A stretch of 64,000 nucleotides of DNA, from the IMG/VR virus record IMGVR_UViG_3300044988_000363; one strand, given 5' to 3'. The translations under genes were made by a program, and so were the position numbers. Shown piece by piece: positions 1 through 64,000 of this stretch; the first letter of the stretch is position 1, and each line of letters opens with the position of its first letter. A model generated the notes under the pieces. That model was not told where the DNA came from. It ran no database searches and saw only the letters and a program-made list of their open reading frames with translations. This stretch comes from a virus.

Positions 1-382
1 ACCTTGTTTTGCCAATAGACCAATGACCCCAATTTTCGTGTTTCTTATGAGATAGTGATATCTTTTCGCCTACTGTTAATATTTTTTCTCCATCTGTTGT
101 CCAATGACCATTAAGATGGTTTATTAAATTATAATATTTTTTCCCTAACTCTTCATCTTTTATAAAAGAAAGATACTTATATTCTTCTATCAATAACTGT
201 TTTCTATCAAAAACCTTTTTAATAATCCTACGTTTAAAATCATGAGGTCTTCTTTTATAAGCGTCTCTCATCCAGTTCGAAGAACATTTATAACCATCAG
301 TTTCGGTTCCCCAATGAGATCCAATATAATATCTTTTATGTTTTTTATCAAACCAAATATATACAAATCCATACTTTTCCAA
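1..382 (-). CDS. GIY-YIG (Seg-like) homing endonuclease, runs off the window's left edge
   Basis: Manual translation from TTG at 382: MEKYGFVYIWFDKKHKRYYIGSHWGTETDGYKCSS..., with the GFVY...YYIG motif. Not in the ORF track. Confidence 0.85.
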   Translation of the reverse strand, partial: MEKYGFVYIWFDKKHKRYYIGSHWGTETDGYKCSSNWMRDAYKRRPHDFKRRIIKKVFDRKQLLIEEYKYLSFIKDEELGKKYYNLINHLNGHWTTDGEKILTVGEKISLSHKKHENWGHWSIGKTR

Positions 383-387
383 TTTAT

Positions 388-421
388 TACTCCTATGAAT
401 TGTTCCCATAGGAGTATTTAG
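388..421 (-). promoter_or_regulatory. Late-promoter-like CTAAATA plus RBS-sequestering hairpin for the GIY-YIG gene
   Basis: 10-bp inverted repeat TACTCCTATG/CATAGGAGTA (388-397/407-416) covers the GGAG SD; CTAAATA at 415-421 (-). Confidence 0.65.
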
Positions 422-435
422 TAAAAAGTATAGTG

Positions 436-2289
436 CTAAAAACTGCCACCATCCAATATATCATAGACTAAAGCTGTTCCGTTAGACTGCAGAACATATC
501 CGCTAGTGCCAAGTGTTAATTCGTTATATCCATTGGTTGAGTTACCTACCAATAATGCATTATTAGTTACTGTTGCCTTTCCAGTACCACCGGAAGTTCC
601 TGCAAGAGCAGTGGCAAGAGTAAGAGTATTAGCAACAATGCCAACAGAATATGTAGAATTGGCTGTTAAATTAGCTGATGTTGTATTAGTGGTAAGAGCA
701 CCGGAAGCTAGATATGCGACAAGAGTTGCTGTTCTATATGATGCATCGTTAGTATCTACATCATTGTTACCAGATAGTTCTTGTTCTAGATTAAAGAATA
801 GCTTCCATAATCCATCAGTATGATCCCTAAATAAACCAGTATGACGGTTTGCACCATCATTGTAGTTTGCAGCAAAACCAATATCGACTAAATCGCTGGA
901 ATAATTGTTACCAGCAAGGTATATCATTGGGTCAGAAACAATAACTGATTGAACATTTTGAGTTACTAGATTGCCAGTAACAGTTAGAGTTCCTGCAACA
1001 CTGACATTTGAGCCAAATGAAGCTCCATCTGTGGTACTAATGTGATTAACATATATATTGGCCCAACGTAAAGAGTTCGAACCCAAATCATAGCTATTGT
1101 TTGTGGTTGGGATAATAGCTGTGTCGATACGAGCATTAAATGTTACTTTGTCAGAAGTTGCATCACCAAGAGTTGTATTACCATTAACTGATAAGTCAGT
1201 GGTAACGACATTTGCGAATGTTACGTTAGAAGTTGTAGCTACCGGCTGTCCGATGAAAACACCAGTGGCATTAACGGTAACACCAGTGTTGCCAACAACG
1301 TTAATACCGGAAGAGTCAACGCTGATACCATTAGCAGCCTTTGCCCATGTACCAGAAGTATTAGAAACAATACCATTATTAGCTAAAACGCCAACACCAG
1401 AAGCATCGACATAAACACCATTAGCAGGGTCAACGTAAGTACCAGTAGTGTTAGCAATAATACCGTTGTTAGGAAGAACGCTTACGGCTGTTGCATTAAC
1501 CGAAATACCAATACCAGCACCGACATCAATAGTGATATCGCCTACGCTACCACCACCATTTAGACCGTCTCCAGCAGTGATGCTCGAAATATCACCAACG
1601 TCGTCTGCCCAATATGTGCTAGAACCGTTTGTTCTAAGAACCTGATTGGCTGTACCAAGAGAACCATTAACAGAAAGACCAACACCTGTTCCGATAGTGA
1701 CTTGAGTAACATTTGCTTTAAAATTAGAACCAACACTAATTGTAGCGCCATTAACTGTGCCTGTAGCGAAAACTCCAATAGAATTAGCAACTACATCAGT
1801 TCCAACAGTATGAGAAGCAGCATTAACAGTTGTTCCAAATAAATTGTTGGTGGTAATAGTATTACCGATTGCAAGCGTGTTAGAAGTTTTGACAAATGTA
1901 AACCCAGCAACACCATTAGCTACGCCAGAATCATTGAACTGAACATAAGTGTTTGATCCAGAGGTACCTGTACCCCAATAAACGCCGCCTGAAGAATTAA
2001 CAACTAGAACCTGCCCATTTGAACCGGCAGATCCATTTGCGACCAAAGATGTAATTACCGCATTGGCAACAATAACTTTATCAATACCGCTTGTAGAGTT
2101 GGCTACAAGGGCATGATTAGCAGTCAGAGTACCAGGATACTGAGCGCCACCAACACGAAGGACACCCGACCCGTCTGGAAGACCAATATAAAGCGTATTA
2201 GAGGCTTGAGTAAAGGCTAATTCGCCGTTTGATAGTCCAGTAACTGTAGCGTTGGACGTAGATCTTTTAATCTGAATCTTATTGGCCAT
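436..2289 (-). CDS. Tail fibre / virion structural protein
   Basis: N-terminal KIQIKRS...GELA motif of fibre N-termini, G/N/T/V-rich beta repeats, C-terminal LDGGSF. Confidence 0.7.
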   Translation of the reverse strand: MANKIQIKRSTSNATVTGLSNGELAFTQASNTLYIGLPDGSGVLRVGGAQYPGTLTANHALVANSTSGIDKVIVANAVITSLVANGSAGSNGQVLVVNSSGGVYWGTGTSGSNTYVQFNDSGVANGVAGFTFVKTSNTLAIGNTITTNNLFGTTVNAASHTVGTDVVANSIGVFATGTVNGATISVGSNFKANVTQVTIGTGVGLSVNGSLGTANQVLRTNGSSTYWADDVGDISSITAGDGLNGGGSVGDITIDVGAGIGISVNATAVSVLPNNGIIANTTGTYVDPANGVYVDASGVGVLANNGIVSNTSGTWAKAANGISVDSSGINVVGNTGVTVNATGVFIGQPVATTSNVTFANVVTTDLSVNGNTTLGDATSDKVTFNARIDTAIIPTTNNSYDLGSNSLRWANIYVNHISTTDGASFGSNVSVAGTLTVTGNLVTQNVQSVIVSDPMIYLAGNNYSSDLVDIGFAANYNDGANRHTGLFRDHTDGLWKLFFNLEQELSGNNDVDTNDASYRTATLVAYLASGALTTNTTSANLTANSTYSVGIVANTLTLATALAGTSGGTGKATVTNNALLVGNSTNGYNELTLGTSGYVLQSNGTALVYDILDGGSF

Positions 2290-2318
2290 ATTAAATGGTG
2301 CTCCTGTGAATTTTTATA

Positions 2319-2326
2319 TATTTATA
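2319..2326 (-). promoter_or_regulatory. T4-type late promoter TATAAATA
   Basis: Exact TATAAATA upstream of the SD and ATG at 2289. Confidence 0.75.
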
Positions 2327-2328
2327 AA

Positions 2329-2607
2329 TTAAAAGCTTCCACCATCTAGATCGCCAACAACATCAGTACCAAGATCAAGTTTCTTTATGATATATTTGTC
2401 TGTTACAGAATCATAAACAGGAACAGCGCCTGTAGTTTCATCTACTGAATAAACGTCTTTTAGACTGTCTAATCTTTCTATCCCTGTACTTATTGTAGGT
2501 GTATTTTTAAGAGTAACAGGCGAAGAGGTCTCCAAAACCCCAGCTGTTCCATTAGCTGAAACACGAATAGTTCTCTTTCTACCTACTACTACATTAGTTA
2601 TAGTCAT
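2329..2607 (-). CDS. Small virion/fibre-associated protein
   Basis: In the structural operon; ends in LDGGSF like the neighbouring ORF. Confidence 0.5.
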   Translation of the reverse strand: MTITNVVVGRKRTIRVSANGTAGVLETSSPVTLKNTPTISTGIERLDSLKDVYSVDETTGAVPVYDSVTDKYIIKKLDLGTDVVGDLDGGSF

Positions 2608-2609
2608 TT

Positions 2610-2936
2610 TTATCTCGTAACATTAGGTGTAACTGTGATAATCCCTTCAACTACACGTGAAATAGTAGTGCCGTCAGATATTTCCACGTCGTATACGTAT
2701 CTACCAGCCACAAGATTTGCTGTCTGAGCATTTGTTAATGACAAAGTAATAACTCCAACACTAGTATTAACTGCAGTTGTAAAGGCCACATAATTTGTCG
2801 AAGTATACCATTTTCTTAGCTGAGAATTGGCTGTATATCCAACAAGATTCAACATATCGCCGTTTTCGTCGGTTAATGTTAGATCTGTTGAAAAATTGGT
2901 GCCTTGATCTATAACTAAGTTAGCTTTTGTTGCCAT
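2610..2936 (-). CDS. Conserved virion structural protein (IDQG...GRYVYDV adaptor-like)
   Basis: ANLVIDQGTNF...AGRYVYDVEI...RVVEGIITVTPNVTR, typical of small fibre-associated proteins of T4-like phages. Confidence 0.6.
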   Translation of the reverse strand: MATKANLVIDQGTNFSTDLTLTDENGDMLNLVGYTANSQLRKWYTSTNYVAFTTAVNTSVGVITLSLTNAQTANLVAGRYVYDVEISDGTTISRVVEGIITVTPNVTR

Positions 2937-5900
2937 TAGACTACCGTTCTAGTATACTTAACTGTTGTTGCTGATAATGCTGGTGTAAACTGTAGTATAA
3001 TATGTGTAGAATTTTGAGTCGCTGAAAATACACCAACGTTACTATTTGAAGTGATAGATGCATACTCAGTAATCTGAGAAGCTGAACCATCGTGCATAAC
3101 GAGAACTTTAGACACATATTTATTATTAGCAACATTATCTGAAACGCTGATGAGATATTCTGAACCTAGATATGAACCAATCAAGAAGCTGTCGATATTC
3201 TGAGCAGTTGTTCCAGAAGTTGTAACAGATCCGTTTGAGACATTTACTAGAGATTGAATATATGTAGAGTTAGCAAACACACCAGATGAGTTAGAAATAA
3301 TACCAGTGTTAGCTAATACGGCTAGAGATCTTGTTGAAGATATATCTCCACCACCACTCAGACCATTTCCTGCTGTAATAGAAACTGCAGTATGATCAAT
3401 ATGTCTATTAACTGCATAGTTGCTAAGGCTATTATGGTCAATCTTAGTTTGATCGATCCATAGACCAGTTGTATTAGAAATTAACTGATTGTTGCCAGCA
3501 AGAACATTAATGCCAGAAGATGTGACTGAAATACCGTTGGCGGCTGCTGCAGCGATAGCATCAGCAGAAACTGAAATACCATTACCTTGGCCAATATCGA
3601 ATGTTCTAGAGGCTGCTATAGTTCCGCCGCCAGTAAGACCATTACCAGCAGTTAATGTTACTGTGGTGTGATCAATATGTTCGTTACCAACGAAGTTTGC
3701 TAGCGAATCGTGGTTTATTGTTCCCTGAGTTGCAGTTAGAACAGTACCATATAGGCTGTTAGCAGTTATTGTAGAACTTACAGTTGAATTTGCTGTAATA
3801 TTAACAACAGTAGAATTTGCTACGAAAGCGCCACCAGTTCCATAAGGAACGAGATATGCTTGAAGAGTTCCTGTTCCTGAATTTGCAGAAGTGTCAACTG
3901 TTGTAGCTGTATTTGGGTTGGTGTTAGAAACAAACAACCAGAAATAAGGATTGCTGTTTGAAGACTTAGCAGCTTGACGAACTAAACCTGAATACCAAAT
4001 TTTGCTAGTATTACCAGCTGGTGAATACCAGCCAATATCAACAGTATCAGTTGTTATATTATTATCAGCTAGTTCAATGATATTGTCATTTACCATTAAT
4101 GTGGCAGTATTTACAGAAACAACTGTTCCGCCAACAACTAGGTTGCCACTAAATGTAGCATTTCTAAGACTGATATCAGCGCCAGAACCACTTAGAGTGG
4201 TACCAATACCCAATACAACATTAGAGTTAAGAGTTGTTGTTGTAGCAGTAACTGTTAAATTAGAACTGATACTTGTATTGGTTCCGGATATTACTAGATT
4301 AGCACCAGTGTGACTGATGTTAGAAGCAATAGTAAAATTAGCGCCATTTACAATAAGATTAGATGAAACTACAGTATTTGGCGAAGCAATAAGAGTATTA
4401 CCGCCAGCAACATTCAAACTAGCACCAAATAGACCCCATCTATTTGTTGCATTACCTAGATTATAACCGTTACCCTGAGGAATGATATTTCCTGCAGCAT
4501 TACCAGTATAACTCAAAGTACCGCTTACAGACAAATCGCCAGTAACTTCAAGCAAACCATCAACGATAGTTTTGTAAGTAGAATTACCAGATCCGAATAT
4601 AGTGTTACCATTAATTACAGTGTCACCATCTACTCTTAGTTTTGTAACTGGTGATGAATTACCAATACCAATATTACCATTGGCAATAATATAAGCTGCA
4701 GTTCCAAAAGTAGATGTATTTGTTTGAACATTTAGTGCATAAACATTTGCTAATGTAGAATTAGCAGTAAATCTTGTTGTAGAAAGAGTAGCAGCATTAA
4801 CAGTTCCAGTAGCATAAACACCGGAAGTGTTTGCATTTGTATTACCAAGAGCATCTGTAACTGATAGTAAAGTGCTTGAAACTGAAGCATTTACTGAAGA
4901 ATTACCTACAAACAATGAAGAACTATTTGCAATTACGTTAGCGCCAACAGAAACAGCAATAGTGTTTACTGTAGAAATACCAGCATTCAAACCTATAGGA
5001 GATATATTGGCTGTAGCTGAACTATTTGCTATCTTCAACAAAGAAGAATTGGCCACAGCATTTACTGTTGAATTGCCAACAGTAAACCCACTAGTGGTTA
5101 CTGAGACGTTTGCGCCAGCATTGAAGAATCCGTTGGATATTGCTGATAGACCTATAGTCAAGCTTGATGAGTTTAAGTTAGCTGATCCTGAAGAATTAGC
5201 TAATTGCAATAATGTTGAAGTAAGAACAGAGTTTGTGCTTGAATTGCCTACATAAACCGCAGTAGTATTAGCAATTACGTTAGCTCCGGCTGCAATAACA
5301 GTAGAGTTAACCACTGAAGTGCCAATTCTAAGGTCTATAGGAGTTAGATTGGAAGTTCCTGTTGAATTGGCTACCTGAATTAAAGTAGAATTACTGATAG
5401 AATTGACAGTAGAATTACCAACAAAATATGTTGAAGAATTTACAACAACATTAGCGCCAACAGTAATAATAGTATTTGATAGAGTAGAAATACCAATAGC
5501 TATTGATGTTGGAGTTAAATTAGCAATACCACTAGAATTGGAAACTTGATGTAGAGTTGAATTTGATACGCTATTTACACTAGAATTACCTACGAAAAAT
5601 GTAGTAGTGTTTACTGTGACATTAGCACCAACAGTAACATTAGTGTTTGATACAGTAGAAACTCCAATAGCAAGACTTGTTGGAATTAAATTAGCTGTGC
5701 CTGAAGAATTTGCTACTTGAATTAAAGTGGAATTACTAATAGAATTTACTGAAGAATTACCAACAAAATATGTTGTAGCATTAACAATTACGTTTGCTCC
5801 AACCAATACTGAAGTATTGTTGAGTTCTGAAATACCAATTTTAATTGATGTAGGATTTAAGTTTGCTATTCCGGAACTATTAGCAATTTTTAGTAGAGAA

Positions 5901-7186
5901 GAATTTGCAACAGTGTTAACAGATGAATTACCAATAGTAACAACTGAAGTGTTAACAACTACATTAGATCCAACAGTAATAGCAGAAGTATTAGCTACTA
6001 ATCCACCGGCGCCAGTTGTGATAATTGTGCTGTTAACAAGAGAAGTACCTATTGTAAGGTTTACTGGTGTTAGATTTGCAGTCCCAGAAGAATTAGACAT
6101 CTGAGTCATTGTAGAATTCACAGTAGCATTTACTGAAGAATTACCTACAAACAACGTTGAAGAATTTGCAATAACGTTTGAACCAATTAATACTGAAGTA
6201 TTGTTAAGAACAGAGATACCTATAGAAACGGCTGTAGGAGTAAGATTAGCAATTCCTGTGCTGTTTGCAATCTTCAATAAAGAAGAATTTGCAGCTGTAT
6301 TTACAGTCGAATTACCAATGGTAGCAACTGAAGTGTTAACAACTACGTTTGAACCTACTGTTATAGCGGTAGTGTTTGCGACCAAACCGCCAGCGCCAGT
6401 TGTAATGATTGTGCTATTGACGATTGAAGTGCCAATCTTAAGATCAACAGGAGTTAGATTAGCTGTGCCAGAAGAATTTGACATCTGAACCATTGTCGAG
6501 TTGACAGTGGAGTTAACAGATGAATTTCCGACCAATAAAGTCGAAGTGTTCGCATAAACGTTCGCACCAATAACAATGGTGGAAGAATTTATTACGGGAG
6601 TCCCAGTAACTGTTGGGAACGACATCGATGTGCTGTTGACTACTACGTTTCCAATAGTTAATGAATTGTATGTTAAATTGGAATTAACATTATTATTTGA
6701 AACTTTGAAATTAGCAGAAGTTAAAACAGTGTTAACAATGTCATTGCTCTGAATATAAATGGTAGCTTTATTTAAAACAAGATTACCATTGATATCGCCA
6801 ACATATAAAGCTGAAGTGTTGATAGCAACATTATCATTAACTAAAACATTATTAGCTCTAATAGAAGATGGCGTTATGTATGTATTACAAGTATTATTAC
6901 CCAAGGTAAGGGCTGTAGTATTTGTTACGAAATAGTGATCTTGGCTAGCAGTGTTAATTGTAGAAACATTAACAGTAATAACACTGTTAGTATAAACGTT
7001 AGCAGCTGTTAAACTATTTGCAGAAAATCTACCAGAAATTGCAGCATTACCAGCAGTTTGAGCAGAAGCTAAATTTGCTGTCGTTGTAATTACACAATTC
7101 GACATTAACGTTGCAAGTTCGTTTGTTCTGCCACGCCAATATTCGAATGTGTTATTTAATTCCGTATTTGCTACATTAATTGTCAT
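2936..7186 (-). CDS. Long tail fibre-like protein with ~50-aa N/S/T/V repeats
   Basis: 1416 aa; N-terminal TFEYWRGRTNEL; tandem GANVxxNxSxxxVGNSxVN...ANLTP repeats; AGNGLTGGG motifs. Confidence 0.75.
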   Translation of the reverse strand: MTINVANTELNNTFEYWRGRTNELATLMSNCVITTTANLASAQTAGNAAISGRFSANSLTAANVYTNSVITVNVSTINTASQDHYFVTNTTALTLGNNTCNTYITPSSIRANNVLVNDNVAINTSALYVGDINGNLVLNKATIYIQSNDIVNTVLTSANFKVSNNNVNSNLTYNSLTIGNVVVNSTSMSFPTVTGTPVINSSTIVIGANVYANTSTLLVGNSSVNSTVNSTMVQMSNSSGTANLTPVDLKIGTSIVNSTIITTGAGGLVANTTAITVGSNVVVNTSVATIGNSTVNTAANSSLLKIANSTGIANLTPTAVSIGISVLNNTSVLIGSNVIANSSTLFVGNSSVNATVNSTMTQMSNSSGTANLTPVNLTIGTSLVNSTIITTGAGGLVANTSAITVGSNVVVNTSVVTIGNSSVNTVANSSLLKIANSSGIANLNPTSIKIGISELNNTSVLVGANVIVNATTYFVGNSSVNSISNSTLIQVANSSGTANLIPTSLAIGVSTVSNTNVTVGANVTVNTTTFFVGNSSVNSVSNSTLHQVSNSSGIANLTPTSIAIGISTLSNTIITVGANVVVNSSTYFVGNSTVNSISNSTLIQVANSTGTSNLTPIDLRIGTSVVNSTVIAAGANVIANTTAVYVGNSSTNSVLTSTLLQLANSSGSANLNSSSLTIGLSAISNGFFNAGANVSVTTSGFTVGNSTVNAVANSSLLKIANSSATANISPIGLNAGISTVNTIAVSVGANVIANSSSLFVGNSSVNASVSSTLLSVTDALGNTNANTSGVYATGTVNAATLSTTRFTANSTLANVYALNVQTNTSTFGTAAYIIANGNIGIGNSSPVTKLRVDGDTVINGNTIFGSGNSTYKTIVDGLLEVTGDLSVSGTLSYTGNAAGNIIPQGNGYNLGNATNRWGLFGASLNVAGGNTLIASPNTVVSSNLIVNGANFTIASNISHTGANLVISGTNTSISSNLTVTATTTTLNSNVVLGIGTTLSGSGADISLRNATFSGNLVVGGTVVSVNTATLMVNDNIIELADNNITTDTVDIGWYSPAGNTSKIWYSGLVRQAAKSSNSNPYFWLFVSNTNPNTATTVDTSANSGTGTLQAYLVPYGTGGAFVANSTVVNITANSTVSSTITANSLYGTVLTATQGTINHDSLANFVGNEHIDHTTVTLTAGNGLTGGGTIAASRTFDIGQGNGISVSADAIAAAAANGISVTSSGINVLAGNNQLISNTTGLWIDQTKIDHNSLSNYAVNRHIDHTAVSITAGNGLSGGGDISSTRSLAVLANTGIISNSSGVFANSTYIQSLVNVSNGSVTTSGTTAQNIDSFLIGSYLGSEYLISVSDNVANNKYVSKVLVMHDGSASQITEYASITSNSNVGVFSATQNSTHIILQFTPALSATTVKYTRTVV

Positions 7187-7187
7187 T

Positions 7188-7415
7188 CTAGATCTTCTCT
7201 GCTATAGCTTTTAGAACGTTTTTAATTTCAGAAATGTCATCATCAATTCTTTTTATTTTTTCTTTGAAAGATTCGAATTCTTTCTCTTTTTCTCTTCTTA
7301 TTTTATAAGCCAACAGGCCAGCGTTATTTTTATTTAATAACGCCCCTGTTGACAAATCTCTGTATAGACCTTCTTTTTCTGTTTTTTGTTCCATCATATT
7401 ATCTCTGTAGTGCAA
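7188..7415 (-). CDS. Small coiled-coil hypothetical protein
   Basis: GLYRDLSTGALLN motif plus coiled coil; lies downstream of the VrlC-like gene. Confidence 0.55.
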   Translation of the reverse strand: MHYRDNMMEQKTEKEGLYRDLSTGALLNKNNAGLLAYKIRREKEKEFESFKEKIKRIDDDISEIKNVLKAIAEKI

Positions 7416-10400
7416 TAACTCTTAGGTCACCAACTTTAGGAACTAGAGCTGAACTTATACCGTCAGCATTACCATACAATCCAATCTTAATTTGGAACTG
7501 TTTGAATCCCTTGAAAGTGTTTCCTTCAGATGTATATTGCAATATACCATTACCATCATAATTATTAGGGCTTATAGAATAATCAAATTCTAGAAAATCC
7601 TTATCATTTGCAGTTGAACTATAAACCGAATCAAAGTAAGCCATTGGTGTCCATTTTTTATTACTTAGACCTTGATAATCCTCTGCATTAGCAACTTTAA
7701 ACCAAACTTTGACGTCAGTTCCAACAGGTCTATATGCAGTTATTTTTACTATCAAATCTTCTGCATCTTGGCCTTCTGCCAAAGTAATGACTTTACTAAT
7801 ATATCTATTTATTAGACTTCCGCCAGAGATTTGATCTTCTGATTTAGAAACACTAATAACATTGGCAGATATGCCTTTACTTGTTGTTCCTGTAGATTCA
7901 TACACAGTAATAATTTCAGCGTTTGCATATCCATTTACGTCAGTAATAACAGTATTACCTATTATAGAAGTAACATATCCATTTACTGTTCCGACGATTT
8001 TATCGCCTATGATTATAGTATTAGCTCCCTGATTGATATTAGATAATATCAATACATCCGGGTCGTCTGCATTAATCAAATTATGAACATAAACGCTATT
8101 CCCTCTTGACAAGTCAATAACAGGTGAAACATATACACTAGAAGTAGTTAATGTTGCTCTGGCCTGTGAACTTGGATTACTAGAGTTCAACGATATCTCA
8201 TTTACTCTAGAAAGTATTTTATTTTCTTCGTAGAAATCTGAAGAAACATCTGGTATTCCAGGATAATAATTACCATATGCGTTTGTATCAGATCTCCAGC
8301 CTCTCTTTTCGAAACCACAAGAAGTGTTTCTAAATGTTAGATAATGAGGCTTCAAACAAGTGGTTGAATATGGGTAATAAGTGAATGAATCAATTACACC
8401 AACGTTAGCACTTCTAACACCTTTTACTACACCGTTCGTTAGATACAATCCGTTTGAATCTTCAATAATAAAAATATTATTTGCGCTATCGTAAGATTTT
8501 AGTTTTCCTGAACCACTATAAACACCATTTACTGTAGCTGAAATATTCTTAAGAGTTCCTGATGAATTCTTAACAGTAACAGTTTCAGTGTTAGAGAAAC
8601 CAATTCCTGTGGTAGAATACAATGAACCAGCGCCTACTGCAGTAACATTTCCAACAGCGCCTGAGCTTGAACCTGTTAAAATATCACCTATTACAATAGT
8701 GTTTCCTGTTGAAACTATGCTTGTCAATGCTAGTTTAGCAGAGCCAACAATTTCTTCACCATAATTAGTGAAAGCTCCAGCACCTGTTTTTAGCTTAATA
8801 TATTCAACAGGAATGTTACCAAGCATAGCAGTTCCGGAACCGACAGCAAAGTTTGCTCTATTGAAAGTACAAGTCAAATCAACGTCAGGAACCATATCAT
8901 AATTAGTATTGTTATTAGTGGTATACAAAGTTCCTGTCAATCTTCTACTAGTAATTTGACTATTAGTAAGAACGTCAGTTTCGCCAAGTCTTGAAACCCA
9001 GAAATATGTATCAGGGTTCAAACCTTCAGTGTGAATAACAAATGCGTAAGAAGTGTTATTCATTAGGTAAACAGGCGCAGGGAAGTTTACCTTTGTGGCT
9101 TGGAAATTAGTTGTTCCAACAGGATTCAACTTGATTCTAGGATCAGTTCTCTTCATCCAAACTTCAGAATAAGGAACCTGATTTTTGGTAACACCACCGG
9201 CATTCATTTCTCTAATTTCAAACCAAACACCAAGAGTTGGGTGCATTGATTCGATGAAAATGTCTACAGAAGTTAAGAAAATACCATCTTCTGTTGGTGG
9301 AACATCAACTTTAAACGAATATGCCATACATGAACAAGCCCAAATTTCTAGAGTTTGTCCCTTTCCTGGGATAAATCTTTCTTCTGGGGTTGAGTTAGTT
9401 TCAATAGTAGGAACAACAGTAGAAACAATAGTGTTTTGTTTCTGAGCGTTGATTCCTAGAGAAGTCCAATAACCTCTGGCGTGTGAAGTTGCATCAACAG
9501 CATTAGTTGGTGAGTCAGTTACAATAACTTCCTTAGTACCAACTTTAAAGCGTTTACCAGTTGTTGGTAATCTCAAATCGAATACAAGATCACCGCCGTC
9601 ATTAGTAATCAGCTCAGCACCCTCTGCTTTATAGCTATCTGGTTTAGCGCCAAAAAGATTAGATGCTACCCACTGAGAACAATAACTGGTCATATTTTCT
9701 GAATCAAAGTAGACCCAGTATCTAGTTCTGGCCTTTAGACCCTGAACTATTATGGTTATGGTCTGTGGTCTGATATATGTTGCTAAGGTAACATCAGTTA
9801 CGAAAGAACCTAGAGTTTGTGTTTCAGTTCCCCAATCAAGAGATTTTTCTACTTTACTTCTGCGTTCTGTAGTGCCCGGATCTGTTCCTTCAATAGCAAA
9901 GGAACGCATTGCTTCTCCTAGATGAGGATAACCATTATATCCACCCATCTGAATAGATATATCAGGGTTTGTTGACCATCCAAAATAACCGGTAACTAAT
10001 TGACCATTAGCCAAATAGTAAGGAGTTCTTGGGTTATAACCACCACCTGCATTATATGCATAATAATTAGCAGGAAGAGTATTTGTTTTAACTGGTTTAG
10101 CAAAATCCAAAGCTTCTTTATAACTAGAGAAAGAACCTTCTAATGATTTGCCACCATTCCAGCTATTACCATAACCTCCTTCATTTGTTGAATAAACGTT
10201 ATAGACTGGTTTACCTACGCCATACTTTTCCCATGAAGTCCATTCTGTGCTTAACAAGATAGGATTTGGCAAATCATCACCATAGGTGATTTTTTTATCA
10301 ACTGTTTTTTGGTCGTGCCAGATATCAGTTTCTGGACGGAAGGTCATTCTTCCTACGAATCTGTAAACACTGTATTCAATGTTTCTTCTAGTTGAAATAT

Positions 10401-13400
10401 TTTTTTGGCTTAGTAACACTGTTTCAGTGTAAGGTCTAGTGACAAGAGAACCAGTTAACTGAACGCCAGAAGAACCTGTAGACAGATATTGATACTTTAC
10501 TGAATCTGCTTCATGGAAAGGTCTGATGCAATTTTCTTTAGGATCAATGGAGCATCGATAATCGTCATTTCTGGTATCACCCAAAGAGTGATCTACGAAA
10601 CCGTCAACAAAGAATCCATTTTTAAATCTATCCAGACCAGTAGCAGCATCTGTAATATTTAAATCTGTCGCTGTTTTTTCTAGAAGAGTCAAAGCATTAT
10701 AATAATCTAGATTATCAACTCTATTTTTGATAGTGCCAATATCCTTCATAGTATATCTTCTATTTGCAATATTTTTGGCAGTACAACCATATGTTTGATT
10801 ACCAAGTTGTCTTGCATAAGTTTCAGACAAAGAAGGATATGGTTTGATAAGAACTTTGACCAAAGGCATAACATTATCAGGCGCAATAGGGCTGATAGGA
10901 TTTATGTCTGGTTTGCCTTTATATAAAATGAAATTACCGTTGGTGTCTACAGCAATCAAATCTCTTCTAGCAAGGTAATATGAATAGTCAATATACATAT
11001 TACTTCCAGGAATAGAAGTTCTTAAACCTCCTGTGGGAACATACATAGAAGTAGTTGTTGCTGGATTTACTGTCGCTGCAGAAATATTACCAGTCGAAGT
11101 AGCTTGAGTGCTAGTAGCTGTTGCAGTTTTGTATGGTCTAAAGTCCATAGCATTTCTTAGATCAAACATTTCACCGTATGATGTAGCATACACTGGTATC
11201 TGATAGGTGAAAATAGTGCTTTCAGAAACTGTCGTATCATCAACTGGGTATGAATCAACAGAAAAATAGCCAGCACCGCCAGTATAATCTGCCTCAAAAT
11301 GATCTAATTGCACCAATAAATATTTGTTTTTAATATCAATACCGCCTTTGAATATCAAAGAAGCGTGATCATAAAAACAATCTCTTTGACCATCATCTAG
11401 AGCGAAATATGATGTTACATCATCACCATCAGTGTTATTAACAAATGCACCAGTCTTAATTCTTACAGATCTTACTCTATAAACGTCTGGCAAACCTAAG
11501 TTATATGGACCAACAGTATTAGCAACGTTAGTTGCTGTATTGATCATCACATAACGTCTAGGACTCAATATTTTTTTGACTTCCTGAGCGCCACTTCTAG
11601 TAATATTATAAGTGATTGAACAAGAAACTGAACCTGTTGTGTTTGAAGTGTCTTCTTTCAAATCAACAGTCATGACACCAGAAGATGATAAACTAACATT
11701 TCTGGTTACACCTGAACTGCCCTTTATAGTCAAATCAACTATATCACCAGCCATGTATGATCTATAAATCACGTTAGAAACTGGGCTATTAGAAAGAGTA
11801 CCTACAATACTCATAGATGTATCGCTGTATACTGTGTTTACAAAATAGTAGCTACCGTTTACTTTGATTCTATCACCAGCGTTCAATCTAGAGAAATATG
11901 TAGAAGTTCCAGTAAGATTGCCCTGACCAGAAGTTCCAGATACTACACCAGATGGCGAGAATAAATGAATATCTTTATTAGCATTAACAGTAAGAAGAAT
12001 AGTTCTTTTTTCTGTTGAAGAAAGAGAACCAGTAGAATATGACAATTCTTCCTGATCTGAACCACTCAAAGATAAGGTTAAGATACCGCCAGTAGCAAAG
12101 TTTGTGGTTTTTGTTTCTGTTCTACTGAAATTGAAAATTGTATCAGAAATACCATTATTACCTCTGAGAGATCTAGTATAATTGGTATTAACTTTATAAA
12201 GCAAAGTGTTAAGATTATAATCGTTGAATATTGGAGTACTATTTGAATTTAGTTGAATGTCAGCAAAAAATGTAGAGCTGATACCTACTGATCTAACATT
12301 TGCAATGTTACCGTTAGTAAGCTGAGTATCATATAGATATAATCTATATGAACCGTTAGCTGAACCCTGAGATCCTGAATCGTAAGCAAAATACTTAACT
12401 CTAGCAGTACCGATCAAAGCGCCAGTATTTGCTGTTGATAATGTTGTTTTATTTGTAATTCTCTGTTCAGCAGTATTATAAAGATTTACTAAAGTACCAG
12501 TATCTAAAGATAGGGTTCCTATAGCTTCTTTGACTAGATAATAACCACTTGTTCTTGCATTAATAGTTTCACCGTTTTCAGATTCGTATTCTATGCCCTT
12601 ATCAGTAATAATGTGCTGTGTGACAAGTTTATTAACTTCATAACCTTTTACGTAAGCAACACCTGGATCAATATCGATAGTTAGTTTTTGTGAATCGCCA
12701 CCCTCTGATAATGAGAATAGTCCTTCATTAGAGTTTACGTTTAAATGTTCTCTTACTCTGGCATTAAACCCAGAAACGTAATAATCGCCTGATTCATCAT
12801 AAGTTCTTTTTGCGAATTCGTCATAAATTCTTGCGTATTCAGTTCTTTCTTTAGACTGTTCGATAATGCCATTTTTAATAACAACAAGAATCGAAAAATC
12901 AGGATCAGTAATCTCAGCATCATAATCAACAACAGTAAGAGTAGGATCTACTGCAAATCTATGAGCTCCTGGAGCGTTTTCATTAGGAGATCCTAGAGCG
13001 TTATCCAATAAAGATGGATCTTGTAAATCTGTTATGATTGATTCTACAACTTTAAAACCTGCAATCACAGAAGGAGTTGTGGTATAAAACGAAAGCGCCA
13101 CAGTTTGCGCAGGAAAGGCTGCAAAAAAGCCTTTTGAGAACATTACGCCTTGAGAAATGCTAAAGATAGTTCCTACTGAGTTACAATCTTCTTCTACAGT
13201 TTTAAAGAAATTATTAGGATTGCTGTTGTCAGTGACAATTTCGTCCGTTAGAAAGAAATTAGTATCTGTGCCTGATTTTGTATATCTAACGAAAAATACA
13301 TAAACGTTATTATCAAAATCATAGTCTACGTGTTTTACGTAAGCTTCGACACCGGAAACAGATCCAGTAACAATTTTACCAACAAAATATGATGATTCTA

Positions 13401-13656
13401 GATCTTGGGTTAATGAAACTACCTTTACGGTATCAATGTAATGTTCATAATCAAAAGAACCATCTAATACTATAGAGCCGTTTTTAAATATATGTTGACC
13501 AAATCTATCAATTTGTTTCTGCAGAATAGTCTGCATTTGGTTGAGTTCACGTGCCTGGATAGCTGTAGAAGGTCTGAATAGGACTTTATAATAATTTTTA
13601 GCTTCATCATAATCGTCAAAATAAGGGTTGACGTTAAAATTAGTGTTTATTGGCAT
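7399..13656 (-). CDS. Large virion structural protein, VrlC-like (DUF4815-type)
   Basis: 2085 aa; NFNVNPYFDDYDE...YKVLFRP...QARELNQMQTILQ, RTYDESGDY and DRFKNGFFVDGF motifs. Confidence 0.8.
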   Translation of the reverse strand: MPINTNFNVNPYFDDYDEAKNYYKVLFRPSTAIQARELNQMQTILQKQIDRFGQHIFKNGSIVLDGSFDYEHYIDTVKVVSLTQDLESSYFVGKIVTGSVSGVEAYVKHVDYDFDNNVYVFFVRYTKSGTDTNFFLTDEIVTDNSNPNNFFKTVEEDCNSVGTIFSISQGVMFSKGFFAAFPAQTVALSFYTTTPSVIAGFKVVESIITDLQDPSLLDNALGSPNENAPGAHRFAVDPTLTVVDYDAEITDPDFSILVVIKNGIIEQSKERTEYARIYDEFAKRTYDESGDYYVSGFNARVREHLNVNSNEGLFSLSEGGDSQKLTIDIDPGVAYVKGYEVNKLVTQHIITDKGIEYESENGETINARTSGYYLVKEAIGTLSLDTGTLVNLYNTAEQRITNKTTLSTANTGALIGTARVKYFAYDSGSQGSANGSYRLYLYDTQLTNGNIANVRSVGISSTFFADIQLNSNSTPIFNDYNLNTLLYKVNTNYTRSLRGNNGISDTIFNFSRTETKTTNFATGGILTLSLSGSDQEELSYSTGSLSSTEKRTILLTVNANKDIHLFSPSGVVSGTSGQGNLTGTSTYFSRLNAGDRIKVNGSYYFVNTVYSDTSMSIVGTLSNSPVSNVIYRSYMAGDIVDLTIKGSSGVTRNVSLSSSGVMTVDLKEDTSNTTGSVSCSITYNITRSGAQEVKKILSPRRYVMINTATNVANTVGPYNLGLPDVYRVRSVRIKTGAFVNNTDGDDVTSYFALDDGQRDCFYDHASLIFKGGIDIKNKYLLVQLDHFEADYTGGAGYFSVDSYPVDDTTVSESTIFTYQIPVYATSYGEMFDLRNAMDFRPYKTATATSTQATSTGNISAATVNPATTTSMYVPTGGLRTSIPGSNMYIDYSYYLARRDLIAVDTNGNFILYKGKPDINPISPIAPDNVMPLVKVLIKPYPSLSETYARQLGNQTYGCTAKNIANRRYTMKDIGTIKNRVDNLDYYNALTLLEKTATDLNITDAATGLDRFKNGFFVDGFVDHSLGDTRNDDYRCSIDPKENCIRPFHEADSVKYQYLSTGSSGVQLTGSLVTRPYTETVLLSQKNISTRRNIEYSVYRFVGRMTFRPETDIWHDQKTVDKKITYGDDLPNPILLSTEWTSWEKYGVGKPVYNVYSTNEGGYGNSWNGGKSLEGSFSSYKEALDFAKPVKTNTLPANYYAYNAGGGYNPRTPYYLANGQLVTGYFGWSTNPDISIQMGGYNGYPHLGEAMRSFAIEGTDPGTTERRSKVEKSLDWGTETQTLGSFVTDVTLATYIRPQTITIIVQGLKARTRYWVYFDSENMTSYCSQWVASNLFGAKPDSYKAEGAELITNDGGDLVFDLRLPTTGKRFKVGTKEVIVTDSPTNAVDATSHARGYWTSLGINAQKQNTIVSTVVPTIETNSTPEERFIPGKGQTLEIWACSCMAYSFKVDVPPTEDGIFLTSVDIFIESMHPTLGVWFEIREMNAGGVTKNQVPYSEVWMKRTDPRIKLNPVGTTNFQATKVNFPAPVYLMNNTSYAFVIHTEGLNPDTYFWVSRLGETDVLTNSQITSRRLTGTLYTTNNNTNYDMVPDVDLTCTFNRANFAVGSGTAMLGNIPVEYIKLKTGAGAFTNYGEEIVGSAKLALTSIVSTGNTIVIGDILTGSSSGAVGNVTAVGAGSLYSTTGIGFSNTETVTVKNSSGTLKNISATVNGVYSGSGKLKSYDSANNIFIIEDSNGLYLTNGVVKGVRSANVGVIDSFTYYPYSTTCLKPHYLTFRNTSCGFEKRGWRSDTNAYGNYYPGIPDVSSDFYEENKILSRVNEISLNSSNPSSQARATLTTSSVYVSPVIDLSRGNSVYVHNLINADDPDVLILSNINQGANTIIIGDKIVGTVNGYVTSIIGNTVITDVNGYANAEIITVYESTGTTSKGISANVISVSKSEDQISGGSLINRYISKVITLAEGQDAEDLIVKITAYRPVGTDVKVWFKVANAEDYQGLSNKKWTPMAYFDSVYSSTANDKDFLEFDYSISPNNYDGNGILQYTSEGNTFKGFKQFQIKIGLYGNADGISSALVPKVGDLRVIALQR

Positions 13657-13669
13657 TTTCTAATCCTGT

Positions 13670-15229
13670 TTAAAATTCTACAATCAACTTGAACGATTCA
13701 GTCTGTGTGTTTGATCTTTCAACTGTATTTATATTCTGAACATAAAGAGGTCTAACGTCTTTAGTGTAAATTGCGCCTTCTGCACTTATAGTTATATTGA
13801 GGGTAGGTGTACCATTTTCATAAGTGATTCTCTCACCATCTTCAAAACTTCTGTCTCCAGCTACATACATTGCACTAGAATTAACAAAAGCTATAATTCC
13901 TTTAGCTCCAGAGCTTTCTCCATAGATAACATCTTCAACGTTGAAAGTGTAATATATGTTATTGATATCAAATTTCAAAAGTTGATTAAAAGTGTTAGTT
14001 TGATACCTGTTTTCACTTTTTTCGAAATTTATATCCATAGCGTATGGATTTTTCATTAAACCGATTTTAGAGTAATTAATATTGTCTGGTATTGTGGTCA
14101 ATTCGTTGTTAGAAAATCTAAAAGCTACACAGAATCCTTTGGCGTCTAATTCTGATGTTGGGTCGCTTCCATGCCCTCCAGGAGGAGGAACAATAGCATA
14201 AGCTGTGGCTCCGGATCCCCAAAGAGTATTACTCTGAATTGAGACATTGGCTCTTGTGATTCCAGTTCCAATGTCAAGCATAGTTATACTACCAATAGAA
14301 TTCTGATAAGGATTGATTGTAGTATAAGCTTTTGGTCGAGCTCCGAGATCAGCGTCTGTATTGAAAACTACTCTTGGGCTGATTTTATATTGAGTCTCGC
14401 CTTCAATTATATTATCTGTATTGATTCCTTCGTCTTGCACTCTTACGAAATTACCAGTAGTATTAGAAATATATTGTTTCACATATGTTAATTGAGAAGT
14501 TGTTTCTAATGTGTTATAGATATAAATTCCATTTTTAGTATAATATTCATTGAAAGATGATGCATTTGAAGAAATCTGAATCATGGTACTATTAATAATA
14601 GCTTCCACAATACCGTCATGGTGTGCATCATAACCAGATCCTGGGTTAGTAATGACAACAACTTCTACGCCTGAATAGCTTGATGCAGTAGCATAGATAT
14701 TTTGATCTGTATAAACTGGAATATAGTCATCTGTTGCAAATTTATCGTAGTTTGCAGAAGAAACAGAATAAACATAACGCCAAACATAACCATCTGAAGT
14801 TTGAAATGACAATTTGCCTTGAGGGTCACCAATGGTGCTTGGGTCAATTATAGAAGGAGCGCCATTGGCGTTATCTATACATTTATAGATCAAATAGTTG
14901 CCACCAACAATGCCAGGAATACACACAGTGTAAAAATTACTGTTAGAATGTAATGTATCTGAGGTATTATCATATTCGTCGAATACTTTTCCATATTCCC
15001 ATTGTTTATTGTCTATGACTAATGTAACATCATTATAAGTAAGTCGTTTACCAAAAAGCATTGACCAAACAGGATAATTTGTGTCATAATCGTCGTTTGC
15101 TAGCGTGGGGACAGTGAGGCTAGAAACAGGATCAGCAGCAAAAGCGTAATAATCGCTTGAGCCTGACAACATATTATCTTTCATTTCATCAATGAGAGCT
15201 TTTTTGTATGTAGGTAGTAACTTACCCAT
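13670..15229 (-). CDS. gp8: Baseplate wedge subunit gp8-like
   Basis: YKCIDN...SDGYVWRYVY and PPGGHGSDP motifs; position next to gp7. Confidence 0.8.
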   Translation of the reverse strand: MGKLLPTYKKALIDEMKDNMLSGSSDYYAFAADPVSSLTVPTLANDDYDTNYPVWSMLFGKRLTYNDVTLVIDNKQWEYGKVFDEYDNTSDTLHSNSNFYTVCIPGIVGGNYLIYKCIDNANGAPSIIDPSTIGDPQGKLSFQTSDGYVWRYVYSVSSANYDKFATDDYIPVYTDQNIYATASSYSGVEVVVITNPGSGYDAHHDGIVEAIINSTMIQISSNASSFNEYYTKNGIYIYNTLETTSQLTYVKQYISNTTGNFVRVQDEGINTDNIIEGETQYKISPRVVFNTDADLGARPKAYTTINPYQNSIGSITMLDIGTGITRANVSIQSNTLWGSGATAYAIVPPPGGHGSDPTSELDAKGFCVAFRFSNNELTTIPDNINYSKIGLMKNPYAMDINFEKSENRYQTNTFNQLLKFDINNIYYTFNVEDVIYGESSGAKGIIAFVNSSAMYVAGDRSFEDGERITYENGTPTLNITISAEGAIYTKDVRPLYVQNINTVERSNTQTESFKLIVEF

Positions 15230-15239
15230 TTAATAACCC

Positions 15240-16175
15240 TTACTTACCGATAGCAATATAATAAACGTTTGTTGCAGTAGCATTAGAAGTTCTTACTGTT
15301 GCACCGCTTACTGTTCTTGCTGTAAAATAAACGTAATCTGCAGTATTACCTGTAGCAGTAATTGAAAATACTGCAGTACTAAAAACGTCTGCAAAAGATA
15401 TAGAACCAGTGCTAGTGTTAGACAACACCCATCCCCAAGTCATCTTTAGACCGTTTGGAAGAAAAGTGTAACCATTAGCAGCGGCTGTATGCGAACCTAA
15501 TGTAAATCCAGTGTTTGATACTACATTAGCTGCCGGCAGAGTGGCCATAGTTGTATTAATAGTAACATTAGCACCAACGGTTATTTTACCAGGTTCAACA
15601 TTAGCCTGACCAGAAGTACCGTTGGCAACACGAACAATACTATAATCCAAAAGCAAGTTTGCTGATGTATTACCACAGGAAATAGCTTGGTTATTAATGC
15701 TAACGTTAGCACCAACAAGAATTCTATTTGGATGAATAACTATAGAACCCTGAGTGTTATTAGCAATAGAAATATTAGTTCCATTAGCAAATACATTTGA
15801 TGTTGCGTTTCCAATAGCGATAACAGAACTGTTTACTGTTGCCCTAAAAGCTCCAGAGGTTGTATTTCCGATACTAAGCTGCGCAGCTGTTAAATTGGCA
15901 GTATATGTATTGTTAGAAACCTGAATTGTGTATGTATTTACTACTGATTTTGAAGAATTTGTAGCATTAGCGACCTGAACGCTTGGAGCCGCTGTTGAAT
16001 TTGAAGTAAGGATAACATTTGACGTTGTATTACCAACTGTTACCCAACTAGTGACTGTAGGATTACTGAAAGCATTAGCCAAACTTTCATTAACCTTAAT
16101 CATAGCAGTTCTTAGTGGATCGCCAGTTCCATCATTAGCTGTCGTTCCAACATCAATTTCTTGATATGTACCCAT
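15240..16175 (-). CDS. Baseplate-attached short fibre (gp9/gp10-type N-terminus)
   Basis: IDVGTTANDGTGDPLRTAMIKVN N-terminal motif; C-terminal NGYTFLPNGLKMTWG fibre-tip domain. Confidence 0.7.
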   Translation of the reverse strand: MGTYQEIDVGTTANDGTGDPLRTAMIKVNESLANAFSNPTVTSWVTVGNTTSNVILTSNSTAAPSVQVANATNSSKSVVNTYTIQVSNNTYTANLTAAQLSIGNTTSGAFRATVNSSVIAIGNATSNVFANGTNISIANNTQGSIVIHPNRILVGANVSINNQAISCGNTSANLLLDYSIVRVANGTSGQANVEPGKITVGANVTINTTMATLPAANVVSNTGFTLGSHTAAANGYTFLPNGLKMTWGWVLSNTSTGSISFADVFSTAVFSITATGNTADYVYFTARTVSGATVRTSNATATNVYYIAIGK

Positions 16176-16189
16176 AAATTTGTCCCCTT

Positions 16190-19100
16190 TTAATAAGCAA
16201 TAATATCCGAAGTTACGAATCTAGAATTACTGTCTGCTGTTAGATGAACGTAAATATCCCCATTTGAGTTCAAATCTCTATCGACAGAGATAACAATAAA
16301 ATCAGATCTGTTAGTTATATTGTCAACTTTGATTGCAATATTATCAACAGAAACTGTAGGAATATCAGCATATTCATAATAGTCATAAACATATGTATCT
16401 ACTGTGAAATGATCCTCATCACAAGTAATAAAATCTCCTGAAACTAGAGTATAAAGTGTAACAGGATCAGTATTAGCATATGATTGATCATATGCGATTT
16501 GCATAATAGAAGTATTTAGATCTTTGTATAAATACTTACCAAATAATTCAGAACCAGCAGAGTGGAAAGTTTCGTTAATTATATCTTTGTATTTAGAAAG
16601 ATTTTTTGCAGCCCTGATTTCATAAGAATAATCTTGATAATAATAACTATCTTGGATGTATTTATCGGAATCCAAGAAACTTCTTGTAGAATTCCAGAAT
16701 CCTTTGCCTTCTCCTATACCTTTTTTGTTGACAAGGCCAGTAACTTCTACCAGAGTATTAAATTCTACCAATTCAGAAGTCAAAAATGCATTTTTGCCAT
16801 TTTTTGTTTGGACAAGCACCTGAGGAGCCTGTCTGTAACCCGATCCACCATTCAATACTGTTGCGTCAACAATTCCGCCTGATGTATTTGTAGTTATGAA
16901 TCCTGTGGCAATAGTTCCTGGATCTCCGCCGGCGAAAACCAATTTTTCGTTGTTAGCATATCCAGTTCCGCCTTGAACAATTGTAATAGCATCTGAAACT
17001 GCATTATACAAATAAGCAGTTACTTCTTCACCTTCAACATAACCAATACCAGAATCAAGACTAGTAACAGACTTAATAGCATTATTTCCTGAGCTAGGAA
17101 TAGCCGTGATTCTTTCGTTTTCACCATTTATAGAACCATTAGCACTATACATCAATGTGTCATATATGGCAAAATTGGCAGGTATAGTTGTTGGAGCCAT
17201 AAAATATTTTGCTTTATCTGTTGAATTATAAATTGTATTTCCATACAGATACATTTTTGTATTGCTAACAACTTCTTTAATAACTTGGAATTCAACAGTA
17301 TTAGAATCCGCACTATTCGCTTGGAAACAAATTACATCGTTCGCCTCAAAAACCTCTGAGAACACTGTGCCAAAATTAGCATTTGTTATTTCGTCACTAG
17401 TAAGAGTAACAATATAATTATTTGTGTAATTGATATAGTAATAAGAATTACCTGTCAGACCGTCTAAAGCAGTATTGCCATTAGGCACTACGTATTCAAT
17501 TCTTTGACCAAAAGTCAATTCAGAGTATTCTAATGCTATACTAGAACTATTGACAAAGTTCACATAATAATATGTATTACCAGTCAATCCGTTTAGCGGA
17601 GTATTGCTATTAGGAACTTGATAATAAACTCTATCGCCTTTTGCGAAATAGCTACTGGCTGAGCTTATTTTGATAGTATCTGTGTTATAATCAAAACCAC
17701 TAGAATTAGCATAGAAATTATAAGAAACATTATTTCTTACCAATACTATACTATGAGTTTCATTCGAGTTTGCGCCAGGAGCAGTGTTATTAATGCTAAC
17801 GTTAGCAACGTTATATCCTCGGCTCAACTTTATTGGCTTAATCCAATTTCCCAACAAACTGAAGCCATTACCGTTCGCATAAAATGCAAACTGTGTTCCT
17901 GTTTCGTCTTCTATATAATGTGTTTCTGCTGGGTTATCAGCTTCACGAACAACTGCAAGGATATCCACATTTGCGCCAAGAACAGGAGTTGATCCAGTAA
18001 CATAATAAGCAAACCCAACATCAAAAACTGCACCACTACCGCTTGAATTACCACCAATAGAATTTGAAACTACAATGGTAGGGTTCAAATTAATAAAATT
18101 AGTTCCTGGATTAGTAACTACAAATGATAGATTTCCACCAGTGCTATTAGTAGATAATGATAAGGTAGCATTAGTTCCAAGAGCATTGGCAGTCAAAGCA
18201 ATAGATGTAGTGTTTACGAAATTAATCCAGTAATAATTATTACCTGTAAGCCCTCTCAAAGCAGTATTATTGGTAGGAACTTGGTAATAAACCTTATCGC
18301 CTTTTGCAAAATAATCGTCTGCTTGATAAATATAAATTACATCAGAGGTATTACTAAATCCTTGAGAATTTGCATAAAATTGATAAATTGCGCCGTTGCT
18401 TACTAAAACAATATCATGAAGCTCTGCAGGATCAGTAGTTCCTCTTGCATCTCTAATATTAACATTAGATCTTAAATTTACTACAGTGATAATATCTGTA
18501 TTGTTATAATTTGTAGCAATACCAGTATAAATTAATTCTCTGACTTCCAGAGCGTCTGCAGAATATGTGACTTTTCCTGGCAATTCATTAGATGTAATTA
18601 CTGATCTTGTAAATGTAGTAGCTGGTTTAGTATAATTGTTACCAATTTTAATATTTCTAAGATTTAGAATTCTACCAAAAGTACCACCTTTATAAGTCAA
18701 AACGTCATTTAATGTTGAATTGATATTACCAATTAGGTTTTTATCAAACCCAAAAGTTGCATCGTTTAGATAAACTCTTTTATAGTTGTATATTATATCA
18801 TCATTATATAATACATATCTTTTAGAATAAAGGTTACGAATATTGAATCCGCCGCCTGTACCTGTTTTATCATATGTGTCATTATAGAGAAATGTGAGAG
18901 AATTAGCTGTAAAACCAAATCCGCTACTCTGAACTCTAATTGTCAAAGCACCAATTTGTTTGAATACTTCTGCTACTCTTATTAGACCTTCTTTACCATA
19001 AGAAATAATATCGTCGGTAATGGGATCTCTATAAACAAGTTTTAGAACGTCGCCAACATTAAAATCCTGACCGCCAATAGTAACGTCAAGATTATACATA

Positions 19101-19765
19101 GAACCAAGAACTACTGGAGCTTGATAATTTATTTCACTGTTAGCAAAAAAGTCATAACGAATTATCTTTTCGCCGATGATAAATTCGCCGCCGTTTGGAA
19201 GAACATTAGTAATGTAAACAAGATTTACAATATCGTTGTTATATCTTTGTTGAACATAATTTTCAACAACAGCAAAAGTATTAGAAGAAGTGCCAACAAT
19301 AGTTTTACCAACCCAATCTTTCATTACATCATTATCAGTAATTTCTAGATATTGGGGCTTATACCAATTACCATCAGACACTCTCATAACATCAGTGCCT
19401 GGAAGGTAAATGTCTACATCTTCGTCATAAATTAATCTGAAAAGAAGCTTATAACAGTATATTGACCCTTTAGATCTGTAAACGTCAAGAATATGCTTTA
19501 GTAGAAATCTTTTGTTTGAAATGATATCAAACGGAATACCATACAGATACTTTTTCTGAAAGTGCTGTAAAAAGTCTTCAGTAGTATTATCGATATCTCT
19601 ATTGTCGAATAAGCTTCTGGCTTCGCCAATAGGGTTGCCTTCGCTTTCCATCCATTCGTAATATGCCTTCATAAACAATATGAAGGTTGGTCCATCTTCC
19701 TGATAAAATTGCGGGAATTGGTTCTCTACGAAATTAGAGATATATTTTTCTACTGAAAATTCCAT
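16190..19765 (-). CDS. gp7: Baseplate wedge initiator gp7-like with inserted repeats
   Basis: FMKAYYEWME, YRSKGS...LFRLIY and IQDSYYYQDYSYEI motifs; follows gp6. Confidence 0.75.
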   Translation of the reverse strand: MEFSVEKYISNFVENQFPQFYQEDGPTFILFMKAYYEWMESEGNPIGEARSLFDNRDIDNTTEDFLQHFQKKYLYGIPFDIISNKRFLLKHILDVYRSKGSIYCYKLLFRLIYDEDVDIYLPGTDVMRVSDGNWYKPQYLEITDNDVMKDWVGKTIVGTSSNTFAVVENYVQQRYNNDIVNLVYITNVLPNGGEFIIGEKIIRYDFFANSEINYQAPVVLGSMYNLDVTIGGQDFNVGDVLKLVYRDPITDDIISYGKEGLIRVAEVFKQIGALTIRVQSSGFGFTANSLTFLYNDTYDKTGTGGGFNIRNLYSKRYVLYNDDIIYNYKRVYLNDATFGFDKNLIGNINSTLNDVLTYKGGTFGRILNLRNIKIGNNYTKPATTFTRSVITSNELPGKVTYSADALEVRELIYTGIATNYNNTDIITVVNLRSNVNIRDARGTTDPAELHDIVLVSNGAIYQFYANSQGFSNTSDVIYIYQADDYFAKGDKVYYQVPTNNTALRGLTGNNYYWINFVNTTSIALTANALGTNATLSLSTNSTGGNLSFVVTNPGTNFINLNPTIVVSNSIGGNSSGSGAVFDVGFAYYVTGSTPVLGANVDILAVVREADNPAETHYIEDETGTQFAFYANGNGFSLLGNWIKPIKLSRGYNVANVSINNTAPGANSNETHSIVLVRNNVSYNFYANSSGFDYNTDTIKISSASSYFAKGDRVYYQVPNSNTPLNGLTGNTYYYVNFVNSSSIALEYSELTFGQRIEYVVPNGNTALDGLTGNSYYYINYTNNYIVTLTSDEITNANFGTVFSEVFEANDVICFQANSADSNTVEFQVIKEVVSNTKMYLYGNTIYNSTDKAKYFMAPTTIPANFAIYDTLMYSANGSINGENERITAIPSSGNNAIKSVTSLDSGIGYVEGEEVTAYLYNAVSDAITIVQGGTGYANNEKLVFAGGDPGTIATGFITTNTSGGIVDATVLNGGSGYRQAPQVLVQTKNGKNAFLTSELVEFNTLVEVTGLVNKKGIGEGKGFWNSTRSFLDSDKYIQDSYYYQDYSYEIRAAKNLSKYKDIINETFHSAGSELFGKYLYKDLNTSIMQIAYDQSYANTDPVTLYTLVSGDFITCDEDHFTVDTYVYDYYEYADIPTVSVDNIAIKVDNITNRSDFIVISVDRDLNSNGDIYVHLTADSNSRFVTSDIIAY

Positions 19766-21663
19766 TATTCTTTAGCTTCGATTATGGTTATAGATACATC
19801 TTCAGGTACTATTTTAATAATATTATTTAAGCCAGCAAAAATATCTACATCTTCATTGCGAAGATAAATTGCAATTTCACCACTGTAAGAAGAAATGGTT
19901 ATATCGTTCAAAGTAAACGATCCATCACTATATTTAATTTTACCAACTTCAACAATAGGTGTGATGACTCCATTTACTGGAGCATAAACTTTAATAATTG
20001 CTTTACCAATATCATCGCCAGTTTCTTCTGCTTGTCCATCGTCAGCAAAATATGCATCGGTATATTCAACACCATTATATACGTATGTGAATTTTGAAGA
20101 AATTAATGAAGCATGATCGTAATGAGTTTGATAACTAGACAAATAAAGTTCAGCGTGCGGTATTAATACTCCATTTTCATAAACTTTTTTAGTTGGAGTC
20201 TCATACATAATAACATTTTTTGTGGCTATGCTATATGTGGTAGGCCAATTTAATAAAGGAGCAATTTTTTTAATTAATCTCAAATGTGTTTGGTTACTTA
20301 CCACACTAGTGTCAGAATCATCAATTTCTGTAGCTAATCGACTGAATCTTAAATCTTTATTAAATAATTCCAAGTGATCTGAACTATATTGAAGTATAGA
20401 GTTCAAAACTTCTGTATTAATTTCAGAAACAGATTTACTTGTAGTATATATGTTATATTGAACGACTGTATCAAGCTTGACATATATGTATTCTGGGTCA
20501 GTTAAATCTAATCTGTTAGGAAGAGCAACATATCTTAAAAGGAAGTTAATGATTCTATTTTTCAAATAGTCAGGAGCAATAGTTCCAATAACTGGCTTTA
20601 AACAAACAATAACTCTACCATATCTTTTAGGTTCAACTTCTTGACCACCAAATATGGCAACGTCTTGAATTTCTCCGCCGAAATTGTTTTTAACAAGAGC
20701 AGCATAATCGTCTGAAGAAACTGCTCTTTGCTGAGTAGCAAAATATCTTGGAGCGGCGAATCTTACCGATTCGATTGATTCTTGTGCAGAACCACCAACA
20801 GAGGGAGAAACTGTTGTGATAGAAGAGGGTGAAGCGACACCGTTATTAAATGGTCCAATATCGTCATCTAGTGTAAATTCTTCAACGCCGTTACCAAGAT
20901 AACCATTGGTAACAATATATTTTACAAGAATGGTAGACCCATTCTTAGGCTTTCTACCAAAATAACCGTCACCAAAAACAACTTCATATTTGTTGCTATC
21001 AGAACCTTGAACGAAAAACACTTCTGATTTATTGTCAAGTTCAAATAAGGTTTCAGAACGTGTAAATTCTGTGTTTGTAGAACCGTTATCTTCAACTACA
21101 TATACTTCTAAACTTGTAGTGTCAATATTTTGATTAGAAAGAACAAATAATTGATTTTCAATATCATAATTCATTACAAATGAATCTTGGAAATATATAC
21201 CTTCGTTAATTTGAAGGTTATCTATTGTAAATATATTATTAGTTGAGGTGACTGTAATTCTAGAGTCTGTTACGAAATTGAATGAACCATTGGAGTTTGA
21301 CCCTGAGAATCTAGTGCCCTTTGGAATGGTAAGATTTCCCAAAATACCAGTTGTTTCAACTGTGAATGAAACATTAGCAACAGAACAATGGGCGCTTCTT
21401 GGGGTATAATTTAACTCTTTTGAATGAGACACAATCGAATCGTATTTCTGAGCTGAATCAAGAAACATCTCAGAAGCAACCATATTGAGATAAAACGAAT
21501 TCAAATATGAATTATATGCCATAACGTCTAATAGAACGTTAATATTTGAGCCGTCGTAGTTGTAATCTTTGAGAACAGACTGAGTTTTTAGGAACTCTTT
21601 GAAATTCTCTTTAAGAGTATCAAAATCTAAAGAACTAAGTGTTAGTGAGCTATTTGCTGCCAT
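19765..21663 (-). CDS. gp6: Baseplate wedge subunit gp6
   Basis: LDFDTLKENFKEFL...DYNYDGS...EMFLDSA; ESIESVRFAAPRYFATQQRAVSSDDY. Confidence 0.92.
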   Translation of the reverse strand: MAANSSLTLSSLDFDTLKENFKEFLKTQSVLKDYNYDGSNINVLLDVMAYNSYLNSFYLNMVASEMFLDSAQKYDSIVSHSKELNYTPRSAHCSVANVSFTVETTGILGNLTIPKGTRFSGSNSNGSFNFVTDSRITVTSTNNIFTIDNLQINEGIYFQDSFVMNYDIENQLFVLSNQNIDTTSLEVYVVEDNGSTNTEFTRSETLFELDNKSEVFFVQGSDSNKYEVVFGDGYFGRKPKNGSTILVKYIVTNGYLGNGVEEFTLDDDIGPFNNGVASPSSITTVSPSVGGSAQESIESVRFAAPRYFATQQRAVSSDDYAALVKNNFGGEIQDVAIFGGQEVEPKRYGRVIVCLKPVIGTIAPDYLKNRIINFLLRYVALPNRLDLTDPEYIYVKLDTVVQYNIYTTSKSVSEINTEVLNSILQYSSDHLELFNKDLRFSRLATEIDDSDTSVVSNQTHLRLIKKIAPLLNWPTTYSIATKNVIMYETPTKKVYENGVLIPHAELYLSSYQTHYDHASLISSKFTYVYNGVEYTDAYFADDGQAEETGDDIGKAIIKVYAPVNGVITPIVEVGKIKYSDGSFTLNDITISSYSGEIAIYLRNEDVDIFAGLNNIIKIVPEDVSITIIEAKE

Positions 21664-22089
21664 TTATCGGACTCGTTTCAATAGGACAGTAAGAGTAATA
21701 GGTTCTGGATTATTTATTAAAGTATAATAGATACTTATTTCTAAAGAGTTTTCGTTTGGCTGAATTTTAACTTCAACACCCAAAAGGTTTGCTCTTGGTT
21801 CATTGTTCTCTATAGTATTTTTTATAAAAAGTTCCAGAAGAGAAATATCTTCAGGATACTGATTCTCAAAAAGCATAGAATACACATCTGAGCCTACCAT
21901 TGGCTGAAAAGGTCTCTCGCCAAGATTTGTTTTTATAAGATTTTTTAACGATTGATTGACTGCTTGCTCGTTAGTAACTCTACCAAGTTGATTACCAAAT
22001 GGAGTGATGTCAAAACCTGTCAAAAAATCCGAAAAATATTCTTTTTGTTTTGATGTGCCTGTTAAAGCGTCTGCTCTTGTTGTTGCCAT
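21664..22089 (-). CDS. gp25: Baseplate wedge subunit gp25
   Basis: AVNQSLKNLIKTNLGERPFQP...IENNEPRA. Confidence 0.9.
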   Translation of the reverse strand: MATTRADALTGTSKQKEYFSDFLTGFDITPFGNQLGRVTNEQAVNQSLKNLIKTNLGERPFQPMVGSDVYSMLFENQYPEDISLLELFIKNTIENNEPRANLLGVEVKIQPNENSLEISIYYTLINNPEPITLTVLLKRVR

Positions 22090-22377
22090 TTATCCTACTT
22101 CTACTAAACTGCTTCCAGAAGAAGCTTTGGGATTACAATGTTCTCCGCCAGCTGTTGGACATAAATTGTCCTGATTAGCACTATCATTAACCACTATTAT
22201 TTTTTTACCAGCAATTGTAATATACGATTTAGAAGCTATTAAACCGCCAGCACCATGTGTATTTTGATCGTTTTCAACAGCCCATAATTTTCCTTCGATG
22301 GTAACAAAATTCTGACCACTAACAACTGTAGTAGCTCCACAAGATCTTTGATCGCTGTGTCTATGTGCTTGGCTCAT
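22090..22377 (-). CDS. PAAR-like spike tip protein (gp5.4-like)
   Basis: 95 aa with H/C metal ligands and three D-xxx repeats; lies between the gp5 C-terminal part and gp25. Confidence 0.75.
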   Translation of the reverse strand: MSQAHRHSDQRSCGATTVVSGQNFVTIEGKLWAVENDQNTHGAGGLIASKSYITIAGKKIIVVNDSANQDNLCPTAGGEHCNPKASSGSSLVEVG

Positions 22378-22384
22378 TTACTAT

Positions 22385-23209
22385 TTAACCTTGTTCAAAT
22401 TTAATCTGGGAAGATTTAATAGTAATCGAACCGCTTTCTATCACTATACTGGAACCACCAACTTTTAATGTAATTTTTGATTGTGATTCGACAGTAATAT
22501 CAGATTGTGCTTTTCCTATAATCTTAGCTGCAGAATTAATAGTAGCATCAGATCCTGTTTGGATCATCATGGTACTACCAGTTTCTATTTTGCCCTTTTG
22601 TTTTATGTGAATATCATGGTTAGAACCTGCATATAAAGAAACGTCTTTCTGAAATACTTCGATTTTGTTTTTCTCACCCATAGAAACATATTCGCCTTCA
22701 GTTGCCATAAAGCGATCTTTTTTACATCTATCTCTAAGAGTTCCAGAGCTTACTTTACAAGTTACGGAATCAGAGGCTTTCTGGGTCGACTTATATTGTG
22801 CGCCTCCAGACATTTTGATTTCTTCTTTTTGTGTACCTCTGTAATATTTTCCACCAGTTGCTTGACCAAAATCTTTTCCGTATTCAATTCTACCAGTTTT
22901 TTCACCATTATGATCGTAATGACCATCAACTTGACTAGCATGCCCGCCAGCAGTATATCCTCTATATTCACCAGATTTTAGATTTGTGTGTATTTCTTTT
23001 TTATCAGAATCGTGCTGTGTGGTATGATAGCTTCCACTAGGCAATAATTCTTCAGAATAAGATTTTTCGTTTTCGTCAGGATAACGATATTTGAAATGAT
23101 GACCACCTAATGCATCCCATTCTCCGTGAATGTATCCATATTTTGGAACAATATCGCCCTCATCAACTCCGGACTTTGGTAATTTTTTATTGTCTTTATC
23201 ATTAGCCAT
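22385..23209 (-). CDS. Baseplate spike, gp5 C-terminal beta-helix part
   Basis: PKYGYIH...GGHHF...PSGSY motifs and beta-helix repeats ending ITLKVGGSSIVIESGSITIKSSQIKF. Confidence 0.65.
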   Translation of the reverse strand: MANDKDNKKLPKSGVDEGDIVPKYGYIHGEWDALGGHHFKYRYPDENEKSYSEELLPSGSYHTTQHDSDKKEIHTNLKSGEYRGYTAGGHASQVDGHYDHNGEKTGRIEYGKDFGQATGGKYYRGTQKEEIKMSGGAQYKSTQKASDSVTCKVSSGTLRDRCKKDRFMATEGEYVSMGEKNKIEVFQKDVSLYAGSNHDIHIKQKGKIETGSTMMIQTGSDATINSAAKIIGKAQSDITVESQSKITLKVGGSSIVIESGSITIKSSQIKFEQG

Positions 23210-24703
23210 TTACGATATTCCCAATAATTTTAACATTGTTTCAATATTTGTCAATCCTGTTTCTGAAATATTTCCTCCGGAATAACTGCCACCGCCAGAA
23301 GCTTGTGGGAATCCTGAACCAGCCCCACCGCCACCGCCATTGGAACCGCCACCAAAACCACCGAAACTGCCTAACAGACTTCCACCACCAAGATTTCCTA
23401 GGATACCACCAATACCTCCTCCACCAATTCCAAACCCTCCCATGATATTCGATAAGCCTCCCATGTTTCCAAGAGATCCTAAAGCTCCGCCCAAACCACC
23501 GCCCATTGCCATATTTCCTAGTTCAAAGAGCTGATTGTTGAACGACATATCTTTTGTATACTGTTGCAAAGCTTTATTAATCTCGCCTTGGTTCAATACA
23601 GATTTTGGTAATTGTTCAGATTGTAACATTTGCAATAATTGCTGTAATTGGCCACCCATCATACCAGCCATATTATTTCCTCCGTTGTTGCCGGAGTTAC
23701 CACCAGAATTATTTCCCATGTTGTTGTTTAATGTATCTTGCTCTATTAAGTTTGATCTTTTTATCAACAATTCATTAAATATTGCAATTGTCAAAATAGG
23801 TTGCGGTCCAATTTCCAAATTAGGTTGTGGTGTTTGTAATTTCACATATTGATCTAGATCTTCTGCCAATCCCAATTCTGAATTTGAGTATATTTCTTGA
23901 CTTGATGAAGAAAAGTGATAAGAATTTTCTTCCTTTTTTGTCCAAACCTTATCCGTAGAAGCTGGAGATCTCCATTCATAGTATCCAGGATACGGGTCTG
24001 TTGCTAAAGTGTAGTATTGTTTTTGGTAAAAATCAGGAACAGCAGCTGGATCTACCAAAGGATCGGGCACATCAACTCCAAATACAACTGTTTCGTATAC
24101 TGACACAGGAATATCTTCTGGTCCATAATATAGACAAACTTTTATCAAGTTTGCCATAGCATTCTCAACAATTTTTCTATATCTAATATCAACTAGATTT
24201 ATTCTGTTTTCTGAGAGTAACTCAACAAAAACTTGTATTACTCTTTCAAATCCATATTTTCTAACCAAAATAGCCAAAGCACCAGTAAAAGAATCTTCTA
24301 ATACTGAAGAAATACCAGAAGGTAATACTGGTATTTGATTTAAACCAGTTTGCCCACCAGCACCACCACCTCCAAAACCACTACCCATAGACAATATACT
24401 AGTCATTTGCATCAATTGTTGATACATTTGTGGTATGACTTGTGCTTTACCTTGAGGATCAATTTGTTTTACTAATTGCGGTAAATCTGTGATACCTTTA
24501 TCACCAGAAGCAGTTGTTGGTTTGTCTGCATTAGGAGCAAATTTATCTCTGACATCAGAAAGTTCTTTTGAATCGTCTGGCTTAACTGCTGGCGCATCAG
24601 CATATTTTACCGAAGCATCAATTTTTGGTTTTTTACCACCAATAGTTTGATTGTTCGGACTTACTCTCTTTTTATTTTTTTCAAAAGCTGGTTTAGGCGC
24701 CAT
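23210..24703 (-). CDS. Hypothetical baseplate-region protein with Gly-rich C-terminus
   Basis: 497-aa ORF tightly packed between the two gp5-like parts. Confidence 0.55.
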   Translation of the reverse strand: MAPKPAFEKNKKRVSPNNQTIGGKKPKIDASVKYADAPAVKPDDSKELSDVRDKFAPNADKPTTASGDKGITDLPQLVKQIDPQGKAQVIPQMYQQLMQMTSILSMGSGFGGGGAGGQTGLNQIPVLPSGISSVLEDSFTGALAILVRKYGFERVIQVFVELLSENRINLVDIRYRKIVENAMANLIKVCLYYGPEDIPVSVYETVVFGVDVPDPLVDPAAVPDFYQKQYYTLATDPYPGYYEWRSPASTDKVWTKKEENSYHFSSSSQEIYSNSELGLAEDLDQYVKLQTPQPNLEIGPQPILTIAIFNELLIKRSNLIEQDTLNNNMGNNSGGNSGNNGGNNMAGMMGGQLQQLLQMLQSEQLPKSVLNQGEINKALQQYTKDMSFNNQLFELGNMAMGGGLGGALGSLGNMGGLSNIMGGFGIGGGGIGGILGNLGGGSLLGSFGGFGGGSNGGGGGAGSGFPQASGGGSYSGGNISETGLTNIETMLKLLGIS

Positions 24704-25116
24704 TAATTACTATCCTTTTTAGTCCAAGCTGGATTATCAATGCCTGGTTTTTTAATTTTACCGCCAGAATTTTTCTTAGCATCATCAGTATTTGTTCCTA
24801 CACCGCCATTACTATCTTCATGTCCTTCTGGCATATCACCTCTTGCCAATGATCCTATAACAATAGGATATTGTTTAGCATGATCTTCTTCAGAATATAT
24901 AATCAAAACTCTAGAACCAACCACTAGACCTGAAGGAGATATTCCTATTCTCGACGTTGCTGGCGAAGTGACTGGATGAAGCACCATGGCCCATGGCAAC
25001 TCATCATCCTTTACTTGTTGTTCGTCGTTATGTTTATTGTATATTCTAACTTTCACACGTCCTGATTTAGTAGGATCGTCTTCAAAGTTTCTGACTTCTG
25101 CTATATGAAATGTCAT
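24703..25116 (-). CDS. gp5 N-terminal OB-fold domain (stand-alone)
   Basis: DDPTKSGRVKVRI...LPWAMVLHPVTS...GSRV...QYPIVIGSL. Confidence 0.85.
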   Translation of the reverse strand: MTFHIAEVRNFEDDPTKSGRVKVRIYNKHNDEQQVKDDELPWAMVLHPVTSPATSRIGISPSGLVVGSRVLIIYSEEDHAKQYPIVIGSLARGDMPEGHEDSNGGVGTNTDDAKKNSGGKIKKPGIDNPAWTKKDSN

Positions 25117-26375
25117 GCTTGACCTCCTCCACCTTCTTTATAAGAAGCCTTTACAACTCTAACTACCATAGTGCAATGAGGTGGTTCAGCTGCTATTCTA
25201 TATTTTGTTCTAATAGCAACAACCAAAAACTTACCATTCATTTGTTTTTCGCCACCTTCCCAATCACTGTTTGCTTTTGTGGGAATATCAAGCTCTATCA
25301 TTTCTCCTAATTTGATATCAGGGTTATAATAAGTTTCAAACTCTGCAGAATTTTGGGCCAGATGAGATAAAAAAGCTGCTCGTTTAGTCATAGCTGAAGC
25401 AGTTTCATGTTTTTCTTTATTGTTTGCCTTATCATGCACATAATGAGTTGGTACGCCTTTATCAACATATGAAGGCGAACTGTTATAAACTGGATCTCTA
25501 TCTGCAAATTTAAATTTGTTATTGCTTTTTGGTTGGTTTACAGCCACAACTTTATGCGTAGTATAATCAAAAGTATATTCTGAAGATTTATCTAACGCTC
25601 TTGGACCACTATCAAAAGACTTTGATGGTTTGAACCACATAACAGAATTTTGTCTTTCTTGTCTATTATTGAGTTCAAAATTCAAATTAGTGGTTTGTTT
25701 TAATTTTACTTTTGAAGAGCCTTCAAATAGTTCTTCGAAAGTTTTAAAGTGATACTCATATTCACCACCAGATTGACCTGATTTCTGAAATAACACAAAA
25801 CAAGAGGATTCATATTTGTCCGAAACATGCTCAGTGCTTATTTGTTTATAAGCATCTAGAGGATGAGACTTAGGAATTATCAATCTTCTTTTTTTGGTCT
25901 TACCAGCATTGAATTGTTTTTTAGATTTGAATCCCTTTTCAACTATATGTTTTACTGCTTCAGAAGTTTCTTGATTGAAACTTTTTTCAACATAGTTACC
26001 TTGAGCGTTTAAAAACTCTGGCGAAACGCATCTAATGTCATATTGTTTGTGATGTCCAGAACCAACGTTATTCAAAGATTGATCGTTCAAATCTTTGTTG
26101 TGAAACATTTTCATCTTTAATTTATGTCCGCCACCAATTCCTGCTATAGAATTGTCGCCAGAAAAATTTATCTCAACATCCTGGTCGTATGAACCATTTA
26201 ATTTTGTTTTGCCCAATTGATCTGTTGGATCGAGAACTCTTATTTCAGCTAATGGTCCATAAGGATTTAGAATATCTTCATAAATGTTGAAACCAACGAG
26301 AGAAACCTTTCCCCCTTGGATCAAATCCATTTGTCCAACCTTCAATGAAGAAATTTTAATATCACCAATAGCCAT
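25113..26375 (-). CDS. Baseplate hub protein (gp27-like)
   Basis: FNIYEDILNP N-terminus, GKFLVVAIRT C-terminus; position before gp5. Confidence 0.6.
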   Translation of the reverse strand: MAIGDIKISSLKVGQMDLIQGGKVSLVGFNIYEDILNPYGPLAEIRVLDPTDQLGKTKLNGSYDQDVEINFSGDNSIAGIGGGHKLKMKMFHNKDLNDQSLNNVGSGHHKQYDIRCVSPEFLNAQGNYVEKSFNQETSEAVKHIVEKGFKSKKQFNAGKTKKRRLIIPKSHPLDAYKQISTEHVSDKYESSCFVLFQKSGQSGGEYEYHFKTFEELFEGSSKVKLKQTTNLNFELNNRQERQNSVMWFKPSKSFDSGPRALDKSSEYTFDYTTHKVVAVNQPKSNNKFKFADRDPVYNSSPSYVDKGVPTHYVHDKANNKEKHETASAMTKRAAFLSHLAQNSAEFETYYNPDIKLGEMIELDIPTKANSDWEGGEKQMNGKFLVVAIRTKYRIAAEPPHCTMVVRVVKASYKEGGGGQA

Positions 26376-26376
26376 A

Positions 26377-27252
26377 TTATTCTCTCATCAAATCTTTTAG
26401 ATTATTGACCATGGTTTGTTTGAGGCTACTATCGATAACTCTTACAGATTTATTGAACTCATTTTTTTCATTTTCATGTTCCAAATAAGTAACCGGAGTC
26501 CAATAAGAATATTCTTCTTCTGATAGATTATTAGCGACAGAAGTAACAGAAGTGAAAACTGTATTCACTGTGCTTTCTCTTCCGTATATATAACTATTTT
26601 CTTTAATTACTACTGTGGCACTTGTGAAAAATGATCCGCTGACATGTTGAACATTTATCATATTGTTTGCAATTGATGCTATTTGTCCTGAGCCAGAATT
26701 AATTTCATCAAATACAATATCAACTATTTCGTCCACAATAAAGTTTGTGTTTGACACCTGATAGGAAACCATTTTATTTGTTACTATTTTCCAATCAACC
26801 TGTTTTCTCTTATACCCAATAATTTTGTTATTTGGTCCAAAATTTGGTTCCCAATAGTTTTTTAAGGTTTTGGGTAATGAGTTCCAGACTTCTACGTTAA
26901 TGTCCTCTACATTTGGCCAATCGTTTCTGTAAAACATAATTTTATCAGTAGCATTAACATATGAACCGTATTTTTTGGTGATATACTCTTGGAATTCTTC
27001 TGTGTGAAGATACCATTCGTAATATGGATCAACTATTTTATTGCCTAGATACAATATCCAACTTTTAAATGGATCTTGATAATAACGGTAACTTAGTTGA
27101 TCCGCTCTTTCGTTGGAAGTAATTTCATAAGGATAAAAAGCAAAAGGATCTGTTGAAACTTTTTCTAACAAAGCAACACGCTTTGTAATATCTACGGCAT
27201 TATTATTGCCGTAATTGATAATTGGGTGTTTGTCGAAATATCTATCTACCAT
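26377..27252 (-). CDS. gp53: Baseplate wedge gp53
   Basis: YFDKHPIINY...ERADQLSYRYY...WILYLGNKIVDPYYEW...YLEHENEKNE. Confidence 0.85.
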   Translation of the reverse strand: MVDRYFDKHPIINYGNNNAVDITKRVALLEKVSTDPFAFYPYEITSNERADQLSYRYYQDPFKSWILYLGNKIVDPYYEWYLHTEEFQEYITKKYGSYVNATDKIMFYRNDWPNVEDINVEVWNSLPKTLKNYWEPNFGPNNKIIGYKRKQVDWKIVTNKMVSYQVSNTNFIVDEIVDIVFDEINSGSGQIASIANNMINVQHVSGSFFTSATVVIKENSYIYGRESTVNTVFTSVTSVANNLSEEEYSYWTPVTYLEHENEKNEFNKSVRVIDSSLKQTMVNNLKDLMRE

Positions 27253-27255
27253 GTC

Positions 27256-28020
27256 TTACTCTACGTATGTGTCTTTTTTCTGCAATTGAAGTTCTTTTAA
27301 TTGCATAGTAAGAGTTACAATTGTTGGTGCGCCACTTTTGAAAAACGATGGTCCTGCGCCTGTATAGTCCACCTGAACACCTAGAATAGCACAAGGCTTT
27401 AGTTTGAACAAATAATCATCTGGTCTAAATCTGACCATGGCAATATCTGGATATTTCATTAATCCGCCACCAAGAGAACCAGTTGAAGGCAAAGCAGATT
27501 TTTTGCATTTGTTGATAATATCCTTCAAATTATCAGAATCTTCTCTTGTATTCGGAGCTAATATCCAACTAAAAGTATATTCTTTGAAATTTGGTCTTTT
27601 GAACATCATAAACTGGAATGGATTTACAGATTGTCCAGTAAAAGTTCCAGCCATATCAACACCAGCTGTCAAGCCAGTCATAACACCGCCAAGTCCCTGT
27701 GCTACTCTAGCAACTGCACCAGCACCAAATGTGCTAGCTATACCAGCCCCTGCATTTAAAAGCTGTGGTGCTGCTTGTGTTCCTGACCATTCTTCCCAAA
27801 TAATACTTTCATTATCATTAATTCTTCTTGGAATGGGTAATCTAACTCCTCCACCAAAGGAAAGAGCTCCTAAACCAGTTGCAGTGGCATATTCGTAACT
27901 TTGGAAGTTTATTTCGGTATAGTATTCTCTACCATTTGTGATGAGATCCGAAGGGAAGGTCATGCCCGCCCCGCTTCCGATATTTCTTCCCGGTGGTTGT
28001 GGAAAATTAGGTACTGCCAT
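27256..28020 (-). CDS. gp48: Baseplate tail-tube cap gp48-like
   Basis: VNPFQFMMFKRPNFKEYTFSWILAP...VDYT...LTMQLKEL. Confidence 0.75.
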   Translation of the reverse strand: MAVPNFPQPPGRNIGSGAGMTFPSDLITNGREYYTEINFQSYEYATATGLGALSFGGGVRLPIPRRINDNESIIWEEWSGTQAAPQLLNAGAGIASTFGAGAVARVAQGLGGVMTGLTAGVDMAGTFTGQSVNPFQFMMFKRPNFKEYTFSWILAPNTREDSDNLKDIINKCKKSALPSTGSLGGGLMKYPDIAMVRFRPDDYLFKLKPCAILGVQVDYTGAGPSFFKSGAPTIVTLTMQLKELQLQKKDTYVE

Positions 28021-28039
28021 GATTCCCTTTTATTATTTG

Positions 28040-28060
28040 AATAAATATAGTTTATTTATT
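28040..28060. promoter_or_regulatory. Pair of oppositely oriented late promoters (AATAAATA on each strand)
   Basis: AATAAATA at 28040-28047 (+) and 28053-28060 (-) between divergent late operons. Confidence 0.6.
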
Positions 28061-28073
28061 AGTGATATAGAAC

Positions 28074-28529
28074 ATGGCTAAGTATCAAGGTTATTTTAAA
28101 CCAAGGAATCCTCAAAAATACAAAGGCGATCCAACCAACATTATTTATCGTTCTCGATGGGAATTATTAGTAATGAGTCGATTTGATATTGACCCTAACA
28201 TAATATGGTGGTCTTCAGAGGAGACTATAATACCATATAGATCGCCAGTTGATAATAGAATACATCGCTATTATGTGGATTTTACTGCAAAAATGAATAA
28301 GCCTGGAGGCGGGACTAGAACTGTGCTCATAGAGGTAAAACCCTTCAAGCAAACGCAGCCGCCAACTATTACTGAAAGCAAAAAGAAAAGTCGAAAATAT
28401 GTTAATGAAGTTATGACTTGGGGTGTAAATTCAGCCAAATGGAAAGCTGCTCGTGAATACTGCAAAGATAGAGGATTTGAATTCATAATAATGACAGAAA
28501 ACGAACTAGGATTACCGAAAGGTTATTAA
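28074..28529 (+). CDS. gp4: Head completion nuclease gp4
   Basis: KYKGDPTNIIYRSRWE...WSSEE..IPYRSPVDNRIHRYYVDF...IEVKP...NSAKWKAA. Confidence 0.92.
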   Translation: MAKYQGYFKPRNPQKYKGDPTNIIYRSRWELLVMSRFDIDPNIIWWSSEETIIPYRSPVDNRIHRYYVDFTAKMNKPGGGTRTVLIEVKPFKQTQPPTITESKKKSRKYVNEVMTWGVNSAKWKAAREYCKDRGFEFIIMTENELGLPKGY

Positions 28530-29104
28530 TGCCAAATACGTTCAATGACCTTCTAAGAGCCTCTGCCCGAGCTTTAGCTGACAAATCTCTTTCAGCTGAG
28601 GATTGGTTCAATGATTCTGTCGAAGATTTAAAATCAAATAAGACCAAAGCAGAACCAAACAAATATTTTAAAAAGATGTCATTGCCTCAAATTGGAGGAA
28701 TGTACCTTTATTTGTATGATCCAAAATACAAAGCCACCCTTCCTTTTTACGATATGTATCCATTAACTATGCCCGTTGAGATGTATATAGACGGATTTTT
28801 GGGTATCAACCTACATTATCTTCCGGCATTGGCCAGAGTCAGGTTATTAAACTCTTTAGTAGAATTTACTGACGAAAATAAATATAAAATGAATAAAAGG
28901 CTTAGTTTGTCTTATGAAATTTTAAGAGGTTATTCAAACGTCTTTAAAGGCGTTGATGGGTGTATAAAGAGATATCTTTATAGTCATGTTAGAAGTTCGT
29001 TTCATGAAGTTGACCCGTCTAATTGGGAAAAGGCTGCTGTGTTGCCAATTCATAGATGGAAAATAAACTCAAATAAAAGATATGCTGGTTCACCACCTTA
29101 CTAG
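28529..29104 (+). CDS. gp2: DNA end protector gp2
   Basis: YDPKYKATLPFYDMYPL...GINLHYLP...CIKRYLYSHVRS. Confidence 0.9.
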   Translation: MPNTFNDLLRASARALADKSLSAEDWFNDSVEDLKSNKTKAEPNKYFKKMSLPQIGGMYLYLYDPKYKATLPFYDMYPLTMPVEMYIDGFLGINLHYLPALARVRLLNSLVEFTDENKYKMNKRLSLSYEILRGYSNVFKGVDGCIKRYLYSHVRSSFHEVDPSNWEKAAVLPIHRWKINSNKRYAGSPPY

Positions 29105-29112
29105 GGACTAAA

Positions 29113-29805
29113 ATGGCTTTTAACATAAACAAGTTTTCAACTAATATAAGAGATTTCGGATACCTAGATAATAATTCTTTTGAGGTATTTGTTCAAACAC
29201 CACCAGTTATGACGCAAAACGGTGGTGCTTTGGGCAATCAGGGCACTCCTGTTTCGTTAAAACAAATATCTGAAAATATGTCTTTCAGAGTTGATCAAGT
29301 CAGAGCTCCTGGTATTTCTCTTATTTCTTCAGACATCAATCATTACGGTATAGGTCCAACTCAAAAGAAACCAACAAACGCCCAATATCAAGAAACTAAT
29401 ATTTCTATGATTGGTGATCATTTTTGCGAATTTTGGCAATATTGGTATCAATGGACTAGATCTATTTTCCAGTATAGTGGAACTTCTACAGGTCAAGCGC
29501 CAACATATACAGCTGAATACAAAGATCAGTATTCATCAACAATAGTAATTGTAATTTACGATCATTATGGAAACTCAATTCAGAAAATTAACTTATTTGA
29601 AGCGTTTCCGAGTGCATTAAGAGAAATACCGCTTTCATGGGGTGATGGTAATTTGATGAGAATTAATGTTTCTTTAGCTTATACTGAATATACAATTGAG
29701 GGTTCATCAATTTTAAGAACCAGATCGCAACCAGGTGGACTATCAACAGCAAAAGAACGAGAAACTATAGGTGTTGGTGTGGGATCATCACAATCAATAT
29801 TTTAA
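29113..29805 (+). CDS. Tail tube initiator / tube-like protein (gp54/gp19 family)
   Basis: Tube-fold pattern (YKDQY...LFEAFPSALREIPLSWG) and gene position. Confidence 0.65.
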   Translation: MAFNINKFSTNIRDFGYLDNNSFEVFVQTPPVMTQNGGALGNQGTPVSLKQISENMSFRVDQVRAPGISLISSDINHYGIGPTQKKPTNAQYQETNISMIGDHFCEFWQYWYQWTRSIFQYSGTSTGQAPTYTAEYKDQYSSTIVIVIYDHYGNSIQKINLFEAFPSALREIPLSWGDGNLMRINVSLAYTEYTIEGSSILRTRSQPGGLSTAKERETIGVGVGSSQSIF

Positions 29806-29823
29806 TCATAATGGAGTTTTAAT

Positions 29824-30537
29824 ATGTCATCATTGCCTAAAATTGATTATCCAGTTTATAGAGTAAATGTTCCTTCCTTGAAAAAGGAATTTCAGTTTAG
29901 ACCTTTCTTAGTTAAAGAAGAAAAACTGTTATTAATGGCTAAAGAAAGTGAACAGGCAACGGATATTCTCTCAGCAATCAAACAAATCATCAATAATTGT
30001 TCTATTGATTCTAAATTTGACATTGATAAGCTGGCGCTCTTTGATCTTGAGTATATTTTTCTCAAATTAAGGTCAATTTCAGTGGATAATATCGTAAAAG
30101 TTTCATACAAAGATTCTGAAGACGATAAAACATACGATTTTGAGATCGATCTCAATAAAATTGAAGTAAATTTTCCTGAAAAAATTATTAATAACATAAA
30201 AATCACCGATAAATCGGGTATTGTTATGAAATATCCTTCTGCAAAACTGTATGACGACAAAGAATTTTTGAGTTTAGAGAAAGATTACATATTTGAGCTC
30301 ATAGTTCGTTGTATCGATTCAATTTATTATGAAGATCAGATCTATAAAGCAAGCGATTATAAAAAACAGGATCTAGTAGACTTTCTAGAAAACCTCAATA
30401 TTAAGGTTTTTGAAGAAATTCAGAAGTTTTTACTTAATATTCCTAAGATCGAATATGTAATTAAGTATGAAAATACAGCAGGGACAAAACGAGAGATCGT
30501 TTTGAATTCGTTAAACGATTTTTTTACATGGCGCTGA
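29824..30537 (+). CDS. gp26: Baseplate hub assembly protein gp26
   Basis: LPKIDYPVY...FRPFLVKEEKLLLMA...FDLEYIFLKLRSISV...LNDFF. Confidence 0.88.
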   Translation: MSSLPKIDYPVYRVNVPSLKKEFQFRPFLVKEEKLLLMAKESEQATDILSAIKQIINNCSIDSKFDIDKLALFDLEYIFLKLRSISVDNIVKVSYKDSEDDKTYDFEIDLNKIEVNFPEKIINNIKITDKSGIVMKYPSAKLYDDKEFLSLEKDYIFELIVRCIDSIYYEDQIYKASDYKKQDLVDFLENLNIKVFEEIQKFLLNIPKIEYVIKYENTAGTKREIVLNSLNDFFTWR

Positions 30538-30707
30538 GTCATAATTCGTTGGGTAACTATTTCTCAACGATATTTTCATTGGCCCAGCACCATAAATATT
30601 CAATTAGTGATATTGAACACCTTATGCCATTTGAAAGAGATATCTATGTTCAGATGTTAGTTGATTATCTTAAAGAAGTAGAAGAACTCAAAAATAAGAG
30701 CAAATAA
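30528..30707 (+). CDS. gp51: Baseplate hub assembly catalyst gp51-like (59 aa)
   Basis: Manual translation MALSHNSLGNYFSTIFSLAQHHKYSISDIEHLMPFERDIYVQMLVDYLKE; below the ORF-track cutoff. Confidence 0.85.
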   Translation: MALSHNSLGNYFSTIFSLAQHHKYSISDIEHLMPFERDIYVQMLVDYLKEVEELKNKSK

Positions 30708-32807
30708 ATGGAACAAGCAGAACTTTCGCAACTCTCAGGCACAATTCGTTCAGCGATGGGAGATTCCGCTGGACAATTCAGAGAAGCTGCGGAAAGAGGA
30801 AATGCTAATTTATCTAAGATTATGGGAACTATTGCTGCTGCTATTAAGGCACAGCGACAGGATCTTAATGATCTTCAAAATGTTATGCAGGAAAACGAAA
30901 GTGTATCTGAAAGAAATTCTTCTACATTACAAGCAATTCAATCTGAACTTCAAGACATAAATTCTGGCATACATGATATGGCTACTGGCATAAAAAATAT
31001 GGCCAGAGGAATAGCAAACGTTGATAATAGTATATTTCGCCTAAATCAAGACCTTCAATCTTCAATTGGACAAAGTCTATTACCAGGATTATTAACTGGT
31101 CTTAGCGGAACAGCTATGTCCATAGTTAAAGGTATTGGTGCATTGGCTATGGGAGGTTTGGCTTTTGGTGCGGGTAAAACTGCAATGGACTTTATGACTG
31201 GAGGTGGTGCTGGCGGCGCTGGTGGAGGTCTCGGCGGCGCTGGTGGCGGAGTCAAACAGGTAAGCAATCCTGTTATGGCAAAGGACATATATAGCTACCT
31301 GACTAAAGAAAAAGGTATAGACCACGAACACGCTGTAGGAATGTTAGCTAATATACAAAATGAATCAAAATTTAATTCAGGCGCATATAATCGCAACGAC
31401 GTTAATGGTCCATCTGGCGGTTTGTTCCAACATCATGATAATTTAAGAACTGGTGAACATAGATTCACTGACATGACTAGAGCAGCTGGACCTGACTGGC
31501 AGAAAAATTGGAAAGGGCAAATTGATTACGCTCTGACCGAAGGCGAAATGAAATCTTATTTAAAAACTCCAGTTTCTAGCGGCCAAGAAGCGGCTGCTCA
31601 ATTTGTTTATAAATTTGAAAAACCAAGAGATCAAGCTGGAGAAGCATCAAAAAGAGCAGGGAATGTTGCAGCTGTAGAAAAAGCGATTGTTGGTGGTGGT
31701 GGGGCTGGAGCTACCAAAGGAGCTTCTGAAAGTGGAGCAACTCCACAATCTTCGCCAATGCAATCTAAGTTTGAACAACCACCAGTTTCTTCTGAAGGCG
31801 TTTCTAGAGTTGAGAAAATTGGTGGCGAACACGGACATGGTCCCATAAGTGGCGCTGCGGAACATAATCACAATGAAAAAGAAGCTGGTATTGGTAAAAT
31901 GCCTGCATTGCCTGGAGGCGACATAGTTGCTTTAGGTAGAGCACTACAAGCACAAGGAATAAGAGTTTCAGAACATCCAGCGTTTAATGGCGTTCATCCG
32001 GAACAGCATCATCCTGGTTCTGCTCATAACGATGGGTTGGCAATTGATATTAATGCTCCTGGTAGTATAACTGAAGCCAGTGATCCGGTTTGGGGCAAGA
32101 GATTTGATGAATTGGCAAAACAAATTCAAGCTGCAGGATATACTGTTCTTTGGAGAACCAAAGGTCACGATAACCATATTCACGCTCAAATAGGTGGCAA
32201 AGGTATCAAAGGTGGTCAATCTATAATTGGCGGTCAAACAACTCCCGGATCTGAACCATCAGCAACAACTCCAGGATCAAGTTCTCCGATGATGCCAACA
32301 GCAACTCCAGTTGCAATGACACAGGCAATGCCAGGAGCAGCCGCAGGATTAACTCCTGAACAAATGACAATGATGATGACAGGAATGAATCCTATGGCTG
32401 CGGCTGCAGCATCAGCAATGATGGGCCAATTACAATCAGCTCAAGACGAAGCTGCAGCAATTGCTCCGCAGCAACAAGCAGAACAGCCACAATCACAACA
32501 GTTATCTAGTACACAAATATTAGAACAATTGAGTAGATCTACAGAAAACACTCAAACTCTTAAACAGGCAGCTGTATCAAACCAAGTTCAACAAGAAATT
32601 GCGCAACAGGAACCAATATCTGAAATACTTGCTTCTATATTTGGTCAACAATCTGGTTCGTCATCTACAGTTGTCAATAACAACAGCAATGTTAGTGCTG
32701 GCGGCTACAATGGCACATATGATGTTGGCTGGCCTGATTGGGCTGAAATGATTGGTGGCAATCATTGGAAAGAAATGAAGAATTACAAAAAGAACATGTG
32801 GGGATAA
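30708..32807 (+). CDS. Tail-associated muralytic protein (tape-measure position): coiled coil, lysozyme-like domain and Zn-peptidase-like domain
   Basis: AVGMLANIQNESKFN...GGLFQ (tail-lysozyme-like); HHPGSAHNDGLAIDI...GHDNHIH (M15-like). Confidence 0.7.
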   Translation: MEQAELSQLSGTIRSAMGDSAGQFREAAERGNANLSKIMGTIAAAIKAQRQDLNDLQNVMQENESVSERNSSTLQAIQSELQDINSGIHDMATGIKNMARGIANVDNSIFRLNQDLQSSIGQSLLPGLLTGLSGTAMSIVKGIGALAMGGLAFGAGKTAMDFMTGGGAGGAGGGLGGAGGGVKQVSNPVMAKDIYSYLTKEKGIDHEHAVGMLANIQNESKFNSGAYNRNDVNGPSGGLFQHHDNLRTGEHRFTDMTRAAGPDWQKNWKGQIDYALTEGEMKSYLKTPVSSGQEAAAQFVYKFEKPRDQAGEASKRAGNVAAVEKAIVGGGGAGATKGASESGATPQSSPMQSKFEQPPVSSEGVSRVEKIGGEHGHGPISGAAEHNHNEKEAGIGKMPALPGGDIVALGRALQAQGIRVSEHPAFNGVHPEQHHPGSAHNDGLAIDINAPGSITEASDPVWGKRFDELAKQIQAAGYTVLWRTKGHDNHIHAQIGGKGIKGGQSIIGGQTTPGSEPSATTPGSSSPMMPTATPVAMTQAMPGAAAGLTPEQMTMMMTGMNPMAAAAASAMMGQLQSAQDEAAAIAPQQQAEQPQSQQLSSTQILEQLSRSTENTQTLKQAAVSNQVQQEIAQQEPISEILASIFGQQSGSSSTVVNNNSNVSAGGYNGTYDVGWPDWAEMIGGNHWKEMKNYKKNMWG

Positions 32808-32808
32808 T

Positions 32809-32843
32809 AAAAAAGGGAGCCAAAAGGCTCCCTCTTCATTTTA
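32809..32843. terminator. Bidirectional intrinsic terminator
   Basis: AGGGAGCC-AAAA-GGCTCCCT stem with an A-tract before and a T-rich tail after, between convergent genes. Confidence 0.8.
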
Positions 32844-33743
32844 TTCATTAGCAAGCTTCTTAAAGAACTCCAATGACTCATCGTCATCTTCGTCATCACC
32901 AGAATACTTCGGCGCATGAGTCGCCTTAAATGCCGGAGCAGAATCTTCTTCCTGCCATGGGACTTCTGTATTCTCAGCAGCCTTACGCTTTGCTGCAGGT
33001 GAATCTTCAGCAAGAACCTTGGCCAGACGAGCACGTAGCTCTTCTTCTGACTTGAAGTTCTTAGGATCTAGGAATTCCTTAAGCGAATGCTCACTCTTCC
33101 AGATCTGCTCTAGTTCCTTATCGTTATCAGACAGAGGCTCTGGCTTACCAAACTCTGACTTATCGTAATTACGATAACCTTCGACCTGACGAATCTTTAG
33201 CTTGAATGGTGCACCTGCCCAAAGATCGAATGGGTTGATTGCTTCCTCGTCAGCAAACTGAGGCTCCATTGCTTCCTTGAGCTTATCAAAGATCTTCTTA
33301 CCATACTTGTAAAGAAAAACCTTACCCTCATTGGCAGGATTACCTGGATCGCTGATAACATGAATATTGCTGATGAAGTGAAGACGACGCTTCTGCTTAC
33401 GAGCAATTTCCTTGTTAGCTTCAATACCCGAATTCCATAGCTTAGAATTATACTCAGAAACTGGATCGCTCTTACCAAGAGTTGTTAGTGAGTTCTCGAT
33501 ATACCATCCGCCTGGACCCTGGAAACCATGATCAAAGATACGAACGAAGGGAACATCCTCGCCAGCTGGCGGAGGGAGGAAACGAATAACAGCATAACCA
33601 TTACCAGCCTTATCGACTGTTGGCGTCCAGAAGCGATCGTCGGCACCCTTGCCTTCGCCGCCTGATAGCTTATTGAGTTCTGATGTTAGGGATTCGAGAG
33701 ACTTCTTACCAGAAGCTGCCTTGAGGGACTTAAAATCTACCAT
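32841..33743 (-). CDS. gp32: Single-stranded DNA-binding protein gp32
   Basis: DDRFW...GNGYAVIRFLP...WYIENSLTTLG...YGKKIFDK; acidic tail; start MVDF after GGAG. Confidence 0.96.
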   Translation of the reverse strand: MVDFKSLKAASGKKSLESLTSELNKLSGGEGKGADDRFWTPTVDKAGNGYAVIRFLPPPAGEDVPFVRIFDHGFQGPGGWYIENSLTTLGKSDPVSEYNSKLWNSGIEANKEIARKQKRRLHFISNIHVISDPGNPANEGKVFLYKYGKKIFDKLKEAMEPQFADEEAINPFDLWAGAPFKLKIRQVEGYRNYDKSEFGKPEPLSDNDKELEQIWKSEHSLKEFLDPKNFKSEEELRARLAKVLAEDSPAAKRKAAENTEVPWQEEDSAPAFKATHAPKYSGDDEDDDESLEFFKKLANE

Positions 33744-33803
33744 GTATATTCTCCGTATAACAGTGTATGACAATTGTATGATGGGTATTTGTATCACCCA
33801 ACA

Positions 33804-34379
33804 TTATTTAGTATACCCCATATCGCTCATTATGTCAAGCATTACCTGCTTGATTTTCTCAATATCATATTTTATAAATGGAGTATATTTCACAACCTTC
33901 AATCGGACTTCTTCCCATATCGGGTCGTATTCAAGTTTAGAGTCCCACTGAGCCATCGCTTTAGTCATTTTAATAAAGACACAGAGAGACTCTAAACTGA
34001 TCTCGTTGCCAAGATATAACCTCAAAGCAGCAGGATGATGCTGCCCTCCTGATTCTTGTAGGATTTTCTTAAAATCATTTTTGAAATTGTAGGTGAGGGA
34101 CTGATTACGCTTTTTCCAATTTTGGTATGTTAATTGGGCGGTCTCAGAATATGCAATATCTCGTATCCATAACTTTGGATTATCGCTAAGATTAGCAACA
34201 AGAAACTCGTGATAATTCTCATTCTTAGCAAGTTTTTCAAAGAATATCTTATCCTTACGCTTCTCGAAAGAAGTATGTTTCAGACCTGTCTTTCCGTTGT
34301 ATTTAATGTAGTCGTAATCAGTTTTGGTGAAGTGGTTTTTTAAAGCCACGTATTCTTTATATGCTTCAAAGGCTGACAT
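33804..34379 (-). CDS. gp59: Helicase loader gp59
   Basis: AYKEYVALKNHF..YDYIKYNGK...FEKRKDKIFFEKLA...KYTPFI. Confidence 0.9.
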   Translation of the reverse strand: MSAFEAYKEYVALKNHFTKTDYDYIKYNGKTGLKHTSFEKRKDKIFFEKLAKNENYHEFLVANLSDNPKLWIRDIAYSETAQLTYQNWKKRNQSLTYNFKNDFKKILQESGGQHHPAALRLYLGNEISLESLCVFIKMTKAMAQWDSKLEYDPIWEEVRLKVVKYTPFIKYDIEKIKQVMLDIMSDMGYTK

Positions 34380-34389
34380 GTCAAAATAC

Positions 34390-34466
34390 CTAAATAAAGA
34401 TGTCCGTCACGAGTTGGCGCTCTACGGACTCTACACCTGTTAAAGAGGTCCAGCATGAATATTTAT
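34390..34466 (+). promoter_or_regulatory. Conserved structured leader, copy 1
   Basis: CTAAATA...GTCCGT-CAC-GAG-loop-CTC-T-ACGGAC-TCTA-ACCT..AGGT-CCAGC-ATGAATATTTAT. Confidence 0.8.
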
Positions 34467-34928
34467 TACGTATACGCATATATCCGAGCATCAGACAACT
34501 CCCCATATTATATCGGCAAGGGCAAAGGTCGAAGAGCCTTTAATAAATCTCATAGCGTATCAGTTCCCAAAGACAAATCAAAAATAATATTTCTTGAAAC
34601 TAATCTAACCAACGTTGGTGCTTGCGCTATTGAACGACGTTTAATACGTTGGTATGGAAGAAAAGATTTAAACAATGGTATTCTCCATAATCGCTCGGAT
34701 GGTGGCGAAGGACCAGATGGAGCAACCGTCTGGAACAAAGGAAAAACTGGAGTCTACTCAGAAGAAACTATTCAAAAGTTACGATCGAAAGCATCTGGCA
34801 AAAAACAATCAAAAGAAACAATCGAAAAAAGAATACAAAAAACAAAAGGCAAAACCAGAAGCGAAGAATTCAAACGACAACAATCCGAAAAAATTAAAGA
34901 ATGGTGGCGTTTGAAGAAGCAATCTTAG
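34455..34928 (+). CDS. GIY-YIG homing endonuclease with NUMOD3-like tail, inverted relative to neighbours
   Basis: YYVYAY...PYYIGKG...[13 protein letters not shown] and SEETIQK repeats. Confidence 0.88.
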
Positions 34929-35445
34929 GTTGTTTCTGTGGAGCCATAATCTTTATACGCTTCGAAGGCTGACATTTTATTTCAGGTTCTCCCTCTCTCA
35001 TATAATTTATGAATTTAAAATAAAGTCCTTTCTCTCGGCCATAAGCCTCGATTTCCCAAGGACATTCCCAATAATCCATCTCTTCGTGGAGGTATTTTTC
35101 ACCCTGCCATTTGACCATGCGTACTGGCTTCCAAATGTCTTTCATTTCACCTTTAGCATATTGCTTTAGGTGGACCATTTCATGAGCTAAAGCTAGTAAT
35201 GTTTCTTTCTTGTTAAGAGCTCTATCTACGCCTATAGTAAATTCTCTTTTCTGCTGACTGTCGTCAGTCCAGTCGCAATAAGCGTAGTCTCCGTCGATAT
35301 GATCCATTTTCTCAAATTGGATAGTCAACTTTAAGTTGTTGTAAAGTTTACCCCCTCCAATGAGATATTTTCCATAAAAATTCGCCGCCTTCTTGACTAT
35401 TGGCAGGGATATATGTGAGGGTTTACCGATTGTTTTTATGCGCAT
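34894..35445 (-). CDS. HExxH zinc-metallopeptidase-like conserved phage protein
   Basis: [11 protein letters not shown]...[10 protein letters not shown]; start MRIK after GGAGG. Confidence 0.7.
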
Positions 35446-35475
35446 ATTAGCCTCCAACAATGGTTCACCCACTAT

Positions 35476-35694
35476 TTATATCGGCAATCTAGCCCCACGT
35501 TTCAGAACATTAAGGTTTTCAGCCTCCAATTGAATCTTAGACTTCATTACTGGGTCTTTTCGTATCCAATACGCCGCAGTCTCTATTTCTAGATTATTTT
35601 TCTCGCACCAAAAAACTACGGCGTCAATATATTCAATATTTTTATCTTGACAGAGTTTTTCTACTTCTTCTATGAAGCCTGAATTTTTAAGCAT
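35476..35694 (-). CDS. gp33: Late transcription coactivator gp33
   Basis: FIEEVEK...YIDAVVFWCEKNNLEIE...KIQLEAENLN. Confidence 0.88.
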   Translation of the reverse strand: MLKNSGFIEEVEKLCQDKNIEYIDAVVFWCEKNNLEIETAAYWIRKDPVMKSKIQLEAENLNVLKRGARLPI

Positions 35695-35859
35695 TGTTTT
35701 TCATATTCCTTCAATTCGGCTATTCGTCGTTCAAGATATTGTTGTATATGACTATCGTTCAATCTTCGAGCCTTATGTCTGTTCAACTCCTGTTGTAATG
35801 ACCACATTACAGTGCTAGCATGAGAGTATGCATAAGTCTCTTTGATTGTGTCCATAGAA

Positions 35860-36261
35860 CTAATCCTTGATTGTGATTGTCGTAGATTCACCTTTGGTCA
35901 TATTGTAAAGAGTGTAAGCGTTATTTGGACTCAACCGAACGCATCCGTGACTAGCAGGTCGACCCAAATTGCCCACGTGAGGGGTAGCATGAATAGCATA
36001 ACCACCAGAAAAGAATATAGAGTGCGGCATGGGAGCATTGTCATATTTCTTTGAATAATGTATAGGCTGATAAGAATAAGGGCGGAAAGTTCCAGTTGGC
36101 GTATAATATCCCTTCCGGGCTGTAGATACTGGCCAACGTTCAATTAACTCTCCATCCTCGTAAATTGTCATTGACTGGCTGCGTTTCGAAACTACTATAT
36201 CATAGTTTGCTAGAGCAGAGGTAGAGAATAGAACTAATGCAGAGATCAGTAGTTTGTTCAT
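35860..36261 (-). CDS. Secreted L,D-transpeptidase (YkuD family)
   Basis: Signal peptide; WPVSTAR...TPTG...YAIHAT...LGRPASHGCVRL catalytic motif. Confidence 0.9.
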   Translation of the reverse strand: MNKLLISALVLFSTSALANYDIVVSKRSQSMTIYEDGELIERWPVSTARKGYYTPTGTFRPYSYQPIHYSKKYDNAPMPHSIFFSGGYAIHATPHVGNLGRPASHGCVRLSPNNAYTLYNMTKGESTTITIKD

Positions 36262-36394
36262 TCTGAATCCTCAATTTGATCGAGCTTTTCTCTTACAAAT
36301 ACAGCAAACTCTGGATCTTCCTTGAGATGCTGCTCTAACTGAGCAGTAGTCATCTGTTCAGACATAAAGCATTCCCAAAGCAATTCATAATTAT

Positions 36395-36598
36395 TCATGA
36401 TAGATATCCTAGGATAGAACCAACAGGGCCAACAAAAACACCAATACAGCGAAGAATAAACTTAGCGGTTACAGGATTGTCCATTGTATTCCAGATAGCA
36501 ATAATGTTCATCACCCATCCAACAAAAAAGACAAGCCATATTACAGTTAGAGTAATGTAATATGCTAGGCCATGATCTTCTTCACGATAATTTGCCAT
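36395..36598 (-). CDS. Small membrane protein
   Basis: Two hydrophobic segments; GGAG SD. Confidence 0.55.
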   Translation of the reverse strand: MANYREEDHGLAYYITLTVIWLVFFVGWVMNIIAIWNTMDNPVTAKFILRCIGVFVGPVGSILGYLS

Positions 36599-36743
36599 AA
36601 TATATTCTCCAGATTAGCGACCTGACTGTTTACGCCAAATCCATGATGAAAGGTTTAGAAGCGTTTGATGAAATTTGTCTACCAAAGAACTGTTCCAGAA
36701 CCAATGAAGCTTACGGTTTGACATTTTGTTCTCCGTTAAGAAA

Positions 36744-36820
36744 TGGCGATCCCGGCACGATTCGAACGTGCGACCCACAGATTAGAAGTCTGTTGCTCTA
36801 TCCAGCTGAGCTACGGGACC
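36744..36820 (-). tRNA. tRNA-Arg(UCU)
   Basis: GGTCCCGTAGCTCAGCTGGATAGAGCAACAGACTTCTAATCTGTGGGTCGCACGTTCGAATCGTGCCGGGATCGCCA; cloverleaf with encoded CCA; TTGCTT...TATAAT promoter upstream. Confidence 0.95.
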
Positions 36821-36863
36821 ATTGTTAGTATTATACGCTGATCCGAATGGAAAAGCAAGTTGT

Positions 36864-37073
36864 TTATACAAACATTCCAAAAATGCCAGAAAGAACAAAG
36901 AACGTAATTGCAGAAGCCAATGTGATCTCAATTACGCCTGTCGCCCAATAACCCAGAATAGCTCCCAGAAATAGACCTGCAACGGCGCAGATATAGACAT
37001 TAGTACTGAGAGCAAAGTTGAACTCACGCATACCCGTATATTTGTCTTTGTTACTCATAATATATCCTTTCAA
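36864..37073 (-). CDS. Small membrane protein
   Basis: Two TM segments. Confidence 0.5.
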   Translation of the reverse strand: MKGYIMSNKDKYTGMREFNFALSTNVYICAVAGLFLGAILGYWATGVIEITLASAITFFVLSGIFGMFV

Positions 37074-37077
37074 AATG

Positions 37078-37235
37078 AAAATGCGACTGTTCTGTTTCTA
37101 GGTCAGTCGCCAACCCAATGAGGATTAAGCTGCTAGAGCGTAACCTTCAAATGATGCATCATTATCGTTTGCATCTACGTTTCGCCTTTGGTCTCCTCGA
37201 AGCCTTAATGTAGATAATCGAGCCTATACACCCCC
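37078..37235 (-). ncRNA. ssrA: tmRNA coding piece (permuted two-piece ssrA)
   Basis: Starts GGGGGTGTATAGGCTCGA; tag frame 37172-37125 = ANDNDASFEGYALAA*; ends in a GCGACTG/CAGTCGC hairpin plus T-tract. The 3' end is approximate. Confidence 0.9.
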
Positions 37236-37236
37236 A

Positions 37237-37701
37237 TCATAAACTGACATATGGATTCGTTTTTTTCATAACAGATTTTAATCTACCACGAACCCAATCT
37301 TTAGGATAATCCTCTAAAGAGAACTGTCCTTCGGAAACGCCATCATTGAACCAATATCTCTTGTTTCTAATTTTTCTGCCATCTGTTCCTTTTTCATAAG
37401 GAGAAGGAACGCCTGATCTTATCCATTTACCAGTGGCAGATTTCTTACCATTTCCCCATCTAATAGCATTGGTTATTGCAGCGCCTTTTTTTGCTCCTTC
37501 ACGAATTGCTATAAAAGTGCATTCGTCAGAAGTAAGAAGACCTAACAAACCTTTCCAAGCCAATAAATCTTGCCAGTGACCATGTGTTTCATATAAAACT
37601 CTATGGGCTTCGGCATGTTCTTCAATAGTAAGTTCTATCAAGTTATTTGGTTCATCTGTTCCGCCTAAATGTTTGGGAACAATATGATGTATGTGTTTCA
37701 T
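37237..37701 (-). CDS. HNH homing endonuclease inside the tmRNA intervening segment
   Basis: HIHHIVPKHLGGTDEPNNLIELTIEEHAEAH motif; AGGAGG SD; C-terminal WFNDG...GRL module. Confidence 0.88.
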   Translation of the reverse strand: MKHIHHIVPKHLGGTDEPNNLIELTIEEHAEAHRVLYETHGHWQDLLAWKGLLGLLTSDECTFIAIREGAKKGAAITNAIRWGNGKKSATGKWIRSGVPSPYEKGTDGRKIRNKRYWFNDGVSEGQFSLEDYPKDWVRGRLKSVMKKTNPYVSL

Positions 37702-37703
37702 TT

Positions 37704-37743
37704 AATCCTCCTGTCAATCATACTTATTTATAATAGACAGGAT
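37704..37743 (-). promoter_or_regulatory. Late promoter TATAAATA in the loop of an RBS-sequestering hairpin (HNH gene)
   Basis: TCCTGTC-tatTATAAATAagtatgatt-GACAGGA(GG); TATAAATA at 37725-37732. Confidence 0.8.
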
Positions 37744-37755
37744 TTTATCAGTTTA

Positions 37756-37824
37756 TGGTGGAGGTGAGGGGATTCGCACCCCTGTCTTACCAACCTATAT
37801 GCTAAGTCTCAACGACCTCGGCAA
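37756..37824 (-). ncRNA. ssrA: tmRNA acceptor piece (permuted two-piece ssrA)
   Basis: ...GACAGGGGTGCGAATCCCCTCACCTCCACCA; CACCTCC pairs with GGGGGTG including G3:U70, discriminator A; AATAAATA at 37829-37836 upstream. The 5' end is approximate. Confidence 0.9.
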
Positions 37825-37968
37825 ACTTTATTTATTCTTTTGGAATTTCGTTTTCAAATTCTTCAATTAGGGGATGTGGTGGTTCTTTAGTGGCACGGTC
37901 TGTTAGAACTGTCCCGTACAATGCACTTACCGACGGTCGCCAACTCAGCGCAGCCAGCAACACCCAGA

Positions 37969-38256
37969 CTAAGACACACCATTGCTATTGCTATATAAAC
38001 CTTTTTCATTCTTATCCTCCGGATTATAATCGTGCTTTTCAGTTTCATGAAGAGCAACAGAAAACCATTCAGTAGAACCTTCACGTTGATACTGAAGATC
38101 CTGCATTGGAACCATTACCATTTCCTTAGTCTGAGGATGAACCATCATCTTAGGAAACATTACCATACGAAAATCTACAATCGGCTTTTTCTTATCAACG
38201 CCTCCCGTTGGGAGACTGCTAGCAGCAATTGCACCATCTGGTCCAAGAATACTCAT
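37969..38256 (-). CDS. Hypothetical protein
   Basis: Overlapping start/stop chain. Confidence 0.5.
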   Translation of the reverse strand: MSILGPDGAIAASSLPTGGVDKKKPIVDFRMVMFPKMMVHPQTKEMVMVPMQDLQYQREGSTEWFSVALHETEKHDYNPEDKNEKGLYSNSNGVS

Positions 38257-38606
38257 GTCTTTTGTCCTTTTACCTTTTCAAGCAACTGACCTAGATATTC
38301 AATCGCTTTATCATTAAATGTAACGTCGTCTAAAACACCAACAACGCAATATTGCTTTGCTGCCATTGCATTTCCATCCGAAGACTTATCGTATTCAATG
38401 ATAAACAGATGCCGATCTTTGGACATCATAACTTCATTCATCTTATCATTCTTTATACCATTATAAAGAGTAACAAGAGCTTTATCATCAATCATCTTCA
38501 TAAATTCTTTATTTTCATAACACTTCAATTCTGACTCTGCTGATAAAGCAGAGCCAGTTAACATTGAAGAGATAATCACACCATACATGATATTCTTCAT
38601 CATCAC
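38253..38606 (-). CDS. Secreted hypothetical protein
   Basis: Signal peptide ending ALS-A. Confidence 0.55.
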   Translation of the reverse strand: MMMKNIMYGVIISSMLTGSALSAESELKCYENKEFMKMIDDKALVTLYNGIKNDKMNEVMMSKDRHLFIIEYDKSSDGNAMAAKQYCVVGVLDDVTFNDKAIEYLGQLLEKVKGQKT

Positions 38607-38794
38607 TTCCTTGTGGTTACTTCCTGAACCTTTTGAGCAACCTTTTGATAATCAATCTTACCAAAATTGGTTGGACGCTTTGGAGGTAGAGGAACTTCAA
38701 CATACTTTGTAACTGGAGGCGCAATAACGTCGCCAGCAATTGCACTACCACCCATAAGCATGGCAGCGATAGTCGATAAGATAATCTTATTCAT
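38603..38794 (-). CDS. Small secreted protein
   Basis: Signal peptide; VPLPPKRP motif. Confidence 0.5.
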   Translation of the reverse strand: MNKIILSTIAAMLMGGSAIAGDVIAPPVTKYVEVPLPPKRPTNFGKIDYQKVAQKVQEVTTRK

Positions 38795-38968
38795 CTTATT
38801 TCCTTTCGGTATTATTTACGATGTTCTTAAGCAAAGCAACATCGTAATTTGTGATACGAGAAAAAGCATTCAACGCTTCTTCCCTTGATACTCCTTCTTT
38901 TTCGAGAAGGAACTTTGCTACGATCTTTATATCATTAAAGTCTTCGTAGAATTCTACATCTTTAGTGT

Positions 38969-40096
38969 TCATTGAACCACCCTCAACAAAATCGTGTTCT
39001 CGTTGATACGATACGCAAGAGGCTTTTCTGTCTTGAGATCATCAAGGACTTTTCGTAGAACAAGTTTACCACCCTCAAGTATGCGCTTGAGAAAATCGTT
39101 CGGTTCTTTCCTGCCCACAGAGCGGGAAATAGAACTACTTTCGTCATAGTTCGTAATGCTAGTTCCCTTGACCTGTAGCCCACCACGATCAATCGCTGTA
39201 AGCCTCGTAATCGTCTTATACTTTGTATTGAAAGTCCAGAGTTCCATTGCACCGATGATTTTTTCCGGTGACACTGAAGCAATTTTATAAGTTGCATCTT
39301 CCTTTTGGAACTTGAGACCCTTGATCTTCTTCTCAACTGATACTGCTCGTGGCTTGCGAGCCGTTCTAACTTTCTTCGTATTTGAAGAATATCTCTCCGC
39401 ATCTTCGATGAGGGTGTTGTAGAACGAGACGAGTTTCTTGATTTCTGTCTTTTTAAGGTGACGATAACCTTCTTTAAGCTGATCATCTTTTCCCTCATAC
39501 GCTTCAAGCAATTCGTCGAGCACTGGGGAAAATTTAGCAATGATTGAAGTAGCATAGGCTGCAGGAATATTGTTGCTCTGCAGCCACTCATACATCGAAA
39601 ACTCTACATTCTCGTAGATGTAATCGTCAATCAATCCTTCAATCTCTCCCAAAATATCATGAGTTTTCTCACGCATACGATCCTGGATAGAAATCCTCGG
39701 AGTTTCTGATTCCTCCTTGGGTTCTTCCTTCGCCTTGTCCCACATATTTAGGATCTTAGAACTGAAAAACTGCATCGTAGTTCCCGATGGCTTATGACCA
39801 CGAGAGATCATACGTGCAATCCAAGCAGCAGTCAAAGGAATATCTACGTCGGAGATCCTCGAAAGCTTCTTGGCTAGGTCTGGCTTACCAGTGTTCTTGA
39901 AATATTCCTTTAGATAATCACGAGCATCATTGGCAGTGCACATGTAGTTATACCATGTGAAACACTGACCCTCGTTGACATCCTGGGTCATAAGAGGCTC
40001 GTCGCCCAGATATTTCTTGTTCACAATATACTGTTCGGATCGAGAGACCCGAATAGTCTTTGGTTTACGCTTAATGAGTGCTGGGCGACGAGCCAT
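38969..40096 (-). CDS. Conserved T4-like phage hypothetical protein
   Basis: Long ORF with an early promoter and GAAGGAG SD; WYNY and RINENTILL motifs. Confidence 0.7.
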   Translation of the reverse strand: MARRPALIKRKPKTIRVSRSEQYIVNKKYLGDEPLMTQDVNEGQCFTWYNYMCTANDARDYLKEYFKNTGKPDLAKKLSRISDVDIPLTAAWIARMISRGHKPSGTTMQFFSSKILNMWDKAKEEPKEESETPRISIQDRMREKTHDILGEIEGLIDDYIYENVEFSMYEWLQSNNIPAAYATSIIAKFSPVLDELLEAYEGKDDQLKEGYRHLKKTEIKKLVSFYNTLIEDAERYSSNTKKVRTARKPRAVSVEKKIKGLKFQKEDATYKIASVSPEKIIGAMELWTFNTKYKTITRLTAIDRGGLQVKGTSITNYDESSSISRSVGRKEPNDFLKRILEGGKLVLRKVLDDLKTEKPLAYRINENTILLRVVQ

Positions 40097-40150
40097 GAAT
40101 ATCTCCTTCAATCGTATACATATTATACTTTATATAAGGGTCAAAGACAA

Positions 40151-40228
40151 CTAAATATTATTGTCCGTCACGAGTTGGGAGCTCTACGGACTCTAACGCT
40201 AAGAAGGAGCATCAGCATGGATATTTAT
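40151..40228 (+). promoter_or_regulatory. Conserved structured leader, copy 2
   Basis: CTAAATA...GTCCGTCACGAGTTGGGAGCTCTACGGACTCTAACGCT..AGCATCAGC-ATGGATATTTAT. Confidence 0.8.
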
Positions 40229-40645
40229 GATCCAATCGGTAAAGCATTAGGTCTCGAACCTATCGAATTTAATTATGATATAAAAACCTATTGTCCAGAC
40301 CAAGAAATTATTCCTTGGAACAAAGGTTTGACAAAAGAAGATCCTTACGTCGCTGAAATAGGCAAAAGAATTTCTCAAGCAAAACAAAATAATCCTACCA
40401 AACCTTGGAACAAAGGTTTGACAAAAGAAGATCAACGTGTAAGAGAAAACTCTATAAAGGCAGCTAATACTAAAAAACAGCAGGGGTTTTATAAAGATTG
40501 CGGAAAATATCTCCCTAAACTCATAGGAGATAAAAATCATATGAAGTCTTCAGAACATAGAAAACGTATGTCTGAATTAGCTTCTAGAAGATATAAAAAA
40601 TGGAACGAGGACGGTAGCTGGACTTGGGGCTACCGTCCTCTGTAA
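40217..40645 (+). CDS. NUMOD3-like (PWNKGLTKED x2) protein with no visible nuclease motif, inverted relative to neighbours
   Basis: Two PWNKGLTKED repeats; no GIY-YIG or HNH motif seen. Confidence 0.65.
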   Translation: MDIYDPIGKALGLEPIEFNYDIKTYCPDQEIIPWNKGLTKEDPYVAEIGKRISQAKQNNPTKPWNKGLTKEDQRVRENSIKAANTKKQQGFYKDCGKYLPKLIGDKNHMKSSEHRKRMSELASRRYKKWNEDGSWTWGYRPL

Positions 40646-40646
40646 C

Positions 40647-41627
40647 TTATGCCGCTTGTTCGGCCATTTCTACTGCAAGCTCAAGAGCCTTAGTCTTGAG
40701 ACCCTTGTTGTAGCCATACCAAGCCGACTGCATTCGAGTGTCAGCCGTACGACCGAGAACGTGATCGGTCATAAACGTAACAGCGTTAAAAGGCTGCCAC
40801 CAGCTGCCCTGAGCGAATTCGCTACCAGGCTGAGTGTCGAGAATACCGAGAGCCATATTGGCATTCTTCGAACGCTTACCCTCAACCTTATCTTCCGAAG
40901 TAGCACCAGCCAGCGGGAAGATACGCTCGAAGTACTCGACGATCGTTTCAGTCTTGGCCTTCTTCGAACCAAGGAACTGAGCCATCTCCTTATACTTCTG
41001 GAGCTTGTCGGTTGCAATGCCAAGCATATCCTTCACGTTAGCAGGGTTAAACTGCTTACGATGGGAAATCTTGACCATACGCTCTACCTTCGAACTGAGC
41101 GAGAGCGAGAGCGTATTGTTGCAAACGACTCGGATCGGCGTAAACCGAACGTCAGTAGAGAAACCATACTTGTGGAAATTAGAAAATAGAAGATAAGAGT
41201 CAATTTGATCTCCTTTGAAAAGCTCGAAAGATTCCTTGATCTTTGCGAGACCCCAAACGATCTGACCTCCCTTTAGCGAACCAGCGGTATGCATCTCCAT
41301 ATCGCCAGCCATCACAAACTCATTAAAGAAGTCGAACGCCTCTGCATTCTGCACGGGGTTCCAGTCGTCAGAGACAACGTCAAGCATCTTCTTGTCCTTC
41401 ATACGAACAAGAGCAGACTGACCTGTCTCCATTACACTATCCGGATCGTTTTCATCCAGAATAGCAAAAGTAGGAAACTTCTGGACTTCCCAATTGAGAC
41501 CAGCAGCTTCCAACATCTGTTCCGGGGTGAGATCCCCGAGAACCTTAACACCAAGACCATGCCACGGAACATCGCCAGCATAAGCCATCTGAGCGACACC
41601 ATCAACGAATTCGATTTCATGAGCCAT
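40647..41627 (-). CDS. DUF932-family phage/plasmid protein
   Basis: MAYAGDVPWHGLG...VQNAEAFDFF...TAGSLKGG...TPIRVVCNNTL. Confidence 0.88.
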   Translation of the reverse strand: MAHEIEFVDGVAQMAYAGDVPWHGLGVKVLGDLTPEQMLEAAGLNWEVQKFPTFAILDENDPDSVMETGQSALVRMKDKKMLDVVSDDWNPVQNAEAFDFFNEFVMAGDMEMHTAGSLKGGQIVWGLAKIKESFELFKGDQIDSYLLFSNFHKYGFSTDVRFTPIRVVCNNTLSLSLSSKVERMVKISHRKQFNPANVKDMLGIATDKLQKYKEMAQFLGSKKAKTETIVEYFERIFPLAGATSEDKVEGKRSKNANMALGILDTQPGSEFAQGSWWQPFNAVTFMTDHVLGRTADTRMQSAWYGYNKGLKTKALELAVEMAEQAA

Positions 41628-41629
41628 TT

Positions 41630-41692
41630 TACTTCTCCTTCACATCAACCATCATATACATAGTATAGCTCGATATTTTAAAAAAGTCAAGC
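41630..41692 (-). promoter_or_regulatory. Sigma70-type early promoter cassette
   Basis: GCTTGACT...TATACT, then ATGATGGTTGATGTGAAGGAG. Confidence 0.8.
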
Positions 41693-41899
41693 GATCTTTT
41701 TGGCTTCGAGAGAGTCCTGAAAACCCTGATGGAACCCAGCATACCACTCTCGTTCACGATAGTGTTCCGACTGAACTAGCCTCTCGTTGCTCTGATCTAC
41801 GGAAAGATAATTATAGGGACAATCCTTTATAGACCCTCCCTCTACATAATGCGTTTTACCTTCGAGAAAAAATTGATTAGTATACTGCCATTCATTCAT
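41687..41899 (-). CDS. Small protein with Rmf-like pattern
   Basis: EG...G.....CPY......W..GF..G pattern. Confidence 0.4.
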   Translation of the reverse strand: MNEWQYTNQFFLEGKTHYVEGGSIKDCPYNYLSVDQSNERLVQSEHYREREWYAGFHQGFQDSLEAKKIA

Positions 41900-42071
41900 G
41901 TCGTTTATCCTTGACTTGAATCCAACAATTTTTAGGGTCATCGTGACACTGGACTTCCATTAAGGTGCCAGAGTCCTTCATCTTCTGTGTTATATATATT
42001 GCATCGAAATATGGGATAATCAAATATCCGCACATGAGCAATAATTCTAACCAAATTCTTTTTTTTCTCAG

Positions 42072-45000
42072 TCATGATGAGAACGAGTAATATGCATCAA
42101 TAATCTTTTGAAGTGGTCGCTCAAGACTATCATAATGTTCTTTATCTAAAATACCGCAAAGAATATCTTGATAATCTTCTGGTTCAAGAAACTGTTTTAG
42201 AATGTTTTGATATTGTTGACGAGTTTTTGGCTCTTCTACAGGAACACCCATTACATTAGGTACATCGTATTGCTTCATTTCTTCGGCAATACTACGTGCA
42301 ATGATAGTCTTTGCCTTACTGACAAAGTCTTTCATAGTTTCTAACTCTAACTGCTTTTTGGTTTTAGGAAAAGGTATAACTTCAGCGCTCACGACTCATA
42401 TCCCTTGGAACACATTTCACTTTGACATAAAAGATATCGCCTTGCCTCGGAGCAAGAGCACTCTTTGCTATTCTTTCATAGCCTTCTTTTGCACAACTCA
42501 TTGGAGTGTTTTGTATTTCTCCCATGATAATTGTTGTATCTCGACCACCTTCTTTACATTCAAAATCGGAAAGCATAGAATTACAAATTAATATGACTGG
42601 TATATATTGAATCATCCCTGACAACGTATACCAAATTTAGCTTCAGCCCCCATTACTTTACCATGTAGAGGACCAATCTTACATGCTTTAGATTCAATTT
42701 CTACATGTTGCTCGGTACACATTCCCGCAATGCACATATAGACAATAGCTGCAACGAGTTTCATTTTCGCTCCTTATACAAAAAAGGCATGCCAATTATG
42801 ATATAGAAACCAACCAGCCAATAGAGCAAAAGCTGCTCGAGGCTGAAAGGTGCCCACTAGTAGTAAAACAACTACAACAAGCTTTGGGTCAAAAAACATA
42901 TTATATCCTTTATGCTGCCTTCTTAACCTCAACAAAATGTTTCTTGAGATTGTCAGAAGCTTTGTTTAAAATTTCTCCAGAAACGCCAATACGAATAAGA
43001 TTAGACAACTCAATAATTTCTTCTTCTGAAATATCATTGGCTGGCTTAAACTCGAACAAATTAGACTGATTATATTTTTTAGTTGCCTTTGCCATACGAG
43101 TTCCTTTTAAATCTTTTGTAGGGTTGAATTCGTTTCTATAATTTCCATCTCACTGAGGGGTACGTATTCATTTGAATTTAGGCTAGAAAAAATCTGTTTA
43201 GCTGATTCTGCTTCTTCTATTGAAGAATAGAAACCAAGAACCAAACCCTTTTTCTTATGCATTAAAACATAATAATGAGCGTTTGTCATTTACTATTCCT
43301 TATGTTTAAGATTGAGTTTTATACATAACATATGATGCGGAAAACCCTAATAGAGAAATTAGAGCACACATAAAATTTACAGTAGGATAATCTGCAACAT
43401 ACATTAGCAATGCATTACACAATACAAAGAAACCATTAATCCACATCATCCAAAGATGGAACTTTTTACTAAAAATAAAATCACTCATTATATAGGCTTT
43501 CGCTGTTTAAAGAGACGGTCTACTTATTTACACTCCGAAGAAACTCCAGATACTTAGAAAGAGAAATATACCCATGGATCATAAGCATTTCCATAGCAGC
43601 GATCTTAGCTTCAATCTTTTCGTTATCAGTCATAGCTTAATCCAATCTCTACGTTTCTTTAGTTTATTCACTTTAACCTTAATATACCCTCTATTCATAC
43701 AGAAGGCAATAAGTTCAGTTACGTTCGAAGGAACCTTCTTCGAAATCTCCAAAGAAGCGGTTTGACAAACAGCCAAACCGTCCGAAATAGTTACCGGATC
43801 CTCCGACACGAATTCGTATTCTCTGGTATCCTCAAAGGAGATCATAGCGATTCAAGACCACGTTTATGGCATTCATCGACACAAGCCCAGTATTCCTTTT
43901 CATTGGCTCCACGAGCAGCAGCCTCTTGATTCCAATTACCTTCAGCAGCCATATAATACATATGCTGGCGCCAGAGACGATCCATTTCCTCGGTTAGTTG
44001 TTTATCAGTAAGCGTAGTAAAATCAGTCATGCCATTCTCCATCATCACATTCATAGAACACTCGCCCAAAATAAGTTTTGGGCATCACCATTTTAAGAGA
44101 TACGTCATATTCCATGACGGTGCGATCGGGATTTCGATGAATAACCTTACAATGTTGATCAAGCCATTCCTGCCGATCACCGCCAATGGTAATGACAAAA
44201 GTCATTATTATTGCAATAGCTATCGCTCCAATAACGATAACTACTAACTCTCTATCCATTACTCATACCCTTGACGAGTTTCTGCCCATATTCAATACGA
44301 TCACGGATGGCCTGTAGCTTACGCTTATGACCGTCCCCAGCAGTATAGTGTTCGGCCAGAGTTTCATATGCACCACAGACAGCAGCATTGTGTAGAACAT
44401 CTTCTGCAAGATATTCATAACGTGCTGGATCTCGAGCCATTTTATTACTATCTTCAACAAACGAATAGTAACAGGCTTCATATCCTTCATAGAGCATCTG
44501 AAGGAAGGCATCATCATAGGCTTCATAATTTAATTCTAAAGATAGTTTCATCACTTATAGATCTCCTCTAGTACACGTTCTAGAAAGCGAATAGGTTCTG
44601 AGTCATAGGCACCATATTTACTAAACTTCTTCATAATATCATGCATACCACTAAGAGTCTCTTGTATGGTATAGCCATTATTGACATAGTCTTCTAGTTC
44701 ATTGTTCAGTCTATTTGCTATGGACTCAATTTCATCCCGAGGGAAAGACATTGTAAACAGTTCCCACTGATCGGCTGAGAAGTCAGCCTTAATGGTAGGA
44801 GACTTTATGATTGTAAGATTGTGCATCACTTATCCTCCGTCCATCGCTTTCCACAATCAGGACATTCATATTCAAACCATTGACGATCCATAGAGGGATC
44901 ATAATTCCCGCTGGAAGACTTATAGGTCTTAGTAGCATTTATATGGGGACAAAGTTGCTGCAGGCTATTAAGATCAGACTCAAGATCCGATATCTGTGCT

Positions 45001-45307
45001 TCAATCTCAATACGATCTGCACGAATGCCCTTACATAATAGTTGGTCCTTTGTCATTATGATCTCTCGATCTTATCAATGCGACGTCGCATTGACGATCG
45101 ATCGATCTTATCAATGATTCCCTGCAGAAATTCGATCTCTTCTCGAACTGCATTCAATTCGCCGTCATTAAGTCCCCCATCATAGGGGTCAAATGCAACG
45201 TGCTTCTTGAGACGTTCTGCATATTCCTTGGCTTCCTGCAGTCGGGTATAAAGATCTTCTCTGATCTCAATCCACCGATCCGTGGTGTCTCGTGAATAGA
45301 ATTCCAT
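42072..45307 (-). other. Cluster of about 15 small, tightly coupled hypothetical early genes
   Basis: Chain of 60-106 aa minus-strand ORFs with overlapping starts/stops and SDs (e.g. 42072-42392, 44252-44554, 44551-44829, 44826-45056 with a CxxC pair, 45056-45307). Confidence 0.6.
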
Positions 45308-45451
45308 TTAGTCCTCCAGTGTTCCCGGAACAATCCAATAAGAGTGATCGGTGCTCTCATCATAGGGAGCCATATCCTGTTCGGTGAAATAAAAGGCATG
45401 ACCAAACATGCCAGGACAGATATACACCGACTGCCAATAAACGACAATCAT
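45308..45451 (-). CDS. VPGTLED-family micro-protein A
   Basis: MIVVYWQSVYICPG...SYWIVPGTLED. Confidence 0.65.
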   Translation of the reverse strand: MIVVYWQSVYICPGMFGHAFYFTEQDMAPYDESTDHSYWIVPGTLED

Positions 45452-45452
45452 C

Positions 45453-45581
45453 TTAGTCCTCCAACGTCCCGGGAACTGCCCAGTAGGAGATATCAGCTTC
45501 GTCGCAGATGCACTCGCTAAGATAACGAATGAACGAGATATTTCGAGTGTTGTCATACCAATACGAATAAAAGACTGTCAT
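45453..45581 (-). CDS. VPGTLED-family micro-protein B
   Basis: MTVFYSYWYDN...SYWAVPGTLED; directly behind an early promoter. Confidence 0.6.
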   Translation of the reverse strand: MTVFYSYWYDNTRNISFIRYLSECICDEADISYWAVPGTLED

Positions 45582-45584
45582 CTC

Positions 45585-45637
45585 ACTTCTCCTCAACCAT
45601 AGAATAATTATACCACTCTTTTGATAAGAAGTCAAGC
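45585..45637 (-). promoter_or_regulatory. Sigma70-type early promoter cassette
   Basis: GCTTGACT-17-TATAAT...ATGGTTGAGGAG. Confidence 0.8.
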
Positions 45638-46227
45638 TCGAACTTTAAAAGTCAAAAAATTTTGTTGCGGATTTTTTTAAAATCCATTCGGTAAAGTCAG
45701 TGTGACCTTTTGAGGTGTGTGGTTGACCTTTTGGGCATGTCGGGGTGTGTGGAGATAATACTAGGCTCCGGGTCCCCCGCACGAACATCAACCGATTTTC
45801 TAAAGGTGCGACTCACTTACGCCAACGTCGCCGGTAGCGCACCATGTCCACATACAACTCGATCCAGATGCCATATGCGAAACCAAGCGTGAACAGAGCC
45901 ACACAATCTCCAATCAGCTTCCAATCCATCTTCGTCTCCTAGTGATCCGTATTAAACCCTTCATACCCATCATACCACCAATACTTGCCCAAGTCAAGCA
46001 GAGTTTTCTCGGTGGCGATACCTTTCCTCTGACAATCCATCAGTGTCCGCCAGAGGAGATAATGAGAGAGATGATCCGCCATTATCTCTTCTCCAGAACA
46101 ACCGTATACTTTCCATCACTCCACTGCTTAGTCTTAACAATAGAGTAGCCAGCATGAACCCATTCTCTGGTCAGTCGGCGAACGTAGCGTAGATCGCCAG
46201 ATATGATCTTCTTGGGCTTATCCATAA

Positions 46228-46455
46228 TCAATCCTCCAACTGATAAGAACCATGTTCCTCAATAACAGCATATGCTGCCCGGATCACATATTCATCCCTT
46301 GCATCATACTGTTCTTTTCGCATAAACAGTTCGACGATGGCCATCTTATGTGCTGTGGTTCGGTTTGTGTTCTTAGCCACTATTTCACCAAGAACGTTCT
46401 TGATGGCGTTATCCAAATCTTTCAGAGTGATGTTGAAAGTTCGGAACGTAGCCAT
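46228..46455 (-). CDS. Hypothetical protein
   Basis: SD GGAGG supplied by the upstream LED codons. Confidence 0.55.
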   Translation of the reverse strand: MATFRTFNITLKDLDNAIKNVLGEIVAKNTNRTTAHKMAIVELFMRKEQYDARDEYVIRAAYAVIEEHGSYQLED

Positions 46456-46599
46456 TTAATCCTCCAACGTTCCAGGAACAATCCACCATGAGCGATCGGC
46501 ATCACTGACAGGATACATTTCAGCTTCAGTCTCGTAACGAGCATACGACCATGAACCGATCGGATCGAGACACGTTGATTGCCAATAAACAACAACCAT
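46456..46599 (-). CDS. VPGTLED-family micro-protein C
   Basis: Manual translation MVVVYWQSTCLDPIGSWSYARYETEAEMYPVSDADRSWWIVPGTLED. Confidence 0.65.
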   Translation of the reverse strand: MVVVYWQSTCLDPIGSWSYARYETEAEMYPVSDADRSWWIVPGTLED

Positions 46600-46856
46600 T
46601 ATGCAGCCTCCTGATCATATTCACCGTAGGCACGAGCACCGATTACTCGACTTTCGATCGAGTAGCTATCGAATGCGAGTATACCCTGTTTGTTGATATA
46701 CACCTCTTTGTGAAACTCAGCATCCTCTTGCGTGTGATAAACGCCCAGGAGCATCGTGTCTTCATATTCGATGTGTCCGAGCAGAACATAGACTTCCATG
46801 ATCAATCCTCCTCATCAACCTATATTCTTACTCTACGCCCATTCTGGATAAAAGTA

Positions 46857-48197
46857 AAGCTGAGACTGTGCTGTAACGTCAACTTTTTTTAAAAATAATG
46901 CCTGGACGAACCTAGAGCTCCGCAGAGACAATGATCCGCCCAGGACTTGACTTTTAGGTGATAAAATGGTATACTTAGAAATTGTCTAACAGTGGGATGG
47001 ACTATCAGCTCTCGACGTCCCAGTCACTAATAGTCCATCCCTATCCTCAGAGCCACAGGATCAAGAGCCTGCACTCGGAGAGATTAGACCAGAGCCTTAA
47101 CCTGGTCCATATTCAGGAACGTCGGAGCCTTGAAGGACTCAAGATCATTCGTGACAGCTTCAACATAAGCACGAGCCTCGTCAGCATCGAAGTTCTCGAC
47201 ACCAGTGGCCTGCGGTTCGGCATACTGTCCCTTGGCATACTTACGGCCAACAGCCTTCAGACGAGCAAGGTTCTTCGCACGAATGTCGGCGATTTCCTCG
47301 GCAGTCTTGGTCTTACCGAGCTTGGCCTTCTCGGCCTGTTCCTTGTCGCCAGCAACACGAGGAGCCGGAACCTTCTGGATCTTGCTCTTCGGAGCCTTAG
47401 CAGCCTTCGGAGCAGCCGAGCGAGTAGCCTTCTCGACAGTGCCGAGCGACGGATCAGCCTTGACACGGAGAGCATACGCTGCACGAGCGTTCTTCTCGGT
47501 CCAACCGAACTCCGCCTGCAGCAACGGCAGGACATCAGCCATCGCCTTACCAGCGTTTTCCTTCATAATGCGAATCACGATTTCAGTCTTCGTAGCCATC
47601 TGCAGATCTCCTTCATCAACCTATATACGTATTCTACCCCAGATTTCGATATTCGTAAAGCCCCAAAAGTCAAATTTCTGAAGAAAAATGACTTTACCGT
47701 TCCAGATCAATAGCTTGTCAACGAAACATGATCCTCCACGTCATAGCCATAGAATTCGGGGAATTCTTGGAAGTACTGCAGGTAGGACTTGACTGCTACC
47801 CGAGATATGTTATAATAGGCTCTGTCAAAGCCATCGAAATAGAGGATCAGATTGAACGTATCGATCACTGGATCACCTCGAGGATCTGAACCAGAACAAT
47901 GAATACAGCCAAGCCAACGGTCATCAGTCCGAGGCCAATTACGTTCTGCATATCTTGGGTTCTCATCAGCAGTTCTCCTTTCAACCTTACATATATGATT
48001 ATACCCAGTTTCGGAAAATTCGTCAAGCGAAAAATGACTCTCTCGGCAACTTTTTTTGAGCTTGGTCTGTGCTGTAAGGAACACCTGCCCCGCCCAATAC
48101 CACTCCCTAGAGTATACTCCATTTTTGAGAAAAAGGCAAGCTAGGCTGTAGGGCTACCGCTAAAATAAATTTGCTCGTTACAGCACAGTCTCAGCTT
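46857..48197. repeat. Perfect 22-bp inverted repeat pair, each abutting a promoter -35
   Basis: AAGCTGAGACTGTGCTGTAACG (46857-46878) / CGTTACAGCACAGTCTCAGCTT (48176-48197). Confidence 0.85.
47084..47599 (-). CDS. Ala/Lys-rich early protein
   Basis: Own early promoter and GAAGGAG SD; GC-richer codon usage. Confidence 0.7.
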   Translation of the reverse strand: MATKTEIVIRIMKENAGKAMADVLPLLQAEFGWTEKNARAAYALRVKADPSLGTVEKATRSAAPKAAKAPKSKIQKVPAPRVAGDKEQAEKAKLGKTKTAEEIADIRAKNLARLKAVGRKYAKGQYAEPQATGVENFDADEARAYVEAVTNDLESFKAPTFLNMDQVKALV

Positions 48198-48250
48198 GCC
48201 TTATAAGGGGATCAGCGGTAATATAATAATGGTAACTGAAGGAGAAACTC

Positions 48251-48472
48251 ATGAAAGCGATTTATTTTCCCTTTAAAGGTTCAAATAATTGGGCTTTTAT
48301 TAATTCGTGGGTTAATTCATGCGGCCCAATTGGGGTTATATATTATGGGGAAAATGAAATGATGATCCCGGTATTAGCGACCGAATTAAATACCTATAAT
48401 AAAAAGCCTTTAGATTTTTATAAAAATTCGCCTAAGTTTAATAAACGACGGGGGTATAATGCCCCTTATTAA
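48251..48472 (+). CDS. Hypothetical early protein
   Basis: Promoter cassette and GAAGGAG SD. Confidence 0.55.
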   Translation: MKAIYFPFKGSNNWAFINSWVNSCGPIGVIYYGENEMMIPVLATELNTYNKKPLDFYKNSPKFNKRRGYNAPY

Positions 48473-48510
48473 TAATTAAAAAAACTTAGTAATTCTTGGC
48501 TAATTGTTAA

Positions 48511-48558
48511 TGCTCTTGGTTGTGTGTGGGTTTATAATAAGTTCAACAACCAAGAGCA
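48511..48558. repeat. 13-bp inverted repeat hairpin followed by a CACGCATTAG tandem
   Basis: TGCTCTTGGTTGT (48511-48523) / ACAACCAAGAGCA (48546-48558). Confidence 0.75.
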
Positions 48559-49179
48559 CCAACACGCATTAGCACGCATTAGCAAGCATATACGCCTCGA
48601 ATAGCGCAGAGATAAAAAAAAGGGGATTTTTTATACCCCTAAATATATTCCCTTATTATTATTCTTTAATCTCTAGGTATTCCCTATATTTCTCTCTTAG
48701 GAGTTGCCTATCCTCTATTAACATATGGGTTAGCGTTCCCATTAAATCATATTCCCTTCGGTATTCTTTTAATTGGCGTAATTGGTAGTATCTTAGGTAT
48801 AACTGGCCTATTATTGATTCTATTTCTAATTCTATATCCTCTACGGTTTTATTTTCCATTAAACCATTCCTTTCGCATTTCGCCTATTATATTAATAAAC
48901 CATTCAGGACCGAATATTAATACGCCTATTGCTAGTAATATAGAGCCGAATGATAGTATTAGACGGGCGGCGATATTTGATAGTAGTTTCATTTTATTCC
49001 CCCTCAATCTTAATATTCTTCCAATCCGGGAGTAATTCGAATAATACGCCTTTAATTTCTTTTAATACTCTACCCTCTACTATTTCCTCTACTCTGTATA
49101 TTTGATTATGATTATAATAAGCGGCGATTAATCTATAATAATTACCGTTCTTCTCTTTGATGATTCGCTTAGTCATTTC

Positions 49180-49350
49180 GTTTTCTCCTACTATTCCTAT
49201 TCTACGCCTTTCCGGAAAAAAGGCAAGCGCTGACTCTGCTGTAAGGCCAAGAAATTATTTTAAAAAAAATGACCCCATATGGTCTAGCTGGCGCTTGCCT
49301 TTTTCGGCGAAACGGGTATACTAAGAATATGGTTGATTGAAAGGAACTGA
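49180..49350. promoter_or_regulatory. Divergent early promoter pair
   Basis: GCTTGCCTTTT...TAGAAT (-) and GCTTGCCTTTT...TATACT...ATATGGTTGATTGAAAGGA (+). Confidence 0.75.
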
Positions 49351-49351
49351 T

Positions 49352-50089
49352 ATGACTACGTTTACCTACCCGACTCAAGCTGAACTGTTGATCCTTATTG
49401 CTAAGACCGAGTTTAAGCCGTTCGATAAAATGGATTGGGACGCCTTTGCGGGTTGTGAAAGCGATAATCCGTTTATCGGCTATTCCGACGAGTTTACTAT
49501 CGTTCTTGACGGTCATCTTATTAATATTATTCATTCCGAAGATAGCTATGGCGGTCAGTTATTTGAATTGAATAAACTGGCCTAATATAGTATAATATTA
49601 ATATAATAAGAGGAGAGTTAATATGGATAATATTAACGAGAATTGGCTTATCCGCACCGACGAAATGGCCTATAAATTCGAACAGGGCGATCTAACCGTA
49701 GATAAGTTTACGGACGATCAATTAACCTATTTGATATACTGGAACTTCGGAGTTTCTGGTGTATCTATTATGAAAGAAACTAAACTCGCCGAAGAAGAAT
49801 TAATTCGCCGAGGTAATCCCTATTCCGAGGATTACGCCGATGAATTAAATGCTAAGACGGAGGATTATCTATGATTTATGATATATCTAAATGGTCGACC
49901 GAACAATTGGTTGACTTATTAAATCATTCAGGTTATAGTAGCGATGATATAGTTTCTTGTTACTATAAACAAACGCTGTCCGAGGGTCATATAGTCTTTA
50001 ATATAGACTACGAGAACCTAGATGGCGAATTAGAATCAGGTAATGTCTTTGTATTCATTCGCGATGGTAAACTGGTCGCTGAGTTCTAA
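49352..50089 (+). other. Three small acidic early ORFs (49352-49585, 49623-49874, 49871-50089)
   Basis: SDs present; D/E-rich. Confidence 0.6.
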
Positions 50090-50090
50090 G

Positions 50091-50146
50091 TTGGTCGCAG
50101 CGTAGGTCAGCGAGTTGGTCCTTCACTTGGTCAGGAGATAGGTCAT
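50091..50146. repeat. 12-bp periodic TWGGTM array, 5 units
   Basis: GGT at 50093, 50105, 50117, 50129 and 50141. Confidence 0.8.
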
Positions 50147-50450
50147 GTCTTTTAGAGTTACAAATAACTTCGCCGATGCGAATATGACTGGTCTGGTTGG
50201 TTATGTTAATACAACCTACGCAGATCTGGTCGAGGCGTTCGGTCAGCCCCAGCAAGGCGGCGATAAGACTAATTCAGAATGGATTATTAAGTTCTCTGAC
50301 GGTCAGGTAGCGACTATCTATGACTGGAAAGAACCTATGACGCCGACCGATGATTATGACTGGCATATTGGCGGTAAACGCTCGGTCGTTGTTGAGCGTA
50401 TTGCTAATATTCTAGGTGTCGGTAATAACTGTTGGTCGACCGATAGGTAA
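50145..50450 (+). CDS. Conserved phage hypothetical protein
   Basis: TYADLVEAFGQP...EW...ATIYDWK...WHIGG; GGAG SD. Confidence 0.7.
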   Translation: MSFRVTNNFADANMTGLVGYVNTTYADLVEAFGQPQQGGDKTNSEWIIKFSDGQVATIYDWKEPMTPTDDYDWHIGGKRSVVVERIANILGVGNNCWSTDR

Positions 50451-50587
50451 TCACTTAGGTCAGACGATAGGTCAACCCGCTGGTCATTAAGTTGGTCAGC
50501 GGGTTGGTATTGTCGTAGGTAACTGCGTAGGTAGGTCAGTTGGTCACATCATAGGTAAACCAGTAGGTGAGTCAGATGGTCAACAAA
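50432..50587. repeat. 12-bp periodic TWGGTM array, 13 units
   Basis: GGT every 12 nt from 50434 to 50578. Confidence 0.9.
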
Positions 50588-50642
50588 CATAATAGCGGCC
50601 AGCGCATAGATTAATCCGGCGAATAATCCTATTGCTAGGGTT

Positions 50643-50870
50643 TTACTCATCTTCCTCTCCCATATACTTGTCCCATTCCGCCGCCGTAATTCCGCTCTTA
50701 ATAAACTCTCTGGCGTCGGAGGACAACTCGGGGAATGCCTCTTGAATTAACTTCTCTCCTCGACGCCAAGCTAATAGGCGTAACTCGAACTCGTCCTGAT
50801 CATAGGCGGCAAACTCCATTGTATGCAGCTTGTTCGTGAATGGACTAGTCTTAGTAATTCTTGCTGTCAT
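50643..50870 (-). CDS. Conserved phage hypothetical protein
   Basis: LIQEAFPELSSDAREFIKSGITAAEWD. Confidence 0.65.
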   Translation of the reverse strand: MTARITKTSPFTNKLHTMEFAAYDQDEFELRLLAWRRGEKLIQEAFPELSSDAREFIKSGITAAEWDKYMGEEDE

Positions 50871-50873
50871 ATA

Positions 50874-51509
50874 TCACCTAAATGATGGTCCGGCAACCCA
50901 CATAACCAAAGAGTTTCTTATTCCCTTTGTTACTGGTGTCACTTCGTGAATAGTAAATGATGGAAATAATAATACAGAGCCTCTTGTTGGTCTAATCTTA
51001 AAATCACGTGCATAAGGAAAACGTAGCTCGCCTCCTTCAAACTCATCTGGGTCTGAAAGTAATACAGTCAATGATAGCTTTCTTGCTATTGTATTATAAT
51101 CTCTATCCGAGTGAGCAATATAATGCTGCTCATCGTTGCCGTTATATTCCAGGAATTGCATAGGCTCTACGGGACCAGTCAAATCGAAATGAAAATGTCT
51201 TTGATTGGCCGTGACTACTACTTCTCTGATCCTCTCGATTACAAAAGCCAAATTCTCTTTTTGTTGTTCGGGCGACGCCTGATAAACCGTGCAGTTTCTT
51301 ACGCTCTTGTCAACATTTCCCTCGCCAACAGAAGAAACATTCGGCGTAGTGTTGTTCTTATAATAATCAATAATATCGTTACACTCTTTGGCGTCGAATA
51401 CCTTATGATAAATTGCGAACTCTTCTATATTGTCTCGATGTACTCCGGGAATATCAAAAATACTAGGTATCTTGATTTCATTTTGATCATCACCAGTATC
51501 AATAATCAT
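50874..51509 (-). CDS. 2OG-Fe(II) oxygenase (PKHD/prolyl-hydroxylase-like)
   Basis: HSD...RKLSLTVLLSDPDEFEGGEL...FPSFTIHEVTPVTKGIRNSLVMW. Confidence 0.9.
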   Translation of the reverse strand: MIIDTGDDQNEIKIPSIFDIPGVHRDNIEEFAIYHKVFDAKECNDIIDYYKNNTTPNVSSVGEGNVDKSVRNCTVYQASPEQQKENLAFVIERIREVVVTANQRHFHFDLTGPVEPMQFLEYNGNDEQHYIAHSDRDYNTIARKLSLTVLLSDPDEFEGGELRFPYARDFKIRPTRGSVLLFPSFTIHEVTPVTKGIRNSLVMWVAGPSFR

Positions 51510-51512
51510 TTA

Positions 51513-52160
51513 TCACTCCGGAATTTTAGGATCTTTAATAGGCGGAAATGGTTTGGCTTTCCCAGTTTTGTTAGGAACAAAATTAAACCATCCTGTAAGA
51601 ATATACTTCTCTTGCGTTGGAGATACTACACCACGATGGAAATGAGTCCAGTCGACTGGCCATATCATGGTCAATCCCTTCTCTGGGCGTAGATTAATAC
51701 GTTGATGATAGAATTGCGTTCCGCCTCGATCAGTAACGTCATTAAGATATGTCATAAACGCCAGATGACGAGATACTCCTGGCTCAACACAACTTAGACG
51801 TTCGGAATGCCAAATTTTAAATCCGCCACCCGGAGGATAATATTGAATATTTGGTGGGCTAAGAACATCTACATCATCACCATACGCTGACAAAGGATAT
51901 ACCTTTTGATACTCATTCATTATGTCATGCAAATGAGCATAATACTCTTTTAGAATTGTATCGTCGCTTAAATGACAATCAACGGAGTCTTTAATTGATT
52001 TGTTAACAACTCTCTGGCCAAACTCGTTATGAATAATTCCAGCACTCTTATCTGAGTTATTATTAAACCATTCAATAACTCTATCGCAGAAACTGGTGTC
52101 TTTCATATACCATCCCAGGATGAAATTACCTGGGATTGGATTTAGTATATGTGATTTCAT
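51513..52160 (-). CDS. 2OG-Fe(II) oxygenase
   Basis: WHSE...FMTYLNDV..GGTQF...WPVDWTHFHRG...KYILTGW. Confidence 0.9.
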   Translation of the reverse strand: MKSHILNPIPGNFILGWYMKDTSFCDRVIEWFNNNSDKSAGIIHNEFGQRVVNKSIKDSVDCHLSDDTILKEYYAHLHDIMNEYQKVYPLSAYGDDVDVLSPPNIQYYPPGGGFKIWHSERLSCVEPGVSRHLAFMTYLNDVTDRGGTQFYHQRINLRPEKGLTMIWPVDWTHFHRGVVSPTQEKYILTGWFNFVPNKTGKAKPFPPIKDPKIPE

Positions 52161-52429
52161 CTATTAACTCATGGAGTTAATAAGATCTTGGCGTATGTTA
52201 TTTGTAATCTCTTCCATATCTTCGTCAAAGCCAACAGTAAAGCCTGACATAGTACGAACAAAGAAAACATATTTTGGAGACTCTAGATTATTTTCCTCGT
52301 TTGGTTCTACATACTGAACTGGGGAAACGAATTCAATATAAGCAGTATTAATTACACCAGAATTTGGACATCTGAAAAGCATACTATTCTCCTTGTTACT
52401 TTCAAGTCATATATGTATATAGTCGATTA

Positions 52430-52729
52430 TTATTCGTGGACTTCAAACACATGCCAAACGTGAATTGAACCCATCATATTACGCCGCTGAACCGTTGCAA
52501 CGTAATCATAATGCTTCTTTTCGTAATCATACATCTCGAAGCCAGTTCCGAACACATGAAATACGTATTTACGTTTTTCTCTCTTTGGGTTTACAATAGC
52601 CCAAATAACAGGAAAATTACCTTGAGCCTGAATTGTTAGGATCTTGGCGCCACGTGGCATCTCAATCTCGTATACCGCATTGTGATGAATGTCGTCACCA
52701 AGCGGATACTTATAAATCATTTTCGTCAT
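52430..52729 (-). CDS. Conserved phage hypothetical protein
   Basis: IYKYPL...MPRGAKIL...WAIVNP...GTG...VWHVFE. Confidence 0.65.
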   Translation of the reverse strand: MTKMIYKYPLGDDIHHNAVYEIEMPRGAKILTIQAQGNFPVIWAIVNPKREKRKYVFHVFGTGFEMYDYEKKHYDYVATVQRRNMMGSIHVWHVFEVHE

Positions 52730-53115
52730 GCTGCCTCCATTACCTCTTGAACGTGGGAACAACTCTTCCGGTAGCCAAACCCCATGCAATTGCAGCGTAG
52801 AGAAATACCCCCATCGGCCAGACTAACAATATAAGACTTTCCATTTGATCGGGATGGGACAGAAATTGATATCGGATCAGGCAATTTAGAATTGCTTGAA
52901 ACAGTCCAGCCACATATGATCCGGTCTTTATCCAAAACACGAAGTTCTGATTCATCGGTGCCAGTGTCCATCATAAACTGATCTTCGGAAAGCCACTTGG
53001 GCTTGGGCGAAATAATCTCGCCCTCATACTCGTGATACTCTGGTATCTGCATATAGCTCGCATATGTATGGCGATAACGATACATAGGATTGCTGACACG
53101 AATTCGAAGGCGCAT
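52726..53115 (-). CDS. SWIM zinc-finger protein
   Basis: CNCMGFGYRKSCSH. Confidence 0.7.
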   Translation of the reverse strand: MRLRIRVSNPMYRYRHTYASYMQIPEYHEYEGEIISPKPKWLSEDQFMMDTGTDESELRVLDKDRIICGWTVSSNSKLPDPISISVPSRSNGKSYIVSLADGGISLRCNCMGFGYRKSCSHVQEVMEAA

Positions 53116-53617
53116 AACAATCTCCTAGAGGGGAGCGAATTTATATATCTTACCCTCTTTGGTGTATAAAGTCAAGCCCGACACGTAATGACACGAATCA
53201 GTCTTTGGAATAACCCAGTGATAGCCAGCTGGAACATTTCGATATACCTCGAAGTCGCCGCATTCTCCGCCGTTCAATAATACTCTCGTAACAGTTACGT
53301 TTACTTTAAAATTGCAATGAACCTGGAAGTCCGAAGGCTTCTTGGCGCATTCGATATCGTCCTTGGCAAAAGCTATTGACGGAATTAATAGAATGGTATA
53401 TAATAGTTTCTTCATTCGTCTGCTCTTACAAATAAATCATCAGGGAATGTTCTGTTGTATGGCTTACCTTCGAGCGTAACTACTCCGGCAACAGCCAACA
53501 TTTTATCTACAACATAGATTACACCAGGAGTTAGTTCCAATGTGTCAAGAAACGGGTGATCAGGAATAACTCTTACCCGATCACCCGCCTTAAACGTAGC
53601 GAAATCTGTTCGCACCA

Positions 53618-54058
53618 TCAGAAGTCCCCCGGAGACACCTGAAGGCAACGAAGACCCGCCGAACGCCACATCTTAACCACTCGATCACGATCTTCGAGAA
53701 CGAGCACAGGCTCATATCCCGCTTCATAGATCTGCTCGAGCAATTCGAACTTTACGATATCGTCATCACGACGATCTCCTAACTTACGCATATAAAGAGC
53801 ATGATAAGGAATATCATTCTCAGTAAGCCAGTCTAGAGTATCCTGACGACACTTCTCGTCACGAGCAGTGCAAAGGACAATCTTAATATCGTAGTCCGTC
53901 GCCATATCTAATAGGGCGACGACTTCCTCGATAGGCTCGTCCTTATGGGCATTCGAATGCCATGCATTCCAGTCTTTATGCCCATTGGTTATATAATGAA
54001 TACGATGCTCTGTATTAGCAATCGTGCCATCGATATCAACAATCCAACATTTCGTCAT
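53618..54058 (-). CDS. HAD phosphatase (PseT/PNK 3'-phosphatase-like, stand-alone)
   Basis: DIDGT, TAR and K...EDR..VVKMWR..GL.CLQV..GDF motifs. Confidence 0.88.
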   Translation of the reverse strand: MTKCWIVDIDGTIANTEHRIHYITNGHKDWNAWHSNAHKDEPIEEVVALLDMATDYDIKIVLCTARDEKCRQDTLDWLTENDIPYHALYMRKLGDRRDDDIVKFELLEQIYEAGYEPVLVLEDRDRVVKMWRSAGLRCLQVSPGDF

Positions 54059-54065
54059 TATATCC

Positions 54066-54878
54066 TCACTTGCAGCAAGTAACCTTACAAACCTTTTCCC
54101 AATTTCCGTTATTGTTAGTCTTACGAATAGAGGCAACCTTCAACGCCATACGCAGCGACAGTTCACGGAGGCTATCGGCATACGCTTCGATAAACGTAAG
54201 CACATCAACCTGCTCATCGATATCGAGATGCGAGAGCAATCCCTGAGCAACTACCTGACGAATACGCACCAGATAATCACGGCGAGTCTTCATCGCCAGA
54301 TCGAGATAATGAGCACGAGAAACCATCGCCTGAAGATGCGGAGCCAGCTTATGACCCTTATCAATCATGGCGTCAAAGTCATAATTCGAGATGAAGATAA
54401 TGGATCCTTCGAACACGAAAGACCTGGGAACGAGTTCACCAGTATCTTCATCAAGCAGTTTACCCTCGGACAACCACGACACGACACGACGCTCTGTCGT
54501 ATCTGTAACAGCCTTCAAAAGATTAAGGCTGATGTCGTCAAAGAAAATAGCGTCAGCATCGTCAAACACGAGCACCTGTCCTGCCTCACGATAGGCATAC
54601 AGCAGCTTTACGAGACCAGTCGCACGGACATATCCCTTGGTGATGGCGTAGTTATTACCCGACGGATCCCACTGTTCGAGTTTACGCTCGACGGTGTAGG
54701 ATTTACCAAGACCAGCGGGACCAGACACAATAAGAGCACGACTGTCGCCAGAGACGCAGCTGTCGGTAAGCATCTCGAGAATATCAAAACGCTCGGCGAT
54801 ACGAGCCTCGATCTGATCCTCGCTCTCGTTAGAGGAAGGCAGCGGTATAACATTATCAATCTTACGGGCACGAGCCAT
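54066..54878 (-). CDS. AAA+/P-loop ATPase
   Basis: Walker A GPAGLGKS, Walker B LVFDDAD, sensor IFISN; behind an early promoter. Confidence 0.85.
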   Translation of the reverse strand: MARARKIDNVIPLPSSNESEDQIEARIAERFDILEMLTDSCVSGDSRALIVSGPAGLGKSYTVERKLEQWDPSGNNYAITKGYVRATGLVKLLYAYREAGQVLVFDDADAIFFDDISLNLLKAVTDTTERRVVSWLSEGKLLDEDTGELVPRSFVFEGSIIFISNYDFDAMIDKGHKLAPHLQAMVSRAHYLDLAMKTRRDYLVRIRQVVAQGLLSHLDIDEQVDVLTFIEAYADSLRELSLRMALKVASIRKTNNNGNWEKVCKVTCCK

Positions 54879-55433
54879 CAGTTCTCTCCTCATCGTATAT
54901 ACATATTATACCGCTGTTTTTGAAAAAAGTCAAGCCGCTTCTTCGTCGTCTTCGATCTCTTCTTCGAGGTCAAAGTAGCGATTGATATGATCCGCGACCC
55001 GACTAGACTCGCTAGAATAGAATACAAAATCGCCCATCTCTCGGCGATGATCCTTGTCTACGTACTCGAAACCACCGTAGTATTCTAGAGTCCCAGCTTT
55101 AAACTTATCGACAGCGATATACTCTTGATTAATATAGATCATACCACAGCGATTGTCGAGACCTATATTATCTCGACCAGCGTGAACCAGTTCGAACTCG
55201 TCGTTAATATGCTGTTCGACTTTACGAGCCATCTCATACAGAAAATCATCAGTACTCATTGTCAAGATCCTCTTCAGATGCAACGATACGGATACGATCA
55301 GCCCAGATTAGTGCCTCTCCGACACGCTCTAGGGATCTATTATCTAAACTAGTCCCGCCTTGGCTGAGATACTCCCAGATTAGGGCGGAGACTTCTCTCG
55401 CTTCCTCGCGAGTGATAGACCATTCCTCTTTCA

Positions 55434-55706
55434 TTAGACTCTCTTCAGCAACGAGCCAGAGACTTTCCACTGCGATGTCGGCGTATTCACCGTCACAGTT
55501 TTCTGATTGATACGAGCCACAGTACCCGTAATAGTCTCGCCAGAGCGAGTCTCGAACTTAACTTTATCGCCCTTAGCAAAGCGGACAGTCGCGACTCTCT
55601 GCATCTCTTTGAATTTAATAGAGACAGCCTGAGAGATAGAACGGATCTCCTCGGCAGAGAAAGAACCAGCGAGGATAGCGGCATTAATCTGACTAACGGT
55701 CTTCAT
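55434..55706 (-). CDS. Small SH3/KOW-like protein
   Basis: GDKVKF...GTVARINQKTVTV...WKVSGSLL. Confidence 0.55.
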   Translation of the reverse strand: MKTVSQINAAILAGSFSAEEIRSISQAVSIKFKEMQRVATVRFAKGDKVKFETRSGETITGTVARINQKTVTVNTPTSQWKVSGSLLKRV

Positions 55707-55707
55707 T

Positions 55708-55865
55708 TCGATTTCCCTTTCATCAACCATATTCTAAGTATACCCTAATCCATGGAAAAAGCAAGCGTCAGCTTGACCATACCAGGATCTTTTTTTAAAA
55801 TATTAGGGCTTGACTTTTTTGTCGAACCCAGTATAATAGACATTGTCAGGATGAAAGGTAGATCG
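55708..55865. promoter_or_regulatory. Divergent early promoter pair
   Basis: GCTTGCTTTT...TATACT (-) and GCTTGACTTTT...TATAAT (+). Confidence 0.8.
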
Positions 55866-55969
55866 ATGAAACAGTTTAACCCTATTGCTTTCGAGTTACG
55901 CTCAGGCAAATATAAACAGCGTATTATTAAGAATAAAAAGAAATACGATCGTAAACGAATGAAAAAGGA

Positions 55970-56401
55970 TTGGTGATGAATATTCATAATGAGTGCACAT
56001 TCCTTAAACCAGAGGGAATTGCTAAGATAGAGAACATGTATAATGCCAAGTATGTGTTCGAGTCATGTCTTAAAACTCGAACTGATGGCTGGAGTAATTA
56101 TCCCGTAGCTATTTTCTATACGGAACAAGCGCATCCTAGGGGATCGAATTATATGGGACTGTATGTTGATGAATACGGTCGATTATTGATTACCGACGGG
56201 ATCGCTGCTACTGAACCATTTGATGCTTTACAAATTGGCGAGGATATTATATACTCTCGGTATCGTCATGACTATCGTGAATTTAAAGGAGCGATGGTTG
56301 ATGGCGGGCGAGATTACTTCAAGCGTAGCGCCGATCGTGGTGTGCCTGTAAAGCTGAAGGTTGTTGGTGATCATTTGGAGGTGGTAGAAAATGCTGCTTA
56401 G
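55970..56401 (+). CDS. Conserved phage hypothetical protein
   Basis: YSRYRHDY...VDGGRDY motif. Confidence 0.65.
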   Translation: MVMNIHNECTFLKPEGIAKIENMYNAKYVFESCLKTRTDGWSNYPVAIFYTEQAHPRGSNYMGLYVDEYGRLLITDGIAATEPFDALQIGEDIIYSRYRHDYREFKGAMVDGGRDYFKRSADRGVPVKLKVVGDHLEVVENAA

Positions 56402-57244
56402 TCAAAGCTCAGAGTTCTTCTATTTGTTCTTACTCCCATTGGGTATATTGGTATGGGGTGCTGTGATTTGGATCCTCTCAATGTTCGTTTATCTAATAAA
56501 GGATAATCTCCGTGACCGATGACCTTGTAAAACGAATATTGGAACAAGCCAATGCAGAGGGTGATATTGTCTGTGGTGATGATGGTTATTATGTATATTG
56601 GCCTCGGCGCACAGGAGCCTATCCTTCCTATCATCTGCGAGCCCTTGCTGATGAATTAGATCGGCGCAATGAGGTCTGGGATAAAGAGTTGGATGAGTAT
56701 TTTGATAACCTTGCCAAGAAACAGGAACCTCTAGGTGAGGATGATATGGATAAGACCATTGAAGACATCCTGGCTGAAGAAATACAGGCAGAAATAGATC
56801 GTGAGATACTTGAAACTGTTAAAATGACCTGCGATGGTTGGGTGTCAGTAGATTATCCAGATGGTATTGGCTTTATAGAACATTGTGGAATTAAGGATTG
56901 GGTAGAAGAAAACATTAAAGGTCCAAATAAACTAATTCATACTAAATGGTGGTTTAAGGATCCAAAAGATAAAGTATTATTCTTGTTGAGGTGGGGAGTT
57001 TGAAAAAGTCCTGTATAATAACCTTGATGACCTATATGTGAGGGATGATGACTGAATTTCTAACAAAGAATGCAGATGTTGCATTGGTAGAAGTAAAAGA
57101 GAAGCTGTATGAACGACTGCGTAATAGAACCAATTACGCTGCACAGGATCCATTGAAGGATCCATATTACAAAGGACTACAAAAAGGTGCATTGTCCGAA
57201 GTAGAGTTTCTGAAGGGACTGTTGGATATTATCGAGAGGTCATA

Positions 57245-57403
57245 ATGATTACTGACGAACTACGCCAGATTGCATACAATGAAGGTTGTCAGGCTTTCGC
57301 TGATGATGTAAATCTTATGGATAATCCATATAATGGCGTTTCACATACTCTCAAAGTATTTTGGAGCCATGGTTGGTGGGCTATGTTTTACGACGAGAAC
57401 TAA
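57245..57403 (+). CDS. Small protein with Rmf-like pattern
   Basis: Manual translation MITDELRQIAYNEGCQAFADDVNLMDNPYNGVSHTLKVFWSHGWWAMFYDEN. Confidence 0.5.
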   Translation: MITDELRQIAYNEGCQAFADDVNLMDNPYNGVSHTLKVFWSHGWWAMFYDEN

Positions 57404-57404
57404 G

Positions 57405-57740
57405 ATGAAATATAAACTCTATCTGGATGACCTGCGTTATCCTGACCTGCATCCCGATTGGAGGATTGCTCGTAACTACCATGATGCTGTGTGGATGGTT
57501 ACGAACTATGGACTGCCATATTATATCTCCTTTGATCATGATCTGAACGATTTTGCTGACTTCTATACTCATCGAATGGAGTTCACTGGCTATGACTTTG
57601 CCAAATGGTTCTGTAATTGGGTGATGGATAATGATGTATGTCTGAATGATTTTGATTACTGGGTTCACTCTGCTAACCCTGTCGGTGCAGAGAACATCCG
57701 CCGCTATATGGCCAACTTTCTAAGGGATCGTTATGTCTAG
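57405..57740 (+). CDS. Cyclic-phosphate-processing receiver-like domain protein
   Basis: LYLDDLR...ISFDHDL...TGYD...VHSANPVG. Confidence 0.8.
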   Translation: MKYKLYLDDLRYPDLHPDWRIARNYHDAVWMVTNYGLPYYISFDHDLNDFADFYTHRMEFTGYDFAKWFCNWVMDNDVCLNDFDYWVHSANPVGAENIRRYMANFLRDRYV

Positions 57741-58092
57741 TCTTGAAGCATTTATGGAACAAGAGACAGTTGTTGAGGGAGAATGGCAAAAGACTGACAA
57801 AGGTTGGTCGCATATTCCTCAACAAATGAAATGGGAGAGCATACTACAATGGCAGGTAGAAATGTTCTTCTATTCTTGTTATCTGTACTATGTTCTTGAC
57901 AATCCAAAACTGGACGATGCTGGATTTGACCGCATCGTAGAGATTCTAGAAAATCATTTCAACGAATTGCCTGAACGTATTACGCATACAGTAGGTCCAG
58001 GACAGATTAAAGCCAACGCTCATCTGTTCGCTCATGATTTAACAGAAAAAGAAAAAGAAAACGCTTTACTTTGGAAAAATAACGAACTATGA
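57733..58092 (+). CDS. Protein resembling the NAD-dependent ligase N-terminal (Ia) subdomain
   Basis: YLYYVLDNPKLDDAGFD motif. Confidence 0.55.
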   Translation: MSSLEAFMEQETVVEGEWQKTDKGWSHIPQQMKWESILQWQVEMFFYSCYLYYVLDNPKLDDAGFDRIVEILENHFNELPERITHTVGPGQIKANAHLFAHDLTEKEKENALLWKNNEL

Positions 58093-58318
58093 TATAAATA
58101 CGTGACCTTAACAACACCAAGGAGGGTGTAATGATTAGAATATCATATACAATCAAGAATATTGACGGACTATTGGTTGACAAAACCCAAGTCTTCAATA
58201 CGCTCTCCGAGTTAACCATGTTTATAGCACATCTCAGAGCGTCAGGACAGTTAGTAGGAAAGCCAACTATCTCCTAAATAGGGTTGCCTTCGGGCAATTC
58301 TTTCGAAAGGAGATTATT

Positions 58319-58552
58319 ATGAGCGGTTATAAGACGTATTTAATGGCTCTAATTGTAGGCATTTTACCATTGGCTACAGAAAAGATTGGAGCTATAGACT
58401 GGAATGCATTGCTTTTGGGCTTGGGTGTTCCTGATAATTACGTAGTTCCTGCTGCTACTGCAGTCAGTGCTATTGTTATGATTATCATGCGAATGATCAC
58501 ACAAGTTACAACAGTTAAGACTGCTTTGGAGACACCTCCACCAGCTGAATAA
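58319..58552 (+). CDS. Holin-like small membrane protein
   Basis: GYKTY plus TM helices; CTAAATA upstream; next to the spanins. Confidence 0.5.
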   Translation: MSGYKTYLMALIVGILPLATEKIGAIDWNALLLGLGVPDNYVVPAATAVSAIVMIIMRMITQVTTVKTALETPPPAE

Positions 58553-58564
58553 GATAAGGGCGCT

Positions 58565-58846
58565 TTATGCGCCCTTTTTTATTGTTTTATCTGCATCGTT
58601 TAAGAATTTTCTAATACTTTCAATGGAGCTCTTACATGTCAAATTGTTCTTTTGAAGTTGGATTAACAGCTTCGCAACCTGAGAATCAGTCAGAGTCTGC
58701 CATTTCGGAAACTGTTTCACCACAGGACAATAATACATTGCCTCGGCAGGATGTGCGACCATATATTTGTAAGATGTTACAATCTGAGTCTGATCATTAC
58801 AACTCGCCAGTGCAATTGCGATTGCCAATAGAATAATCTTTTTCAT
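58565..58846 (-). CDS. o-spanin-like lipoprotein
   Basis: Lipobox LASC; Pro/Cys pattern; overlaps the i-spanin-like gene. Confidence 0.65.
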   Translation of the reverse strand: MKKIILLAIAIALASCNDQTQIVTSYKYMVAHPAEAMYYCPVVKQFPKWQTLTDSQVAKLLIQLQKNNLTCKSSIESIRKFLNDADKTIKKGA

Positions 58847-59223
58847 TCACTTAACCTTTTTATAGTTTCTTTAAGGATATCCGAAGATGGACGATCGTTA
58901 CCCTTCCCGACCTCCACATCAACATGAGATTCTATTGCTTTTAGCTTATTTTCTAATGCTTGTTTCTGGCTTTCTAATTTCTCTACTGCTTCATCTCTAT
59001 TTTTAAATATAGTTTGCTGATGTTCGATGAACAAATCTTTGTCCTTGACATTTTGTTCTAATTGGTTTATATTATACTGTTGTAATGCTACTTGTTTTTC
59101 TAAATTTACTATTTGACGATGTTTCATGTAAAGACCAGAAACTAGTCCACCAACTAATATAAGTATTGACAGCCATTTTAAGGCTCCAGATGAGATTAGG
59201 GATAATAGTATGTTCATGGGCAC
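58843..59223 (-). CDS. i-spanin-like protein
   Basis: N-terminal TM plus long coiled coil. Confidence 0.65.
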   Translation of the reverse strand: MPMNILLSLISSGALKWLSILILVGGLVSGLYMKHRQIVNLEKQVALQQYNINQLEQNVKDKDLFIEHQQTIFKNRDEAVEKLESQKQALENKLKAIESHVDVEVGKGNDRPSSDILKETIKRLSE

Positions 59224-59667
59224 ACCTCTCTTTCCGCAATATTTATTTCATAGATATCGCAGAAAACACCCACATCGCAAATTCTCAGCAACGAGAAGAC
59301 GATTACCAGGATTAGCAGGCTGGTGGGTTAGAGATTCGTATTCTCATCTTTTTGAGAAAGTTAACAAAAGGAGAAAATTATGTTTAAGATCACAGAAGAA
59401 ACCAAAGCTGAAGCAGTGGAAGCTATGAGAGCAATTCTTGGCGATGCTCCTACAGACGCACAGCTAGATGAAGCATTTGAAGCAGCAGTTGCTATTGTAA
59501 AGAAACAGTTTGGTATGTAAGATGGATAAGTGGGAGGAATTAAAGTTATTAATGAAAGCGGACATTTCACATGCTGTTCACTATTCTTCTGATAAAGATT
59601 ACGAGCATGGTATGACCAAGCGTTATCTCGAAATGATGGATTATTTAGAGAAGAAGGAAAAAGAGCA

Positions 59668-61338
59668 ATGCAATACAAAGCACCAGTAGAATCGACAACA
59701 TTTCTTCTTCGTGACGTTCTGAAGTTTGATAATGAATTAACAGAACCTATTCTAGAAGAAATTGCAAAGTTATGTGAAGAAACAATTGCTCCCACTAATC
59801 AAATAGGAGATATTGAAGGCTGTAAGTATGTCAAAGAAGAAAGTAAAGTTAAAACTCCAGCAGCGTTCAAAGAAGCGTATAAAGCGTTTGCCGAAGGAGG
59901 CTGGGTGGGTCTTTCGGTTCCTGAACGCTATGGTGGTCAGGGCTTACCGTTTACACTTGCGGTTGCTGCAAACGAATTTGTATCCTCATCTAACATGGCT
60001 TGGTCTCTTTATCCTGGCATTTCTCGTGGAGCGATCCAGGCACTCTTAGTTTCTGCATCAGACGCACAGAAAGAAACATTCATTCCTTGGCTAGTTCGTG
60101 GCGAATGGACAGGAACAATGTGTCTTACTGAACCACATTGCGGAACTGATCTTGGTTTGCTCAAGACTAAAGCAGTAGATAAACAGAACGGATCATATGA
60201 GATTACTGGCCAGAAGATTTTTATTTCTGGCGGCGAACATGATCTGACAGATAACATTTTACATCTTGTTCTTGCAAGAGTTGAAGGCGATCCAGAAGGC
60301 GTCAAAGGTATTAGTTTGTTTGCTGTGCCAAAAGTTTTGCCTGATTTCTCACGCAACAAAGTTTTTGCTGGTGCTATTGAAGAAAAGATGGGCATTCATG
60401 GTTCACCAACTTGCGTTATGAACTTTGATGGTGCTACTGGATTTTTAATTGGTGAACGTTGCCGTGGTTTACAGGGCATGTTTATTATGATGAATGAACT
60501 TAGATTAGGATGTGCCATTCATGGATTATCTCAGTCGGAACTCGCATTTCAAAATGCATTACAATACGCCAAAGACAGAATCCAAAGCAAATCGCTTGTC
60601 AATGTTAGCGGTCCTAGTGTCTCTATTCTTGCACATCCTGATATTAGGCGTATGCTTATGGATGTTAAGTGTATTAACGAAGCTGCCCGTCTATTAATTC
60701 TAGAAGCAGCCACATTGGTTGATAAGGGCGGTGAAAAAGCAGAAGATCTTCTTGGTCTTATGACTCCTGTTCTCAAAGGTGTTATTACAGATTATGGCGT
60801 TGAGAACGCTATCAAGATGCAGCAAGTATGGGGCGGTCATGGTTATGTCCGTGACAATGGCATGGAACAAATTGTCCGTGATGCTCGTATTGCTATGATA
60901 TATGAAGGCGCTAATGGTATTCAGGCGCTTGATTTAGTAGCAAGAAAACTTCCTAAAAATATGGGTCGTGCTGTTATGCGTTTCTTCAAAGATACTGAAA
61001 CATTCCTAACAAGTTCTTATGAACACGATATCAACCATATCGTTCAGCCAATGACACAAGCCGTAAGCGAACTAAAGCAAGCAACTGAATGGTTAGCAGC
61101 AAATGGTATGAAGAATCCTAATGATGTTGGTGCAGCAAGTTATCCATATATGAAAATGTTTGGATTGGTTTTGTTAGGATTGGCGCATATTCGTATTTGT
61201 TTGGCAACCGACGACAAAGCAAGACATACTACCGCAACTTATTTTATGGAGAATGTCTTGCCAGAAGCCAGTTTCTTACTGAAAAAGATTCGTCAAGGAT
61301 CACAAACAATGATGGCACTAACTCCAGACGAGTTCTGA
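59668..61338 (+). CDS. Acyl-CoA dehydrogenase
   Basis: GTMCLTEPHCGTDL, GQKIFISGG, EEKMGIHGSPTC, GGHGY and IYEGANGIQALDL motifs. Confidence 0.95.
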   Translation: MQYKAPVESTTFLLRDVLKFDNELTEPILEEIAKLCEETIAPTNQIGDIEGCKYVKEESKVKTPAAFKEAYKAFAEGGWVGLSVPERYGGQGLPFTLAVAANEFVSSSNMAWSLYPGISRGAIQALLVSASDAQKETFIPWLVRGEWTGTMCLTEPHCGTDLGLLKTKAVDKQNGSYEITGQKIFISGGEHDLTDNILHLVLARVEGDPEGVKGISLFAVPKVLPDFSRNKVFAGAIEEKMGIHGSPTCVMNFDGATGFLIGERCRGLQGMFIMMNELRLGCAIHGLSQSELAFQNALQYAKDRIQSKSLVNVSGPSVSILAHPDIRRMLMDVKCINEAARLLILEAATLVDKGGEKAEDLLGLMTPVLKGVITDYGVENAIKMQQVWGGHGYVRDNGMEQIVRDARIAMIYEGANGIQALDLVARKLPKNMGRAVMRFFKDTETFLTSSYEHDINHIVQPMTQAVSELKQATEWLAANGMKNPNDVGAASYPYMKMFGLVLLGLAHIRICLATDDKARHTTATYFMENVLPEASFLLKKIRQGSQTMMALTPDEF

Positions 61339-61988
61339 TGTTGTTTGGAGTTTAGATGTTGATTCCAGTTGTGTTGTCCTTTTATATCACGATTACAGCA
61401 TGAGCAATGAAACACAGGAGCAGTTTGGAAATACTTCTTTCGTCTTTCCGACTGCTCTTGTCTCTTTTTAGGGTCAGACCATGTTTCTTTATGCTTCTTT
61501 GATAATGCTTCTCTTTTGGCAGTATTGGACCAAACCTTTGAACTTATCTTTGATCTTTCTTCCAAGTATTCAGGAGAGTTTCTAATGGCCACCATGTTAT
61601 CACGAAACTCTGGATCATCCCATTGTCTTTTTAGATTATCTGACCTTAGTTTTCTTATCTCAGGAGCGTTATTGATTTCTAACATTCTGGCATAGTATTC
61701 GGGATCAGACCATCTTTCGTTATTCAACTTGGTGGCAAAGTCAGAGATTTCTTGTTGGGACATTTTGAGTTTTTGAGATATTCTCAAACAAGCGTATGTG
61801 TCGTTCTGGGAAAAATGAATATCGTAATGTTCCTGTATAGAAACACACTGGAGATTATCTATATGATTATTGGAATGATTACCGTCGATGTGATGGATTT
61901 CATACGATCTTCCTTGTTCGTCTTTAGGAATAGGACCGTTGAAATGTTCCCAGATTTTGCGGTAGTTGGTTGTAGTATAAATATCCAT
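61293..61988 (-). CDS. HNH homing endonuclease with helical repeats and a C-terminal Zn finger, inverted relative to neighbours
   Basis: YEIHHIDGNHSNNHIDNLQCVSIQEHYDIH; WxDPE repeats; CSCC...HLNSKQH. Confidence 0.88.
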   Translation of the reverse strand: MDIYTTTNYRKIWEHFNGPIPKDEQGRSYEIHHIDGNHSNNHIDNLQCVSIQEHYDIHFSQNDTYACLRISQKLKMSQQEISDFATKLNNERWSDPEYYARMLEINNAPEIRKLRSDNLKRQWDDPEFRDNMVAIRNSPEYLEERSKISSKVWSNTAKREALSKKHKETWSDPKKRQEQSERRKKYFQTAPVFHCSCCNRDIKGQHNWNQHLNSKQHQNSSGVSAIIVCDP

Positions 61989-62054
61989 GCTGGACCTCCG
62001 ATCAGGTTTAGAGTAGGTGAGGATTCCCGTCCTGCGACCTACACTTCTATTTAG
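61976..62054 (-). promoter_or_regulatory. Conserved structured leader, copy 3 (covarying)
   Basis: CTAAATA...GTAGGT-CGC-AGGA-loop-TCCT-C-ACCTAC-TCTA-AACCT..AGGT-CCAGC-ATGGATATTTAT. Confidence 0.8.
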
Positions 62055-62222
62055 TATTCCGAGGTTTTGATGAAATCGTGGAAAGAACTTGACTTCCGAG
62101 AGCAAATAGAGTATATTAGACAGGCTGAGTATCTCCAAGAAAAAGGATACTTTCCTGGAATAGATCCTTTTGTAGTTGCGGAAATGTTGTATCGGAAAAG
62201 GAAGTCAAGAAAGGATTGAAAC

Positions 62223-62645
62223 ATGGGTCTTGATATGTATCTCTACGGTAATAAGTGTTCTTTTTCCAAAGAACAAAAGGTCGATGGATTTCCTGTTTCG
62301 TCTGTGTTACTTGAAATGGGTTATTGGAATAAACGTGTCAACCTTCATGGATTTATCGTTGAAGCCTTTGCTGCCGGATTTGATGATGGCCAGAAGATCG
62401 ATCTAGATAAAGATGACCTTGATTATATTATTAATGTATGGGAGAATGATAGCCATTATGATGAACTTGTAACAGGTTTTTTCTTTGGTAAGGCTTATTT
62501 CACAGAGGAAAAAGACGAATACGATCCTCATGAGGAACAGAAGGCTCGTGATATAGAACTATTCACGAAGGCTAAAAACTGGCTAACTGAAGAACATTCT
62601 AAGGATGAATATCGTTCTATCTATTACGAAGCATCGTGGTTATGA
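62223..62645 (+). CDS. Conserved phage hypothetical protein
   Basis: MGLDMYL...YW.K...HG...GFFFG...YEASW. Confidence 0.7.
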   Translation: MGLDMYLYGNKCSFSKEQKVDGFPVSSVLLEMGYWNKRVNLHGFIVEAFAAGFDDGQKIDLDKDDLDYIINVWENDSHYDELVTGFFFGKAYFTEEKDEYDPHEEQKARDIELFTKAKNWLTEEHSKDEYRSIYYEASWL

Positions 62646-63163
62646 GGAGATTGTAGAATGACAGCGTTTGAAGCAATATTATGGTTAGAATCAACGTCAC
62701 AGTATTTCAGCAAACGACCAACAAACGGTGAAGATCAAGCATATTGGTCTAATGTGTATAACTCTGAAAACTGTTTGAAGATTGCCGAACTAATAAGAGA
62801 ATTATGTAAAGATGACTGACGATAAGGACAGACACAATACCGCAGAATATTTTATGAACCGTATTCTACCAGAAACATATATGCTACTGAACCGCATCAA
62901 AGCTGGTAGCGATACAATGATGGTAGCAGAATTATGAGTAAAGAATTAATAGATCAACTTAACGGATTTGCTGATTGGTTAGAAAAGAACAATAATGTTC
63001 ATTGTTTCTCTGTTCCACGAAGAGCAGCAATTACAATTGAAAGATTAGAAGAAGAAAATCGTCAGATGCGTTTGCAACTTAATAAACGTGATTTGTATTT
63101 GTCAGACTACCTCAACAGAGCAATAGGATTTGTTTTGTTTACTATATACAAAATAAAGAAGAA

Positions 63164-63463
63164 ATGGAAAAAGTAATGTATGAGTATCAAGCAAAAATTC
63201 TAAGAGTTGTAGATGGTGATACAGTGGAAGCTGAAGTTGATTTGGGTTTTCACATTAAAATGAATATGACAATTAGATTAGCTGGTATAAATGCACCGGA
63301 AATGAAAACTGTTGAAGGCAAAAAGACAAAAGCTGAGTTGATAACTTTATTAGAAAATAAGACAGTAACCATTTTAACTCTCAAAGACAAACAAGAAAAG
63401 TATGGTAGATATTTGGGAATTATAATGAAGGGCAATCAAAATATCAACGAATGGTTGGTATAA
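63164..63463 (+). CDS. Thermonuclease (SNase-like)
   Basis: RVVDGDT...IRLAGINAPE...KYGRYLG. Confidence 0.88.
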   Translation: MEKVMYEYQAKILRVVDGDTVEAEVDLGFHIKMNMTIRLAGINAPEMKTVEGKKTKAELITLLENKTVTILTLKDKQEKYGRYLGIIMKGNQNINEWLV

Positions 63464-63773
63464 CAGAAAATGGCGGTAAGGTATTATGTATGATGAACTA
63501 TTTGATCTTGATCTTAATGGTGGCATTCCACACGGCGGCTAATGCAGCAGCTGTTAATGATGGACCATTGAACGTATATCATTCATTAAGCGATAATCCT
63601 ACTGGCGAAACTCCTACGTATAGTTGGCAAAGAACTCCAACTCCAATGGGTAATGCTGCTAGTAGAGGTTATGCACCAATTGGAGGAGCATCAACTATAG
63701 GCACAGTAGGTGCGGGTTCGACAAGAATAATAATTCTTGAACCTGATGTTCCTGTAGAATAAAGGAACAATAA

Positions 63774-64000
63774 ATGAATCTATTTCAAGAAGGAAACTTT
63801 ATATCCCATGCTGGACACGAGTTAAATTGGAAAATTGAGTGTGATGCATTAACTGAAGAAGACTGGGATTGTTTAGCAAGGATTATACATGAGCGTACTA
63901 GGTTTGGTAGTGTTTACGGTATTCCTCGTGGCGGCGTTAAACTGGCGTTAGCTTTAGAAAAGTATATTACTCCAGGACATCCATTGCGTTTGGTTGTTGA
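63774..64000 (+). CDS. Phosphoribosyltransferase-like protein, partial
   Basis: Manual translation MNLFQEGNFISHAG...WKIECDAL...VYGIPRGG...LRLVV; runs off the window. Confidence 0.7.
   Translation, partial: MNLFQEGNFISHAGHELNWKIECDALTEEDWDCLARIIHERTRFGSVYGIPRGGVKLALALEKYITPGHPLRLVV

Follow-up and report, generated by a model that had tools for sequence, protein, structure and literature searches.

A widespread portable control cassette at the head of selfish nuclease genes in uncultured T4-like phages

The stretch of viral DNA analysed here (IMG/VR record IMGVR_UViG_3300044988_000363; 64,000 nucleotides, referred to as the window) contains three nuclease genes, with start codons at 34455 and 40217 on the plus strand and at 61988 on the minus strand, each of which is headed by the same short repeat. 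A covariance model built from related copies recovers exactly three cassette copies in the window (67–82 bits, E values from 4e-13 to 1e-16), and the next-best match has an E value of 2. A preliminary description of this DNA had placed the three copies at these positions, with CTAAATA 65–66 nt upstream of every ATG, with a first stem that reads GTCCGT/ACGGAC in two copies and GTAGGT/ACCTAC in the third, and with all three genes running against both of their neighbours, and in all these respects it was correct.

In the first copy, a forward late-promoter-like box (CCTAAATA, 34389–34396, plus strand) is followed by two stem-loops that are assigned to the minus strand, antisense to the gene. Hairpin 1 (34402–34429) consists of an outer stem of 6 bp and an inner stem, between which a single R:Y pair is flanked by two one-base bulges; hairpin 2 (34431–34453) forms about 8 bp on the antisense strand, G.U pairs included, with the anti-SD in its loop, and the sense strand of this segment holds the SD of the nuclease gene. 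A reverse late-promoter-like box (AATAAATA, 34460–34467, minus strand) lies within codons 2–5 of the ORF (34455–34928, plus strand), which encodes a GIY-YIG-type homing endonuclease of 157 aa (phrog_314) with a NUMOD3 tail and is oriented against gp59 and the gene upstream of it. The second copy repeats this arrangement, with a forward box ACTAAATA (40150–40157, plus strand), hairpin 1 (40163–40191, minus strand), hairpin 2 (40193–40215, minus strand; −8.0 kcal/mol antisense versus −1.5 sense), a reverse box CATAAATA (40222–40229, minus strand) and an ORF of 142 aa (40217–40645, plus strand); the end of this cassette abuts the sigma-70-like promoter (TTGTCT-17-TATAAT, 40122–40150, minus strand) of a neighbouring 375-aa gene. 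The third copy is inverted: its forward box is again ACTAAATA (62048–62055, minus strand), hairpin 1 (62013–62042) and hairpin 2 (61990–62011; −8.5 kcal/mol antisense versus −4.0 sense) lie on the plus strand of the window, here the antisense strand, and a perfect TATAAATA late-promoter box on the plus strand (61976–61983) overlaps the start of a 231-aa HNH_3 homing endonuclease gene (61293–61988, minus strand).

These three repeats are copies of a widespread and portable control cassette of about 85 bases that belongs to selfish nuclease genes of uncultured T4-like phages. Its layout is present in at least 225 IMG/VR loci, where pattern searches with two different half-patterns gave at least 114 and at least 119 matches, and three jumbo-phage genomes (329–361 kb, 92–100% complete, two of them complete with terminal repeats) carry 9–13 copies each. 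An ORF was found at the expected place after all 17 cassettes examined in the jumbo genomes (16 ORFs of 171–251 aa and one cut to 30 aa). Behind nearly every copy there is an ORF of the homing-endonuclease type, but several unrelated nuclease folds are involved: the downstream Pfam classes comprise NUMOD3/GIY-YIG, HNH, Vsr/DUF559-like, TnsA-like, PvuRts1I-like and MTES_1575-like, and they support the proposal that the module is common to unrelated nuclease families. The cassette was not found in cultured phages (INPHARED; megablast of the region and blastn of two copies), and a scan of prokaryote genomes returned only four MAG contigs, with no pointer to a host. The comparison with Rfam suggested in the preliminary description has been made with Rfam 15: the window yielded only a tRNA and a permuted tmRNA and no cassette family, permissive scans of two copies reached at best 13–14 bits against gathering scores of 50–51, and the motif is not already catalogued there. 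Literature searches likewise returned no description of the cassette.

The compensatory changes noticed among the three copies hold across the family. In a MAFFT alignment of 138 sequences, 94.9% of the cells pair, compared with 81% in shuffled and 34–52% in slid controls; 14 of the 20 pairs vary on both sides, and the observed covariation score was reached by none of 500 shuffles. Two details of the fold are to be corrected, since the supposed 3-nt/1-nt internal loop consists of two invariant single-base bulges that flank one covarying R:Y pair, and the CTCTA described as an invariant linker is seen, on the opposite strand, to pair with CAGC. A more substantial revision concerns the strand. 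The fold had been taken mainly for a leader of the nuclease mRNA, but the G.U bias and the energies favour the other strand, and it is because of these wobble pairs and folding energies that the selected structure is assigned to the strand antisense to the nuclease gene. The antisense strand has 228 G.U versus 30 A.C cells (189 versus 7 without the terminal pair), and one pair is G.U in 137 of the 138 sequences. The mean energy of hairpin 2 is −6.6 kcal/mol on the antisense strand versus −1.9 on the sense strand, the antisense form being the stronger in 99 of 99 copies; hairpin 1 is stronger on the antisense strand in 86 of 99 copies, with a sense mean of −9.9 kcal/mol. A model-fitted alignment is biased toward the modelled strand, and its answer agrees with those of the MAFFT alignment and of free folding. 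By position, the region overlapped by the antisense stem-loops includes the SD and the ATG of the nuclease gene.

The two boxes are also conserved. Of 249 copies, 220 have the forward TAAATA box, located a few nucleotides before hairpin 1, and in a set of 135 copies chosen by their 5' half alone the reverse TAT[TA]TA box occurs in 127, in 119 of them 4–6 nt after CAGC. In this same set the start codon has an offset of 0, 1 or 2 in 87, 24 and 11 copies, and the reverse box falls in the three frames in 98, 18 and 7; variants with the ATG upstream of CCAGC still keep CAGC-N5-TATTTAT. The motif CAGC-ATG-RAT-ATT-TAT does not behave as a conserved start peptide: the 'peptide' varies in frame and identity (MTIY, MSIY, MYL, MIFI, MSSKTIY) and the DNA box does not move, its distance from hairpin 2 being fixed and its frame free. 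The TATTTA box on the opposite strand is best read as the T4-type late promoter box of the phage. Boxes of the form NATAAATA precede structural and other genes by about 24–70 nt, a placement from which NATAAATA is taken to be the late promoter type of this phage; both cassette boxes match this consensus at a fixed distance from the hairpin feet, and as consensus matches only they are predicted promoters. Homologues of T4 gp55 are present in all five large cassette-bearing genomes tested; a tblastn search of the window did not find T4 gp55, and gp59 and gp32 are present in it. A role of the two boxes as a closing helix or a MITE-like inverted repeat was ruled out as the main explanation, given that only six A/T bases are common to them and that the variable flanking positions, inspected by eye, do not covary.

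The cassette belongs to the inserted mobile unit. At the site of copy 2, where the true cassette alleles in the comparison are only those of the window, L270 and L313, the occupied allele of L313 has a clean insertion of 536 bp relative to the empty allele of L326. The inserted DNA begins 5 nt ahead of the forward box and includes the cassette. The site lies where a terminator meets a promoter, in a hyperplastic spot. The C-terminal 79 residues encoded by the copy 2 ORF are 57% identical to the 172-aa nuclease found at the same site in L313, relative to which the N-terminal catalytic part has been replaced, and the last ~15 codons run through the terminator hairpin of the neighbour. The TTGACA-N17-TATAAT promoters beside copies 2 and 3 are host flank, the one at the copy 2 site being already present in the empty allele, and the sigma-70-like promoter beside copy 2 is host DNA and not part of the cassette. 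The GTCAA found upstream of some copies was considered as a cassette element and rejected: it represents the neighbour's own −35 hexamer read on the opposite strand, and the co-oriented copies inspected by eye lack it.

The explanation that we favour, and to which we would give an even chance, is that the pair of late promoters produces both the nuclease mRNA and a structured cis-antisense RNA over the ribosome site, which restrains the nuclease in an IS10-like manner. Each copy, with its cassette of about 85 bp, would mark the 5' end of a mobile element that is self-contained and carries a homing-endonuclease gene (HEG). The forward NATAAATA box would set the start of the nuclease mRNA at the foot of hairpin 1, to be followed by a one-base linker and the SD-bearing hairpin 2, while the second NATAAATA box, located 4–6 nt past hairpin 2 in the first codons of the gene, would point backward, so that the two predicted late promoters would be convergent, with about 65 bp between them. 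The backward promoter would start its RNA at the foot of hairpin 2' (the antisense form of hairpin 2), and the predicted transcript would form two nearly abutting hairpins, fully complementary to the SD, the start codon and the 5' end of the nuclease mRNA; being rich in G.U pairs, hairpin 2 would be a strong structure in the antisense RNA but a weak one in the mRNA. The antisense RNA, aided by collisions of polymerases from the two promoters, may keep the translation of a potentially toxic nuclease low in late infection. We infer that both boxes fire and that the antisense RNA represses; most likely such an RNA is made and restrains the nuclease. It probably does not terminate cleanly after hairpin 1', which is followed by ACAC before the U-rich run and was not called a terminator by the scan. 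The cassettes being alike, the antisense RNA may also act on other copies in the genome. Such damping in trans is possible because up to 13 cassettes per phage have common hairpin-1 arms, linker and anti-SD loop; a genome-wide network in which each RNA damps every copy seems rather unlikely to us. If it existed, a higher copy number would bring a lower total nuclease dose, comparable to multi-copy inhibition, and an RNA-binding protein or RNase of the phage or its host could take hold of the two invariant bulged bases.

The opposed orientation seen in the window stands as a bias of about 70:30 (46 opposed versus 19 co-oriented copies; 41 versus 16; 7 versus 4 in complete genomes) and not as a rule. 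This bias speaks for the possibility, which we consider unlikely, that the backward promoter and the antisense fold serve the divergent host gene, restarting late transcription into the neighbour and providing it with a 5' leader stabilised by a hairpin cap and with an approach that is AU-rich or bears an SD, which would make insertion against an operon cheaper. A divergent ORF does start less than 30–40 nt beyond the cassette end in 49–64 of 220 copies, and hairpin 1' has no proper terminator tail. The ATG of gp59 is at 34379 (minus strand), 11 nt beyond the cassette of copy 1, whose insertion split gp59 from the gene immediately upstream, and the complement of the CC-TAAATA end of this cassette supplies an AGG(T) SD-like element 8 nt before that ATG, likewise in L350. 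In relatives without the nuclease gene, gp59 comes directly after its upstream gene with no gap visible; in the window, transcripts consequently have to cross the cassette, which makes a discrete RNA of ~70 nt doubtful. However, the reverse box and the strength of hairpin 2' are equal in opposed and co-oriented copies, an equality that could reflect mere recent mobility, and about 40 co-oriented copies keep both with no gene to feed. Furthermore, the neighbour at the copy 2 site retains its own sigma-70-like promoter, already there in the empty allele, and service to a neighbour leaves the invariant bulges and the anti-SD loop unexplained.

Three other explanations have been weighed. The sense leader of the preliminary description, which would have hairpin 1 as a 5' stabiliser, hairpin 2 as an SD gate and MNIY/MDIY as a conserved start peptide, draws on the position of the forward box, which lets the mRNA begin close to or at the foot of hairpin 1, on the stability of hairpin 1 on the sense strand too, and on the late promoters and hairpins known for T4-type HEGs (PMC2988022, PMC3014915); it is nevertheless improbable, given that the sense hairpin 2 is weaker than its antisense form in every copy, that the sense-strand mismatches are almost all A.C, equivalent to G.U on the other strand, and that the 'peptide' shifts while the box is fixed. 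It is very unlikely that the ~85 bp act as a DNA-level recombination module for swapping or moving nuclease ORFs, with no RNA function beyond the promoter. Homology-driven recombination by itself would not be expected to yield compensatory changes that preserve pairing or a G.U bias of one strand, even if the many near-identical copies per genome, the unrelated ORFs behind one common head, the different N-terminus on a shared C-terminus in copy 2 and the insertion at a terminator/promoter junction in a hyperplastic spot would all suit such a module; PeSLs are a known precedent (PMC2839356, PMC4122927), but they bear early sigma-70 promoters and not paired late boxes. Finally, a G+C-rich hairpin followed by the U-rich complement of the forward box could suggest that hairpin 1' and its tail form an intrinsic terminator or insulator that blocks antisense transcription through the nuclease gene. 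In place of a perfect G+C-rich hairpin with an immediate U run, though, there is a bulged stem, which the scan did not flag, and four non-U bases (ACAC) between the stem and the U run, and gp59 and many other neighbours begin directly behind hairpin 1', all of which makes this the most doubtful of the explanations.

The antisense control that we favour resembles several known systems in part. In IS10/Tn10, the antisense RNA of the RNA-IN/RNA-OUT pair controls the transposase, with facing promoters and multi-copy inhibition (PMC5006887). Common to both would be an enzyme gene of a selfish element with two facing promoters and a short, stably folded antisense RNA (both predicted for the cassette), with full complementarity to the mRNA over its ribosome site and start, and possible action in trans between like copies; in contrast, the promoters of the cassette are of the T4 late type, the overlap is of ~65 nt with two hairpins, homing endonucleases of several folds take the place of the transposase, and a clean terminator is not seen. 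Control by a late promoter and an RBS hairpin has been described for I-TevI, I-TevII, I-TevIII, segB and Aeh1 mobE, where the late start lies inside the hairpin, so that the late mRNA escapes SD sequestration (PMC2988022, PMC3014915). The cassette shares with these the type of phage lineage, the gene class, the hairpins flanking the SD, a late-restricted expression (predicted) and a TATAAATA-type late promoter directly before the nuclease gene. It differs in that both hairpins are downstream of the predicted start, in that its fold is selected on the other strand, and in its second, backward late box; a stable sense hairpin that sequesters the SD and has the late start in its 5' arm was not found, the sense hairpin 2 being weak on average. 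The PeSL and PmSL elements of T4-type phages combine a terminator stem-loop with an early sigma-70 promoter (or a middle Mot promoter) and lie beside ORFans of various kinds (PMC2839356, PMC4122927); they, too, are short modules of a promoter and a stem-loop that recur across plastic regions and are connected with gene shuffling, but a stem-loop joined to a sigma-70 early promoter is not what the cassette has, its boxes being late-type and paired, its two hairpins covarying and the genes behind it nuclease-type. In the T4-like cyanophage S-PM2, the antisense RNA CfrI is associated with the gene of a homing endonuclease (Millard et al., 2010, cited in PMC10690425). The same association is predicted for the cassette. 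CfrI is reportedly a single RNA of ~225 nt that links psbA and F-CphI in one phage group; it is not known to occur as a portable 5' cassette in many copies.

Among the selfish genes of T4-like phages, free-standing homing endonucleases are the principal ones. To our knowledge, it is understood for only a handful of coliphage examples how such enzymes are kept from damaging the phage that carries them, and these all use sense-strand SD hairpins. If the proposed mechanism is true, the cassette would represent a second and far more widespread solution to the restraint of these nucleases, a movable head of standard design from which any nuclease ORF would receive a late promoter, a ribosome site and a built-in antisense brake. 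The cassette is also a new structured RNA family with hundreds of members and a clean marker for such nuclease genes in metagenomes; it offers natural examples of strand-selective hairpin design via G.U pairs, and its paired candidate late promoters are directly testable in a gp55 system.

Reinspection of all three stretches of the window confirmed the common layout attributed to them in the preliminary description. In 3/3 copies an xCTAAATA box is followed by a bulged hairpin, ACTCTA, a short hairpin over the SD, CAGC, ATG and RAT ATT TAT, with 65-66 nt between the box and the ATG. The ORFs behind these copies encode a GIY-YIG-type protein (copy 1, 34455..34928 (+)), a NUMOD3-like protein without a recognisable nuclease domain (copy 2, 40217..40645 (+)) and an HNH_3 protein (copy 3, 61293..61988 (-)), and each of them does oppose both of its neighbours. 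A 556-aa acyl-CoA dehydrogenase-like gene with 4/4 Pfam domains (59668-61338 (+)) is convergent with the HNH gene. A covariance model built from related sequences picked up the three copies at E 4e-13 to 1e-16 and no others in the window (next match E=2; the E-values are rough), and the comparison with Rfam 15 that had been called for gave no match to the cassette, that is, to this head of about 85 bp formed by a forward box, hairpin 1, hairpin 2 with the SD, and a reverse box.

The cassette family is very large. A pattern built around the 3' half of the motif matches at least 114 IMG/VR contigs, and one built around its 5' half only matches at least 119, in a database that contains near-duplicates and with two sequence sets each anchored on one half, the second taking in only GTAG[GT]T stems. 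Three phage genomes of 330-360 kb (92-100% complete) carry 13, 13 and 9 copies, and in the two complete ones an ORF stands at the expected place behind 17/17 copies examined; one of these ORFs is truncated to 30 aa and the other 16 encode 171-251 aa. Pfam searches of 93 downstream proteins recognised NUMOD3 (31), GIY-YIG (11), HNH (2), HNH_3 (2) and DUF7487 (3), together with DUF559/Vsr-like, TnsA-like, PvuRts1I-like and MTES_1575 classes. The cassette occurred on only 4 MAG contigs when 185,579 prokaryote genomes were scanned, and blastn of cassette copies against cultured phages found no carrier. At a few loci (L056:1135-1300 (+), L128 (-) and L205:3819 (+)) the sequence after a forward box and hairpin 1 is unrelated, and both hairpin 2 and any ORF of at least 50 aa are missing; these are possibly decayed or recombined cassette heads.

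The covarying stems claimed earlier were borne out in a MAFFT alignment of 138 rows fitted to no structure: pairing cells amount to 94.9%, against 81% in shuffles and 34-52% with slid partners, both sides change in 14 of the 20 pairs, and the observed covariation score was reached by 0/500 shuffles. The proposed 3/1 internal loop is in fact a pair of invariant one-base bulges that flank a single covarying R:Y pair. What was not supported is the reading of the fold as mainly a leader structure of the gene strand. The pairs broken on that strand are nearly all A.C, which is G.U on the opposite strand; a model-based alignment contains 228 antisense G.U cells against 30 A.C (189 against 7 if an uncertain terminal pair is left out). 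In the MAFFT alignment, 137 of the 138 sequences have G.U at one and the same pair, and two covarying pairs of hairpin 2 have 20 and 41 wobbles. When 99 unique copies were folded freely, hairpin 2 averaged -6.6 kcal/mol antisense against -1.9 kcal/mol sense and was stronger antisense in every one (99/99), as was hairpin 1 in 86. On the antisense strand CAGC pairs with CTCTAA (C-G, U-A, G.U), which lengthens hairpin 2' (hairpin 2 read on this strand) to about 8 bp; its loop contains the anti-SD, and one base lies between this hairpin and hairpin 1', the corresponding reading of hairpin 1. The G.U bias and the folding energies show that the selected fold belongs to the strand opposite the nuclease gene.

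The supposedly conserved first codons (CAGC-ATG-RAT-ATT-TAT) proved not to be codons under conservation, as frame, start position and peptide vary while the box stays. In the 5'-half-anchored set, 127 of 135 copies have TAT[TA]TA after CAGC (4-6 nt away in 119), the start codon has an offset of 0, 1 or 2 in 87, 24 and 11 copies, and the box is found in all three reading frames (98/18/7). The start peptides differ (MNIY, MTIY, MSIY, MYL, MIFI), and some copies have their ATG upstream of CCAGC (MSSKTIY...) with CAGC-N5-TATTTAT still kept. On the opposite strand this reverse box reads NATAAATA, and it is predicted to be a backward late-promoter box, whose transcript would begin with the G that precedes CUG, where hairpin 2' has its foot. 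In 220 of 249 copies the forward box stands a few nt ahead of the foot of hairpin 1. The cassette therefore reads as a pair of late boxes that point towards each other, with the two hairpins in between.

The phage of the window is uncultured, T4-like and of 38% G+C; gp32 and gp59 adjoin each other, its gp59 shares about 40% identity with the gp59 proteins of T4-like cyanophages, and a search of cultured phages with the window gave no near relative. Boxes reading NATAAATA, which is the T4 late-promoter type, lie about 24-70 nt upstream of structural and other genes in the window, for example at 2326(-), 28060(-), 35480(-), 58093(+) and 59247(-). T4 gp55 was searched for within the 64-kb window and not found; gp55 homologues are present in 5/5 large cassette-bearing phage genomes tested.

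Other features of the window deserve mention. Two overlapping back-to-back AATAAATA boxes lie at 28040/28060, where two structural gene blocks switch. At 58273-58318 (+), a CCTAAATA box directly followed by a GTTGCC-TTCG-GGCAAT hairpin and then by SD and ATG is another case of a late box joined to a 5' hairpin and has no relation to the cassette. A co-oriented 154-aa HNH endonuclease (37237-37701) has a late box and no cassette, with TATAAATA, a sequence that T4 gp55 reads, upstream at 37725-37732; its ORF sits inside an Rfam permuted-tmRNA match at 37125-37817 (-) (693 nt, 52.8 bits, gathering score 47), and a tRNA-Arg(tct) is located at 36744-36820. Two 2OG-Fe(II) oxygenase genes, a PNKP-type HAD phosphatase and a cREC_REC receiver-domain gene occur at 50874-52160 (-), 53618-54058 (-) and 57333-57740 (+).

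Comparison of occupied and empty alleles shows that the cassette belongs to the mobile unit. The site of copy 2, between a DUF932 gene and a 375-aa gene, measures 11-48 nt in the many relatives in which it is empty, and others have it filled. Occupied locus L313 differs from empty locus L326 by a single clean 536-bp insertion, which has the terminator hairpin of the DUF932 gene on one side and the TTGACA-N17 promoter of the neighbour on the other and starts, in gene orientation, 5 nt upstream of the forward box. The nuclease ORFs (window 40600-40645 (+); L313:2163-2681 (-)) have no stop codon within the inserted DNA; the last 15-19 or so codons of both (NEDGxWxWGxRP) are read from the opposite strand of the host gene's terminator hairpin, which the empty allele has as well. 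The copy 2 ORF and the 172-aa protein of L313 have their C-terminal 79 residues in common (57% identity) and differ in their N-termini, and the former is therefore a derivative without the catalytic part. At the copy 1 site, relatives without the nuclease gene have an upstream gene whose reading frame runs directly up to the gp59 ATG; these two genes are separated by the nuclease gene and cassette in the window and L350. After insertion gp59 has lost its SD, which in those relatives lies inside the upstream gene, and the AGG(T) just before its ATG comes from the unusual CC-TAAATA end of the cassette, read as its complement (window 34377-34396; also L350). The DUF932/375-aa gap (window 40097-40646, loci L249-L328) is itself a hyperplastic spot, which when filled measures 180-1570 nt and holds a nuclease cassette or small co-oriented ORFs of various kinds.

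The proposed link with antisense insertion survives as a real bias and not as a fixed rule. Copies opposed to both neighbours number 46 against 19 co-oriented in one count, 41 against 16 in a separate one and 7 against 4 in two complete genomes, roughly 70:30 (two-sided binomial p ~0.001 for 46:19), with neighbour orientation taken from naive ORF calls. The main rival explanation of the antisense features is that the backward promoter and its leader feed the divergent host gene. Against it, the reverse box is present in 91-100% of co-oriented and 92-100% of opposed copies, and hairpin 2' has a strength of -6.7 to -7.1 and -6.7 to -8.1 kcal/mol, respectively; this likeness in both orientations speaks for a role of the antisense features in the cassette and not in the neighbour, and we consider host-gene feeding improbable.

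In the known scheme of T4-family homing endonucleases, late transcripts begin within the hairpin that would sequester the SD, which leaves the SD free (PMC2988022, PMC3014915); the cassette does not fit that scheme in its defining trait. Hairpin 1' is probably not followed by a clean terminator. The reading that we favour, to which we give about an even chance, is suggested by the sequence and by analogy with IS10 RNA-IN/RNA-OUT, and it is compatible with the feeding of a host gene, as the two are not exclusive: the nuclease would be expressed late, and the antisense RNA would act in cis as a brake on it.

Follow-up and report, generated by a model that had tools for sequence, protein, structure and literature searches.

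A putative HNH homing endonuclease gene in the intervening segment of a permuted phage tmRNA gene

To our knowledge, homing genes are thought to survive inside other genes only where an intron or intein is removed, and otherwise to lie between genes. SegB of phage T4 is a free-standing homing gene that, like the gene described here (P0001), belongs to a T4-like phage and sits amid stable RNAs cut from a longer transcript without splicing; also like P0001, it has a predicted late promoter and a hairpin that sequesters its ribosome-binding site, and its product recognises a conserved motif of the tRNA T stem-loop (PMC2330249; PMC2988022). SegB is, however, a member of the GIY-YIG family located between two separate tRNA genes of a tRNA cluster, whereas the present locus has an HNH gene between the halves of one RNA that pair across it, with the end of the open reading frame built into the pairing. 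Similarly, MobA-E of T4 and MobE of Aeh1 are free-standing and, like P0001, join an N-terminal HNH domain to a distinct C-terminal part; Aeh1 mobE also combines a hairpin that hides the ribosome-binding site with late transcription (PMC2988022). Weak full-length relatives of P0001 found by tblastn, about 29-34% identical, are annotated as 'mobile endonuclease' in T4-like phages. The Mob genes nevertheless lie in or between genes for proteins, nrd among them, and none has been reported inside an RNA gene (PMC2988022).

Homing genes that reside within a tmRNA gene and are removed at the RNA level are known from group I introns in the T loop, some of which carry LAGLIDADG genes; these are self-splicing ribozymes in one-piece genes whose exons are ligated (PMC11915505). 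Here, in contrast, there is neither a ribozyme nor a ligation, and the end-processing of a permuted gene would remove the insert. Permuted ssrA genes of alphaproteobacterial type lie just upstream of the gene for the late-transcription coactivator gp33 in the OM43 phage Melnitz and in pelagimyophages (PMC9004378). The window, by which we mean the whole 64,000-nucleotide stretch of IMG/VR record IMGVR_UViG_3300044988_000363, and its relatives share this tmRNA-gp33 synteny with these marine T4-like myophages, but no gene has been described within the intervening segment of the Melnitz or pelagimyophage tmRNAs (PMC9004378). In Melnitz, the 3' end also bears a glutamine riboswitch (PMC9004378), for which the window gave no Rfam match. 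A 2025 tmRNA database paper lists permuted tmRNAs with cargo in the spacer, namely a tRNA-Ala and a repetitive element, and the spacer can therefore tolerate large or structured inserts; these are single oddities consisting of an RNA gene or a repeat, and no protein-coding or homing gene is mentioned (PMC11915505).

The preliminary description of the locus knew of no precedent, and we found no published description of a homing gene in a permuted tmRNA spacer in the searchable literature. With a probability of roughly 0.78, we read the locus as a working, circularly permuted tmRNA gene of alphaproteobacterial type from an uncultured marine T4-like myophage, whose spacer a free-standing HNH homing endonuclease gene has colonised. 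Processing and aminoacylation of the RNA, like the cleavage of DNA, are inferred only.

The tmRNA gene and its split stems

All features discussed lie on the minus strand, where the 3' tRNA-like half, ending in CCA, precedes the nuclease gene and the 5' half follows it. The Rfam model RF04321 (tmRNA_permuted) matches 37817..37125 over its full length of 1-213 with 52.8 bits (E 1.8e-7; gathering score 47), and its alignment places the nuclease reading frame in one single insertion. This establishes at the profile level the permuted two-piece tmRNA that had been proposed at these coordinates from the letters alone. The acceptor piece (37756..37817, 62 nt, model positions 1-63) reads GGTCG...CACCTCCACCA from 37817 to 37756 and contains the 5' strands of the inter-piece helices, the T arm (37783..37767), the 3' acceptor strand CACCTCC and an ACCA that ends at 37756. 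The coding piece (37080..37235, model positions 87-213, 3' end approximate) starts with the 5' acceptor strand GGGGGTG (37235..37229) and holds the 3' strands of the inter-piece helices, the tag reading frame and, at about 37117..37083, a hairpin or pseudoknot region; its 3' stems covary in alignment A4. Between the pieces lies the 520-nt intervening segment with the nuclease cassette (37236..37755), delimited as the insertion in the Rfam alignment, which by analogy with other permuted tmRNAs would be missing from the mature molecule.

The tag frame GCA...TAA (37125..37172) encodes ANDNDASFEGYALAA followed by a stop, as found by direct reading, by Rfam and by ARAGORN on a shortened spacer. Its translation would resume at an alanine codon and it ends in a hydrophobic degradation signal, as is asked of a tmRNA tag, and the tags of 17 relatives follow the pattern ANDN...(A/L)AA with 12-15 residues. 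The acceptor end at 37756, the spacer length, the complete HNH reading frame, the GGGGGTG at 37235 and the tag were all re-read as first given. Both Rfam and ARAGORN had been suggested as checks, and only the former succeeded outright: on the native sequence ARAGORN calls a tRNA-Arg and no tmRNA, but after in-silico removal of 490 nt of spacer, a construct made for analysis only, it reports a 'Permuted' tmRNA with exactly the tag ANDNDASFEGYALAA. The tRNA-Arg(UCU) (36744..36820; Rfam tRNA 66.6 bits) lies 260 nt downstream of the tmRNA, and tRNAs also follow the tmRNA in L120, L121, L126, L138, L142 and L169.

A comparison of 19 alleles shows that the two pieces belong together. The 7-bp acceptor stem formed between the pieces is 100% paired in all 19, with three covarying pairs, and the G3:U70 pair associated with alanine identity is kept throughout, so that the fully paired stem noticed in this single sequence holds across the set. 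The T arm is 98.9% paired and also has three covarying pairs, and the inter-piece helices are paired in 96%, 72% and 80% of cases with three, one and no covarying pairs, respectively. Taking all stems together, 92% of cells pair, compared with 38-44% when the partners are slid, and none of 500 shuffles reached the observed covariation. The pairing of the split stems is far beyond chance.

Spacer ends, transcription and proposed removal of the cassette

The spacer is closed by a helix that extends the acceptor stem. Its 5' arm (37746..37756) begins at the last A of the CCA and pairs with 37249..37239; the 3' arm (37239..37249) coincides with the codons GTC AGT TTA at the end of the nuclease gene and with the first base, T, of its stop, ATAAACTGAT(A) at 37756..37746 being complementary to (T)GTCAGTTTAT at 37249..37239. 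Complementary spacer ends overlapping the last HNH codons had been proposed before, and they gain considerable weight here: the helix of 10-12 bp is present in the minimum free energy fold of the 693-nt precursor (z = -4.3), is 94.7% paired among the 19 alleles and changes on both sides at 7 of 10 pairs. In L126 and L130, for example, the codons read GTT or ATT followed by TCT TTA, leaving serine and leucine unchanged, and the 5' arm has moved from CTGA to GAAA to match.

A wider survey of viral alleles refines this picture. Among 76 short-spacer alleles, 52 have a helix of at least 10 bp and 45 a TGAT directly 5' of G1; among 26 long-spacer alleles the counts are 24 and 22. The nuclease stop codon is the TGA of this conserved TGAT. 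Since both elements are found in most short-spacer alleles too, they would appear to be parts of the phage pre-tmRNA itself, to which the nuclease gene has adapted and which it did not create. A long leader-trailer helix beside the acceptor stem could, however, be a hindrance to RNase P and not a help.

We propose that the acceptor piece, the nuclease gene and the coding piece are transcribed as one precursor, in which the acceptor stem and the closing helix would fold and loop out the 520-nt cassette. RNase P would then cut before G1 (37235), and tRNA-type 3' trimming would halt at the CCA (37756), freeing two mature tmRNA pieces without splicing; maturation of two-piece tmRNAs by tRNA-processing enzymes is described in the literature (PMC11915505; PMC9004378). 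The original idea that the gene is looped out of an extended acceptor stem and removable by end-maturation is supported at the level of sequence and comparison, and processing itself remains inferred, as does homing, because no usable RNA ends are available. Two RNA runs, of which small shares could be searched as assembled contigs, cover only 37754/37756..37835/37867. These contigs turn to unlike sequence right after the CCA and must come from another allele; without spacer or coding piece, they say nothing on processing or expression at this locus.

Two regions could drive transcription. Upstream of the tmRNA gene, 37829..37857 contains TTGAAA (37857..37852), 17 nt and TAAATA, the latter overlapping AATAAATA (37836..37829). 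The relatives have TTGACA or TTGACT-N17-TATAAT(AAATA), a sigma-70-type promoter overlapping a late-like motif, equally far from the acceptor piece. The presence of AATAAATA was correctly noted at the outset, but its interpretation as a late motif needs correction: it is a degenerate form of the relatives' promoter with its overlapping late-like motif, and an early-type promoter whose -10 region it represents is the likelier reading. A simple consensus promoter scan did not call this upstream promoter in the window, and the weakness of this version leaves the origin of the precursor transcript uncertain in this particular phage.

The second region is a hairpin before the nuclease gene (37709..37742), predicted in the minimum free energy fold at precursor positions 76-109 and conserved in relatives. 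Its loop carries TATAAATA (37732..37725), a late-type motif found 24 nt upstream of the nuclease start codon in most gene-bearing alleles; its 3' arm overlaps the Shine-Dalgarno sequence AGGAGG (37712..37707), and it is kept as CCTGTCGAT...ATCGACAGGAG in five to six further alleles (among them L120, L124, L126, L130 and L131). A late promoter within a hairpin that sequesters the ribosome-binding site is the layout documented for delayed translation of T4 I-TevI, I-TevII, I-TevIII and segB and of Aeh1 mobE (PMC2988022), matched here in the letters only. On the precursor the hairpin would hide the ribosome-binding site, which in our proposal keeps ribosomes out of the helix and acceptor strand, which coincide with the last codons or directly follow them. 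Late transcripts starting at TATAAATA within the hairpin would lose its 5' arm and allow translation. With such control of its own, part of the nuclease expression is probably independent of the tmRNA precursor.

These promoters also invite a different account, in which the two tmRNA pieces are separate transcripts assembling in trans without a common precursor: the upstream promoter would yield the acceptor piece and the late promoter in the spacer the nuclease message together with the coding piece, and the nuclease gene would merely stand between two RNA genes, as in a tRNA cluster. The recurrence of TATAAATA inside the spacer of most gene-bearing alleles and the weak upstream promoter in the window fit such an account, and a mature two-piece tmRNA is joined by base pairing in any case (PMC11915505). 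Against it, the nucleotides just after the CCA and those just before G1 form a helix that covaries at 7 of 10 pairs, which indicates that the unprocessed ends must meet, most simply in one molecule. Moreover, a scan of the locus revealed no terminator-like site between the two pieces, and the gene-less alleles are ordinary permuted genes forming a single unit. We consider separate transcripts unlikely, although both routes could coexist, and retain the common precursor as the preferred reading.

The nuclease and its distribution

The HNH gene (37237..37701) encodes 154 amino acids and ends with a TGA at 37239..37237, 1 nt 5' of the coding-piece G1. Its product matches PHROG 655 'homing endonuclease' (E 6.8e-14) and falls just below the cutoff for Pfam HNH (21.0 against 21.4 bits), with no Pfam match besides HNH. 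Modules of the NUMOD type, the sequence-specific DNA-binding part in many members of this nuclease family, are represented by NUMOD3 (PF07460) in more distant relatives. A profile built from 35 relatives matches the HNH domains of solved structures (6me0, 8ydb and others), and beta-beta-alpha-metal motifs superpose locally over 34-39 residues with an rmsd of 0.8-1.1 Å; Foldseek against the PDB yielded short HNH-core matches only, without a significant whole-protein match. Conservation reaches at least 90% at H5/H6 and is complete at N20, H29 and H33; for the C-terminal 60 residues it is limited to relatives located in or adjoining tmRNA genes. The dN/dS ratio is 0.10-0.34, in comparisons of deep divergence where dS is often near or beyond saturation. 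The reading frame is intact, and the ratios show purifying selection on it.

The HNH-less, short-spacer alleles whose existence in related phages had been anticipated were found. In one tmRNA lineage, spacers without the gene measure 68-101 nt and those with it 464-531 nt, and in L142 a decayed remnant of 113 nt keeps only the last ~34 nuclease codons; most other viral two-piece tmRNAs have spacers of 4-171 nt. At least 31 other alleles have a relative of the nuclease in this spacer, distributed over at least 12 different acceptor stems. Among the best 80 relatives of P0001 in IMG/VR, 31 occupy a permuted tmRNA spacer, and another 5 immediately precede one; relatives that have only the HNH domain in common are located elsewhere. 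The acceptor piece of L146, which has the gene, is identical at 62 of 62 positions to that of L138, which lacks it, and the L146 flank is 87% identical to that of the gene-less L137, with homology stopping about 9 nt past the CCA. As the closest gene-less genome is only 87% identical in the flank, the two do not form a near-isogenic pair.

The allele search in IMG/VR relied on degenerate patterns; the exact 27-nt T-arm/acceptor pattern has no match there. In the cultured-phage collection, DNA comparison found no match to the tmRNA or cassette beyond the tRNA-Arg and a 104-nt HNH stretch, protein comparison gave distant HNH relatives only, and no isolate with an HNH gene in a tmRNA spacer was found. 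The gp59 of this phage is about 40% identical to that of a cyanomyovirus.

On the alleles compared, presence/absence polymorphism together with a decayed copy at one fixed site satisfies one criterion for a homing gene, and the homing-type gene first suspected here thereby gains support from gene-less, decayed and gene-bearing alleles and from purifying selection; cleavage and homing are still inferred. The nuclease would nick or cut gene-less alleles of co-infecting relatives, and repair would copy the whole spacer, with the conserved tmRNA pieces as homology arms. The target is probably conserved tmRNA gene sequence, for which there are no cleavage data; the site itself cannot be inferred, as 'CCATAAA...TTTATGAT' occurs in gene-bearing alleles and in some without the gene.

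One may also ask whether the nuclease is kept for a benefit to the phage and not only out of selfishness, through exclusion of co-infecting relatives or through recombination or amplification of the tmRNA/tRNA region. Purifying selection across deep divergence, with dS near or beyond saturation, and the spread over at least 12 acceptor-stem types would agree with a benefit, and T4-type SegB was recently reported to aid immune evasion via amplification of tRNA loci (PMC13096335). Many related phages nevertheless do without the gene and L142 carries a decayed copy, and this pattern of gain, decay and loss is the expectation for a selfish homing gene. We hold a maintained benefit to be quite unlikely as an explanation and continue to regard the gene as a homing gene in a working tmRNA.

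The reading of a working tmRNA has to be weighed against the idea of a relic broken by the insertion, which would leave the nuclease gene as the one part of continuing importance. The native gene goes uncalled by ARAGORN, and some gene-bearing alleles score below the RF04321 gathering cutoff (L120/L121 with 37.1 bits, L124 with 33.7), beside relatives that exceed it (L126 with 55.3, L130 with 49.9, L152 with 114.9 and L180 with 101.1). The low scores are, however, accounted for by the penalty on a long insertion. Gene-less alleles are also permuted, which means that the insertion did not split the tmRNA gene; moreover, gene-bearing alleles differ by changes that compensate each other in the acceptor stem, the T arm and the inter-piece helices, and the tags are still of the proteolysis type. 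A relic is very unlikely, and the missed calls instead imply that long-spacer phage tmRNAs are under-annotated. We give practically no credence to a self-splicing group I or II intron with its own endonuclease. Group I introns, in some cases with a homing endonuclease gene inside, are indeed known from tmRNA genes, but these have inserted into the T loop, their hosts are unpermuted, and the endonucleases are of the LAGLIDADG family (PMC11915505). Here the reading frame fills 465 of the 520 nt, and the noncoding remainder, 54 nt ahead of the start codon and 1 nt behind the stop, is too short for a ribozyme. The group I reading was rejected for want of any intron family match, even at E values up to 1 in related loci.

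Implications for selfish genes in permuted RNA genes

A homing gene in a permuted tmRNA spacer would represent a new kind of safe haven for selfish genes. The architecture of a permuted RNA gene would give removal for free, in that its own end-maturation would discard the insert. The locus also offers a testable dual constraint, in which one set of nucleotides codes for the C-terminus of the protein, provides the stop codon and would form the processing helix, and it points to a candidate family of site-specific nucleases.

More tentatively, the discarded spacer of permuted tmRNAs might serve aquatic T4-like phages generally as a slot for cargo that needs no splicing, occupied by a specialised HNH lineage whose last codons and stop form the processing helix; this extension is possible, but we would not yet favour it. 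If it is true, an RNase P cut 1 nt after the stop would free both an intact tmRNA and a complete, helix-closed nuclease message with its stop codon, and permuted RNA genes would join introns and inteins as a third means by which a homing gene can reside in an essential-type gene without harming it.

A nuclease gene within a permuted tmRNA

On the minus strand of the window, sequence reading places a 62-nt tmRNA acceptor piece, GGTCG...CACCTCCACCA (37817..37756), before a 520-nt spacer (37755..37236) and a coding piece that starts with GGGGGTG at 37235 and holds a tag frame reading ANDNDASFEGYALAA* (37172..37125). The sole ORF of the spacer (37701..37237, minus strand) encodes P0001, a 154-residue HNH endonuclease. 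RF04321, the merged permuted-tmRNA model of Rfam, matches the gene over its full length (37817..37125; 52.8 bits, gathering score 47), with the ORF falling in one single insertion of the alignment. ARAGORN does not call the native gene, but reports a 'Permuted' tmRNA with exactly the tag ANDNDASFEGYALAA once 490 nt of spacer are removed by script, in a construct made only for this analysis; the natural short allele L142 is called as well. The preliminary description of a permuted two-piece tmRNA with an HNH ORF in its spacer is thus supported, by Rfam for the native gene and by ARAGORN only for the shortened one. Two further nuclease-carrying alleles (L120:2885-3583 and L124:1693-2402) reach only 33.7-37.1 bits with RF04321 (gathering score 47); ARAGORN gives nothing for them. 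Standard annotation will overlook nuclease-bearing tmRNA genes of this kind.

The HNH motif lies at the very start of P0001 (HHIVPKHLGGTDEPNNLIELTIEEHAEAH). The protein scores 21.0 bits against Pfam HNH (cutoff 21.4) and matches PHROG 655, 'homing endonuclease', with an E-value of 6.8e-14, while a profile of 35 relatives matches the HNH domains of a group II intron maturase and of Cas8-HNH proteins. H5/H6 are kept in at least 90% of these relatives, all of which share N20, H29 and H33. The protein as modelled by AlphaFold (mean pLDDT 80, with most of residues 1-80 above 90) fits HNH cores locally at an rmsd of 0.8-1.1 Å, with no significant structural match of the whole chain. Pairwise dN/dS is 0.10-0.34 among six cassettes, that is, spacers carrying the nuclease gene.

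The neighbouring genes are of T4 type, namely the gp59 helicase loader, the gp33 late-transcription coactivator and, in relatives, gp32, along with a YkuD transpeptidase and a DUF932 gene. A tRNA-Arg(UCU) is found downstream of the tmRNA by ARAGORN and Rfam (36820..36744). The tmRNA lies just upstream of gp33, the same placement as that of the alphaproteobacterial-type two-piece ssrA in the OM43 phage Melnitz and in pelagimyophages (PMC9004378). No cultured phage is close to the window: megablast yields almost nothing, gp59 is ~40% identical to its cyanomyovirus counterpart, and cultured T4-like phages contain only distant relatives of P0001, annotated as HNH, homing or 'mobile' endonucleases. 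The phage-encoded YkuD-type L,D-transpeptidase (35860-36261, minus strand; Pfam E 7e-23) sits between the tmRNA/tRNA region and gp33, a position kept in the relatives L119-L123.

Selection on the split tmRNA and its closing helix

Alleles of the same tmRNA lineage were gathered from metagenomic contigs with nuclease homologues and by searching IMG/VR with an acceptor-piece pattern. In the resulting alignment of 19 alleles, the structure counted was the Rfam consensus plus the spacer helix proposed earlier. Standard pairs occupy 92.1% of cells, compared with only 38-44% when the 3' partners are slid by 1-3 columns, and none of 500 column shuffles matched the observed covariation. The acceptor stem is paired in every allele, with three pairs changed on both sides (variants include GGGGGTG/CACCTCC, GGGCTGG/CCAGTCC, GGGCTAG/CTAGTCC and GGGGGCG/CGCCTCC) and G3:U in 19/19; the T arm is 98.9% paired with three covarying pairs. 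Tags read ANDN...(A/L)AA in all 17 of 17 relatives. Because these compensatory changes occur among nuclease-carrying alleles, we infer from the comparisons that selection acts on the split tmRNA even while it holds the insert. Past the tag stop, a conserved, two-stem pseudoknot-like structure surrounds GAAACAGAA (37083-37117, minus strand), with stems that covary from allele to allele (window GCGACTG/CAGTCGC, L126 GGTGGGA/TCCCACC); ATTTTCATTTT, which follows it, is a possible marker of where the coding piece ends on its 3' side.

The complementary spacer ends had been read as an extension of the acceptor stem, and this pairing is borne out. Pairing joins the final A of CCA, together with the 9-12 nt that follow, to nucleotides ending 3 nt before G1, the first base of the coding piece (37756..37746 with 37249..37239 in the window, minus strand, read from sequence); over the 19 alleles this closing helix is 94.7% paired, and seven of its ten pairs have changed on both sides. 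When viral two-piece tmRNAs are sampled more widely, 52/76 short-spacer and 24/26 long-spacer alleles have at least 10 bp of this helix in fixed register, and TGAT forms the four bases before G1 in 45/76 and 22/26, respectively. Since short-spacer alleles have the helix too, it is not brought by the nuclease gene. In 17 of 24 distinct cassettes the conserved TGA is the nuclease stop codon, so that the ORF ends 1 nt before G1 and its final codons form the 3' arm of the helix. The ORF ends GTC AGT TTA TGA in the window and L120 and GTT TCT TTA TGA in L126: the peptide VSL is retained although serine is encoded from the other codon family, and in the 5' arm GAAA replaces CTGA, preserving pairing. 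Other cassettes, ending in ...VQL, ...VRL or ...KSL, have 5' arms that match these ends. The same nucleotides are thus under a double constraint, from the protein and from the RNA helix.

Spacer states and inferred mobility of the nuclease gene

Spacers of a single tmRNA lineage differ in length and content. The HNH-less short alleles whose existence the preliminary description had left to be checked were found at 13 loci (68-101 nt, without an ORF). The 113-nt spacer of L142 retains only the last ~34 nuclease codons beside an intact tmRNA, L145 has an unrelated ORF in 293 nt, and L146, L120-L133 and the window carry an HNH gene in 489-526 nt. The acceptor pieces of L146 (with the gene) and L138 (without) are identical at 62/62 positions, and the upstream flanks of L146 and gene-less L137 are 87% identical over 1.8 kb, their homology ending ~9 nt past CCA. 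The spacer evidently hosts other cargo as well, given the ORF of L145:332-851, whose 97 codons (MKSFKNFF...) lack an HNH motif and run through the closing helix into the first coding-piece bases.

Searching IMG/VR with the nuclease alignment and keeping the best 80 loci, a structure scan placed 28 inside a permuted tmRNA spacer, to which Rfam added three (L169, L180, L182); five others are found immediately upstream of a tmRNA with a short spacer (L158, L208, L175, L176, L177). Among these 80, relatives that have only the N-terminal HNH domain in common are located elsewhere. Other collections repeat the pattern, with L152 (freshwater, 55% identity) and L154 inside, L155 beside a tmRNA and L156 elsewhere. 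The C-terminal half thus travels with the tmRNA location, as would be expected if it recognises tmRNA gene DNA, reminiscent of T4 SegB, which recognises a tRNA T-stem-loop motif (PMC2330249). At L155:699-1989, a permuted tmRNA with a short spacer (1435..1172, minus strand; 112.9 bits) has an endonuclease-like gene on either side, an HNH relative of P0001 in divergent orientation upstream (1501-1989) and a NUMOD3 ORF just downstream (699-1121); this layout suggests a homing-gene hot spot at the tmRNA gene.

Expression and proposed mechanism

From CCA to the start codon, six further alleles have the arrangement CCTGTCGAT-(TA/C)TAAATA-...-ATCGACAGGAG in common. The minimum-free-energy fold of the 693-nt window precursor (z = -4.3) contains a hairpin here (37742..37709) together with the T arm, acceptor stem and closing helix; the hairpin has TATAAATA (37732..37725) in its loop and, in its stem, half of the Shine-Dalgarno sequence AGGAGG. 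The same layout has been documented for T4 I-TevI/II/III, segB and Aeh1 mobE, in which the ribosome-binding site is hidden on long early transcripts and late transcripts begin inside the hairpin and are translated (PMC2988022). The cassettes of L163:1190-1673 and L168:1189-1679 have neither hairpin nor TATAAATA; their start codon lies just 10-11 nt past CCA, and there translation initiation would be masked by the closing helix itself, through its 5' arm. In relatives, the stretch upstream of the tmRNA bears a strong sigma-70-type promoter (TTGACA-N17-TATAAT) that overlaps a late-like motif. The late-type motif AATAAATA noted earlier is present in the window, but as part of a weaker TTGAAA-N17-TAAATA, which a promoter scan did not call.

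We propose that the precursor folds such that closing helix and acceptor stem loop the cassette out, after which RNase P would cut at G1 and 3' trimming would stop at CCA, as in permuted tmRNAs generally (PMC11915505; PMC9004378). The proposed RNase P site lies only 1 nt past the stop codon, so excision would leave the ORF of the spacer complete. The hairpin may hold ribosomes off the precursor, since a ribosome finishing the ORF would melt the closing helix and cover the acceptor strand. Expressed from late transcripts, the nuclease would attack gene-less alleles in co-infecting phages, and repair would copy the whole spacer in between the conserved tmRNA pieces. Processing, aminoacylation, cleavage and homing are inferred only: there are no data on the latter two and no RNA-level evidence. 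Contigs assembled from two RNA runs contain only the acceptor piece, followed by a different spacer. That of run X1 matches the acceptor piece and the 18 nt before it at 100% identity (window 37754-37835) and diverges 2 nt past CCA into a spacer starting like gene-less alleles (TAGATACACC...), so the same acceptor piece circulates with another spacer.

In a tmRNA database paper of 2025, homing genes are listed solely for T-loop group I introns, and the only inserts named for the intervening sequence of permuted genes are a tRNA-Ala and a repetitive element (PMC11915505); no spacer genes feature in the phage two-piece tmRNAs that the Melnitz paper describes (PMC9004378). The preliminary description knew of no account of this arrangement, and full-text literature searches returned no published description of a homing gene in a permuted-tmRNA spacer. 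We regard the gene as a homing endonuclease of the free-standing T4 type that occupies a new niche.
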